Positions 1-47,323 of a stretch of DNA of 47,323 nucleotides are shown here, in pieces. The notes under the pieces were generated by a model, which was given only the letters and a program-made list of their open reading frames with translations, was not told the DNA's origin and did not search any database. Source of the DNA: an uncultured Bacillota bacterium (lineage in GTDB: Bacteria; Bacillota; Clostridia; Christensenellales; Borkfalkiaceae). The DNA lies in assembly GCA_949291725.1 (NCBI GenBank), contig CASEWU010000153.1, positions 1 to 47,323 on the forward strand, read 5' to 3'. Both the position numbers and the translations under genes were made by a program. How positions within the stretch are numbered: position 1 is the first letter of the stretch; the number at the start of each line of letters is the position of its first letter.

Positions 1-1
1 C

Positions 2-349
2 ACGATGCTCGCCTTTCCGCTGGTCATCATAGGCGTGCTTATCACATGGGTGGCTTCCGTTACCGAAATCGGAAACATCATCGTTTTTATAGGCGTTTGC
101 CTGTACGGGCTTTCCACCTTGTTCTCTCTCGTAACCCTTCCGGTTGAGCTCAATGCTTCCGCACGCGCCAAGCGTATGCTTGCCGAAACGGGCATCCTCG
201 TTACCAAAGAGGAACAAAAAGCAGCGTCCAAAGTGCTTTCCGCCGCAGCAATGACTTACTTTGCCGCACTTCTCACATCTCTGCTCCTGTTCCTTCGCTT
301 CCTGCTCTATGTCTTTATTCTTCTGGGCGGCAGGCGCAGAAACGACTGA
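2..349 (+). CDS. Putative neutral zinc metallopeptidase (YugP-like), 5'-partial
   Basis: C-terminal motifs LVTLPVELNASARA and VLSAAAMTY typical of the YugP/Zn_peptidase_2 family; frame open from the window edge. Confidence 0.85.
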   Translation, partial: TMLAFPLVIIGVLITWVASVTEIGNIIVFIGVCLYGLSTLFSLVTLPVELNASARAKRMLAETGILVTKEEQKAASKVLSAAAMTYFAALLTSLLLFLRFLLYVFILLGGRRRND

Positions 350-437
350 ATCTCCGTAATGTTCACGGTTTTTTAGTTTTACGCTTAAATTCATACCGAT
401 CTTATCAAAACTCAGCCGTTCAATAAAATCCGATTTA

Positions 438-474
438 CAAGCCCGCCTACACGTTCAACATGCAGGCGGGCTTG
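438..474 (+). terminator. Hairpin downstream of the peptidase gene
   Basis: CAAGCCCGCCT...AGGCGGGCTTG inverted repeat; no clear U-tract. Confidence 0.4.
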
Positions 475-684
475 CCATGTAGGTAAACCGACACAATTTT
501 AGCAGGTTTTACTCATCAGGCAGCGATCATCCCGTCGAAAATTTCGTTGACAGGAACTGTTGCCTCTTTTCAAAATTATTAAAAAACCTCGGCTATGTTT
601 TAAGAATCAATACTGAAAAAATAAAAATCAAATTTTCCGTTTTACGATTTGTTTGCTTACTGCGAGGATTTTTTGATTGCATTG

Positions 685-723
685 AAAAAAAGATAGCCTT
701 CACACGAACGTGTGAAGGCTATC
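685..723 (-). terminator. Rho-independent terminator of the cyclophilin-like gene
   Basis: 14-bp stem GATAGCCTTCACAC/GTGTGAAGGCTATC with an A7 run on its left (U-tract on minus). Confidence 0.85.
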
Positions 724-773
724 CTATTTATCGGAATTCTCCGTTTTTACAATTCAAGATTTTGGAAGCGTTC

Positions 774-1661
774 TCAATATTTGACGACGCTGATTTCCTT
801 GATGATGATCTTTTCGACAGGAACGTTATACGTTACATCGCAACGGCCGTCCGTTGCATACGTATCCATAAGTGTTACGTCTTTCTCTTTCGTAAACGTC
901 TCATTCTCTTCGAGCGCTTCCGTATAATCGCTGATCGCCGTGATCAGGTTATTGAGCGCCGTCGTAGATGCTTCGTTCGCGAGTTCGCCGAATACGCATA
1001 AATTTTTATCCGTCGTAGAAGACGAGCTGGTATAGATATAGAACATGCTCGTAACGCTGTTGTAGTAATATGCGTTGCTGCCTTCCGCACCGCTCTTTGT
1101 ACGGTTCCAGTACATAAGCCTCTGGCTGTCCGACTGAACATACGAATAGGTACCGAGCGCACCGAGTTTATTGGTCAAGCCCGATCCGTTTTCAATGATA
1201 TGTCCGCCGGCTTCCACTTCTCCGTACAGACGGTTCGTGGGCTTTGTATGCTCCGCATCTTCCCAAACGGACGTGGTGATCACTTTGACAGTCCCGTCAG
1301 AATTGAGGGTCGTTCCGTCATAATCGAGCGCTTTGAGGTCTTCCACCGCGTCGGACGTATCCATGCTCTCATACGTATAAGCACCGCCGACCATACGGTT
1401 GGACTGATAATCATGGATTACCGTGTTGTCAAAGAAGTTCGCATCGATCAAAGCCATATAATGGTCGACCGTCTGACGATAATAATCGCGGTAAAGCGTG
1501 TAATTGAGTGTGTATTCTTCTCCGTTAAAGGAAATGCGGACGGAGATTTCGGGGCGACGGGTACTGCACGCCGTAAACATAAACGCACATCCGCAAAGGA
1601 CTGCCGCCGAAACCGCAACGGCAAACAGCCGCACAAGTTTTCCGCCGATCGTTTTCAACAT
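774..1661 (-). CDS. Cyclophilin-like (peptidyl-prolyl isomerase fold) lipoprotein, divergent
   Basis: Signal peptide with lipobox FTAC; LYRDYYRQTVDHYMALIDANFFDNTVIHDY..MVGG, SMFYI and LCVFG align with cyclophilin motifs; GGAGG RBS. Confidence 0.7.
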   Translation of the reverse strand: MLKTIGGKLVRLFAVAVSAAVLCGCAFMFTACSTRRPEISVRISFNGEEYTLNYTLYRDYYRQTVDHYMALIDANFFDNTVIHDYQSNRMVGGAYTYESMDTSDAVEDLKALDYDGTTLNSDGTVKVITTSVWEDAEHTKPTNRLYGEVEAGGHIIENGSGLTNKLGALGTYSYVQSDSQRLMYWNRTKSGAEGSNAYYYNSVTSMFYIYTSSSSTTDKNLCVFGELANEASTTALNNLITAISDYTEALEENETFTKEKDVTLMDTYATDGRCDVTYNVPVEKIIIKEISVVKY

Positions 1662-2324
1662 ATTGCCTCCTGAAAATTAGCTTTTCCATGCGCAAAAATT
1701 GCGCTTTCCGCCACTTTGAATGGGTACTGTTTTATTTTACCTGTTATTTTGAAAATCGTCAAGTACTTTTACGCATTTATGCAAATTTCGCACAGAATTA
1801 TCCGAAGTTATCACATTTTTAGCGAATTATTATGGCGCATACCGCAGTACATGCACAAGTTTTTTTCCGCCGGAATCTTCCTTAAAAAAACAGAACCAAA
1901 ACCAGGCTTACCCGCTTTGCTCTTGTTGCACCGTACACTTTTGACCTGAGCCCGAAATTGCAGAAAATATTCCTCCTGCAATCAGTTTGTTGTCTCTCAA
2001 AAGGATTTGTACGCAAACACCCGATCAAATTTTTATTCCGCGTCAAAACAACACGGCGTACAATGTTACGAAAGTTTACAAAAGATAATGCCTAAAATAA
2101 TTCTGCGCATTGGTTCTGTATTTTATGCCATAGTGAACATAAGGAAAGATTCCGGTTCAAACCGCTGTCTCGGCACTGACCAATCTCAGAGACTGAGCCG
2201 ATCGTACTTTGGCTGCAGCTTTGCTTCTGCCCCTTCTGTAGGTCTGTTCGACCTTGATTTTCCCGCAGCTTTGACATCGATTGTCTTAGCCCGATACTTT
2301 TTTATAAGATAGAGTGCATTACAA

Positions 2325-2401
2325 CAAAAACGGCGCGGCTAAAGCCGCGCCAAATTTTTGAATTGTTTGCGACAAAAAACAGGAAGCGGATCCTGTTTTT
2401 T
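2325..2401 (-). terminator. Two tandem terminator hairpins ending the alpha operon
   Basis: GGCGCGGCT/AGCCGCGCC (2332-2351) and AAAAAACAGGA/TCCTGTTTTTT (2374-2401), both with A/T runs. Confidence 0.75.
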
Positions 2402-2423
2402 GCACGAAACGGCCAAAATCGGA

Positions 2424-2939
2424 TTACACCAATTCGATAATTGCCATTTCGGACGCATCGCCGCGGCGTTCGCCGAGGTTCACGATGCGCGTATAGCCGC
2501 CTGCGCAATTCTTTTCATCGTTGCGCTGTGCGTATTTGGGAGCGATCTCATTGAACAGTTTCTCGATGAGCGGATGTGCGACGTCCTTCGTGCGAGCCTT
2601 GTAAGCAGACTTGCTTTCGTTGAACGCTTTGATCTCCTGCAGATCGTAGAGTTTGCTCATGATCCTGCGGCGTGCCGCAAGTTTCTTCGGGCCGTCTTTC
2701 ACGACCGTAACCGTAACTTCGCGCTCTTTTTTGCCCGTTTTTTCGGTTACGACCTTGCTGCTTTCGATCGTATCGTCATACGAATTGATTGCCGCAGTAA
2801 TAATTTTTTCGACGTAAGACTGCAATTCTTTCGCGCGGGCTTTCGTCGTTTCTATTTTTCCGTACCAGAGAAGGTTGGATGCCTGGTTTCTCAAAATGGC
2901 AATTCTCTGTTCGCTCGTTCTGCCCAGTTTTCCCGGCAT
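2424..2939 (-). CDS. rplQ: 50S ribosomal protein L17 (long form)
   Basis: KLGRTSEQR, IETTKARAKE, GGYTRI..G.RRGDA motifs; follows rpoA. Confidence 0.97.
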   Translation of the reverse strand: MPGKLGRTSEQRIAILRNQASNLLWYGKIETTKARAKELQSYVEKIITAAINSYDDTIESSKVVTEKTGKKEREVTVTVVKDGPKKLAARRRIMSKLYDLQEIKAFNESKSAYKARTKDVAHPLIEKLFNEIAPKYAQRNDEKNCAGGYTRIVNLGERRGDASEMAIIELV

Positions 2940-2943
2940 AATG

Positions 2944-3900
2944 TTAGTCCTCCTTTTTTTCTAATGAAAGTCCGTAAGATTCCAGTTTCTGAATGACCTC
3001 ATCCAACGACTTTCTGCCGAGGTTGCGAACTTTGAGCATTTCTTCCTCGGTTTTCTTGGTTAAATCTTCGACGGTGTGGATGTTCGCGCGCTTCAAGCAG
3101 TTGTAGGAACGGACGGAAAGATCCATATCCTCGATCGCCATGGCGAGAACCTGCTGCTGTTTGTCGTCTTCGTTCTTTACGAGAATGTCCATTCCCTTGA
3201 TCGAATCGCTCAGGTTCACGAACAGGCCGATGTGATCCTGCATGATTTTCGCGGCGAGAGAGACGATCTCTTTCGCGGAAAATGCGCCGTTTGTCCAAAC
3301 TTCCATGACCAGTTTATCGTAGTCGATACTCTGCCCTACGCGCGTGCTTTCAACGTTGTAGTTGACCTTTTTGACAGGCGTGTAGATGGAATCGACGGGG
3401 ATATAACCGATCGGATGGTTTTTATTCGAACCCGCACCTTTGTAGCCCCTGCCGCGACCGACCGTGATTTCCATGTCGATCTTTGCGCCTTCGTCTACCG
3501 TGCAAATATACTGGTCTTTGTTGATGACCTCTACTTCCGCATCCTGTTCCAGGTCGGCGCCCGTGATCACCACGGGGCCTTCCTTGCAGATGTGAAGCGT
3601 TTTGACGTAATCTTTGTCTGTCGTCGCCGTCTGTATGGCAAGCGTCTTCAAGTTGAGGATGATTTCCGTAACATCCTCCTTGACGCCGGGAAGCGCAGAA
3701 AACTCATGCTTCACCAGCCCGTCCGGATAGAACCGGATCCCTTGCACCGCAGCACCGGGAAGCGCCGAAAGAAGTATCCTTCTCAGACAGTTTCCTATTG
3801 TAAGACCGAAACCCTTTTCGAGAGGCTCGACAACGATCTTCGCGTAGCTTTTCGCTTCGTTCTCTTCCACCTCGATTTTGGGCATATCCATTTCGATCAT
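2944..3900 (-). CDS. rpoA: RNA polymerase alpha subunit
   Basis: EPLEKGFGLTIGN.LRRILLS, LSVRSYNCLKRA, RNLGRKS. Confidence 0.99.
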   Translation of the reverse strand: MIEMDMPKIEVEENEAKSYAKIVVEPLEKGFGLTIGNCLRRILLSALPGAAVQGIRFYPDGLVKHEFSALPGVKEDVTEIILNLKTLAIQTATTDKDYVKTLHICKEGPVVITGADLEQDAEVEVINKDQYICTVDEGAKIDMEITVGRGRGYKGAGSNKNHPIGYIPVDSIYTPVKKVNYNVESTRVGQSIDYDKLVMEVWTNGAFSAKEIVSLAAKIMQDHIGLFVNLSDSIKGMDILVKNEDDKQQQVLAMAIEDMDLSVRSYNCLKRANIHTVEDLTKKTEEEMLKVRNLGRKSLDEVIQKLESYGLSLEKKED

Positions 3901-3932
3901 GCGTTATTACCTCCTTGCTTCGGCGTTACTTA

Positions 3933-4556
3933 TTACTTGGAGTACAGCTCGACGATCATATGCTCTGCAATCTGACTGTCGATGTCTTCCCTTGCAGGCA
4001 AAGCGATTACCTTTCCTTCGAGTTTTTCGGGATCGAATTCCAGCCATTTGGGCATGTTGCCGACCTTAGCGGATTTGATCTCCTCAAAATATTTATCTTT
4101 CTTTCTGGTTTCTTTGACGGCAATGACGTCGCCAGCCTTCACGATGTAGGAAGGGATGTTGACCGTTCTGCCGTTGACAGTGAAATGTGCATGGTTGACA
4201 AGCTGTCTTGCCTGTGCGCGGGAACCGCCGAGTCCCATACGGAACACAACGTTATCCAGACGGCGCTCGAGCAGGGAGAGCATGTTCGCACCGGTGATGC
4301 CCTTCATGCGGTCAGCCATTTCATAATATTTACGGAACTGGCCTTCCTGTACGCCGTAAATTCTCTTTGTCTTCTGTTTTTCACGAAGCTGCAAGCCGTA
4401 CTCGGAAACTTTTTTTCTTGCCGCACCGTGTGCACCCGGAGCCACAGGGCGTTTTTCGAACGCGCATTTGCCCGAATAGCATCTGTCGCCCTTCAAAAAG
4501 AGTTTAGCACCCTCTCTGCGGCAAAGACGGCATTTGGAATCTCTGTATGTTGCCAT
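3933..4556 (-). CDS. rpsD: 30S ribosomal protein S4 (Zn-binding Cys form)
   Basis: [36 protein letters not shown]. Confidence 0.99.
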
Positions 4557-4574
4557 TTCTTTCTCTCCTTATAC

Positions 4575-4976
4575 TTATACTCTGCGGCGTTTCGGGGGCC
4601 TGCAACCGTTGTGCGGAATAGGCGAAACGTCGGTGATCATCGTAATTTCCAGTTCAGCCGCTGCCAGAGCGCGGATCGCCGCTTCTCTGCCTGCGCCGGG
4701 GCCTTTCACATAAACTTCGACGGAACGAAGCCCGTGTTCTTTCGCGATTTTTGCCGCGGTATCCGCTGCAGACTGCGCTGCGAACGGCGTGCCCTTTCTC
4801 GAACCTTTGAAGCCGAGACTGCCTGCGCTCGACCACGAAATCGCGTTGCCGTTCATATCCGTAATGGTTACGAGCGTATTGTTGAACGAGGACTGGATAT
4901 GTGCCTGGCCCTTGTCAACTTTTTTCAGCTCTTTGCGACGGCGGACTTGCGCCGTCTTTTTCGTTGCTGCTGCCAT
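4575..4976 (-). CDS. rpsK: 30S ribosomal protein S11
   Basis: [35 protein letters not shown]. Confidence 0.99.
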
Positions 4977-4995
4977 TGTTTCTTATCCTCCTCGA

Positions 4996-5364
4996 TTATT
5001 TCTTCTTCTTCGCTACCGTGCGGCGCGGACCTTTACGCGTACGCGCGTTGCGTTTGCTGCTCTGTCCGCGGACAGGCAAGCCCTTTCTGTGACGGATGCC
5101 GCGATAGCAGCCGATCTCCATAAGGCGCTTGATATTCAGGTTCACTTCGCCGCGGAGTTCGCCCTCCACGCGCAAATTGTGATCGATATATTCTCTGAGT
5201 TTGGAAACGTCGTTTTCGTCCAGATCTTTGACTCTCGTGTCGGGATTGATGCCCGTCGCCGCAAGAATTTTCTTGGACGTGGTGAGCCCTATACCGTAGA
5301 TATAGGTAAGCCCGATTTCCACCCGTTTTTCTCTGGGTAAATCTACACCGGCAATGCGTGCCAT
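4996..5364 (-). CDS. rpsM: 30S ribosomal protein S13
   Basis: Start trimmed to [14 protein letters not shown] after GGAGG; [15 protein letters not shown]. Confidence 0.99.
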
Positions 5365-5490
5365 TGTCCTTTTGACCTCCGTTTGGATTTTTAAATAATG
5401 ATTGTTATCTATATGCCGATCGTGCGCGCGCAGACGCAAAAAATTGGAATGACGCGGCTGCTTCTCGCGCATGAGATTATTTTCGCTTTA

Positions 5491-5607
5491 TCAGCCCTGT
5501 CTCTGTTTATGGCTCTTGTTCTTGGAGCAGATGACCATGACCTTGCCGTTTCTTTTGATGACTTTGCATTTGTCGCACATCGGTTTTACTGACGGTCTTA
5601 CTTTCAT
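5491..5607 (-). CDS. rpmJ: 50S ribosomal protein L36 (38 aa, not in the ORF track)
   Basis: Manual translation [38 protein letters not shown]; GGAGG RBS. Confidence 0.97.
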
Positions 5608-5704
5608 TTTTTTATTCCTCCGAAAAAATTCTTTCGCTCGTATTCCGCGCTGCGGAATGTCTGTTTACTGTGATCGTACGGGACACAGTCCCCTGCCTTG
5701 GCAA

Positions 5705-5926
5705 TCAGTTCTTGCTGCGCCAGGTGATCCTGCCCTTCGTGAGATCGTACGGGCTCATTTCCAGTTTGACCATATCTCCCGGAATGATCCGGATATAATT
5801 CATACGAAGTTTTCCGGAAATGTATGCCGTGATCACATGACCGTTGGAAAGCTGCACTTTGAACGTTGCGTTCGGCAACGCCTCGATGATTTTGCCTTCG
5901 GTCTCTATAACGTCGTCTTTGGACAC
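5705..5926 (-). CDS. infA: Translation initiation factor IF-1
   Basis: [32 protein letters not shown]; GTG start. Confidence 0.99.
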
Positions 5927-5969
5927 AAAAACTCCCTCCGAAAATTGTTTGAACCGCTTTTGCGGTCAT

Positions 5970-6251
5970 TTATCCGTTCTGCCGCTCCTGCGCAATCTTT
6001 TTGAGCAATGCGCGGATGTTGCTGTTCTCGTCCTTGCCCTCGGCGATCCGCTCCGCCATTTCGCGGTCGAATACCGGCATGAGCCGGACGTGCCTGCGGT
6101 TTTTCTGCTTCGGATTTTCCGAAGTCCTGTACTTGCCGTCGGCAAGATACAGATTTGTGCCGTCCTGCCGCACGATCAGATACAGCCTGCCTTTATCTCT
6201 TCCGGCAACGCTCATGCAAACGCCGCCATTTTCCGGTTCCTGTACTTTCAT
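5970..6251 (-). CDS. KOW-domain (L14e-like) RNA-binding protein
   Basis: SVAGRDKG, LADGKYR...PKQKNRRH; conserved position between map and infA. Confidence 0.9.
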   Translation of the reverse strand: MKVQEPENGGVCMSVAGRDKGRLYLIVRQDGTNLYLADGKYRTSENPKQKNRRHVRLMPVFDREMAERIAEGKDENSNIRALLKKIAQERQNG

Positions 6252-6256
6252 GTCTG

Positions 6257-7003
6257 TTAAATCGTAAGGATCTCGACGCCGTCTTCGCGGATGACAACCG
6301 TGTTCTCGTAATGCGCCGCCGGTTTCTTATCGCGCGTAACAGCCGTCCAGCCATCGTCCAGCACATCCACGAACCTCGATCCCGCCAGGATCATCGGCTC
6401 GATGCAGAGTACCGTACCGGCACGCAGCCGCACGCCTGTTCCCCGTTTGCCGTAATTCGGCACCGACGGGTCTTCATGCATTTCTCTGCCGATCCCGTGC
6501 CCCACGAACTCGCGGACTACCGAAAAACCGTTGGATTCCGCATAGTTTTGAACGATTGCACCGATGTCGAACAGGGGCGTACCCGCCCGCAGGTTCTCCA
6601 CCGCTTTCCAGAAACATTCCTCCGTAACACGGATGAGTTTCTGTTTCTCTTCGTCGATCGCGCCGACCGCAAACGTCCGCGCGCCGTCGCCGTGAAATCC
6701 GTTCTTATACGCACAAAGATCCACGCTGATGATGTCGCCCTCTTTCAGAAATCTGTCCGGCGACGGGATACCGTGCACCACTTCTTCGTTGACCGATGCG
6801 CAGATGCTCGCCGGATATCCGCAATACCCGAGACAGGAAGGCTCCGCACCGCGCGAACGAATGTATTCGCGCGCCAGATCGTCCAGTTCCTGCGTCGTTA
6901 CCCCCGCCCGTATCTTTGTTCCGATATAGGCAAGTGTATCGCGCACGATCGCGCAGGGCTCACGCATGGCGTCGATCTCTTTTTCCGTTTTGACTGTGAT
7001 CAT
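6257..7003 (-). CDS. map: Methionine aminopeptidase type I
   Basis: SVNEEVVHGIP, GFHGDGART, GHGIG..MHEDP, CIEPM, AHYENT. Confidence 0.98.
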   Translation of the reverse strand: MITVKTEKEIDAMREPCAIVRDTLAYIGTKIRAGVTTQELDDLAREYIRSRGAEPSCLGYCGYPASICASVNEEVVHGIPSPDRFLKEGDIISVDLCAYKNGFHGDGARTFAVGAIDEEKQKLIRVTEECFWKAVENLRAGTPLFDIGAIVQNYAESNGFSVVREFVGHGIGREMHEDPSVPNYGKRGTGVRLRAGTVLCIEPMILAGSRFVDVLDDGWTAVTRDKKPAAHYENTVVIREDGVEILTI

Positions 7004-7015
7004 GACCCCAAACGC

Positions 7016-7639
7016 TTACTTTTTCAAAGCGTCGCAAATTCTTCCGAACACTTCGTCGATGGCGCCTACGCCGTCGATGTTGATCAGCACGCCCTTTTTC
7101 GCATAATAGTCGATCAGAGGAGCTGTCTGTTCGTTGTACACTTTCAGACGGTTGCCCACCGTCTCTTCGTTGTCGTCCTTTCTCTGGTACAGCTCACCGC
7201 CGCAGCGCTCGCAGTCGGTCTTACCGTCCAGAAAATTCACGTGATAGCTTTCGCCACAACTTTTGCAGACGCGCCGTCCGCAAAGACGGTCCATCAGAAG
7301 CGATAAATCGATGTCGATGTTGATCACCGCGTCGACTTTGGAAAATTTGTCCAGCTCCTGCGCCTGGAAAAGATTGCGGGGAAACCCGTCGAGAAGATAT
7401 CCGTTCGCGCAATCCGCTTCTTTCAGCCTGCCCTCCACGATCTTGCACGTTACTTCGTCCGGTACCAACTGACCCTTGTCCGTATAGGATTTCGCCAGAA
7501 GTCCGATCTCGGTGCCGCGTTTGATGTTGTCGCGGAAAATGTCGCCCGTCGAAATATGCGGAAGGTGAAACTTTTCGGAAATACGTGTCGCCTGCGTTCC
7601 TTTGCCTGCTCCCGGTGCGCCAAGAAGTAGAATGTTCAT
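7016..7639 (-). CDS. adk: Adenylate kinase (Zn-lid type)
   Basis: GAPGAGKGTQA P-loop, HISTGDIFR, LLDGFPR, CxxC...CxxC lid; start trimmed to MNILLL. Confidence 0.98.
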   Translation of the reverse strand: MNILLLGAPGAGKGTQATRISEKFHLPHISTGDIFRDNIKRGTEIGLLAKSYTDKGQLVPDEVTCKIVEGRLKEADCANGYLLDGFPRNLFQAQELDKFSKVDAVINIDIDLSLLMDRLCGRRVCKSCGESYHVNFLDGKTDCERCGGELYQRKDDNEETVGNRLKVYNEQTAPLIDYYAKKGVLINIDGVGAIDEVFGRICDALKK

Positions 7640-7823
7640 GGAAACCTCTCTCATTTTTTATTTACTTTGCCGCGCGCCGCAAAGCGCGCGGCAAAATGCG
7701 TTTTTGTTTTCGTTTCCGGGCAGCGTCCCTGCCGTTTTCGGTCAAAGCCCGATGCTTGTTTCCGGAAAACTTCTTTATTCCCGGCCGCGAACCTGCCTCT
7801 TTCGGTCAGATGCCGCGCCTTTC

Positions 7824-9146
7824 TTATTTCAGGAATCCTTTGTAGTTTTTCATCATCAACTGCGACTGCAGCTGCTTATCAAACTCGAGCGCAACGGATA
7901 CGACGATCAAAATACCGGTCGTCGAGAACACGTTGACGAACTGTTCGCCCGCAAAACTGAACGCCAGCGAAGGTACGAACGCGACCAACGAAAGGAAGAT
8001 CGCCCCGAACAGCGTAATACGGTTGGAGATCTTATTCAGATAATCCGCCGTCGGTTTGCCCGGACGGATGCCCGGAATAAACCCGCCGTTCTGCTGAATG
8101 CTCTTGGATACGTCTTCGGGATTGAACTGGATCTTTGCATAGAAGAACGAGAACGCAAAGATCAACAGGCACAATACGATGATGTAGACCCATGCCCACG
8201 GTCCCGTACCGCCGCTGATGTTCTGCGCATACCAGCTGTTGGAATAACCGCTCCAGAACAGGCCCATGATCAGATCGGGCAGGCTGATGATCGCAAACGC
8301 GAAGATCAGAGGCATAACGCCGCTGCCGGAAATCTTGATGGGGATAACGGTGGACTGTCCGCCGTACATCTTTCTGCCCTTGACCTGTTTCGCGTACTGC
8401 ACCGGAATGCGGCGTTCCGCAAGGTCGACCGCTACGATGAGAGCAAAGATCACAATGGCGATGACACAGAAGATCACGATGGAAACAAGCGTTCCCGCAT
8501 CGAAACCGTTTGCCACCATTTCTTCGATCGGCTGAACGATGATCGTAATGCCTGCAGTTGAAATGATACCGACAAAGATGACGAGCGAAATGCCGTTGCC
8601 GACACCGTATTCGGTGATGCGTTCGCCCAACCACATGGTGAGCATTGCGCCTGCGGAGTAAATGATGGTCATGTAGATGTACACGATCCATTTGTTGCCT
8701 TCGCCGCCGAACAGGGCTACGATCTGACTGCTGATCGCACTGTCATTCGCAAAATTGATGATAACGCCGATCGCCTGCACGATGGCAAGGATAAGCGTGA
8801 GATATCGGGTGAGCTGCGCGATTTTCTTCTTGCCCTCTTCCCCCTCTTTGGAAAGCCGTTCGAGCGCAGGAATACCGACGCTGAGCAGCTGGATGATAAT
8901 GGACGCGTTGATGTACGGCCCGATACCGAGCGCGAACAGCGTGCCGCTTGCCAGCGCGCCGCCCGTGACGGCGTTCATAAGAGTCAGGAAGTTGTTTCCG
9001 CTGATCACGGTTTCAAACTGTGCGCTGTCCAGTCCCGGGATGGGAATATAGCATCCGAGACGGTAAACAAGCAACAGAAGAAGGGTGATGAAGATCTTCT
9101 TCCGGATCTCTTTGACTTTAAATGCGTTCTTTAAAGTTTCGAACAT
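7824..9146 (-). CDS. secY: Preprotein translocase subunit SecY
   Basis: ALGIGPYINASIIIQLL, GVGNGIS, GVMPLIFA, IPGIRPG; multiple TM helices. Confidence 0.99.
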   Translation of the reverse strand: MFETLKNAFKVKEIRKKIFITLLLLLVYRLGCYIPIPGLDSAQFETVISGNNFLTLMNAVTGGALASGTLFALGIGPYINASIIIQLLSVGIPALERLSKEGEEGKKKIAQLTRYLTLILAIVQAIGVIINFANDSAISSQIVALFGGEGNKWIVYIYMTIIYSAGAMLTMWLGERITEYGVGNGISLVIFVGIISTAGITIIVQPIEEMVANGFDAGTLVSIVIFCVIAIVIFALIVAVDLAERRIPVQYAKQVKGRKMYGGQSTVIPIKISGSGVMPLIFAFAIISLPDLIMGLFWSGYSNSWYAQNISGGTGPWAWVYIIVLCLLIFAFSFFYAKIQFNPEDVSKSIQQNGGFIPGIRPGKPTADYLNKISNRITLFGAIFLSLVAFVPSLAFSFAGEQFVNVFSTTGILIVVSVALEFDKQLQSQLMMKNYKGFLK

Positions 9147-9202
9147 CTTGCTCTCCTAAAAATAAAGTAACGCTCCGCGCAAGCCCCCGACGGGCGCGGA
9201 AC

Positions 9203-9649
9203 TTAGAGGGTTTCCGCCGTACCGCCGGCCTTTTCGATCGCTTCTTTCGCGGAAGCGGAGAACTTCGCAGCTTTCACGGTCAGCGCGTTCGTGAGTTCGC
9301 CGCTGCCCAGAACTTTCAGGCCGCTGTTGTCCTTGACCTGCTTGGCGAGCTTGTTCGCCATGACGTATTCGTAATCTACGACCGTGCCTGCCGCTACATT
9401 CGCGAGCGCGGAAAGATTTACGATGACATATTCTTTACGGAATTTGTTGTTGAAACCGCGTTTGGGAAGTCTTCTGTGGATCGGGGTCTGACCGCCTTCA
9501 AATCCGGGACGTACACCGCCGCCCGAACGTGCCCACTGGCCTTTATGTCCTTTGCCGCTCGTCTTGCCCAAGCCCGAGCCGATACCCCTGCCAAGACGCT
9601 TGGCGGGAGTGTTCGAGCCGATTGCGGGTTGTATCGTATCAATTCTCAT
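9203..9649 (-). CDS. rplO: 50S ribosomal protein L15
   Basis: [26 protein letters not shown]. Confidence 0.99.
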
Positions 9650-9661
9650 AGTTACAACTCC

Positions 9662-9841
9662 TTACAGCGTCTCAACCTTCACGAGGTGAGCCACTTTTTT
9701 GATCTGTCCCTGCAAAGCGGGAGTATCTTCATGAACACGGAAGGAACGGATCTTTTTCAGTCCCAAAGCCGCAACCGTGTCTTTCTGCGTCTGTGTGCTG
9801 CCGATGGTGCTCTTGACCAATGTTACTTTTACCTGTGCCAT
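9662..9841 (-). CDS. rpmD: 50S ribosomal protein L30
   Basis: MAQVKVTLVKSTIG...ALGLKKI...KVAHLVKVE; start trimmed to the RBS-preceded ATG. Confidence 0.97.
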   Translation of the reverse strand: MAQVKVTLVKSTIGSTQTQKDTVAALGLKKIRSFRVHEDTPALQGQIKKVAHLVKVETL

Positions 9842-9854
9842 TGTAAGCTCCTCC

Positions 9855-10376
9855 TCAGCCCAAAATTTCTTCCACGGTCTTGCCGCGGAGTGCCGCAACC
9901 TGTTCCGCCGTCTTCAGCTCGGAAAGCCCTGCGATCGTCGCTTTTACGCAGTTGATCGGGTTGCTCGTGCCGTGCGATTTCGTACGGATATCCTTGATAC
10001 CTGCGCATTCCATGATCGCGCGGACAGGGCCGCCCGCGATAACGCCGGTACCTGCGGATGCAGGGAGCATATATACATGGCCTCTGCCGAACTTTCCGTC
10101 CACTTCGTGGGGGATGCTCGTGCCGACCATCGGCACCGTTACCAGGTTTCTCTTCGCCTGTGCGGTAGCCTTTTCGATCGCTTCGGGAACTTCGTTTGCT
10201 TTACCCGATCCTGCGCCGACCCTGCCTTTGCCGTCGCCGACGACTACAAGCGCTGCAAAGCGCATGTTGCGGCCGCCTTTGACAACCTTCGTAACACGGT
10301 TGACCTGGATCAGCTTTTTGATGAACCCGTCGTTCTCTTCCTGTCTTCTTTGAGGTTTTCTTTCTTCTCTTGCCAT
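9855..10376 (-). CDS. rpsE: 30S ribosomal protein S5
   Basis: [19 protein letters not shown]. Confidence 0.99.
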
Positions 10377-10390
10377 GGAACTCTCCTCCC

Positions 10391-10759
10391 TCAGAACTTC
10401 AATCCGGCTTCTCTTGCGCCGTCGGCAACACTCTTTACACGGCCCGTGTAAATGTAACCGCCGCGGTCAAAAACGACCGTTTCGATACCCGCCGCAAGCG
10501 CCTTTTTGGCAGCTTCCGCGCCTACGACTTTGGCTGCTTCCGTCTTGGTCAGATCTTTGATCTGTTCCTTGACCGATTTTTCCATCGTGGATGCGGATAC
10601 GAGAGTTACGCCCTTTACGTCATCGATGATCTGAACGTAAATGTGATTGAGACTCCTGTAAACGTTGAATCTGGGCGTTTCGGCAGTGCCGGAAATCTTT
10701 TTGCGGACGCGTGCATGACGCACGACTCTGTCCGCGTTTTTATCAAATTTAGAAATCAT
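10391..10759 (-). CDS. rplR: 50S ribosomal protein L18
   Basis: [33 protein letters not shown]. Confidence 0.99.
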
Positions 10760-10772
10760 GGTTTACGCTCCT

Positions 10773-11312
10773 TTATTTGCCTGCCGTCTTGCCTTCCTTA
10801 CGTTCGATCACTTCATCCTTATAGCGGATTCCGTAGCCGTGGTAAGGTTCGGGTTCGCGCAGAGCGCGGATGTTCGCGGCGATCTGTCCGACTTTCACTT
10901 TGTCGATACCCGTAACGGTGATCTCCGTCTGCGAAGGGCATTCCAGTTTGATGCCTTCCACTTCCGCAAATTCGACCGGATGGGAGAACCCGATGTTCAG
11001 CACGATCTTGTTCCCCTGCTTTGCGACCTTGTAACCGACGCCGTTGATGACGAGTCCTTTCGAATAACCCGCCGTAACGCCCGTTATCATGTTGTGCAGC
11101 AACGCTCTGTACAGACCGTGTTTTGCTTTCAGTTCTTTGGAATCGTTCGCACGGGACAAAACGGCATGGCCGTTTTCCACTGCGAGACTGATCCGCGCGT
11201 CAATATCCTGTTCCAGCGTTCCTTTCGAGCCTTTGACGAACATTTTGCCGTCTTTTACTTCGACCGTAACGCCCGCGGGGATCGCAACAGGCATTCTTCC
11301 TATTCTGGACAT
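10773..11312 (-). CDS. rplF: 50S ribosomal protein L6
   Basis: MSRIGRMP, GVGYK, PEPYHGYGIRY. Confidence 0.99.
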   Translation of the reverse strand: MSRIGRMPVAIPAGVTVEVKDGKMFVKGSKGTLEQDIDARISLAVENGHAVLSRANDSKELKAKHGLYRALLHNMITGVTAGYSKGLVINGVGYKVAKQGNKIVLNIGFSHPVEFAEVEGIKLECPSQTEITVTGIDKVKVGQIAANIRALREPEPYHGYGIRYKDEVIERKEGKTAGK

Positions 11313-11325
11313 TGCGTGTGCCTCC

Positions 11326-11718
11326 TTACCAGACGAAACAGAGCACTTCGCCGCCGACGTTGGCAGCCTTCGCCTGTTTGTCCGTCATTATTCCCTTGGA
11401 AGTGGATACGATCGCCGTTCCCAGTCCTCCCAAGACCTTGGGCATTTTCTCCGCACCCGAATAGTTTCTCAGACCGGGTTTGGATACTCTCTTCAGGCCG
11501 GAAATGACCGATTTGTTGCCCTCAGCATATTTGAGTTCGATCACGATCTTGCCCGAAAGACCGTCGTCCACGAACTCAACGTTCTTGACGTAGCCTTCCG
11601 AAAGCAGGATGTTTGCGATCGCTTTTTTCATGTTCGATCCGGGAACTTCCACTTTCTCGTGTTTCGCCGTGATGGCGTTCCGGATTCTTGTAAGCATATC
11701 TGCGATAGGATCTGTCAT
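11326..11718 (-). CDS. rpsH: 30S ribosomal protein S8
   Basis: [30 protein letters not shown]; start trimmed. Confidence 0.99.
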
Positions 11719-11729
11719 GATGTACCTCC

Positions 11730-11915
11730 TTACCAGCTCGCCTTCTTCACGCCGGGGATCTGCCCCTTGTACGCGAGATTGCGGAAGCAAATACGGCAGA
11801 TTCCGTATTTGCGCAGAACTGCATGCGGACGTCCGCAGATACTGCAGCGCGTGTACGCCCTCGTGCTGAATTTGGGCGTCCTCTGCTGTTTATTGATCAT
11901 TGATTTCTTTGCCAT
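11730..11915 (-). CDS. rpsN: 30S ribosomal protein S14 type Z (Zn-binding)
   Basis: 61 aa, RCSICGR...[15 protein letters not shown]. Confidence 0.99.
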
Positions 11916-11929
11916 AAGTCCGTTTCTCC

Positions 11930-12484
11930 TTATTTCTTGAAGGGCATTCCCATTGCCGCAAGAAGTTCTCTCGCTTCCTCATCCGTCTTTGCCGTCGTAA
12001 CAAAGCAGATATCGAACCCGCGGATCTTTTCCACCTGATCGTAGGAGATCTCGGGGAAGATCAGCTGTTCCTTCACGCCCAGAGCGTAATTGCCCCTGCC
12101 GTCGAAGGAATTCGCGGATACGCCGCGGAAGTCGCGCATTCTGGGAAGCGCGATGGATACGAACTTATCGTAAAACTCGTACATTCTGTCTTTGCGAAGC
12201 GTTACCTTCAGGCCGACGCTCATCCCTTCACGTACTTTGAAGTTCGCGACGGATTTCTTCGCCTTGGTAATGACGGGCTTCTGGCCCGAGATCGCTTTCA
12301 GTTCGTCGTGTGCGATCTGAACGCTCTTCGCGTTGTCTTTGATGTCGCCCAAACCGGAATTGATGACGATTTTCACGAGTTTCGGTACTTCGTTGATGTT
12401 CTTATAGCCGAACTTCTTGACGAGATAGGGAACTACTTCCGTTTCGTAAGCCGCCCGGACTCTGTTCTTTTCTTTTTCTGCCAT
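11930..12484 (-). CDS. rplE: 50S ribosomal protein L5
   Basis: [26 protein letters not shown]. Confidence 0.99.
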
Positions 12485-12500
12485 TGGAAATTACCTCGCC

Positions 12501-12929
12501 TCAGTCCTTCTTCTCTTCGACCGCTTCTTCTTTCTTTGCGGTACGCTTTCTCGTTCTCTTCTTGGGCGCTTCCTCTGCCTTTGCAGCGGTCTTTGCCTGT
12601 TTCTTGTAAACCTTATCGAGAACGGCTCCGCATTTGCAGACGCGGACTTTCTTCATTTTGCCGTCCTGTTCGACGAACGAGTGTTTTACGCGGGTGGCTT
12701 TGCCGCAAGCATCGCAGATGACCATGACGTTGGACGCGTCGATCGCGCCTTCACGCTCCACGATCTGCGAAACCGCATTCGCCTTTCTCGCTTTCTGATG
12801 TTTCTTCTGGAGGTTGACGCCCTGCACGGTTACGCGTCCGGCTTTGGGGGAAGTGGCGACCACTTTGCCCGTTTTGCCTTTGTCTTTGCCCGTGAGTACG
12901 ACGACCGTATCATTCAATTTAACGTTCAT
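12501..12929 (-). CDS. rplX: 50S ribosomal protein L24 with Cys motifs and a charged C-terminal tail
   Basis: GKDKGKTGKV KOW motif, EGAIDASNV. Confidence 0.98.
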   Translation of the reverse strand: MNVKLNDTVVVLTGKDKGKTGKVVATSPKAGRVTVQGVNLQKKHQKARKANAVSQIVEREGAIDASNVMVICDACGKATRVKHSFVEQDGKMKKVRVCKCGAVLDKVYKKQAKTAAKAEEAPKKRTRKRTAKKEEAVEEKKD

Positions 12930-12941
12930 TGTCCGGCCTCC

Positions 12942-13310
12942 TTACAGCACTTCGGGAGCAAGGGAGATAATACGCATATAGTCCTTATCTCTCAGTTCTC
13001 TCGCGATGGGCCCGAAAATACGCGTACCCCTCGGCTGCTTCTGGTTATCTATGATGACGGCTGCATTGTCGTCGAAACGGATATACGTTCCGTCTGCTCT
13101 GCGAATGCCCTTGCTGGTTCTGACGATGACTGCCTTTACGACTTCGCCTTTTTTTACGGCGCCGCCGGGAGTTGCGGTTTTGACGCTCGCGATGATCACG
13201 TCGCCGATGTTGCCGCTCTTTCTGAACGAACCGCCCAGAACCCTGATGCACATGAGCTCTTTCGCACCGGAGTTATCCGCCGCTTTAAGCCTTGTCTGTG
13301 GTTGTATCAT
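12942..13310 (-). CDS. rplN: 50S ribosomal protein L14
   Basis: [30 protein letters not shown]. Confidence 0.99.
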
Positions 13311-13334
13311 ATGGCTCTTTCTCTCCTTATATTA

Positions 13335-13589
13335 TTACTTCGCTTTCTCGACGATCTCGGCAACTCTCCAGTTCTTGTCTTTGGAAAGTTTTCTCGTCTC
13401 GACGATGCGGACCTTGTCGCCGACGACACATTCGTTCGCTTCGTCGTGCGCCTTGACTTTCTTCGTCTTGGTGATGGTCTTCTTATAGAGAGGGTGTTTG
13501 CTCTTGTCAACGATCGCAACGACGACCGTCTTATCCATTTTGTCGGAAACGACAAGCCCGACTCTTTCTTTTCTTAAATTTCTTTCCAT
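13335..13589 (-). CDS. rpsQ: 30S ribosomal protein S17
   Basis: [21 protein letters not shown]. Confidence 0.99.
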
Positions 13590-13595
13590 GATTGA

Positions 13596-13796
13596 TTAAC
13601 CTCTCGCCTTGATCTCTCTCTCGCGGATCACGGTGTTAACGCGCGCGATGTCCTTCTTGCAGGACGCTATCGTCATCGGATTGTCGAGCTGGCCCGACGC
13701 ATGACGGAAACGGAGGTTGAAAAGCTGCGTTTTCAGCTCGCTGAGCTTATTTTTCAGCTCCTCGTCTGTCATGTTGTGAAGTTCTTTCCCTTTCAT
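13596..13796 (-). CDS. rpmC: 50S ribosomal protein L29
   Basis: LFNLRF, KKDIARVNT. Confidence 0.98.
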   Translation of the reverse strand: MKGKELHNMTDEELKNKLSELKTQLFNLRFRHASGQLDNPMTIASCKKDIARVNTVIREREIKARG

Positions 13797-14269
13797 TAAC
13801 CTTCACCGCCTTCTGTAATTTTTTCGCCGCCTTCCGGCAGTTCGCCCGTTACGGGATTTGCCTGACCTTTGGCCATGAATTTCGTCTTGATGGGCAATTT
13901 GTGTCCTGCAAGGCGCATTGCTTCGCGCGCCGCTTCTTCCGGAACGCCCGCCATTTCAAACAGGACTCTGCCCGGTTTTACGATTGCCACCCAGTATTCC
14001 ACCGCACCTTTACCGGAACCCATACGGGATTCGGCAGGGTGCCGCGTGATCGGTTTGTGCGGGAAAATATCGATCCAAACTTGGCCGCCACGTTTGATGA
14101 ATCTCGTCATAGCGATACGAGCTGCTTCGATCTGGCGCGACGTGATGCGTGCGCCCTCGACAGCAACCAGTCCGTATTCGCCGTAAGCCACTTTATTGCC
14201 TTTATGCGCCTGGCCCTTGATGTTGCCGCGGTGCTGTTTTCTTCTCTTGACTCTCTTCGGGATTAACAT
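13796..14269 (-). CDS. rplP: 50S ribosomal protein L16
   Basis: [31 protein letters not shown]. Confidence 0.99.
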
Positions 14270-14271
14270 AA

Positions 14272-14931
14272 TTACTTATCCCCTCCTTCACGCGCCTTTG
14301 CTCTGAGCACTTCGCCTTTGTAGATCCAGACTTTGACGCCGATCATACCGAAAGTCGTGTGCGCTTCCGCAAAACCGTAATCGATGTCCGCGCGCAGCGT
14401 CTGCAGAGGGATGGATCCTTCATGATACTGCTCGCAACGTGCAATCTCGGCGCCGTCCAGACGGCCGGAAACCATCATTTTGACGCCCTTTACGCCCGAA
14501 CGCATCGCTTTGCCGATCGCCTGTTTCATTGCGCGGCGGAAAGACATACGTTTTTCCAGCTGCTGTGCAACGCTTTCCGCTACCAGCTGCGCATCGCCGT
14601 CGGGTTTGCGCACTTCCGTTACGTTGATGACGATGTTCTTGCCTTTCGTGAGTTTGGAAAGGTCTTTCTTGATCACTTCGATTTCCGCGCCCGCTTTGCC
14701 GATCAGAACGCCCGGCTTGCCCGTGCAGACGGTTACGACGATCCTGTTTGCAGCACGCTCGATCAGGATCTTGCTGATCGCTGCCGCATAGTACTTGTGT
14801 TTGATGAATTTGCGGATTTCGTAGTCTTCTTTCAGGTTCTTGCCGAAATCCTTTTTATCGGCATACCACTGGGTGTCCCAGCCTTTGATGACGCCGACTC
14901 TCAGACCGTGTGGATTAACTTTCTGTCCCAT
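14272..14931 (-). CDS. rpsC: 30S ribosomal protein S3
   Basis: [32 protein letters not shown]. Confidence 0.99.
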
Positions 14932-14942
14932 GACAATTCTCC

Positions 14943-15332
14943 TTACTTACTCTGCACGTCAAGAATGACCGTGATGTGGCTGGTTCTTTTCAGAATGGAA
15001 TGCGCTCTGCCCTTGGAAACGGGGTTCATGCGTTTGAGCGTAGGTCCCTGATCCGCGAATGCTTCCGCGACGACCAAATCGCCCCTGTCCATGCCGAAAT
15101 TGTGCTCAGCGTTCGCTGCCGCGGACAGCAAAACCTTTTTGACGGGTTCAGCCGAAACGATCGTCGCATATTCGAGGATCGCCGCCGCTTCGTTCACGCT
15201 CTTGCCGCGGATGAGCGCCAGTGCTCTGCGCACTTTGTAAGGGCTCATGCGGATATGCCTTGCGGTCGCATAAGGACGTTTGTCCTTGTTTTCCGCGATA
15301 CGTTTTGTCTTTTCACGCGTATTTTTAGCCAT
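14943..15332 (-). CDS. rplV: 50S ribosomal protein L22
   Basis: [24 protein letters not shown]. Confidence 0.99.
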
Positions 15333-15350
15333 TTTGAACTGCGACCTCCT

Positions 15351-15632
15351 TTACTTCTTAGCAGCGGTGGTCTTGCCGCCGGAATGTCCCTTGAAGGTTC
15401 TGGTGGGTGCGAACTCGCCGAGTTTGCAGCCGACCATGTCTTCGGTAATATATACGGGAACGTGCTTTCTTCCGTCGTGTACGGCGATCGTGTGGCCTAC
15501 CATCTGGGGGAAGATCGTGCTCGCTCTCGACCAGGTTTTGAGAACTTTTTTATCGTTTGCCGCGTTGAGCTCTTCGACTCTTTTGAGAAGTCTCGCTTCA
15601 ACGTAAGGCCCTTTCTTTACGCTTCTGCTCAT
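15351..15632 (-). CDS. rpsS: 30S ribosomal protein S19
   Basis: [25 protein letters not shown]. Confidence 0.99.
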
Positions 15633-15647
15633 TTGGATGATCCTCCC

Positions 15648-16475
15648 TTAATTGATGCGTTTAAGAATGAACTTGCTGGTAACATTCTTCTTCTTTCTGG
15701 TCTTATACCCCAGAGCAGGTTTGCCCCAAGGCGTAAGAGGACCGGCATGACCGACAGGGCTCTTGCCCTCGCCGCCGCCGTGCGGGTGATCGCAAGGGTT
15801 CATGACTGCGCCGCGTACCGTGGGTTTGATGCCCATGTGGCGCGTCTTGCCCGCTTTGCCGAGGCTGATGATCTCGTGCTCCACGTTTCCGACCTGACCG
15901 ATCGTAGCCCGGCACACGACCGGAACGAGACGCATTTCGCCGCTCGGCATTTTCAGAGTCGCATAAGCGCCCTCTTTTGCCATCAGCTGTGCCGCGATAC
16001 CCGCCGCACGCGCTACCTGGCCGCCTTTGCCCGGCTTGAGCTCGATGTTGTGTACCATCGTACCGACGGGGATGTTCTCAAACGGCAGGCAGTTGCCCGC
16101 TTTGATGTCCGCGTCCGGTCCCGAAAGAACCGTGTCGCCCACATTCAGGCCGATCGGCGCGAGAATGTATCTCTTTTCGCCGTCCGCATACTGCAAAAGC
16201 GCAATGTTCGCGCTGCGGTTCGGATCGTACTGGATGCTCGCAACTTTTGCCGGGATCCCGTCTTTGTCGCGCTTGAAGTCGATGATACGGTATTTCCTGC
16301 GGTTTCCGCCGCCGATGTGGCGAACCGTGATCTTGCCCTGGTTATTTCTGCCGCCGGATTTGCGCATATCCTCGATCAGAGAACGCTCCGGTTTGGTTTC
16401 CGTGATCTCTTCGTAGGTATGCACCGTCATGAAACGGCGCGCAGCCGACGTAGGTTTATATCTTTTAATAGCCAT
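15648..16475 (-). CDS. rplB: 50S ribosomal protein L2
   Basis: [29 protein letters not shown]. Confidence 0.99.
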
Positions 16476-16501
16476 TTTCTGTTTCCTCCGATTTGCTCAC
16501 A

Positions 16502-16792
16502 TTAAGACAGCGAATTGAAATACTCAATCGGCTTGCTGTCTTCGGTCAGCTGAACGATGGCTTTCTTGTAGGAGGATGTGAGGCCCTCGTTTCTGCCCAT
16601 TCTCTTCAACTTTCCGCGCACGTTGCAGGTGTTCACGCTTGCAACTTTGACTTCGAAGAGTTCTTCGACAGCCATCTTGATCTGCGTCTTATTTGCGCCC
16701 TTTGCAACCTTAAAAGTGTATTTCTTCGACGCGATGCCGTCGTAACCTTTCTCGGTGAGGATGGGCTTAATGATGATGTCCTGCGCTTTCAT
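16502..16792 (-). CDS. rplW: 50S ribosomal protein L23
   Basis: PILTEK, ANKTQIK.AVE, YKKAIV. Confidence 0.98.
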   Translation of the reverse strand: MKAQDIIIKPILTEKGYDGIASKKYTFKVAKGANKTQIKMAVEELFEVKVASVNTCNVRGKLKRMGRNEGLTSSYKKAIVQLTEDSKPIEYFNSLS

Positions 16793-17418
16793 TATGCTCC
16801 GTAGACCTCCTGGATTTTTTCAGCCGCGGCCTTGGTAAAAACCACTTTCGCATTGGCGACCACGTCGTAGGTGTTGATCTGTTCGACGGGCAAAGTGCTC
16901 AGCGTCTGGATATTCCGGCTCGCGAGAATGACGTTTGCGTCGCTGTTGTCCATGACAAGCACCGTACGTTTGTCGAGTTTGAGCGCTTCCACGAATTTCA
17001 CCATTTCTTTCGTCTTGGGTGCGGAAACTTCCAACTTGTCCACAACGATCAGTTCGCCGTCCGCCACTTTTTTGGAGAGTGCCGAGAACAGCGCGCCGCG
17101 TTTTGCTTCCTGATTCATTTTCTTGGAGAAGTCGCGGCTCTTGGGTGCGAACACGACGCCGCCCTTGATCCACTGCGGCGCACGGATGGAACCCTGACGC
17201 GCACGGCCCGTGCCTTTCTGTCTCCAGGGCTTCACGCCGCCGCCGCGGACTTCCGTCCTCGTGAGCGTGCTCTTCGTGCCCTGTCTGTCATTGGCAAGAC
17301 GCGTTACCACCGCCTGATGGATCAGGGGTTCGTTGTATTCCGCGCCGAAGATCTTGTCGGAAAGAGTCATCTGACCCGCTTCCGATCCGTCCATTTTATA
17401 GATTTTCACGATAGGCAT
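16792..17418 (-). CDS. rplD: 50S ribosomal protein L4
   Basis: RQGT, GGGVKPWRQKGTGRARQGS. Confidence 0.99.
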   Translation of the reverse strand: MPIVKIYKMDGSEAGQMTLSDKIFGAEYNEPLIHQAVVTRLANDRQGTKSTLTRTEVRGGGVKPWRQKGTGRARQGSIRAPQWIKGGVVFAPKSRDFSKKMNQEAKRGALFSALSKKVADGELIVVDKLEVSAPKTKEMVKFVEALKLDKRTVLVMDNSDANVILASRNIQTLSTLPVEQINTYDVVANAKVVFTKAAAEKIQEVYGA

Positions 17419-17432
17419 TTCTCTTACTCTCC

Positions 17433-18068
17433 TTATTTGGACTTGACGCTGTCACACACCGTGACGATGCTGCCCTTCGGACCGGGAATCGCGCCCTTGA
17501 TCAGAAGTGCGTTTCTCGCCGCGTCCACCTTGACGACTTCAAGGTTCTGTACGGTTACTTTTTCATGACCGTACTGTCCCGGCATATGCTTCTGTTTGAA
17601 AACTCTGCTCGGCGTGGAGTTTGCTCCCATGGAACCCACTTCCCTGTGTACAGGGCCGACACCGTGCGTCTCTTTCAGACGGCGCTGGTTCCATCTCTTG
17701 ATGACGCCCGAAAATCCATGACCTTTGGAAACGCCCGCGACGTCCACTTTGTCCCCTTCCTTGAACGTATCCGCCAGCACTTCTTTGCCGACTTCGTATT
17801 CCGAAAGATCTGCCAAACGGAACTCTTTGAGAACTTTCTGCGGTTTTACGCCCGCTTTCTTGAACTGTCCGAGTTCAGGCTTGTTGATGCGCTTTTCCGT
17901 CGTTTCGTCAAAGCCCAGTTTCAGAGCGGCATAGCCGTCTTTTTCCACTGTCTTGATCTGCACTACGGGGCAAGGTCCTGCCTCCACTACCGTTACGGGG
18001 ATCACTTTCCCTTCCGGAGTAAAGATCTGCGTCATGCCGACTTTGCGGCCGATGATTGCTTTATTCAT
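17433..18068 (-). CDS. rplC: 50S ribosomal protein L3
   Basis: [28 protein letters not shown]. Confidence 0.99.
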
Positions 18069-18182
18069 TGATAAAGTTCACTCCTTAAATTTTTTATCGC
18101 GAATACCTTGATTTTACAAAGTATTACATTGACTTGTTTTTGGCGCTTTCCGCGCTTTTCTGTATTATAGAAACAGAATCTT

Positions 18183-18482
18183 TTACAGCTTGATCTTGAT
18201 GTCTACGCCCGCGGGAAGATGAACGCTGTCCAAAAGTTTCGCGTTGGGGCTGTAGATGTCGATGATCCTCTTGTGCGTGCGGATCTCGAACTGCTCGCGG
18301 CTGTCCTTGTACTTGTGCGGCGAGCGAAGGATCGTTACGATCTCCTTTTCGGTCGGCAGAGGAATGGGGCCGCCGATTTTTGCGCCCGATTTCTGCATCG
18401 CGTCCACAATACGCTGCGCCGCCAAATCTACGAGTTCATGATCGTATGCGGCGAGTTTGATTCTGATTTTCTGTCCTGCCAT
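18183..18482 (-). CDS. rpsJ: 30S ribosomal protein S10
   Basis: [30 protein letters not shown]. Confidence 0.99.
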
Positions 18483-18734
18483 TTGTCTGAATTCCTCCGT
18501 TTTTTATACTAACTTTACGTCAACTGTGCCGTGTGTGTCGGAACAGCCGAGAAAAATAAATGCCATTCAAATATTCTATTGAATGGCTGTACTCCGGTTA
18601 GTCGCAGGGATCGAGTCCCCACATTTGTCGGCATAAATTATCTTCGCTTTGGGCGCAATTGTGCTGTATTTATCCTTGCAAACCCGAAGCGATTAAAGTA
18701 ACTTTACGCCTCAACCCTATTACACAGCTTAACT

Positions 18735-18763
18735 ATAATACCATATCCGTCAAGAGTTGTCAA
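18735..18763 (-). promoter_or_regulatory. SigA promoter of the S10 operon, giving a ~245-nt 5' leader
   Basis: TTGACA-17 nt-TATTAT with TGn extended -10 on the minus strand. Confidence 0.8.
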
Positions 18764-19057
18764 ATAATTTAAAGCATATTTTTATCTTTTTTTACATAAA
18801 ATATAAGATGCGGAAAGAGAGACGATTTTACCGAAAAAATCAGTAAAACCGCCTCTCTTTTTTCACAAATTCTATTTGTTTTTCTTATCTGAAAGAGACA
18901 TCATCCGCCTCTTTGCAAGTTTAAACATCCGAAGATTTCGTTGCCCTAAGCGAACAGATCCGCCCCTATTGCACTAAATTTGTGTTTTTCGCGCGGCGGA
19001 CTTATTTACGAACGCAAGCAAAAATGTCTTGGCGTCTTTTTTAAGATGATTCGCCGC

Positions 19058-19606
19058 TTACGATTCCCAGCCGCTGACGTTAAGTCCGCTGTAATCGACA
19101 TACGCAATGTCGAATTCATACGCCGAATACTCGATCATTCCTGTTTGTCTGTTCGTAGAAATTGAAATCAAAACAAGAAGGCATACGCCGGGTTCGTCGT
19201 TGCTTATATACACGATCGGATTCGCTCCGACGCAATCCAGAACACCGTGATCGATCGGCGTTTCCGTATCGCTCACCGGATAGGAATGGTTCCGGGAATA
19301 GAATACAACTCCCTTTTGCGCCGTCCAGATTTCAGGTGCCGCATAAGTAAAATGTTTTTCCAAAGAAAAAGAAGACGCAGAAGAAATATTGTCGATCTTA
19401 TATGCAATATACTCTTCTTCCGCATACGACGAGGACGTTCCTCTCCTCAGAACGACACGCATAAGATAATCAGATATAATTCCTTTTACTTCCTCACCGT
19501 TACTATTTTTATACCGTTCTTCCACATATATACCGATGTAATAATAATCTTTTCCGCCTTCTAGTCCAAACGAGGCATAACCCGTACTCCCTACCGAGAA
19601 TTTCAT
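19058..19606 (-). CDS. Hypothetical protein, probably a 5'-truncated remnant
   Basis: 182-aa Tyr/Ser-rich ORF with no Shine-Dalgarno; frame stays open 12 codons upstream to TGA at 19643-19645. Confidence 0.5.
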   Translation of the reverse strand: MKFSVGSTGYASFGLEGGKDYYYIGIYVEERYKNSNGEEVKGIISDYLMRVVLRRGTSSSYAEEEYIAYKIDNISSASSFSLEKHFTYAAPEIWTAQKGVVFYSRNHSYPVSDTETPIDHGVLDCVGANPIVYISNDEPGVCLLVLISISTNRQTGMIEYSAYEFDIAYVDYSGLNVSGWES

Positions 19607-19675
19607 CGTCGCCGACCACGACGCATTCTTCGGCTCGGTCCCTCAACTACATTTTAAAACAAAATGACATTAACA

Positions 19676-19723
19676 AGAAGTTTTCTTCTTTTACGTTGTT
19701 TTTGAGAAGAAAATTTCTACAAT
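19676..19723 (+). promoter_or_regulatory. Inverted operator pair and -10 box of the XRE gene
   Basis: AGAAGTTTTCTTCT (19676-89) and AGAAGAAAATTTCT (19705-18) match 13/14 as inverted copies; TACAAT ends 7 nt before the ATG. Confidence 0.6.
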
Positions 19724-19729
19724 ATACAT

Positions 19730-19927
19730 ATGAGAGTCGGTGAGATTATCAAAGAATTGCGCCAGGAAAGAGATCTTTCGCAGGCAAAATTAGCAGAGGC
19801 GATCGGCGTAAGCCAGAAGGCCATCGATTATTGGGAGCGGGGGCTGAACGAACCCAAAGCATCCTATATTGTGGCGCTGGCGGATTTTTTCGGAGTTACT
19901 TGCGACTACCTGCTCGGACGAGAATAG
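19730..19927 (+). CDS. XRE-family HTH regulator (65 aa, leaderless)
   Basis: IKELRQERDLSQAKLAEAIGVSQKAIDYWERGLNEP...LADFFGVTCDYLLG is a canonical HTH_3. Confidence 0.93.
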   Translation: MRVGEIIKELRQERDLSQAKLAEAIGVSQKAIDYWERGLNEPKASYIVALADFFGVTCDYLLGRE

Positions 19928-20321
19928 CTCAAAACGCAAGATCTGACGAACGGATACCTGAAAAAAGTATTCTTTGCAAAGGACAATTTATTTTAAGCCT
20001 GTCAGGACACCGTCGTCTGTGCTGACAGGCCGCTTGTCTTGCTTCAATGCAGCACTCTCCCGCATTTTTTGCGGGAGAGTGCTGCATTTTCTCTTTTTGT
20101 CCTTTTCTCTCTCAAATTTCGAAACGTATTTCTGACTGCTCGCACCCTATTCCGACCCAATATATTCGTAATTCAGTATTTAAGCTCATGCACAGCGCCT
20201 GTCTTATCGGGCAAAAAACCACGTGCGCACTTTTATAAGCGCCGTGCGCAGGAAGTACAAACAAAAATGACGCACAAACGGGGGAAACAGGCAAGGAAAA
20301 TTCAAAAGCGGTCAATCAAAG

Positions 20322-20359
20322 AAAAAAGGCGCAAAAGCCATACGGCTTTTGCGCCTTTT
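20322..20359 (-). terminator. rplJL terminator
   Basis: AAAAGGCGCAAAAGCC/GGCTTTTGCGCCTTTT stem with flanking A/T runs. Confidence 0.85.
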
Positions 20360-20381
20360 AATTTTTTCGTTTCCGCGGAAA

Positions 20382-20759
20382 TTAGTCGATAACGACTTCT
20401 GCGCCGGCTTCCTTCATGCGGGCAGCGATCTTTTCAGCTTCTTCCTTGTTGACGCCTTCCTTGATCATGCCGAGGGACTCAACGAGAGCTTTTGCTTCCG
20501 CAAGGCCGAGGGACGTGAATTCACGGACAGCTTTGATAACTTCGATCTTCTTAGCGCCGATGTCCTTCAACTTAACGTTGAATTCCGTCTTTTCTTCAGC
20601 AGCTTCTGCAGCAGCAGCGCCTGCAGCCGGAGCAGCAGCCACAGCAACGGGAGCAGCAGCGCTAACGCCGAACTCCTCTTCCAAAGCCTTAACGAGCTCA
20701 TTGAGCTCAACAACCGTCATACCTTTGATCTCTTCGATGAACTTAGCGATATCAGCCAT
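20382..20759 (-). CDS. rplL: 50S ribosomal protein L7/L12
   Basis: [39 protein letters not shown]; start trimmed to MADIAK. Confidence 0.99.
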
Positions 20760-20854
20760 TTTAATATTCCTCCGAATAATTTTTAAAATAATTTTCCGCA
20801 CCTGATTACGCCCGGGCGAAGCAGCGGCGGCTTATGCCGCATTCACTGAAAAAC

Positions 20855-21379
20855 TCAGCCGTTTTTCTTTTCCGCGATCGCGTTGAGCGCAACCACAACA
20901 CCTCTGAGCATTGCGGAAAGCACACCTGCAAAATTTGCGATCGGAGCCTGCATGGAACCGAGCATCTTTGCAATGAGTTCTTCTTTCGAAGGCATCGTTG
21001 CGAGAGCTTTGATCCCGTTGACATCCACATACGCACCGTCTACATAGGCGCTCTTCGGGATGATCTTTTCGGGCATCGCCTTCACCGCATCCGCAAAAAT
21101 CTTTGCGGCAGCCGTTTCGTCCGGGCTGAACGCGGTTGCGGTCGGGCCGTTCAGATCGTTATCGAAAGCAGTTACGCCGAGTTCGTTCATCGCCTTGCGT
21201 ACGAGCGTGTTTTTATAAACTTTATACTCTACGCCGACAGCACGGAACTTGTTACGCAGTTCGGAAACTTCTGCAACCGTAAGGCCCTTGTAATCGACAA
21301 AAATAACCGACTTGCTGTTCTGGATCTTCGCTTTGATCTCTTCGACTACCTGCTTTTTTGCCTCTAAATTAGCCGACAT
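20855..21379 (-). CDS. rplJ: 50S ribosomal protein L10
   Basis: DYKGLTV, KVYKNTL, LATMPSKEELIAK. Confidence 0.99.
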   Translation of the reverse strand: MSANLEAKKQVVEEIKAKIQNSKSVIFVDYKGLTVAEVSELRNKFRAVGVEYKVYKNTLVRKAMNELGVTAFDNDLNGPTATAFSPDETAAAKIFADAVKAMPEKIIPKSAYVDGAYVDVNGIKALATMPSKEELIAKMLGSMQAPIANFAGVLSAMLRGVVVALNAIAEKKNG

Positions 21380-21405
21380 TGTTTACCTCCTATAAATATT
21401 TACCT

Positions 21406-21939
21406 CACAAAAATTGTTTTGAGCTGACAAAACAATTTTTCGTGATTCGGGAAAACCCAGCGGGCACGCGGCCTTGCCGCTGGCCGCCCTGTTTTCCCCC
21501 TTTGCAGCGCTTTTTGGGGCACACCTTTTTCGATGCGCCGCAAATTCCTCTTTCCGTCCCCGTCGCTTCCGCGACGTTTCGGGAAAAAGCAAAAGCGTCG
21601 TTTTTGCTTTTTCATACATCTGCTTATTCTCGCGCGCCTCTCGCAAAAGAGTTGCTGCGAACCGCTGCGATCTAAGGGCGACAACAATGTTCGGGCTGTG
21701 CCCTCGGCATTGTTTTCTCCCTCTGCGCGATGCCTGTTACGGCTCTCCGTCTTTTACGCATCGCGCTTTCACCCTCTTTCATAAGCCTCACGGCAAATCG
21801 GGTGCGCGGGCGCAAAAGCGTCGTTTTGCTTGCGCAGTTGTTATTGAAAATTCTCCCACAAAAATAGTTTTGAGCTGTCACACCTATTTTCGTGATTCTC
21901 GCGCGCCTCTCGCAAAAGAGTTGCTGCGAACCGCTGCGA
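21406..21939. repeat. Mosaic of duplicated palindromic modules (REP/BIME-like)
   Basis: Module A 21406-21448 and 21857-21898; module B 45-bp exact copies 21626-21670 and 21895-21939; module C GCAAAAGCGTCGTTTT 21589-21604 and 21812-21827. Confidence 0.85.
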
Positions 21940-21976
21940 GTTTTCGCCGCCGTCCGATCAGATCGGTAAAGCCGCG

Positions 21977-22012
21977 AAAAAAAAGTCCTTGTACCGCGAG
22001 GATACAAGGACT
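21977..22012 (-). terminator. Attenuator terminator of the L10 leader
   Basis: AGTCCTTGTA/TACAAGGACT stem plus U8 on minus; its GCGGTAC is complementary to the leader's 5' GTACCGC (antiterminator). Confidence 0.8.
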
Positions 22013-22042
22013 TGTCCGTAAATTCAAACAGTCTGACGTATT

Positions 22043-22096
22043 ACCTCGGCGGGCTGCTCACGCAATTAAATCAAAGATGCCTGCTTTCTGCGGTAC
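22043..22096 (-). ncRNA. Ribosomal protein L10 leader (cis-regulatory RNA)
   Basis: Minus strand ACCGCAGAAAGCAGG...TTAA...CCCGCCGAGGT resembles the ACCGAAGACAGUAGG..UUAA..CCUACCGAGG L10-leader pattern; lies upstream of rplJ. Confidence 0.8.
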
Positions 22097-22170
22097 TATG
22101 AAATTTTCCTGTACATTATACCGTTTACCCGGTAATCTGTCAACTGTTTTTCGTGCGCCGCGCAAAAATT

Positions 22171-22860
22171 TTACAGTTTCGCGTAGTTCACTTTGATGCC
22201 GGGACCCATCGTGCTGGAAACCGCGACACTCTTGATATACTGGCCTTTCGCCGCAGCCGGTTTTGCTTTGACGATCGCATCCATCAGCGCGGTGAAGTTT
22301 TCAGCAAGTTTTTCCTTGCCGAAGCTCTTCTTTCCGATCGGGCAGTGAATGATCGCGGTTTTATCCAAACGATATTCAACCTTACCGGCTTTCACTTCTG
22401 CGACTGCTTTTGCAACGTCCATTGTAACCGTACCGGACTTCGGGTTCGGCATCAAGCCCTTCGGGCCGAGCACTTTACCGATACGCCCTACCACGCCCAT
22501 CATGTCAGGAGTCGTGATCACGACGTCGAAATCGAACCAGTTTTCCGTCTGGATCTTCTGGATCATTTCTTCCGCACCGACATAATCAGCGCCTGCCTGT
22601 TTTGCGATATCTGCGCGTTCGCCTTTGGCGATGACGAGCACTTTCTTGGTTTTGCCGGTGCCGTTCGGAAGAACGAGCACGCCGCGGACCTGCTGATCCG
22701 CCTGGCGGGGATCGACGCCGAGACGTACGTGCAATTCGATGGTTTCATCGAATTTTGCCTTTGCCGTTTCCACGACAAGGCCGAGCGCCTCATTTGCGTC
22801 ATATAATTTGGAACGATCGTATGCCTTCAAGCTGTCGGCATATTTTTTCCCGTATTTCAT
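22171..22860 (-). CDS. rplA: 50S ribosomal protein L1
   Basis: [35 protein letters not shown]. Confidence 0.99.
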
Positions 22861-22873
22861 TTATTTACCTCCT

Positions 22874-22902
22874 TGTGGTTCAAACGAGTTTTCTCTCCCA
22901 CA
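22874..22902 (-). promoter_or_regulatory. Putative L1-binding site upstream of rplA
   Basis: GTGGGAG...GAACCAC stem abutting the RBS, the typical L1 autoregulatory motif. Confidence 0.7.
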
Positions 22903-22915
22903 TTCTCCTTTCTAT

Positions 22916-23341
22916 TTACTCTTCGACGGTAATGCCCATGCTGCGTGCCGTTCCCTTGATCATGCTCTTCGCAGACTCAAGCGAAGTCGTATTCAAATCG
23001 GGCATTTTCAGCTTGGCGATCTCTTCGACCTGTGCCGCAGTAAGTTTTGCAACCTTGTCGCGGTTCGGACGAGCGCTTCCGCTTTCCACCTTAGCAGCCT
23101 TCTTGATAAGGACGGGTGCCGGAGGTGTTTTCAGAATAAACGTGAAAGATCTGTCCTGATAAATCGTGATAACTACGGGGATGATCAGTCCTGCCTGGTC
23201 TGCGGTTTTCGCATTGAATTCCTTGGTAAAGCCGGGAATGTTGATACCGTGCGGGCCGAGCGTCGAACCGACCGGGGGACCCGGGGTAGCTTTACCTGCG
23301 GGCAGCTGAAGCTTTACGACCGCGGTAATTTTTTTAGCCAT
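22916..23341 (-). CDS. rplK: 50S ribosomal protein L11
   Basis: [31 protein letters not shown]. Confidence 0.99.
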
Positions 23342-23360
23342 AAGTTCTCCTCCTGAGATT

Positions 23361-23403
23361 GTGGTTTTAACAAAGCGCCGAAAAAAATTTGCGCTTCTCC
23401 CAC
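23361..23403 (-). promoter_or_regulatory. Putative L1-binding site upstream of rplK
   Basis: GTGGGAG-AAGCGC...GCGCTT-...AAACCAC stem. Confidence 0.7.
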
Positions 23404-23425
23404 TTTATTAGAAAAGGGAAAAACC

Positions 23426-23995
23426 CTATTCCTGCGTATTATCCGCCGTGCTCTTTTGCACCGCGTCTATTTTTTTGATCTGCACATAGTCAACTTCCAC
23501 GTCCGTATTTCTGCCGAACATAAGCACATTGACTTTAGCCTTCTGTGTGGAATCGTTCAGTTCCTTGATCTCACCGATAAATCCGGCAAGAGGACCCGCA
23601 TCGATGCTGACGCTGTCGCCGACCGCAAAATCTGCATTCACGGCAACTTTTTCAAGCTGCATTTTGCGGACTTCCTCTTCTTTCAGAGGCAGCGGCCTGC
23701 CCTGCGGCCCGACAAAACCGGTTACGCCGCGCGTATTTGTTACCAGATACCACACCTGATTGGAATAAATCATCTTGATAAAGACATAACAGGGCAGAAG
23801 TTTGCGTTCCACAACCTTCTTTTTGCCGTTCTTTTCTTCGATGGTCTGTTCCATCGGGATGCGCAGATCGAAAATACTGTCTTGCAGATTGTTGTTTTCG
23901 ATGAGTTGTTCCAGGCTGCTTTTGACCATCGCTTCATACCCGGAATAGGTATGCAGGACGTACCATTTCGCCTGGCTCTCGCGCGAATTCTCCAT
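23426..23995 (-). CDS. nusG: Transcription antitermination factor NusG
   Basis: WYVLHTYSGYE, VTNTRGVTGFVG, KOW with MFGRNT. Confidence 0.99.
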   Translation of the reverse strand: MENSRESQAKWYVLHTYSGYEAMVKSSLEQLIENNNLQDSIFDLRIPMEQTIEEKNGKKKVVERKLLPCYVFIKMIYSNQVWYLVTNTRGVTGFVGPQGRPLPLKEEEVRKMQLEKVAVNADFAVGDSVSIDAGPLAGFIGEIKELNDSTQKAKVNVLMFGRNTDVEVDYVQIKKIDAVQKSTADNTQE

Positions 23996-24004
23996 AACCT
24001 CTCC

Positions 24005-24232
24005 TTACATTCCGAGGCCGGTGATCAATTCAAGCAGCTTGCTCAGTCCGTAATTGATGCCCGTGAACACGATCAGGAACACGATGACCACTGCAAGTAC
24101 TGCGCCCGTCGATTTGATGACTTTGCCGAACGTAGGCCAAGTAACCTTTTTCAGCTCGGAAAAAACTTCTTTCAGTTTCCTGCCCATTCTCACAAAGATG
24201 TTGGGCTTTTTAACCGCTGTTTTCGCTTTCAT
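24005..24232 (-). CDS. secE: Preprotein translocase subunit SecE
   Basis: ELKKVTWP followed by one TM helix; between rpmG and nusG. Confidence 0.96.
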   Translation of the reverse strand: MKAKTAVKKPNIFVRMGRKLKEVFSELKKVTWPTFGKVIKSTGAVLAVVIVFLIVFTGINYGLSKLLELITGLGM

Positions 24233-24293
24233 TTTTACCTCTGAAATTTTGCGCCGAAACGCCTAAGCGCTCCCCCGCTTATCCTTTAGGTCC

Positions 24294-24455
24294 TTACTTG
24301 GACTCTTTATGCACCGTGTGCTTCTTGCAGAAAGGGCAGTACTTATTCAGCTGCAGTCTTTCCGGATCGTTCTTCTTATTCTTCATCGTATCATAATTTC
24401 TGTGTTTGCATTCGGTGCATTCGAATGTAACTTTTGTTCTGTTTATGGCAGCCAT
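24294..24455 (-). CDS. rpmG: 50S ribosomal protein L33 (Zn type, 53 aa, not in the ORF track)
   Basis: Manual translation [53 protein letters not shown]. Confidence 0.97.
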
Positions 24456-24508
24456 TTTTTAAAAACTCCATGCAAAAAAATCACACCTTCCGCCGGTGTG
24501 TGTTTTAA

Positions 24509-24537
24509 AGTCTATCATAATATTTTTACCTTGTCAA
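24509..24537 (-). promoter_or_regulatory. SigA promoter of rpmG-secE-nusG
   Basis: TTGACA-17 nt-TAGACT with TGn. Confidence 0.7.
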
Positions 24538-24750
24538 CCGTTTTTTACATTCATTTTCTAATTTTCCGTGTTTCCGACCGTCGATTTTATAAAAATCCGC
24601 GCCGTTTCCGTTTTTTTTGCGCTCTGAGCCGAAAATTCCTTGCCTACCCGTGCCTTTTCGGTGTATAATATCCGCGCAAATAAACTGATTATTGTTTTAG
24701 GATCGACAACTCATCTTATTATATAAATAATGAAAAGGAGAATTTGCGAC

Positions 24751-25923
24751 ATGAAGGCACTCAAGCTTTGCGAAGGCGTCTATTGGGTCGGCGCCATCGA
24801 CTGGAATCTCAGAAATTTCCACGGATATGAAACGGAAAAAGGTTCTTCCTACAACGCTTATCTGATTCTCGATGAAAAAATTACCCTGATCGACACGGTC
24901 AAGGAAGGATTCGAAAGCGAAATGCTTTCTCGCATATCTTCCGTGATCGATCCTTCAAAAATCGACATCATTGTTTCCAACCATGCGGAACCCGATCACA
25001 GCGGCAGTATTCCTGCCGTTTTGAAAGTTGCGAAAAACGCGAAAATATACACCGCTTTCGGCGCGGGAATCAAAAACCTGACCGCCTACTACGGCGACCT
25101 CGGCTACATCGGAGTAAAGGCGGGCGAATCTCTCTCGCTCGGGAAACATACCCTGCATTTTGTCCCCACCCCCATGGTGCATTGGCCGGACAACATGGTA
25201 ACTTATATGACGCCCGACAATATTCTGTTTTCCAACGACGCATTCGGTCAGCATTATGCCTCCGACGAACGTCTGGACACAGATTGCGATCTTGCGGAAG
25301 CATTCATTCAGGCTCGCAAATACTATGCCAACATCGTACAGCCTTACGGCATGCAGACAGGAAAAGCTCTGGCGGCCTGTGCAGGGCTTCAGATCGATCT
25401 GATCTGCCCGAGCCACGGCATCTGCTGGACAAAACATATTCCCGACATTCTCGCGCTCTACAAATCCTGGGTCGCCAATGAATACGACGATACGGCGATC
25501 ATCGTTTACGATACGATGTGGCATTCCACGGAAAGCATGACGCATGCCATCGAAAACGCTTTCCTTGCCTGCGGTCTGAAACCGCGCCTTTACAATCTGC
25601 ATTACAGCCACAATTCGGACATCATCGCAGATGCAATGACCGCTAAATATATTGCCGTCGGGTCTCCTACGCTCAACAACAACATGATGCCTTCGATCGC
25701 TTCCTTCCTGACCTACTTTAAAGGTCTGACCGGCAACAAGAAAAAATTTATTGCGTTCGGCTCATACGGCTGGGGCGGACAATCCCCCGATCAGGTTTAT
25801 GAAGCATTGGCCGCTTCGAAATGCGAAGCGCTTCTCCCTGCCATCAAGCAGGCGTACAAGCCTTCCGCAGAACAGCTTAGCAAAATCGAACAGGATGTCA
25901 TCACGGCGATCCGCCAGGGCTGA
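24751..25923 (+). CDS. fprA: FprA-family flavodiiron protein
   Basis: YWVGAIDW, SYNAYLI, NHAEPDHSGS, HWPD, FSNDAFGQH, PSHG; flavodoxin TMWHST and FGSYGWGG; AAGGAG RBS. Confidence 0.96.
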   Translation: MKALKLCEGVYWVGAIDWNLRNFHGYETEKGSSYNAYLILDEKITLIDTVKEGFESEMLSRISSVIDPSKIDIIVSNHAEPDHSGSIPAVLKVAKNAKIYTAFGAGIKNLTAYYGDLGYIGVKAGESLSLGKHTLHFVPTPMVHWPDNMVTYMTPDNILFSNDAFGQHYASDERLDTDCDLAEAFIQARKYYANIVQPYGMQTGKALAACAGLQIDLICPSHGICWTKHIPDILALYKSWVANEYDDTAIIVYDTMWHSTESMTHAIENAFLACGLKPRLYNLHYSHNSDIIADAMTAKYIAVGSPTLNNNMMPSIASFLTYFKGLTGNKKKFIAFGSYGWGGQSPDQVYEALAASKCEALLPAIKQAYKPSAEQLSKIEQDVITAIRQG

Positions 25924-25960
25924 CTTCCCGCCCCCCTATAAAATTTAACGTCAATCACCT

Positions 25961-25993
25961 GCCGACACGGTAAATTTCCGTGTCGGCTTTTTT
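25961..25993 (+). terminator. fprA terminator
   Basis: GCCGACACGG/CCGTGTCGGC plus T6. Confidence 0.85.
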
Positions 25994-26336
25994 CACAATA
26001 AAAATATCGACCAGATCCGACTTTTCCTTCTGCCCCTGACCCTGTCCCTCTTTTCTTTCTTACGACATATTCTGAACACGGATCAACCGTCCCGAAATTC
26101 AGCTTGCCTGTCTTCAACAAACAGGAATTTAAAATCCCTGCCTCTTCGCACTTTTCTTTTATCCCCCTGTTTTTTCTTGCAGACTTCTTCTTATCCGGTC
26201 CTTTTGATTCCATCGCTTCCGAATTTCCCGCTCTTAGCATTTTTGCCGTCCGCATCTTATGGTGCTTTGATTTCCCGCTGTCTTTTAAAACCCTGTTCTC
26301 ACGCCCTTCCATTTTATTCACGCGAAGAATCATAAA

Positions 26337-26379
26337 AAGGCGGCAGCCGAAAAGACTTATCTTTTTCGGCTGCCGCCTT
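26337..26379 (-). terminator. Terminator hairpin after the small repeat protein
   Basis: 17-bp stem AAGGCGGCAGCCGAAAA/TTTTCGGCTGCCGCCTT. Confidence 0.75.
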
Positions 26380-26453
26380 AATTTTCTCTGCATCAGACAG
26401 GCAATTCCGCTTCCCGAAACTGCCTTTTCCATATTCACGAAGCGGTCAAGGGT

Positions 26454-26651
26454 TCAGATATTGTTTCCGAGAAAATTGGTAATCAGATTCCCCTTCCCGA
26501 CCAGCCGACGGTCTTTGTCGTATGTTTTGTCGCTTTCGGGATTATAATAACCGAGCATCCGGTAATCGGAATCATACACGGTGATCTTGCCCGTAGCCCC
26601 CGTCGAAGTATAACCGATCAGCTGCATATCAGAATCATACAGTTTTTGCAT
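26454..26651 (-). CDS. Small beta-repeat protein (65 aa)
   Basis: AAGGAGG RBS; three YD(S/K)Dxx(L/M)xG repeats. Confidence 0.8.
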   Translation of the reverse strand: MQKLYDSDMQLIGYTSTGATGKITVYDSDYRMLGYYNPESDKTYDKDRRLVGKGNLITNFLGNNI

Positions 26652-26719
26652 AGAAACAGCCCTCCTTATTTTCATTATAGAGATATTTCGACGCAAAAAC
26701 AAGAGTACGTGCCACTTTT

Positions 26720-27661
26720 TTATAAACCAATTTTCGATGAATCGCGTTTCGTGCGGACCGGCCGCACAAATGTCTTTTGCGTATCCACGCCGGACAAAAA
26801 GCCCTTCCCGAAATCCTCACGAGACAGAGCTTTCCCCTCTTGAAGATTGCAGAAAAACTGACAGATAAGCCGACAGCTTTCTCGTACCGCAAGATCGAAA
26901 AGCGAATCGGCATTGTCTTCATAGATCGGACCCGGATCCGACAAATTCGACCAATGTTCTTTTGAGCCGTTTAAGATTCTCTGATCCGGCTCCTCTCGCC
27001 GGCAAAGCACGCTCAAAACTTGCGGCAAATGCAGAAGCTGTTCACTCCTTTCAAAAAAACGACGCTTGCGAAAGTTTTTATCCGTAAAAAAACGTTCAAA
27101 CAAAAAATACCGCGAGATTGCCCTTCGCAAAGAATTTTCCGAAACATTCGGCAGCCCGTTTGCAGCACAGACTGCCCGTATCAGTGCGGCAATCTCTTTG
27201 GAACCCCCGTTCCCCTTACGCAGTCGGCATTCATAACGATTCACGCTCGTCTGACAGAATTTCTTGACAAAATAAGTATCCAGATCACTTTCGATATAAG
27301 AATGCCATCGCACTCTGCGCGACGGCTCTTCCTTATAAAATTTTTGAGTCAGACTGTATACATACGGATGAAACACACAATCCGCCGCATAATGAGTAAT
27401 ATAACCGGCTATATAAGATAAGACCGTTTCATCGGCATTGACGGCCGCTTTTCGGAAGGCTTCAAACGTTTCATAGACCTTTTCATTATGAAACACCTTT
27501 CCGAGATTTTTGCGCCGAAATAAGTGTAAAAAATAAAATATATCCGCTCCCTGTGCTCCCAAATCGAACGAAAACAGATCCCCTATACGGCTGCGTAATT
27601 TTTCAGGAAGTGCTTCGTATACTTTTTCGGCAATAATCTGATGCGTGTATTCGGCTGGCAT
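26720..27661 (-). CDS. Zinc-dependent phospholipase C family protein
   Basis: N-terminal MP..YTH, GAQGADIF, GYITHYAAD..FHPYV, HSYIESDLD; start trimmed to MPAEY. Confidence 0.85.
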   Translation of the reverse strand: MPAEYTHQIIAEKVYEALPEKLRSRIGDLFSFDLGAQGADIFYFLHLFRRKNLGKVFHNEKVYETFEAFRKAAVNADETVLSYIAGYITHYAADCVFHPYVYSLTQKFYKEEPSRRVRWHSYIESDLDTYFVKKFCQTSVNRYECRLRKGNGGSKEIAALIRAVCAANGLPNVSENSLRRAISRYFLFERFFTDKNFRKRRFFERSEQLLHLPQVLSVLCRREEPDQRILNGSKEHWSNLSDPGPIYEDNADSLFDLAVRESCRLICQFFCNLQEGKALSREDFGKGFLSGVDTQKTFVRPVRTKRDSSKIGL

Positions 27662-27887
27662 TGCACCCGTATTCCTCCCCGGCAAGCTCCTCCCCGACAT
27701 TGTCGCTCCGATCATCATCGCAATTTATGCCGGTTTGGAAACCTTTACCCATTTCTTTCATATATATATTATATACATTTTTTGCACATTCGTACTGTTT
27801 TTTTAAGAATAAAAATAAATGCCAACGGATATTGCTGCAATTGATCAAAAGTTTTTAAAAAAAATCAAAAATATAATGCAAATTCGC

Positions 27888-27916
27888 TTGCAATTCTTCT
27901 GAATATTTGGTATAGT
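27888..27916 (+). promoter_or_regulatory. SigA promoter of the tRNA operon
   Basis: TTGCAA-17 nt-TATAGT with TGn, 16 nt before tRNA-Val. Confidence 0.75.
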
Positions 27917-27932
27917 ATATAAGCGTTCGAAC

Positions 27933-28008
27933 GGAAGTTTAGCTCAGTTGGGAGAGCATCTGCCTTACAAGCAGGGGGTCATAGGTTCGAGCCCTATAAC
28001 TTCCACCA
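27933..28008 (+). tRNA. tRNA-Val(TAC)
   Basis: 76-nt cloverleaf, acceptor GGAAGTT/AACTTCC, GTTCGA T-loop, CCA end. Confidence 0.97.
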
Positions 28009-28043
28009 ATAATTTAATTTATAAATACAGTGCGGAATGAAAT

Positions 28044-28118
28044 GCGGGAATGGCTCAGGGGTAGAGCGTCACCTTGCCAAGGTGAATGTCGCGAGTTCGA
28101 ATCTCGTTTCCCGCTCCA
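28044..28118 (+). tRNA. tRNA-Gly(GCC)
   Basis: GCGGGAA/TTCCCGC acceptor, loop TTGCCAA, CCA end. Confidence 0.97.
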
Positions 28119-28142
28119 ATATAACTTCCGCACTTATTTTTT

Positions 28143-28217
28143 GGCGCTATAGCCAAGTGGTAAGGCAAGGGCCTGCAAAGCCCTGATTCCCCGGTTCAAA
28201 TCCGGGTGGCGCCTCCA
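28143..28217 (+). tRNA. tRNA-Cys(GCA)
   Basis: GGCGCTA/TGGCGCC acceptor, loop CTGCAAA, U discriminator, CCA end. Confidence 0.97.
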
Positions 28218-28219
28218 AA

Positions 28220-28257
28220 AAAAGCCTCCGCTTCGCTGCAGCGAAGCGGAGGCTTTT
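28220..28257 (+). terminator. tRNA operon terminator
   Basis: AAAAGCCTCCGCTTCGCTG/CAGCGAAGCGGAGGCTTTT palindrome. Confidence 0.85.
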
Positions 28258-28262
28258 GTCCA

Positions 28263-28841
28263 ATGAAAATTATCATGGAAACCGAAAGGCTTTTTCTTCG
28301 AGAACTCACCCCGAGCGACCTGGAAGACATGAAGCGCGTTTTACAGGATAAAGACGTCATGTACGCTTACGAGCATGCATTTTCGGATGAAGAAGTCCTC
28401 CAATGGCTGAACAACCAGCTTGCACGTTACAAGAAAGACGGCATCGGCCTTTGGGCAGTTATCCTGAAAGATACCGATCGGATGATCGGACAATGCGGTT
28501 TGACCTATCAAAAGGCTGGCGATAAAACATTGTTAGAAGTCGGCTATTTATTTGAAAAAGATTATTGGCATCGAGGATATGCAAGCGAAGCAGCTTTCAC
28601 CTGTATCTGCTACGCTATCGATGTTTTGGACGCAAAAAAAGTTTATTCCATTATACGTGAAAACAATTTCCCCTCGCAGAAGGTTGCACTTCGAAATCAC
28701 ATGACTCTTTGCGGAAAAACCGTAAAACATTATTACGGAATGGATATGCCGCACCAAATCTACTGCGTCAATGCGGAGGAAATCGATCGGATTCGTGATG
28801 AACTTTATCAGGTACCTTTATCGAACGGAAAATTCGCATAG
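28263..28841 (+). CDS. GNAT N-acetyltransferase (RimJ/RimL family)
   Basis: ETERLFLRE, GLWAV, IGQCGL, EVGY...YWHRGYASEAA, NFPSQKVA; start trimmed to MKIIM. Confidence 0.92.
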   Translation: MKIIMETERLFLRELTPSDLEDMKRVLQDKDVMYAYEHAFSDEEVLQWLNNQLARYKKDGIGLWAVILKDTDRMIGQCGLTYQKAGDKTLLEVGYLFEKDYWHRGYASEAAFTCICYAIDVLDAKKVYSIIRENNFPSQKVALRNHMTLCGKTVKHYYGMDMPHQIYCVNAEEIDRIRDELYQVPLSNGKFA

Positions 28842-28870
28842 TTTGTAATTGCTTTTGCCCCGATTTTTCT

Positions 28871-28912
28871 ATGCTTGCGTTGTGAAATTGCAAACGCGCA
28901 GGACTTAAAATC
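28871..28912 (+). pseudogene. Degenerate 5' half of tRNA-Leu (copy A)
   Basis: 31/43 positions match the intact gene's 5' half by hand alignment; ends in GGACTTAAAATC at the anticodon loop. Confidence 0.75.
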
Positions 28913-29010
28913 AGACGGCATCCCCTGTTTTTGATCAAAACTAACTATAATTGAATAAATTTTTCATATGCCGCTGTGGCGAAACTGGCAGACGCAAGGG
29001 ACTTAAAATC
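28904..29010 (+). repeat. Left copy of the ~107-bp imperfect direct repeat (core-spacer-5' tRNA half-core)
   Basis: 87/107 identical to 47131-47236 by hand alignment. Confidence 0.9.
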
Positions 29011-29058
29011 CCTCGAAAGTAAAATTTCGTACCGGTTCGAGTCCGGTCAGCGGCACCA
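28970..29058 (+). tRNA. tRNA-Leu(TAA)
   Basis: 89 nt, GCCGCTG/CAGCGGC acceptor, loop CTTAAAA, long variable arm, CCA end. Confidence 0.97.
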
Positions 29059-29151
29059 AAAAACCACTATATATGGTAGATTTTAGATTTAATTTGCTGT
29101 ATATTGTGGTTTTTTCTTTTTGTCTTTTTTACGTCTTTCATCCCCTCTATA

Positions 29152-29256
29152 TTCCCCAAAAAACAAAATGTTAAATGTTTGATTTTAACACGCCAAATTC
29201 ACAAAAATTCGAGCTAAAATCCGTGAAACACCGATTTTGGGGAAAGTTTTGGGGAA
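29152..29256. repeat. Putative integrase arm-type sites, left end
   Basis: TTTTGGGGAA direct repeats at 29235-44 and 29247-56; inverted TTCCCCAAAA at 29152-61. Confidence 0.6.
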
Positions 29257-29290
29257 TAGATTGTATGTTTTTTACATTTTTATAGTCCGT

Positions 29291-30520
29291 TTACGGGACA
29301 TAATCGAACTTTTTGATCTCATCCAGTTGTAGTTGTTCGTTGAACTCCAAGTGAGTATAAATCAAGCTCGTTACGCTCGAATCGGGAGCGTGCCCCACCC
29401 ACAAAGAAACGATCTCTCTGCGGATAGCAACTTCCTGCGCGCGCGTGATAAAGGTATGACGCAGATCGTGCGTGCGATGTCCTTCAAAGTAATCTTTTAC
29501 ATGGCGCGCAATGGCATCCGAGCTTAGCTTAACGATTTTATCCGTTTGAATAAGCGGCAAAAATCGCTTCAAATTGGGCGATACGGGAATACGCCGTATT
29601 TTGTCTTTTAAGCCCTTTCTACCCTTTAACGATACAGCACGCACCCAGTTCCCTTCCATTGTCACAGACGCCAGTTCTCCGACGCGTAACCCCGTATACA
29701 GAAGGAATACGAGCGCCTGCGCGTAAATGCTGCCCGTCCGTTGCAGTTCATCAAGCAAGTGTCTCTCTTCCACGCGCGTGAGCGGCATTCCTACCCTCTT
29801 GTCATACTTGGGCAAAACGATCTTGTCCATCGGATTGCGCGGGATCACTCCGTCCGCCACCGCATACTTAAAGCAAGGCATCAACAGGTTATAGATTTTT
29901 TCCGCCGTTCGGAAATGCCCTTGCGATGTAAAACCGTTGATGTATTGCTGCAAGAAAAAGCTGTCTACGTCTGCAATCTCCATGTTGGCAAACACAGGGG
30001 AAATATTTGCGCGAAAATTGTATACATATTCAGAGTAAGTTCTTTCCTTTATGTACGGCATCTTTACAGTTTCCAGCCAGCGCAGGAAATAGTCGTTAAA
30101 CATCACCTTTTGATTTTCCGACTTGCGCCTGCGTTTTCCGCAGTTGTTGAGACTGTCAATAAATTTCTGCTTAGCGGTTTCAAGATCTTTCGACGAACCC
30201 GAATAGCGCACGCCGTCGATCATACAGCGCACCTCGTAAACGTTTCCTTTGCGCATAATGATATGCGCGATCACTTTGTTATATTTGAAAATATTTTTGA
30301 ATTTTTGCGGCATTTTGCTTATCTCCTTTTGGGTAAATTTAACTGCCGCTTTTTTGCCTTTGTTTTTCTCTTTTGCAGGTCTTTCTCCGATGAGCTTGGC
30401 GATGTTCTCAAGGGTAATCGTTTGATTTGCCGCCTTGATCACTTCGCAAAGCTGTTCATCGGAACAGTCTTTGTTGTTTCTGAGTTCATGTACAATGTTT
30501 AATAATTCTTCCTGTGTCAC
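29291..30520 (-). CDS. Tyrosine recombinase/integrase
   Basis: YTGLRVGE (R), HDLRH (HxxR), WVGH, IYTH (Y); N-terminal arm-binding/SAM-like region; GTG start after AAGGAG. Confidence 0.95.
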   Translation of the reverse strand: MTQEELLNIVHELRNNKDCSDEQLCEVIKAANQTITLENIAKLIGERPAKEKNKGKKAAVKFTQKEISKMPQKFKNIFKYNKVIAHIIMRKGNVYEVRCMIDGVRYSGSSKDLETAKQKFIDSLNNCGKRRRKSENQKVMFNDYFLRWLETVKMPYIKERTYSEYVYNFRANISPVFANMEIADVDSFFLQQYINGFTSQGHFRTAEKIYNLLMPCFKYAVADGVIPRNPMDKIVLPKYDKRVGMPLTRVEERHLLDELQRTGSIYAQALVFLLYTGLRVGELASVTMEGNWVRAVSLKGRKGLKDKIRRIPVSPNLKRFLPLIQTDKIVKLSSDAIARHVKDYFEGHRTHDLRHTFITRAQEVAIRREIVSLWVGHAPDSSVTSLIYTHLEFNEQLQLDEIKKFDYVP

Positions 30521-30738
30521 TTCTCCTTATGATTTATTTGTGCGGATCGCGGCAATGCCGCTCACAAATTGCTCCTGTCCGTATTTTCGCGCACGCGGCG
30601 ATTACAGCGACGGCTCGTTCACGCCATGATCGCTTCTCGCCGCATGACTGCGAATTCATTCAGTTGTGATTTCCGCATTTCTTATAGTCGTCCGTCTCCT
30701 GAACGAGAGACTTCCCACGTTCCCTAAGTTTTTGCGAT

Positions 30739-31044
30739 TCAGTTGTCTTTCTTCTGCTTTTCAAAGGCTTCCAACTCGCTCGAAAAGAAATCGTCATAGC
30801 CGTCCACAAGTTTGCCGAGCGCAAGATTGTGTTCCGCTGCATCGTCCTGCAAGGCTTTGTACCCCGCCTCGATCAACTGTACTTTCGTATAGCCGTACCG
30901 TTTCAAAAACGAATTGATCTCCTCGAAAAGCTCCCGCGGGATCATCGTCCCGAAGTTCCCGCTCTTTTGCTTTCTTTGCTCTTTGTTCCTCTCCTCATAC
31001 CGCCTGCGAGTTTCGCGCATAGGTGTGTTCTCTTTTCTCTCCAT
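30739..31044 (-). CDS. Putative ribbon-helix-helix / antitoxin-like DNA-binding protein (101 aa)
   Basis: RRRYEERNK...NFGTMIPRELFEEINSFLKRYGYTKVQLIEAG pattern; GGAGG RBS before MERKE. Confidence 0.6.
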   Translation of the reverse strand: MERKENTPMRETRRRYEERNKEQRKQKSGNFGTMIPRELFEEINSFLKRYGYTKVQLIEAGYKALQDDAAEHNLALGKLVDGYDDFFSSELEAFEKQKKDN

Positions 31045-31046
31045 CT

Positions 31047-31181
31047 TTATCCCTCCGTAACTGCGCAAACAATTAAACCAATAAAATTTGCCGCCAAATG
31101 TCCCACGAACAACACCCCTATCAGCGCAACCTTCAGCATCGTACCGACCACTTTTCCACTTGCATGCAATACTGTTTTCAT
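31047..31181 (-). CDS. Small hydrophobic membrane peptide (44 aa)
   Basis: AAGGAG RBS 8 nt upstream; MKTVLHASGKVVGTMLKVALIGVLFVGHLAANFIGLIVCAVTEG; stop 2 nt before the next start. Confidence 0.65.
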   Translation of the reverse strand: MKTVLHASGKVVGTMLKVALIGVLFVGHLAANFIGLIVCAVTEG

Positions 31182-31202
31182 TTGCATCTCTCCTTTTATA
31201 TT

Positions 31203-31243
31203 TATCGTATCGATACGATACCACACTTTTTGCATTTTGTCAA
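31203..31243 (-). promoter_or_regulatory. Promoter with a palindromic operator over the -10 box
   Basis: TTGACA-17-TATCGT; perfect 18-bp palindrome TATCGTATCGATACGATA at 31203-31220. Confidence 0.7.
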
Positions 31244-31390
31244 GCCTCTTCCCCAATTTTTTTGAAAAGGCGGGTTTCCCGCTTTTCTTTTTGCGGAAAG
31301 CAAAATCCGCCGAAAGTGGGAATTATCCCACTTTCCTTAACCTGCTTCCTTTTTTGGGCAAAATCGTACCACCTCCCCGTTCCTTTTTGC

Positions 31391-32131
31391 TTACCCTTTT
31401 TGACCGTATTTTTGTTCATACCGTTTTATAAGACGGTAAATATCGCACTCGTTTTGCAGATCCGTCTCTGCCTTTAACTTTGCGGTAACGTCTGCCCAAT
31501 CCAGTGCTGTTTTATACCGCTCTGCACTTCCGAACAAGTCCCCCTGCAAATCGGGATGAGAGCTTCTGAACTGTTCATACGTCAAGGGCAGTGCGGATAC
31601 TTCCTCCGCGGAACTTTCTTGTAAAGGGCAAGCATTCTTCGGTATACTATCCGTTTCCATGGTCGGCACCTTGCGCTTTTTGCTTATTCCTCCCTTACTT
31701 CCGCTGCTCTTTCGTTTTTTGGAAGTATCCATTTTCAGCCTGCAAAGATTGAAGTATCCCTGTATGCTCACATCCTTGAACTGCGGCTCAGTCCCTTGAA
31801 ACATATAGCCGCAAATTGCCTTGACAAACGCACCCAACTCATTTCCCTTCAATAACTTCATTGCATCAAAATACGTTTCATAGAACGTAAAATGCTCCGA
31901 ACGAAGGTTATACCTCTTGAGCGACCTGCCGTTGCTTTCTGCCTCCTTCACCTCTGCAAGCATGTCCGCAATGTTGTTCCAGTAAAAACGTTCTTTACCG
32001 TTCAACTTCTCTTCCGGCAGCTTGTCCTCGAACTCGTACTCACATATCCGCATTGCAAACTTGCCCGCATCCGTATCGTTCATTCCGTCTAAAATGTCCG
32101 AATACAACTTGTAAAATGTAAATTGCCTCAA
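31391..32131 (-). CDS. Protein with two tandem DUF6291-like (phage replication initiator N-terminal) domains
   Basis: Repeated FTFY..Y.D....GxFxxxICxYxF motif, then KRKSSGSKGG. Confidence 0.75.
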   Translation of the reverse strand: MRQFTFYKLYSDILDGMNDTDAGKFAMRICEYEFEDKLPEEKLNGKERFYWNNIADMLAEVKEAESNGRSLKRYNLRSEHFTFYETYFDAMKLLKGNELGAFVKAICGYMFQGTEPQFKDVSIQGYFNLCRLKMDTSKKRKSSGSKGGISKKRKVPTMETDSIPKNACPLQESSAEEVSALPLTYEQFRSSHPDLQGDLFGSAERYKTALDWADVTAKLKAETDLQNECDIYRLIKRYEQKYGQKG

Positions 32132-32307
32132 CCCATCTCCTCCTTGTGTTTTATTTTGCCGATGTTTTACGGCGCTTCGGCTTTGCCCTATCTTGCTACT
32201 TCATTTTCCACCTCCCGCATCTTTGTGATAAGGAAATTTATCAAACTACCCCTACATATAACATCGTGAAATTTCACCCTACTAACTTTGACGTTTTTTA
32301 AAAAAAT

Positions 32308-32333
32308 ATAGCCGAGCATCTCTGCTCGGCTAT
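32308..32333 (-). terminator. Terminator after the HTH protein
   Basis: ATAGCCGAGCA/TGCTCGGCTAT stem with an A-rich run on its left. Confidence 0.7.
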
Positions 32334-32345
32334 CTGAAGTCCTAT

Positions 32346-33365
32346 CTATTTACTTGTAAATTCCCCGTGAATAATCAAATTCTCCTCTCTGTCGTCGTCT
32401 TCCGCATCCCACACAAAATGAAGATAATTTTCTCCCCAATACGTAAACCGTGTATAAGTTTCCTCTGTTCTGAGATTAAAAATGGTTATCTTTGGATTAT
32501 CCTCGCTCCCTTCTAACACCCCTCCGAATGGAATCCCGAACAGTGTGAAGGCAACTTCACGCTCAGCAAAATCAATTTTGAATTTCTTTGTTCCGTCGGA
32601 AGACAATTCTCCGGGGCGGCAGTCATACAGCTCTCCTGTCTTATAGTTAATCCTTATGTACTCAACCGGTGTCTCTTTCCCGTCCTTTTTCGATATGAAA
32701 TGACGATACCTGATCGCAAGGTACTTTGGATTTCTTATACACGCAGACTCATCTTTCTTAAAATGTTTAAGATATCTCCCTCGCACTTTACGACGATAAC
32801 TTTTTGAGATGTACAAATCCTGCAAGTCAAAACATCCCTTGTTTTTGTAGCTGTACTCCTCCCAATCCCAGTCACGAAAACCTGCCCTGTTTTTGACATC
32901 GTAAAGCATTCCTATCGTCAACCCCGAACCAAACTTTTCGACAGGCGGGCCGATATACCGATAAGAATTATGCCGCTGCTTGCCCTGTTTGTCGAACGTT
33001 GGTTGTACATCGATCAGACCTTCATCCTTCAAACTCTTCATGAGCAGCTGTATCGTGCGTTTGGACACGGCAAGTTTATTGGCGAGATTATCTAAACTTA
33101 TCGGCTTTCCGTTCCGACGGATAATATAGTTTACAACCATCTCTCGCCGTTCTTCAGGTGTTGCCTTTCGCATCAGAAACTGCGGCGGAGCATGATTATA
33201 ATTATTGTTGTAATACACGGGATTTTCGATCTCCACAAAGCCGAATTTGTTCTTGTGGACTGTCATATCCCCAGGCTCACCGAGAGTGTGCTTATTGTGC
33301 CTTTTCCTCTTCTTTACCTTTTCTTCCCCCGTTCCGCAGCTGTTTTTTTCCATTTCTCTCTCCAA
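32346..33365 (-). CDS. Winged-HTH protein, possible replication initiator
   Basis: ISLDNLANKLAVSKRTIQLLMKSLKDEGLI...GKQRHNSY resembles HTH_36-type initiators. Confidence 0.65.
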   Translation of the reverse strand: MEREMEKNSCGTGEEKVKKRKRHNKHTLGEPGDMTVHKNKFGFVEIENPVYYNNNYNHAPPQFLMRKATPEERREMVVNYIIRRNGKPISLDNLANKLAVSKRTIQLLMKSLKDEGLIDVQPTFDKQGKQRHNSYRYIGPPVEKFGSGLTIGMLYDVKNRAGFRDWDWEEYSYKNKGCFDLQDLYISKSYRRKVRGRYLKHFKKDESACIRNPKYLAIRYRHFISKKDGKETPVEYIRINYKTGELYDCRPGELSSDGTKKFKIDFAEREVAFTLFGIPFGGVLEGSEDNPKITIFNLRTEETYTRFTYWGENYLHFVWDAEDDDREENLIIHGEFTSK

Positions 33366-33716
33366 ATGCGAACATTTGTTTGTATTATAGCAGGCGACAG
33401 TGCTTATGTCAAGGCGAGCAGGCTAACAAACCAATCAAAATTTAAATAATTTTCTATTATCCTTTATCTTACAATAATCTCTTTAAAAAATCATTATACT
33501 TATTTTCACTTTTAAACCTTTCTATTTCTGCTTGTCGGAAAGCGATCTCTTATTGCTACCGTTTTTGATATTACAAAACAAGATTTTAAGCATATAGATG
33601 ATTGGCATTTTCGAGAAAATTTTACTTTTTTCTCCTCAAAAATATTCCGTTGATTTTCCACCACACAATAATTGCAACTGCTTCGTTTCAACAACTTTAA
33701 CTTTTCAATGCTTCAT

Positions 33717-34130
33717 CTAATTTTTAATCTCGTATTCTTTATAAACTTTAAAGGCTGATTGTAAAGCTATAAAATGACGAGGTGTAAACTTAATATTTGT
33801 TGATTTACCCTTTAATTTTATTTGAATTGTAATATATTCGTTTTTTTTCGGCTCAACGATAGTATGCTCAATTTGATCCTCAAAAGTATCAAGATTTTTA
33901 GCACAATATCTATATTCCGCAGCACAATTTGGACAAAGGCACAACGTATTCCATCCTGTATCAATATTATTTAAGAGTTGCTTATCTAAGTGCGCTGTAC
34001 TAACAATGTTGATAGCCTCAAAATAAACATCCCCCTTGTACTTTCTTATCGGTTCCCGTCCACATATCTGACAAACACCTTTATACTCCTCTTTAATGAA
34101 TTGCTTTTCTATTGGCGATGTCTTTGTTAT
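33717..34130 (-). pseudogene. 3' remnant of an HNH-like nuclease gene
   Basis: Frame extends past the listed ORF: EKQFIKEEYKGVCQICG...YFEA...WNTLCLCPNC; no start codon; overlaps the DUF4238 gene end out of frame. Confidence 0.7.
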
Positions 34131-35079
34131 ACTGTCTAAAAACCTCCTTAGGAAATTTTCTAATTCTCACACTTGCAGAACAAGTTTTCTTTTTTTCAAA
34201 ATAGAATTCCTTAACATGTACACACGATCTAACCAAATAATATGTGCATAACAGCTCTTTTTCCATATTTTCACCTAAAATTACAGATAAATAAGGATCT
34301 GGCATACCATTTCCATATTTTCCCCCAAACCTTGATAATGTGTTATAATATGTCTTCTCGTCTAAATAATATTTACTTTTAACTAAAAACAGCGCTGTCT
34401 TAGGTGAAATCGGTACATAGAAATACAAAAAGTCCGAATCCATTGTATTTTCTATGATACAAAATCGATTAGAAATACATAAAATTGGTTGTTCCGCGCG
34501 CGCAATCACTATGTGCATTCCCATAGTATATTTACTATATATGTAACTTGGTTCGATATAATTAGATTCAATCCATGATTGAATATCATCTTTCATCGAA
34601 TCAATTTTTCTAAAATCATCCATAATCTGTTGTGTAATTTCAACAGCCTGAGTTTGGGTATCTACCCTATGTACCCCCCATAAATACTGATTGCTTTGAT
34701 AAATCCCAGATTCATCTTCTTTTATTACTTCGCAAGTAAATTCGTGTCTACTCCCACATAATACACAATACAATTTTAATAACTCTAACTCTTTTCCTGA
34801 TAAAACCACTTCTAAATCAGCTTCATCAATCCGCTTTATGATCTCACAAATTTTGCTTTCAAAAACCTGAATGCAATCTTCCAATATGCTATTCTTTTCC
34901 CCTAATGAATAGTAGAACGGTAAAGAAAACACATTGCGTTCTATATCCACGATCTGATTTTTCTGCTTATCATACAGTCGTCCTTTAAAATTAATCCATT
35001 TTTTTATATGGAAAAATGGATATAAATGATTGTTCTTTTTCACATTGTTTTTCTTATTCGTTTTTGATTTCATTCGCAT
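34093..35079 (-). CDS. DUF4238-like protein, possibly C-terminally truncated
   Basis: N-terminal NHLYPFFHIKKW, YYS...LEDCIQVFESK, ISNR and YVPISPKTAL motifs; very AT-rich. Confidence 0.7.
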   Translation of the reverse strand: MRMKSKTNKKNNVKKNNHLYPFFHIKKWINFKGRLYDKQKNQIVDIERNVFSLPFYYSLGEKNSILEDCIQVFESKICEIIKRIDEADLEVVLSGKELELLKLYCVLCGSRHEFTCEVIKEDESGIYQSNQYLWGVHRVDTQTQAVEITQQIMDDFRKIDSMKDDIQSWIESNYIEPSYIYSKYTMGMHIVIARAEQPILCISNRFCIIENTMDSDFLYFYVPISPKTALFLVKSKYYLDEKTYYNTLSRFGGKYGNGMPDPYLSVILGENMEKELLCTYYLVRSCVHVKEFYFEKKKTCSASVRIRKFPKEVFRQYNKDIANRKAIH

Positions 35080-35100
35080 TTTTCTTTAATAATGAAATAA

Positions 35101-37380
35101 TTACATAGCCGTTTTCGGATTTAATTTCTTATAATACTGCTCTAATTTTGAATCACAAACCTGCAAAATACGCTGCTTATCTTTGTCTGCGAGGTGTTTC
35201 CAAACTGAAGGCTCCACTTCTATTATCCCAATCGTTTTGGTGTGCCGCATCATGTTCATATCCTCAAAGCGCTTGAACGGATTGGACAATATGTTGCGCA
35301 CCGCCTCTTTATCCGTGTAATTTCCCTTTGCGAAGATACTGTTATGTTTTTCGACGACCTCTCCGCGCGCTCGCCTGTCTTCGTAAAACGCTCTGAAATA
35401 TGTGACGATATCGTCGATTTTCACCCGTCCCTGCTTGTCCGCATTTTGCAAAATTGCTTTGAGCAGAACGGGCTTATACGAGTAGCTCATATCCATATCA
35501 TCGACCATTTCCATAAACAGGTTTTTACGGTTTTGATCGTCGATCAGCGTCCACCCGTATTCTTTGGCGTAGCGTTCCAAAGATTCTTCTTTGAAATACT
35601 TGAACACCCTATGTTCGCTCATCGGCACGATCAGATCGGGAATCAGTTTTCCTTCGCGAACATACCTTTCAACCGTCTCCGACTGCACATCCACGCGCCG
35701 AACAAACTCCATTTGACTGATCATGCCCGCCGCCTCTTCCTGCCAATTAAAGATGTCGACCACCTCATAATCGGTTGCATCGACAGGATAATCAATGACA
35801 GCATCCGGACGTTCCCCTTTTGCATAGAGATCATTCTCGGCTTCCCGCTCCCCCTTTTTGCCTAACACGAGCCCGCCAGCGCGGTAATCCTTCAAACGGA
35901 AAAGTCTGTGCAGAGAATATGGCGCGTTATATTGTCCGGCATTATCCACGAAATCAAACACCATCAAATACTCTTTCCCTTCGCTTAGGCGCATGCCCCT
36001 TCCTAACTGCTGCGTATAGAGCACTTTCGACATTGTAGGACGAGCCATAAACAAAACTTCCGTCTCGGGACAATCCCAGCCTTCGTTGAGAAGATCGCAG
36101 GCACATAATACCTTTAACTCTCCCATTGCGAATTTTGCAAGCAATTCATTCCTTTCCGAAGTTTTCATACTGCCCGAAACGGCTTCGGCGGATACCCCTT
36201 TTTCTTTGAAGATTGCCGCAATCTGTTCCGCGTGCTTTACGGATGCGCAGAAAACCACCGTTCGCTTGTCCTTGACGTAATCCAGCCACGTTTTGACGAT
36301 CAGTGCGTTCCGTTCAGTTACACAAATCTTGACATCGAGATCCCGAACATTATACTGCACGCTGTTAAAGCGCACCTGCGTCATATCGATATTCGTATGA
36401 ATTCGGATGCACCGCACGTCCACAAGCGCACCGATCTCTACCGCCGTCCGAATGTCCAGCTTGTGCGCCGTATTTTTGAAGATCTCGAGAATATTCGTAT
36501 CGTCCGCACGCTCAGGCGTTGCGGTAAGTCCCAATAAAAACTTCGGTTTGAAGTATGCCAACACCTTCTGGTAAGTGTCCGCCGTGGCGTGGTGCGCCTC
36601 GTCGATAATGATATAATCGAAGTCGTCCTCTTTAAACATGTCCAAGTTCAAAGCAATACTCTGAATGCTTCCACACACGATATCTTTATCGAGCTCCTTG
36701 ACACTGTCGGCGAATTTTCCGACACTTGCCCCTTTCCAAAGGGCTTGAAACGTCTGATATGCCTGATTGACGAGCTCCATCGTATGCGCGACGAAGAGGG
36801 TTCGCCCGCCCACGCTCTTTGCGTCCATTACGGCGGTGATCGTCTTTCCCGTTCCCGTCGCCTGATATAAAAGGGCGATGGACTCCTTGTTTTCACGCAT
36901 CACTTGGAGATTTCGGAGTGCTTCCTGTTGGTACTCACGAAGTTCGAGTTTCTCTCCGTCAAAAGACTGTCCGCGTTGCGTCGGCAGATAATCCTCAATT
37001 TCACGGAATCCCCTCTCCGAGCCCAAAAATAAGCGCAATTCGTCCTTGACGGTATCCGGCTGCTTTTGCATCTGCCTTACCGTCCAGCGATATACATCCC
37101 AGCCGAGATGAATCATGCTGTTCTGTTTTAATAAGTCGTCTGTAAATTTATCTTGAGATACAAGTTTCGGATTGTGCGAAGCCTCGTCGTCTATCTCGAC
37201 GGCGATCCTTTTTGCTCCGCTTTCACATACAAAATCAGCAAACCGTGCGTTCTGGTAGATATCGAAAAACGGATATTGCGAATATAAAAACCCCGCCTTC
37301 TCCGCGCCAAACGTATCGGCGAAAAGGTCAATAAAAAGATCCTCCGCCCTGCTGCCGGAAACAGATTTCAACTCCCCCAT
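35101..37380 (-). CDS. Vsr/DUF559-like nuclease fused to an SF2 (ResIII-type) DEAH helicase with C-terminal DNA-binding domains
   Basis: ADF...IAVEIDDEASH...KQNSM..LGWDVYRW; LREYQ, ATGTGKT, DEAHH, GLTAT, QQLGRG; C-terminal SYSYKPVLLKAIL. Confidence 0.9.
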   Translation of the reverse strand: MGELKSVSGSRAEDLFIDLFADTFGAEKAGFLYSQYPFFDIYQNARFADFVCESGAKRIAVEIDDEASHNPKLVSQDKFTDDLLKQNSMIHLGWDVYRWTVRQMQKQPDTVKDELRLFLGSERGFREIEDYLPTQRGQSFDGEKLELREYQQEALRNLQVMRENKESIALLYQATGTGKTITAVMDAKSVGGRTLFVAHTMELVNQAYQTFQALWKGASVGKFADSVKELDKDIVCGSIQSIALNLDMFKEDDFDYIIIDEAHHATADTYQKVLAYFKPKFLLGLTATPERADDTNILEIFKNTAHKLDIRTAVEIGALVDVRCIRIHTNIDMTQVRFNSVQYNVRDLDVKICVTERNALIVKTWLDYVKDKRTVVFCASVKHAEQIAAIFKEKGVSAEAVSGSMKTSERNELLAKFAMGELKVLCACDLLNEGWDCPETEVLFMARPTMSKVLYTQQLGRGMRLSEGKEYLMVFDFVDNAGQYNAPYSLHRLFRLKDYRAGGLVLGKKGEREAENDLYAKGERPDAVIDYPVDATDYEVVDIFNWQEEAAGMISQMEFVRRVDVQSETVERYVREGKLIPDLIVPMSEHRVFKYFKEESLERYAKEYGWTLIDDQNRKNLFMEMVDDMDMSYSYKPVLLKAILQNADKQGRVKIDDIVTYFRAFYEDRRARGEVVEKHNSIFAKGNYTDKEAVRNILSNPFKRFEDMNMMRHTKTIGIIEVEPSVWKHLADKDKQRILQVCDSKLEQYYKKLNPKTAM

Positions 37381-37381
37381 T

Positions 37382-37705
37382 TTAATCCTCGATCACTTTT
37401 GTAAGTAAAATTTTCTTTTCAAAGCCGCCGCGCGTTTCTCTTTTCTTTATCCGCGACTGCTCCAATTCCTCTATCGAATACCCGCGCGCCGAAGCAGCCG
37501 CATAGAGTACTTCCAATAAGTCGGCAAGTTCCTCCAAATTCTTATCCCTATGATATTCGGCGAGCTCCTCGTCGAGCTTTTTATCCAGCATTTCCAAATA
37601 TTCCATGTCGGACAAAATTTTCGTCTCGTATTGCTTCCCCGCTTCCTCTATAATTTGCGGAATCTTGTCCCGTACGAGTTTATTGTAAAGTATTTCTTTC
37701 ATCAT
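37382..37705 (-). CDS. MazG-like / PRA-PH-family nucleoside triphosphate pyrophosphohydrolase
   Basis: YNKLVRDKIP, KLDEELAEY, EELADLLEV, KRETRGGF. Confidence 0.9.
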   Translation of the reverse strand: MMKEILYNKLVRDKIPQIIEEAGKQYETKILSDMEYLEMLDKKLDEELAEYHRDKNLEELADLLEVLYAAASARGYSIEELEQSRIKKRETRGGFEKKILLTKVIED

Positions 37706-37727
37706 TCTCCTCCTTGATCCGCCGCTA

Positions 37728-38918
37728 TTATTCACCGCCCAACGTTTCTGCTTCTTGCTCTAACTTGCAGTTCTCCTTTAACATAAAGGCAATCACTTCC
37801 TGGAAGATTGGACTTCTAATTTTCTGTAGACGCGAAACATCGTTTTTCGTAAGCTCTTTCCAATACGGCTTATATTTGCGAAGTGTATCCACATTCATCA
37901 TCAGCGGCGCAAACGGTATACCCGTTGCCGTCCGCAAATGCTCGAAGATGTAAAATCCACCTGCATCGATGTCTCCATAGTGAAAATATTTTTTAGCTGG
38001 CTCTGCCCCATAAACCTTCATCAGAAATTCTCTGCGCAAGTGGTTACAAAACCCACCCAAATACACGGCACATACGTTCGGTTCAGAAAAGGAAAAGAAC
38101 GACGTTAGATTTTCGATCGTAACAATTTTTTCGTCCTGTATCTTTACCGAAACAATTTTTTTTACATCAGTGGTCGATATTCCAACACCGCCGTCCAACC
38201 CTGCGGCATCCAAGCACTTTCCGTCTTTCCAAAAAATCGATACATTCCCCTTGATGTGAATATAGGAAGGAGTTTTCAGCAAACCAAGCTCATCGAAAAC
38301 ACTTTCCTTTTCCGAAAAATCTCCGTACTTATACAGCAAGGAACTGATTTTTCCCTGCAACAGTTCAAACTTTTTAGAATCGCCGAATTGCTTTACGGAG
38401 AAATTCCGATAATACATTTCCTGCGGAAGTTTTTTCAAGGCAATGCAACACGCAAGAATGGATTTTAACTCTTCATAATCCCCATCAAAAAACTCTACCG
38501 CTTTATTTTGCTCAAGATTTTCCAGCTGTTTTTTACAGTACTTTTCAACCGTTCCATCCCCGCCGCCCATAAATGTTGTCAATAATTCTGTAAGTTTCTG
38601 GCGTCGATCGGATTTCTTTTCTCTGCCTAAAAACAAATATATTTGGGACAGGACATCCTCATTTTGCGGAAGCGTAACGTCCGAATATGTATGATTTGAA
38701 GAACGCTTCGCAACGATCCAGCCTTTTGAAATAAGTTCTTCGATCGCCTCGTTTACCTTTTCACGTAATTCAAACGCTTCATTGTCAAAATATTTCGGAA
38801 ATACCTTATCCGTGGTAAGCTTTAAGGAGACACGGATCTGATTGTTTCCGTCCGACACTTTACTGTGTTCGTACTTATCAAGCAAGCTTATAAGTATTTC
38901 TTTTATATACTGTTTCAT
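37728..38918 (-). CDS. jetD: Wadjet JetD (DUF3322/DUF2220 Toprim nuclease)
   Basis: IVTIENLTSF, YLGGF, HYGDIDAGGFYI, KLEQE; follows the SMC gene with ATGA overlap. Confidence 0.92.
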   Translation of the reverse strand: MKQYIKEILISLLDKYEHSKVSDGNNQIRVSLKLTTDKVFPKYFDNEAFELREKVNEAIEELISKGWIVAKRSSNHTYSDVTLPQNEDVLSQIYLFLGREKKSDRRQKLTELLTTFMGGGDGTVEKYCKKQLENLEQNKAVEFFDGDYEELKSILACCIALKKLPQEMYYRNFSVKQFGDSKKFELLQGKISSLLYKYGDFSEKESVFDELGLLKTPSYIHIKGNVSIFWKDGKCLDAAGLDGGVGISTTDVKKIVSVKIQDEKIVTIENLTSFFSFSEPNVCAVYLGGFCNHLRREFLMKVYGAEPAKKYFHYGDIDAGGFYIFEHLRTATGIPFAPLMMNVDTLRKYKPYWKELTKNDVSRLQKIRSPIFQEVIAFMLKENCKLEQEAETLGGE

Positions 38919-41900
38919 ACTCGTTCGTTATAATAAGGCACGATCGTGCTTTTTTCCCCTTGACGAATTGTCATAAACACGCTTTTTACGCTTTCCGAAA
39001 TTACCGGGACTTTTTGGGGCGGCGTTGCCAAAATCATTTGAAACCCTAACTTTGTGAAAAAATGCAACATGGAATCGATACGGAAGTCATCCATTTTGTC
39101 AAACGCTTCGTCCAACATGATAAGTTTTATCGTATCGTCTTTATAGATCTGATTAAAAGAAGCCGCTATGATGACATAATACGGTACCTGCGTTTCTCCG
39201 CCGCTGCTTTCCGCTCCGACAGAAGAAAAACGAATGATCTTTTCCCCTTCTTTGATCTCAATATCATAATCCAGATAATTGCGGTAATCAGAATATTCAT
39301 CCAAAACCTGGGCTCCGTTTGTATCCTGCGCCCGCAATTTTCCGAACAGATCCTCCATCTCTTCCCTATAACTTGCCTCAAAAGAATCGGTAAACAAGGT
39401 ATATCCGCCCAGATTGCCGTTATCCATGATCATGTCGTACAGACGTTTTTTATTTTTATCCGCGGAATACAAGAAACGATAGAAAACTCCGTTGTAATCG
39501 ATGCCTTTCAGTACCTTATTCAGTTCGTCGAACGTCCTGCGAGCCATTTCTATATTTTCTTTCATCTTAGAAAGGAAAGCCGAACGGAATTCCTCTTCGC
39601 ATTCTTTTTTCCTCTGATCCAGTTTTCCTTCATACTCGGCAAGTTTACTGCGCACCAGTATATCGAGATATTCTTCATATTTTTGCATATCTTCGGGATC
39701 GCAGCCTCGAGAATAATCGCTTTCATTCATTCTGTTAAAATCAGATTGCTGTGCAACAATTTGTTGGCCAAACTTATCTTGTTGTGATTTAAGCCAGGCC
39801 AACCTCGGCGAAAAATTTTCCCTGACCTTCTCCATGCCGATTCTGGTTTTTTCTTGTTCAAGCTTTTGCCCCGCTTCTTCCAGCAACCGGCTTTGTTTTT
39901 CGCGAAATTCCTCTATTTTCTCCAAGCAATCAGAGTCTTTTTGGATATCAGAATCATAAATCTTTTTAAGAGTTTTGATCTGCTCCTCATATCCCCCCTG
40001 CTCTTTTTTCATTTCCCCAATCCGATCCCTGATTTTTTTCAACCTTTTGTCGTATTTTTTGATTTGCTCGTCAAAAGCCAAAAACGACGTGTCCTTTTCC
40101 GCTTTTTTAATATCCTTTTCCAAGGCAGAAATACGTTCACTCAGCTCTTTGATCTCCTGTTCCGCATTGTGATGCTCACGCAGAACACGAATGTCCAAGC
40201 TTATAAACCGCTCTTTGAACTCTTCCGTCGTCTGAAGTTGTTGTTTGATTTCCTGAAAGTCGAAATTGAGTTTTTCCGCTTCTTTTTCCTTTTGCTGTAA
40301 TTGAACCCTGGCCGCATTTTTCCCGATAAACGGTACGCGGTATGACTCAAAAGGTATTCTTCTAACAGCATATCCCTGATACAGCATACAATCGGCTGTT
40401 ATGGCAATTTTGTGCGCGATCAGATCTTCCTCAGTTTGTGCCGTTTTGACGCGCTGTAAAAGGTATTTTGCATAACGGCGCGCATACATATTTTCCGACT
40501 GAACATAGTAAGCGAGAGTATCCGTAAAATCTTCTTCCGCGTCACTCATAAATTTTGTTGTATCGACTACAAAAACGCCGCTGACTTCTCTGCCTAACTC
40601 TCTGTAAATGCGCACCGCCGTTTTAAAATACTGCGGTGAAACGAGCAAAGCAAATTTCTGGGTATTCAAATATCCTTCGATCGCATCGCGCCATGTCTCG
40701 TCCGTGATCTCCAACGCCTCACATAAGAGAGTGACAGAACTATCAATCCCTTCCTCTCGAAATGTCTTTTCGATGGCGGCACGCACTTTTAAAACCGAAT
40801 CACTGTAATTCAGACGATTTTTTTTCAAATTTGCAATTTCCGTGTTTATTTTTTCGCGCGCTTTTTGAACGGCCTCCTTCCGAGAACAAAGAGTATAATA
40901 TTCTCTTTCGTTTTTTTCTTTAAACTCTGCAAAAAGCTGTTCCGCTTGCGTCAGACAAAGAATTCTATCCTCCTGCGTCTGTGCATCTTCCAAAGATTCG
41001 GCGATATTGAAAGAAAGTTTTAAATCATAAAACAATCTCTGCAACGTTTTGCGGCATTCTTCAAATTTCTCATGATTTGCCTTCGCCGTTTTTAAACGGA
41101 ATTCTTTCTCCTTCTTTTCTTCACTGCTATTTTTTATCAGTTGATATGTATCGCTTTTTTCTCTTGCAATATAGACGTCTCTCCGATAGGCGTCTACTTC
41201 CTCCTCTTCCTTTGATAATTGCTCAATTTTATCTTCCTGCTCATCCAAATACCGCCGTTTAGCACGAATCTCTACTTGACTACTCTTAATTTTCTCTTTC
41301 AAAGTTTCATGCTCGGCAAGCGTCAACATGATATCGATCTTTTCTGTTTCCGTTTTACAATCGGATATTTTGCGATAGGTTTCGCAAATTTCCTGCAACT
41401 TTAAGATTTTCTCTTTTGTTTGTACAATCAGCATCTCCATTTCGCTGACGGAATCGATATCTTGCCGCAAGCGCTGCACGTCCACTTTATTCTCCGGCAA
41501 TAAAAATCGGGTAATAAATTCCTTGATATCCTTCATGGGTTTAAAAGCAAGAGATTTTGGGATCAACTCCTGAATTTTATAATCGAGGTTCCCCAATCTC
41601 TGTAAAATGCGGGCTTTTGCCTCTTCATCCGTTTTTATACATGAAATTTTCTTGCCGCGCGCGGTAAAATCGGCTGATTCCGAAACCGGCTTATTGTCTT
41701 TAATAAATACAATATCTTCCAATCTGCAATTTTCGATAAACCAACCGCGCCGAATTTGTCCCTCTTCGCTGGGAGAATCCAATTTAACGCCAACAACAAA
41801 ATTTTGACGCTTTGACTCTTCGTAAAATTCCAACGCAACAAAAGAAGTTACTTTTCCGTTTCGTTTATAAGTTTTTCCTTCACCGCCCGTCTTGCAGCGC

Positions 41901-42115
41901 ACATAACCTTTTAAATCCCGTCGACTGTTTTCATTTGCAGCCTTATTGAAGGACTTTCCGCCCGCAGTCAAGACATATTGCAACGCGTCTAAAACAGTAG
42001 ATTTTCCCGATCCGTTGTCTCCGAAAAAAAGAGCGGAATCCTGTACTTCTATTTCCTCATTTTCAAAATAGTGCCAGTTGATCAGTTTAATTTTCTTCAG
42101 GATCTTCCTGTTCAT
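38915..42115 (-). CDS. jetC: Wadjet JetC (SMC/MukB-like ATPase)
   Basis: LINWH, GDNGSGKST, long coiled coils, DYRNYLDY, SSGGETQVPYY, LDEAFDKMD. Confidence 0.93.
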   Translation of the reverse strand: MNRKILKKIKLINWHYFENEEIEVQDSALFFGDNGSGKSTVLDALQYVLTAGGKSFNKAANENSRRDLKGYVRCKTGGEGKTYKRNGKVTSFVALEFYEESKRQNFVVGVKLDSPSEEGQIRRGWFIENCRLEDIVFIKDNKPVSESADFTARGKKISCIKTDEEAKARILQRLGNLDYKIQELIPKSLAFKPMKDIKEFITRFLLPENKVDVQRLRQDIDSVSEMEMLIVQTKEKILKLQEICETYRKISDCKTETEKIDIMLTLAEHETLKEKIKSSQVEIRAKRRYLDEQEDKIEQLSKEEEEVDAYRRDVYIAREKSDTYQLIKNSSEEKKEKEFRLKTAKANHEKFEECRKTLQRLFYDLKLSFNIAESLEDAQTQEDRILCLTQAEQLFAEFKEKNEREYYTLCSRKEAVQKAREKINTEIANLKKNRLNYSDSVLKVRAAIEKTFREEGIDSSVTLLCEALEITDETWRDAIEGYLNTQKFALLVSPQYFKTAVRIYRELGREVSGVFVVDTTKFMSDAEEDFTDTLAYYVQSENMYARRYAKYLLQRVKTAQTEEDLIAHKIAITADCMLYQGYAVRRIPFESYRVPFIGKNAARVQLQQKEKEAEKLNFDFQEIKQQLQTTEEFKERFISLDIRVLREHHNAEQEIKELSERISALEKDIKKAEKDTSFLAFDEQIKKYDKRLKKIRDRIGEMKKEQGGYEEQIKTLKKIYDSDIQKDSDCLEKIEEFREKQSRLLEEAGQKLEQEKTRIGMEKVRENFSPRLAWLKSQQDKFGQQIVAQQSDFNRMNESDYSRGCDPEDMQKYEEYLDILVRSKLAEYEGKLDQRKKECEEEFRSAFLSKMKENIEMARRTFDELNKVLKGIDYNGVFYRFLYSADKNKKRLYDMIMDNGNLGGYTLFTDSFEASYREEMEDLFGKLRAQDTNGAQVLDEYSDYRNYLDYDIEIKEGEKIIRFSSVGAESSGGETQVPYYVIIAASFNQIYKDDTIKLIMLDEAFDKMDDFRIDSMLHFFTKLGFQMILATPPQKVPVISESVKSVFMTIRQGEKSTIVPYYNERV

Positions 42116-42701
42116 CGGCAGCGCCTCCTCTTTTCAAATCCCCCAACATACTCTCTGTTTCCGCATATAACTGATCGATCGAACTGTTCGGAAGCGCAAA
42201 CAAAATTGTCGGATAAATTTCAATTTGCGTATCGTCAGGCTTATCCTGCGGATATACTTTCGCCAATTTATATCTTCGAAACAACCGCAACACTTCGTCC
42301 CTTCTGACTTTATCGATCCTCGGTTTTTGCGATATTTTCAGCAAAGCATACTTATTTGCAAATTCTTCCCACGTAACGCGTATTTCTGTATTTTCATTCA
42401 AAGATTTTTTCTTTTCGATATATAGCAACCGCAACAGCAAAATCATTACACTGTCATCTTTTTTTAAACGAATACGTCCGTTTCCGTCCGGATTTACAAG
42501 GTGGATAACATTGTTATGTTCATAAATATTTACAGTGTAACCGATCGTACTAAAAAAATCCGAAAACTTTTCTCGGTTCTGAATAACAAACAAATAATCG
42601 TCCGGTTCCCGTTTTTTTATCAAAAAGCACTCGTTCAATAACTTATTTGCCACGTCTTTAAATCTCTGATTGTTACGGTCTGATTCAAACAGCTTCATCA
42701 T
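42087..42701 (-). CDS. jetB: Wadjet JetB (DUF4194, kite)
   Basis: NKLLNECFL, LLLRLLYIEK, IYPTILF; position between jetA and jetC. Confidence 0.88.
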   Translation of the reverse strand: MMKLFESDRNNQRFKDVANKLLNECFLIKKREPDDYLFVIQNREKFSDFFSTIGYTVNIYEHNNVIHLVNPDGNGRIRLKKDDSVMILLLRLLYIEKKKSLNENTEIRVTWEEFANKYALLKISQKPRIDKVRRDEVLRLFRRYKLAKVYPQDKPDDTQIEIYPTILFALPNSSIDQLYAETESMLGDLKRGGAADEQEDPEEN

Positions 42702-44099
42702 TTACCTCACTATACGGAAATCTGCAAAGCGAAAACCGTTTACCCGTATCATTTTTCCGGTAGGCTCCACACGATAGCCGGTTCCTTTCTTCCCTGCGAA
42801 AAAACGTACAAAAATCAATTTGATAAAATCCTCGTTTGTACTCAGGGGAAACGCAGATCCCAGCATCATTCCTTTATCACTCAATACTGTGTCAACATAC
42901 TCGCAAATACTTTTTTGCGTTACCAACGCTTTCAGCTTTTGATCCATTTGCTCTCGTTGCCTTGCAAGTTCCGAATCATCAAAACATTCCTCACTGAATT
43001 GTTCTCCATTGTTTTCACCCTTACTCTCTCTCGGTGTATAAAATGATTCTCCGTCCAAAAATCCCGATTGAAAAATATCAAAAATGTGTAAAAAAGTTTC
43101 CTCTTCTTCCTGCATTTCTTCTTTTCCTGTATTCCACTTATGAACGTACATCTCTAAGATCTTATTTAACTTTCCTTCAATATTTTTATCCGTCGACAGT
43201 AAAAACTTCGCACGTTCGATGGCACTGTTGATATATCGAACATTTTTATTTTCTATTTCTTCAATGATCGCGTCGTAGTTCTTTAATTCGCCTTTCAGAT
43301 AATGAACCAGCCCCTTAATTTCCGACTCTGCTTTTACAGGATCTTCCTCATTCTGAACTACCATATACCCCCTAATGGTACGCGCGAGTATATCCTCATC
43401 TTCTGTAAAGCGGTTTAATCTGTCCAAAATTTGCGGACGGTAACGAGAAATATTGTCACCAGTCTTTAATCTGTGATATGCTTTTGAACCGATCTCTTTA
43501 TGATAAGTAAAATAGTCCTCAATAATTTCTGCCGCATCTTTGTTTTCAGTAGCCTTATCAATATATTTTTTGATGGAAGTATTCAGCTTTTTCAGCTCTT
43601 TAATGAGCCTTTCTATATTTTCTTGTAACCCGATCAAAACATTTTCGTAAGGTTTTTGGCGATACGCATCTTCGTTGACCGCAATACTATAAATGGTTTG
43701 GATAATACTTTGATATTCCGCCTCTTCCTCTGAAACGATTTTACGAAATGACTCCAAAATTGTTATCGCATAGTCATTGAAATAAATTCGGCTTATATAA
43801 TTTTTCCCGATTTCTTCATCGATCCAGCCAAATCCCTTTAATTTTCTTATAAACTCCAAAGCGACTGACCTTCCATCCGCAAAGCTTTCCTCACCTTCCT
43901 CTTCAAACACAAAATTTTTTTGATTTCGTTCTTCGAAATAATCGGAAAGACGTTCAACAACAATACTTTTCTCTTCACTGTTGCTCATTTGATATTTGCA
44001 ACACTCATAGATCATATTCAAACAATCAAGATAAACTTCTTTATATGAACTTGTCAAGGGCTTAAAGAAAGACGCCCCCACTATATTAAAAAAACTCAT
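42702..44099 (-). CDS. jetA: Wadjet JetA (DUF5716-like kleisin)
   Basis: FFKPLTS, LKGFGWI, YHRLKTGDNISRYR, ESFYTPR; first of a four-gene SMC cassette. Confidence 0.88.
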   Translation of the reverse strand: MSFFNIVGASFFKPLTSSYKEVYLDCLNMIYECCKYQMSNSEEKSIVVERLSDYFEERNQKNFVFEEEGEESFADGRSVALEFIRKLKGFGWIDEEIGKNYISRIYFNDYAITILESFRKIVSEEEAEYQSIIQTIYSIAVNEDAYRQKPYENVLIGLQENIERLIKELKKLNTSIKKYIDKATENKDAAEIIEDYFTYHKEIGSKAYHRLKTGDNISRYRPQILDRLNRFTEDEDILARTIRGYMVVQNEEDPVKAESEIKGLVHYLKGELKNYDAIIEEIENKNVRYINSAIERAKFLLSTDKNIEGKLNKILEMYVHKWNTGKEEMQEEEETFLHIFDIFQSGFLDGESFYTPRESKGENNGEQFSEECFDDSELARQREQMDQKLKALVTQKSICEYVDTVLSDKGMMLGSAFPLSTNEDFIKLIFVRFFAGKKGTGYRVEPTGKMIRVNGFRFADFRIVR

Positions 44100-44145
44100 A
44101 GCATATATCCTGCCTTAAATTCTATTTTCCCTTTTGTATTTTAGC

Positions 44146-44179
44146 ATATAATACAGGCATACGTATGCCTGTATTATAT
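44146..44179. repeat. Perfect 34-bp palindrome between the XRE gene and jetA
   Basis: ATATAATACAGGCATAC|GTATGCCTGTATTATAT, checked base by base. Confidence 0.95.
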
Positions 44180-44362
44180 TTTTTTCAAATTTTTTTCAAC
44201 ACAAAATTGTTCAAAACGTTGCAGGGCTTCATAGGTCGGATTATTATGGCTGTTTTCCCAACGATTGATCGTCGCAAAGGATACACCCAATTCTTTTGCC
44301 ATTTCTTCCTGACTCAGATTTAATGCTAAGCGTACTTGCTTTACTCTTTCCCCAAAGGTCAT
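44174..44362 (-). CDS. XRE-family regulator (controller-like) heading the jet operon
   Basis: VKQVRLALNLSQEEMAKELGVSFATINRWEN. Confidence 0.92.
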   Translation of the reverse strand: MTFGERVKQVRLALNLSQEEMAKELGVSFATINRWENSHNNPTYEALQRFEQFCVEKNLKKI

Positions 44363-44395
44363 ATTGGCATCCTCTAAATATAATTCCTGATTTAA

Positions 44396-44424
44396 ATTAT
44401 AACATGCCTGTTATATGTTTTCAA
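44396..44424 (-). promoter_or_regulatory. SigA promoter with an operator overlapping spacer and -10
   Basis: TTGAAA-17-TATAAT with TGn; inverted repeat TATAACA-n4-TGTTATA at 44398-44415. Confidence 0.8.
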
Positions 44425-44547
44425 TAGTATTACAAAAAAACAGACTAATAAAATAAAAAACGACCCCGCAGAAAAGTATTCTACGGGGGCGGCTTTACAA
44501 GCAAATCATGCCATAGATGTCTTGCTGTCTGTTTTTACAATTTCCTC

Positions 44548-45642
44548 TTAACCCTTAATCTGTGCTTTGATTTCCTCCATGATCTTGCGGCAGATTTGCA
44601 GGTTCAGCTTAAAATCTTCGGCGAGTGCAAGGATGTCCGCATCCGAAGGGTTCCCAACACCGTTGACGGTCATTTCGTGCTCGAATTTTCCGACCGTTTT
44701 CGTCAAATCATACGCGGGCGAAAGGAGATAGCCCCCTATCTCCTCATGATACAAGAACGCAAAATTTTTGCTGTGGTCGTCCTTGTTGCCGTAATAAACA
44801 TTAAAACACATACGGCGAAAGACCTCGTACATCTCCCTCAAATCGGCGCAAATATTCTCCGTCACGTTGAACAGGTGCCCGTAGTCGAGATTGGGCTGAC
44901 GGTGCGTCGTTTCCAACAGCGCAGCGAGCGATAGAACATGCAGGCGCTTTCCTGCCTTCCGGTCAAACCGCTTTGCGCCGAAATACCCCGAACACATCCG
45001 CGACGGGAACAGGCGAAATTCGCTGACATCGATTCCGCACTCCCGCGCCGCAACGTTTGCCCTGTATTCCAGCTCCCCGACGTCTTGCGGATCGATGCGG
45101 CAGGGAAATTTCACGATCCACTCCTCCCCGTCGATGTGAAGATGTGCCTTGGGCCGCGCTCCTCCGCTCGAACCGCCTAAACGATAGACGGCGTCCAGAT
45201 CGTCCGCATTTTCATCGTTGAGGATCTTATCCACCTCGCGCGCAAGCGTATCGAAATCGGGCGCGTCTGCACTTTCGCCCGTAAATTGCGACGGCTCGTA
45301 ATTTAATCCGCCCAGCCCGTTTTCACCGATCAACGAAAGCTTGGTAAGCGGCGAAAGCCTGTCGTAATTGATTCCCTGCTTTGCCAGATACCGCTTGACG
45401 AGCAATTCGCCCCAACCGTCGGGAAGACTGTCCCAAAACACACCGTACAACCCGTCGAACTGTTTTTTTTTGCTCACAAAGATCTCTTTGCGCAGCGGCA
45501 AAGACAGCGGCGAAATCGAAAACCCGCCTTTCAGCCACCCGTCGTCGTACTGAAAGCCAATGACGCCCTCCTCAATTTGCGCGAGATACCCGACGGTCCG
45601 CCCGTTGTAGCGAACCGTAACTTTTTTGACTTCCGCGATCAT
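44548..45642 (-). CDS. hipA: HipA-family kinase toxin
   Basis: N-terminal couple domain (FQYD..W...ISP.SLPL, DSLPDGWG), GGSSGGARPK, IVKFP, RFDR, GNKDDHSKN, LSPAYD. Confidence 0.95.
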   Translation of the reverse strand: MIAEVKKVTVRYNGRTVGYLAQIEEGVIGFQYDDGWLKGGFSISPLSLPLRKEIFVSKKKQFDGLYGVFWDSLPDGWGELLVKRYLAKQGINYDRLSPLTKLSLIGENGLGGLNYEPSQFTGESADAPDFDTLAREVDKILNDENADDLDAVYRLGGSSGGARPKAHLHIDGEEWIVKFPCRIDPQDVGELEYRANVAARECGIDVSEFRLFPSRMCSGYFGAKRFDRKAGKRLHVLSLAALLETTHRQPNLDYGHLFNVTENICADLREMYEVFRRMCFNVYYGNKDDHSKNFAFLYHEEIGGYLLSPAYDLTKTVGKFEHEMTVNGVGNPSDADILALAEDFKLNLQICRKIMEEIKAQIKG

Positions 45643-45929
45643 CCCTGAAACTCCTTCAAATCAACGATCATCTTTGTCCGAAAGAGCATGTCAAAATCTT
45701 GCAGGCAATCAAGCGCCTGCGCGATGCGCAAAAGCGACGACAGGGAAATTTCCCCTTCCGTTTCAAACCGCCGCACGGACGCATAGCTCACCCCCGAACG
45801 GACGGCGAGCTGTTTTTGCGAGAGTTCCCGCTCTTTCCTGCGTGCCCGCACGCGCTCCACAAGCGCGCCAAGCACCGATTGCCTTGTCGGAACATCGACA
45901 AATTCATGAAGATCGTATTTTTGTTTCAT
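45639..45929 (-). CDS. hipB: HipB-like XRE antitoxin
   Basis: RARRKERELSQKQLAVRSGVSYASVRRFETEGEISL; ATGA overlap with hipA. Confidence 0.88.
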   Translation of the reverse strand: MKQKYDLHEFVDVPTRQSVLGALVERVRARRKERELSQKQLAVRSGVSYASVRRFETEGEISLSSLLRIAQALDCLQDFDMLFRTKMIVDLKEFQG

Positions 45930-45967
45930 AGTGCTAATATTTTAGCACTTTTTTTATATTTTGTCTA
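45930..45967 (-). promoter_or_regulatory. hipBA promoter with autoregulatory operator
   Basis: TAGACA-17-TAAAAT (TGn); inverted repeat AGTGCTAA-n4-TTAGCACT at 45930-45949 directly before the ATG. Confidence 0.7.
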
Positions 45968-46086
45968 TAAATTGCGCATATATTAGCGATATTTTTTAAA
46001 ATACTGATATTAAAACATTACGCCGCATCAAAAGCTCAAAGTTTATTGTAACTGAAAATCATAGAGCCTTATTATCTTTTAACACC

Positions 46087-46122
46087 GGAACGGCGGACAA
46101 AATTGTCCGCCGTTCCTTTTTT
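46087..46122 (+). terminator. Terminator hairpin
   Basis: GGAACGGCGGACAA/TTGTCCGCCGTTCC plus T6 on plus. Confidence 0.75.
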
Positions 46123-46159
46123 GATTGCTGTAAATTAACCTGTTGAATTCCAAAACAGT

Positions 46160-46315
46160 TCAGCACGCTTCCACTTTTACCGTGAACTCTGCTCCGTCCA
46201 CAAATTTTACATGCAGCCCATCTTCTTCCCTTGCGACTTTTGCAATAAACTCGTCCTTCATCATTGTTTCCAAGTATTGAATCAGTTCTTCCGCCTTCAT
46301 TTTTCTTTCTGACAT
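46160..46315 (-). CDS. Small acidic hypothetical protein (51 aa)
   Basis: AAGGAGG RBS 8 nt before MSERK; divergent from the double-HTH gene. Confidence 0.7.
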   Translation of the reverse strand: MSERKMKAEELIQYLETMMKDEFIAKVAREEDGLHVKFVDGAEFTVKVEAC

Positions 46316-46491
46316 TTCGCCAGCCTCCTTTTTATTCTTAACGTTGCGCACCGTTAATTCCTATTTAGTATACTTGATTTTCGTGGGAATATCAAGCATT
46401 GCAAGCCATCAAAATGACATAATATTATTGATTCATTTAAAACGTTTGACGAATTTTGTCGAAAACTTTTTGCTGAGGGAGGAACAGCTCT

Positions 46492-46929
46492 ATGGATCAT
46501 TTTAATTACTTCGGAGATTGCCTGAAAGAACTTCTTGTCGACAGCGGCATGTCCATCAAAGAACTTTCCGAAAAAACCAAAATACGCTTATCAAGACTTT
46601 ACGACTTTTTGAATAAAGAACACATTCCTTCTTTGGAAAACGCTATCAAAATTGCCGATGTCTTTCGTTGCCCTTTAGACTATCTGTTTGGTTTCGTCGC
46701 TGACTTCACTCCGCAAACGTTTACCGTAACAGGCAGCGTTTCAGAAAACGTGAAGGCAGCCATGGATAACTCCAAGATGACCAGATATCAAATCCACAAA
46801 AAGACTAACATAGACGAGTCACAACTTCTGCGTTGGTACGCAGGAAAACAAACTCCATCCCTTGTCAGTCTCATTACTTTAGCAACTGCACTCGATCTCT
46901 CAATTGATACCCTTTTGGGGAGAAAATAG
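46492..46929 (+). CDS. Tandem double XRE-HTH regulator
   Basis: Two HTH_3 units, ending PSLENAIKIADVF.CPLDYLFG and PSLVSLITLATALDLSIDTLLG; GGAGG RBS. Confidence 0.9.
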   Translation: MDHFNYFGDCLKELLVDSGMSIKELSEKTKIRLSRLYDFLNKEHIPSLENAIKIADVFRCPLDYLFGFVADFTPQTFTVTGSVSENVKAAMDNSKMTRYQIHKKTNIDESQLLRWYAGKQTPSLVSLITLATALDLSIDTLLGRK

Positions 46930-47037
46930 GGAAAAAATGGGGAGAAAACAAAGAAAAACGGCCCCGTAGGAGAAAATCCCACGGGGCTGATTTTGTTCTT
47001 TCGCACCGACTCTTGATCTCGGGGAAAATTTGGGGAA
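46913..47037. repeat. Putative integrase arm-type sites, right end
   Basis: TTTTGGGGAG at 46913, TGGGGAG at ~46938, TCGGGGAA at 47019, TTTGGGGAA at 47029. Confidence 0.6.
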
Positions 47038-47130
47038 TTGAAAATTTGAATTGCTGAAAAACAAAGGTTTTTCTATAAAAACTAGGCAAAAAAGCGGCTT
47101 TTTTGATGCTTGTTTTAGGGCCTTGACTGC

Positions 47131-47236
47131 CTTAAAATCAGGCGGGATCGTGTGTTTTTAATTAAAAATAACTATCGTTGAATAATTTTTTATTTGCCGC
47201 TGTGGAGAAATTGCCAAACGCAAAAGAATTAAAATC
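47131..47236 (+). repeat. Right copy of the direct repeat, including degenerate 5' half of tRNA-Leu (copy B, 47196-47236)
   Basis: 87/107 identity to 28904-29010; GCCGCTGTGGAGAAATTGCCAAACGCAAAAGAATTAAAATC, after which similarity to the tRNA stops. Confidence 0.9.
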
Positions 47237-47323
47237 ATAAATAAGAACTATCGTGTGGTTTTCTTTATACAAAAAAAGCCTCATCAGTAACGATAAGGCT
47301 TTCCGTTTATAATAAAAATTAGA

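Follow-up and report, generated by a model that had tools for sequence, protein, structure and literature searches.

The window analysed here, the full 47,323 nt of a contig that stops 87 bp past its last attachment core, holds an island at a tRNA-Leu(UAA) gene (Table 1). The island spans 28904–47139 and combines a tyrosine integrase with Wadjet and HipBA genes. The host Val-Gly-Cys tRNA cluster is a conserved landmark upstream of the Leu(UAA) site, and the GNAT ORF that follows, whose true start may be further downstream, occupies the same place in several congeners.

Table 1. Features of the island and its flanks, with positions in the window
Feature	Position	Strand	Basis
Host tRNA cluster Val(UAC)-Gly(GCC)-Cys(GCA)	27933..28217	+	ARAGORN; order kept in congeners
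Host ORF encoding a GNAT acetyltransferase, flanked by tRNA-Cys and the Leu site	28206..28841	+	Pfam PF13302
Orphan 5′ half, decayed, left by an earlier tRNA-Leu(UAA) of a different isotype	28873..28912	+	Sequence, alignments
Core c1, putative left crossover point	28904–28912	+	End of decayed orphan 5′ half
Spacer S, 57 bp, AT-rich, element-borne	28913..28969	+	Copies in other genomes
Intact tRNA-Leu(UAA), element-borne replacement gene	28970..29058	+	ARAGORN; cloverleaf fold
Core c2	29002–29010	+	Within intact tRNA-Leu(UAA)
Hairpin 3′ of the tRNA, element left end, probably terminator-like	29058..29115	+	Inverted repeat I4
Two TTGGGGAA direct repeats, putative left integrase arm sites	29237..29256	+	Sequence
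Tyrosine integrase, 409 aa, uninterrupted	29291..30520	−	Pfam PF14659/PF22022/PF00589; PHROG 1
Backbone ORFs: unknown, DUF6291, HTH/DnaD-like replication-type protein	30739..33365	−	Pfam, PHROGs
Cargo: DUF4238 protein and ResIII/helicase (type IV restriction-like)	34093..37380	−	Pfam, defence-system search
Cargo: Wadjet type I jetABCD	37728..44099	−	Pfam and PADLOC
Cargo: HipA and HTH antitoxin-like gene (hipBA-type module)	44548..45929	−	Pfam
Two-HTH regulator	46492..46929	+	Pfam, PHROGs
Element right arm with TGGGGAGA/TTGGGGAA repeats	46916..47130	+	Sequence
Core R1, where the 18,227-bp element ends on the right	47131..47139	+	Comparison with relatives
Spacer S′, decayed, from an older member of the element family; today part of the chromosomal flank	47140..47195	+	Alignment
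Decayed 5′ half, best read as that of an older element's tRNA-Leu; 3′ half absent	47196..47236	+	Alignment
IS200/IS605-family end remnant	47247..47280	+	32/34 match to C120 repeat

The integrase is oriented toward the tRNA gene, its catalytic motifs can be recognised by eye in the translation, and the TTGGGGAA repeats would, by analogy with lambda-type integrases, be its arm sites. The backbone and left end are 92% identical over 4.5 kb to an element of genome G047, whose right end bears a displaced 3′ half in the conventional manner and which shares the hipBA-type module at 94% identity. The final 76 bp of the right arm before the core recur at 99% identity in G053:C13, followed there by a decayed 3′ half. 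Adjacent jetA, jetB, jetC and jetD genes (PADLOC JetA1–D1) identify the Wadjet system as type I. No virion gene was detected among the 15 ORFs of 28206–46929 by Pfam or among 7 ORFs by PHROGs, and the island does not qualify as a temperate phage; viral_contigs gave no free circle or phage form, with no hit to the S pattern, no related integrase at any of 44 viral loci and no relative by protein. An integrative mobilizable element or a phage satellite was also considered: Pfam found no relaxase in the island, which has DnaD-like and DUF6291 ORFs, and Mob_Pre occurs in the elements of G053 and G079.

Cores, spacers and tRNA halves

Four anticodon-loop cores, (C/A)TTAAAATC, start at 28904, 29002, 47131 and 47228 (the last termed R2), with periods of 98 and 97 bp. 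This clustering is not a product of chance, because CTTAAAATC has just 36 occurrences on both strands of the 2.3-Mb assembly. The left and right units (28904–29010 and 47131–47236) align with 87/107 identity at a score of 85.5, against 48 for the best of 1,000 shuffles. Cores, periods and repeat all reproduce what the preliminary description of this DNA had reported. Once S′ is counted as flank, the two island ends have only the 9-bp core in common.

Spacer S contains TATAAT at 28946–28951 and a TGAATA-like motif typical of the family, which 35 of 43 distinct spacers contain. The idea that S holds a sigma-70 promoter was considered and rejected, as a consensus scan placed no site with its end at TATAAT and its hits did not exceed those in shuffles. 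The hairpin on the other side of the tRNA gene is common to related elements.

ARAGORN, which finds 29 tRNA genes in the assembly, identifies a single tRNA-Leu(UAA) there and in the window, the gene at 28970–29058, and neither BLAST nor pattern searches of the assembly recovered a second copy or a loose 3′ half. The three approaches agree on the single intact gene first proposed, within an assembly that is 92% complete and has an incomplete tRNA set (Leu-CAA and Leu-GAG are missing), which leaves room for a second copy. The two most complete congeners, G041 and G052 (96%), have one UAA-type match each; a second whole gene is present in G006, G059, G075 and G094. TTA accounts for 5.4% of Leu codons in long ORFs (2,885), and ORFs containing it include some that we take to be rpoA, adk and secY. 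The element's tRNA-Leu(UAA) is probably essential and single-copy here.

The left orphan 5′ half is species-specific and is decayed to varying degrees among relatives. GAAATTG and CAAACGC, present in both this half and the right-hand one, had been put forward as a sign of their kinship. The two halves differ at 4 of 7 acceptor-stem positions, however; the left aligns better to another isotype (22.5) than to the resident one (19.5), and the right better to the resident isotype (26) than to the other (22). They belong to different tRNA isotypes, and we rejected the shared motifs as a sign of common origin.

At the right end, S′ scores 42.5 of 57 against S, compared with 55 of 56 against two metagenome contigs, L045 and L048. 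These contigs match the last 219 bp of the window at 95–96%, and in them the same decayed right flank follows a right arm unlike that of the island. The right-hand 5′ half has 7 changes in 41 nt, ends in core R2 and forms no tRNA-like fold with its downstream sequence. Because a decayed element-type spacer precedes it, it is best read, on sequence grounds, as the tRNA of an older element rather than as the native host gene. The far end had been described as devoid of a 3′ half, with a call to look beyond the contig; none follows in the window, and L045 and L048, taken as close kin on the basis of those 219 bp only and with downstream DNA absent from this assembly, continue for 2.9 and 2.6 kb with neither tRNA-Leu nor 3′ half. 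A segment at 47255, previously likened to the hairpin arm downstream of the tRNA, proved to be something else: 47247–47280 matches a genome-wide repeat at 32/34 positions versus 15/34 for the hairpin arm, so the arm was discarded in favour of an IS200 end. Copies of the repeat lie on contigs C120, C123, C150, C198, C203 and C268, that on C150 just upstream of an IS200-like transposase (Y1_Tnp). In the window, this end may mark the far side of a deletion that took the 3′ half.

Whole tRNA genes in related elements

Spacer S recurs in 14 copies in other genomes and contigs at scores of 49–56 of 57, with upstream flanks that are mostly unrelated, and most copies across species score 52–56. These copies precede two different tRNA isotypes, followed by the same element left end. 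In the contigs of run X4, a host flank is held in common (8 differences in 498 bp), 86 other nucleotides replace the tRNA and the same left end comes after, such that the whole tRNA and S differ together on an unchanged host flank. At the level of sequence, the attachment site of the family is shown to run from right arm through core, spacer and whole tRNA to left arm and integrase.

A pattern search gave 108 loci, many of them unrelated (chance promoter-like matches, tandem genes and other phyla), and the loci retained were limited to those that had a related integrase or a half that could be read. The orphan's acceptor stem differs from that of the whole gene in 33 of the 46 loci at which both are readable, and 25 of the 46 orphan 5′ halves could pair at no more than 5 of 7 positions with the adjacent 3′ half; an element bringing a 3′ half could therefore not have repaired those orphans. 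In 17 genomes, picked because both ends were found, the far ends yield 20 3′ halves, and 15 of these pair 7/7 with an orphan 5′ half. Among the ten that are informative, in that they do not match the resident whole gene, eight match an orphan 5′ half and two (G053 and G074) match nothing; the 3′ halves of G076, G082 and G092 match the whole gene only, and are also compatible with circles carrying just a 3′ half.

In one genome, G094:C1 holds a nest of five elements, with three orphan 5′ halves, three 3′ halves whose order is reversed and an integrase match behind each of five junctions. One junction there, running from arm through core and spacer to whole tRNA, is an intact analogue of the right end of the window. 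G024 and G043 retain spacer and tRNA with no related integrase or element end alongside. The sequence after the core in G008 and G018 was considered as a separate 5′-replacing element and rejected; G042 shows this sequence to be a spacer of about 230 nt before a whole, intron-bearing tRNA.

Replacement, excision and competing explanations

We consider it likely that the 18,227-bp island replaces the split tRNA whole instead of repairing it and that, with the older halves decayed, its precise excision leaves no working gene. The integrase probably cuts the resident tRNA in two within the anticodon loop, and the matching halves in relatives show that insertion leaves the resident 5′ half upstream and the 3′ half at the far end. 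The new gene carries the same core and, as the stacks show, is the next target, each round adding one spacer and 5′ half (98 bp with this spacer). In this genome, the present island or a forerunner most probably entered at c1, before the spacer and tRNA of an older element; of the two copies then present, the downstream one would have decayed, and a deletion ending in the IS200 end would have removed its 3′ half together with the old element. Two scenarios had been offered initially: that the element brought a full replacement tRNA while the older copy decayed, which the relatives bear out, and that half-tRNA landing pads were completed by the element, which is not needed because spacer and whole tRNA travel with the island.

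Excision was computed between all four core pairs, and 0/4 products retained a tRNA-Leu, with the same outcome on the L045 and L048 flanks; both the predicted absence of a tRNA after core-to-core excision and the predicted sizes of 18,129 and 18,227 bp hold in silico. Precise excision would thus probably leave no working gene, and cells excising the island would be expected to die, since tRNA-Leu(UAA) appears essential and single. The island might give way to a relative or be worn down internally, but could not be cleanly cured. Such lock-in would block precise excision only: a deletion sparing the island's first ~150 bp would keep the tRNA, and G024 and G043, with their retained spacer and tRNA, show that escape by deletion occurs. 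Neither a joint of the two island ends nor a circle or empty site was seen in the contigs of runs X1–X4, which come from one study and, as contigs drop rare forms, cannot show absence. The original notion of ‘addiction by tRNA capture’ is too strong as a general mechanism, because displaced halves still match in most relatives (15/20); lock-in would be the end state of some lineages and not a property of the family.

A conventional 3′-half element could instead have entered c2 of a chromosomal array of spacer and 5′-half scars and completed the half, the downstream gene then decaying. Junctions of arm, core, 3′ half and element left end do occur (G015, G068 and G082), excision at c2 would yield such circles, and the 107-bp direct repeat is compatible with either crossover point. 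We nevertheless regard this course as unlikely: copies of S from other species resemble it far more than does S′ from the same genome, S and the whole tRNA are exchanged as a unit on one host flank (run X4), orphan halves are usually unable to pair with the adjacent 3′ half, and the scars themselves require a whole-gene carrier to arise. Very improbable, in our judgement, is that the 98-bp units are remnants of islands that supply a promoter and 5′ half of their own and push aside the host 5′ half, an uncommon class recognised by Islander, next to a separate and ordinary 18-kb island. The hallmark of that class is an orphan 5′ half ahead of an intact gene, and 5′ fragments are reported for 159 of 3,919 Islander islands (Hudson et al. 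2015, PMC4383910); here, however, neither the integrase nor the element body separates half and gene, both being downstream of the intact gene, far-end 3′ halves match orphan 5′ halves, and G094, G042, G070 and G101 largely refute the explanation.

Whole-gene replacement might also have taken place with no lock-in, if unassembled DNA held another tRNA-Leu(UAA) or a 3′ half that could still be used. The incomplete tRNA set, the contig end so close to the last core and the second whole copies of four relatives would accommodate this, yet we think it quite improbable given the 2.6–2.9 kb of two near-identical flanks with no 3′ half and the single UAA-type matches of G041 and G052; moreover, a spare island gene would hardly stay perfect while both orphan halves decayed.

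Relation to known systems

Whole-gene replacement has its nearest precedent in the tRNA-dependent lysogeny of actinobacteriophages, including Fionnbharth/K4, Cluster L and Gaia (Guerrero-Bustamante and Hatfull 2024, PMC10865867). Common to both are a tyrosine integrase, an 8–10-bp core in a tRNA gene, a host gene left unrepaired and an element tRNA of the same anticodon; the island shows each of these, with a 9-bp core and a resident tRNA that is not rebuilt at attL or attR. The base mechanism is already published; the variation on it lies in a gene adjacent to the core, in the stacks and in the putative lock-in. Here the gene lies 39–62 bp behind the core, inside the attachment region and in the place and orientation of the host gene, whereas the Fionnbharth tRNA gene lies antisense to a separate protein gene and overlaps it (PMC10865867, whose supplements could show phage tRNAs near attP). 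Unlike the actinophages, this island has no virion genes found, and natural nested stacks of halves and loss of host halves, seen here or in relatives, were not found described in the available part of that article, whose authors speculate that a second plasmid may use a plasmid tRNA as attB. A literature search over partly accessible sources likewise found no description of stacked 5′ halves or lock-in.

The relatives share with Islander tDNA islands a tyrosine integrase, crossover in the anticodon loop, a far-end 3′ fragment and tandem arrays. In Islander islands, attP is centred on the anticodon and a carried fragment restores the target (PMC4383910), whereas this island carries a whole gene and has neither a restoring fragment nor a far-end 3′ fragment, the latter being found in G047. 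Islander rejects a 5′ fragment downstream of a gene, which is this layout, and would therefore miss the island (PMC4383910); in practice, any island finder that assumes a restoring fragment will reject such a layout.

The findings carry tRNA-dependent integration beyond actinophages, to islands of uncultured clostridia that are not phages. They also reveal its long-term outcome in natural genomes: ordered nested insertions, element-borne isotypes in place of a housekeeping tRNA and, in some lineages, precise excision that would no longer restore the gene. Toxin–antitoxin addiction modules and grounded prophages are elements whose loss is selected against. Loss of the island would be selected against similarly, and it also has a hipBA-type module; unlike in addiction modules, the hold would stem from the lost halves of the host gene, would need no toxin and would block precise excision only, a toxin-free route to fixing defence islands.

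It is quite possible, although we stop short of favouring it, that a tRNA ratchet operates in which islands of this clostridial family have become the suppliers of the essential tRNA-Leu(UAA), each with an isotype of its own whose gene becomes the next landing site, and the stack of orphans records invasions in order; after decay or mismatch of the older halves, islands would be swappable and the site never emptied. If so, the site would be a permanent, exchangeable defence slot, a core translation gene would turn over between strains of one species, and some congeners, with group I introns in that same anticodon loop, would have made the counter-move that closes the site.

The nearest named integrase, that of inovirus PQ006185.1 (38.5%), was considered as belonging to a whole-tRNA carrier and rejected, as this virus is without a whole tRNA. 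An integrase tree of 36 rows, from which hits shorter than 250 aa or containing stops were excluded, does not support a single clade for all whole-tRNA elements; their integrases form two lineages about 30–35% identical, with the long-branched inovirus integrase beside that of the island.

Cores, repeat and right boundary of the island

All four anticodon-loop cores of the preliminary description were reproduced, together with their periods of 98 and 97 bp, the sizes it gave for excision and the 87/107 repeat, which scores 85.5 against a maximum of 48 among 1,000 shuffles. The window is one entire contig (C153) of an assembly, G000, of 2.3 Mb in 279 contigs. The description's sole intact tRNA-Leu(UAA) was again the only one among 29 tRNA genes of this 92%-complete assembly, whose set is incomplete, with Leu-CAA and Leu-GAG among the absentees. 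This gene folds into a cloverleaf, unlike the right-hand 5′ half when joined to the sequence that follows it. ARAGORN also reports a tRNA-Pro whose anticodon, AGG, is uncommon among bacteria.

Judged from related sequences, the right island boundary is core R1: in G053:C13 the final 76 bp of the island arm are 99% identical and run into a 3′ half that has decayed, and the related arm of G047 runs into an intact one. This places spacer S′ and the right-hand half in the flank, outside the island. Repeats of the TTGGGGAA type close to both island ends are likely arm sites. The G047 element has different defence-like cargo (type III restriction-modification-like genes, TIR/SEFIR, helicases) in place of Wadjet/hipBA.

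Features of the window and of related sequences
Feature	Location	Detail
Ribosomal protein operon region	2944–18068	
Left cores c1, c2	28904; 29002	
Spacer S	28913–28969	before intact tRNA
Intact tRNA-Leu(UAA)	28970–29058	
Island genes	between 29058 and 47131	tyrosine integrase (toward tRNA), replication-type ORFs, DUF4238 gene, restriction-like helicase
Island genes, further	between 29058 and 47131	Wadjet jetABCD, hipBA-type module, regulator
Complete Wadjet type I operon, hipBA-type module	37728–45929	
Right cores R1, R2	47131; 47228	
Decayed spacer S′	47140–47195	
tRNA-Pro(AGG)	G000 C106:9047–9123	
Nested or tandem elements	G094:C1:41493–184477	L289–L293, L323–L330
Glycoside-hydrolase block	G042:C71:1–17460	L331
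IS200/IS605-family ends	C120, C123, C198, C203; C150:9852; C268:200	first four at contig ends
Insertion-bearing tRNA-Leu(UAA)	L116:1673–1857	G017
Insertion-bearing tRNA-Leu(UAA)	L038; L117; L321; L318; L336; L337	G044; G064; G059; G042; G056; G057

Far-end 3′ halves and the origin of the whole gene

If the element brings a whole gene, the 3′ half at its far end should fit the orphan 5′ half displaced upstream of that gene. We tested this prediction by seeking 3′ halves in 39 family genomes and 48 congeners, examining junctions where a second match occurred. Both ends were available in 17 genomes; of the 20 3′ halves at their far ends, 15 paired 7/7 with an orphan 5′ half. Ten did not fit the resident whole gene (eight fit an orphan, two fit nothing), and three others matched the whole gene only. 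G094:C1 displays the complete process: orphan halves GCTCGTG, GCTGGTG and GCCGCTG precede the whole gene and five junctions at 30–43 kb spacing, each followed by an integrase match; the last three junctions are the orphans' 3′ halves in reversed order. The second junction, reading arm, core, spacer and whole tRNA, is the outcome expected when an element enters at the core that precedes the spacer of a resident element; it is the intact counterpart of the window's right end. The region, ~143 kb of nested or tandem elements at a single tRNA-Leu site, holds two complete genes for tRNA-Leu(UAA).

The pattern core, gap, 5′ half, searched over a species-genome collection, returned 108 loci, with the upstream core outside any intact tRNA in 103. 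The window's integrase was matched in 29 of the 59 having at least 1.5 kb downstream, mostly from uncultured Clostridia, Christensenellaceae, Borkfalkiaceae, Coproplasma and Scatosoma; related integrases form two lineages. At 46 loci with a readable orphan and a whole gene, the acceptor stems of the two differed in 33 and the orphan paired with the neighbouring 3′ half at no more than 5/7 positions in 25, the whole genes pairing fully in all 46. Distinct spacers (n = 43) measure 39–62 nt and are 73% AT; a TGAATA-like motif, possibly an accessory-protein site, promoter part or processing signal, stands just before the tRNA start in 35 (spacers of L137–L244).

Among 48 congeners, 10 gave a match to spacer S at E ≤ 0.01, that of G054 being a 22-nt chance match; the pattern of S also occurs in seven metagenome contigs. 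Most of these have one arrangement: the host tRNA cluster comes first, followed by a 5′ half that is particular to the species and frequently decayed, then the core and S, a whole tRNA-Leu (one of two isotypes) and the shared element left end. Fourteen left-type copies score 49–56 of 57 against the window's S, their upstream flanks mostly unrelated; S′ scores 42.5. A contig from X4 (one of four runs, X1–X4, all from one study) shares the window's host flank, with 8 differences over 498 bp, and its left end; between them it has a variant of S and, at the place of the tRNA, a different stretch of 86 letters. The gene is thus swapped together with the island, within one apparent species. Whole-gene replacement with nesting is well supported by these comparisons and highly probable.

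Second whole tRNA-Leu(UAA) genes at L334 (G059:C39, with an orphan half upstream too) and L305 (G075:C1) lie within other tRNA clusters, possibly carried by prophages. At L331, 16 kb of glycoside-hydrolase genes between matching tRNA halves show no match to the window's integrase; this is a cargo block whose recombinase of this kind was lost or never present.

Decay of the right-hand copy and the predicted cost of excision

An older element would have left S′ and a tRNA next to what is today the half at 28873, on its downstream side, and a later one may then have entered at c1, bringing S and its tRNA. Of the two copies, the downstream one would have gained its seven changes over 41 nt, and a deletion terminating in an IS200 end would have removed its 3′ half. 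The IS200 end at the window's right matches a genome repeat at 32/34, and a transposase adjoins the C150 copy; such ends occur at six or more places in G000, most followed by a terminator-like hairpin. In the metagenome contigs L045 and L048 a different right arm precedes the same decayed flank (95–96% across 219 bp), so islands were probably exchanged after the decay; one X2 contig also carries this flank and extends beyond the window's end. The preliminary description had proposed looking there for a 3′ half; neither this nor a tRNA-Leu lies in the next 2.9 kb (L045) or 2.6 kb (L048). The letters that it noted as shared by the two decayed halves are no sign of common origin: the halves differ in isotype, and the letters are therefore convergent or common variants.

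Core-to-core excision, as had been claimed, leaves no tRNA-Leu on any of the four computed empty chromosomes: ARAGORN found none there, even at a relaxed threshold or with L045/L048 flanks, and three of four circles retain the gene. UUA codons depend on tRNA-Leu(UAA) in bacterial decoding; TTA makes up 5.4% of Leu codons and occurs in ORFs that we take to be rpoA, adk and secY. Apart from the adk- and secY-like ORFs, the 13 others checked between 3933 and 18068, in the ribosomal protein operon region, all lack TTA. Similar end states occur in G053:C6 (mismatched halves), G053:C13 and G024:C80 (decayed 3′ halves). Most relatives, however, could restore a gene and four possess a second whole copy, which speaks against such lock-in as a general family rule. 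Cases in G024 and G043 suggest that internal deletion spares the tRNA gene, as its position at the island edge implies. No contig in X1–X4 joins both island ends, which is weak evidence in favour of lock-in. At this locus, with its single tRNA copy known from a 92%-complete assembly, we consider lock-in rather probable.

Known systems and intron-bearing relatives

The observed layout is real and is a variant of known tRNA-dependent integration. The island works like tRNA-dependent lysogeny as set out in the available part of PMC10865867, where tandem entry into an element's own tRNA is only speculation by the authors, but lies outside the strict class because no phage genes were found in it. 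Nor does it fit the definition used by Islander, which, in the available part of PMC4383910, filters by configuration and rejects a downstream 5′ fragment; PMC12429752, as far as available, describes prophages that rebuild their targets. Our literature search, confined largely to the main texts of freely accessible papers, met neither lock-in nor a replacement gene next to the core accompanied by stacked halves, and nothing on an anticodon-loop intron of the following kind in Firmicutes. In seven congeners the anticodon loop of tRNA-Leu(UAA) contains an insertion of ~220 nt; that of L116, the only one scored, matches a group I intron at E 1.9e-8 and 38.6 bits, under the Rfam cut-off of 50. The insertion disrupts the att core, and in G042 it sits within an element-borne gene.
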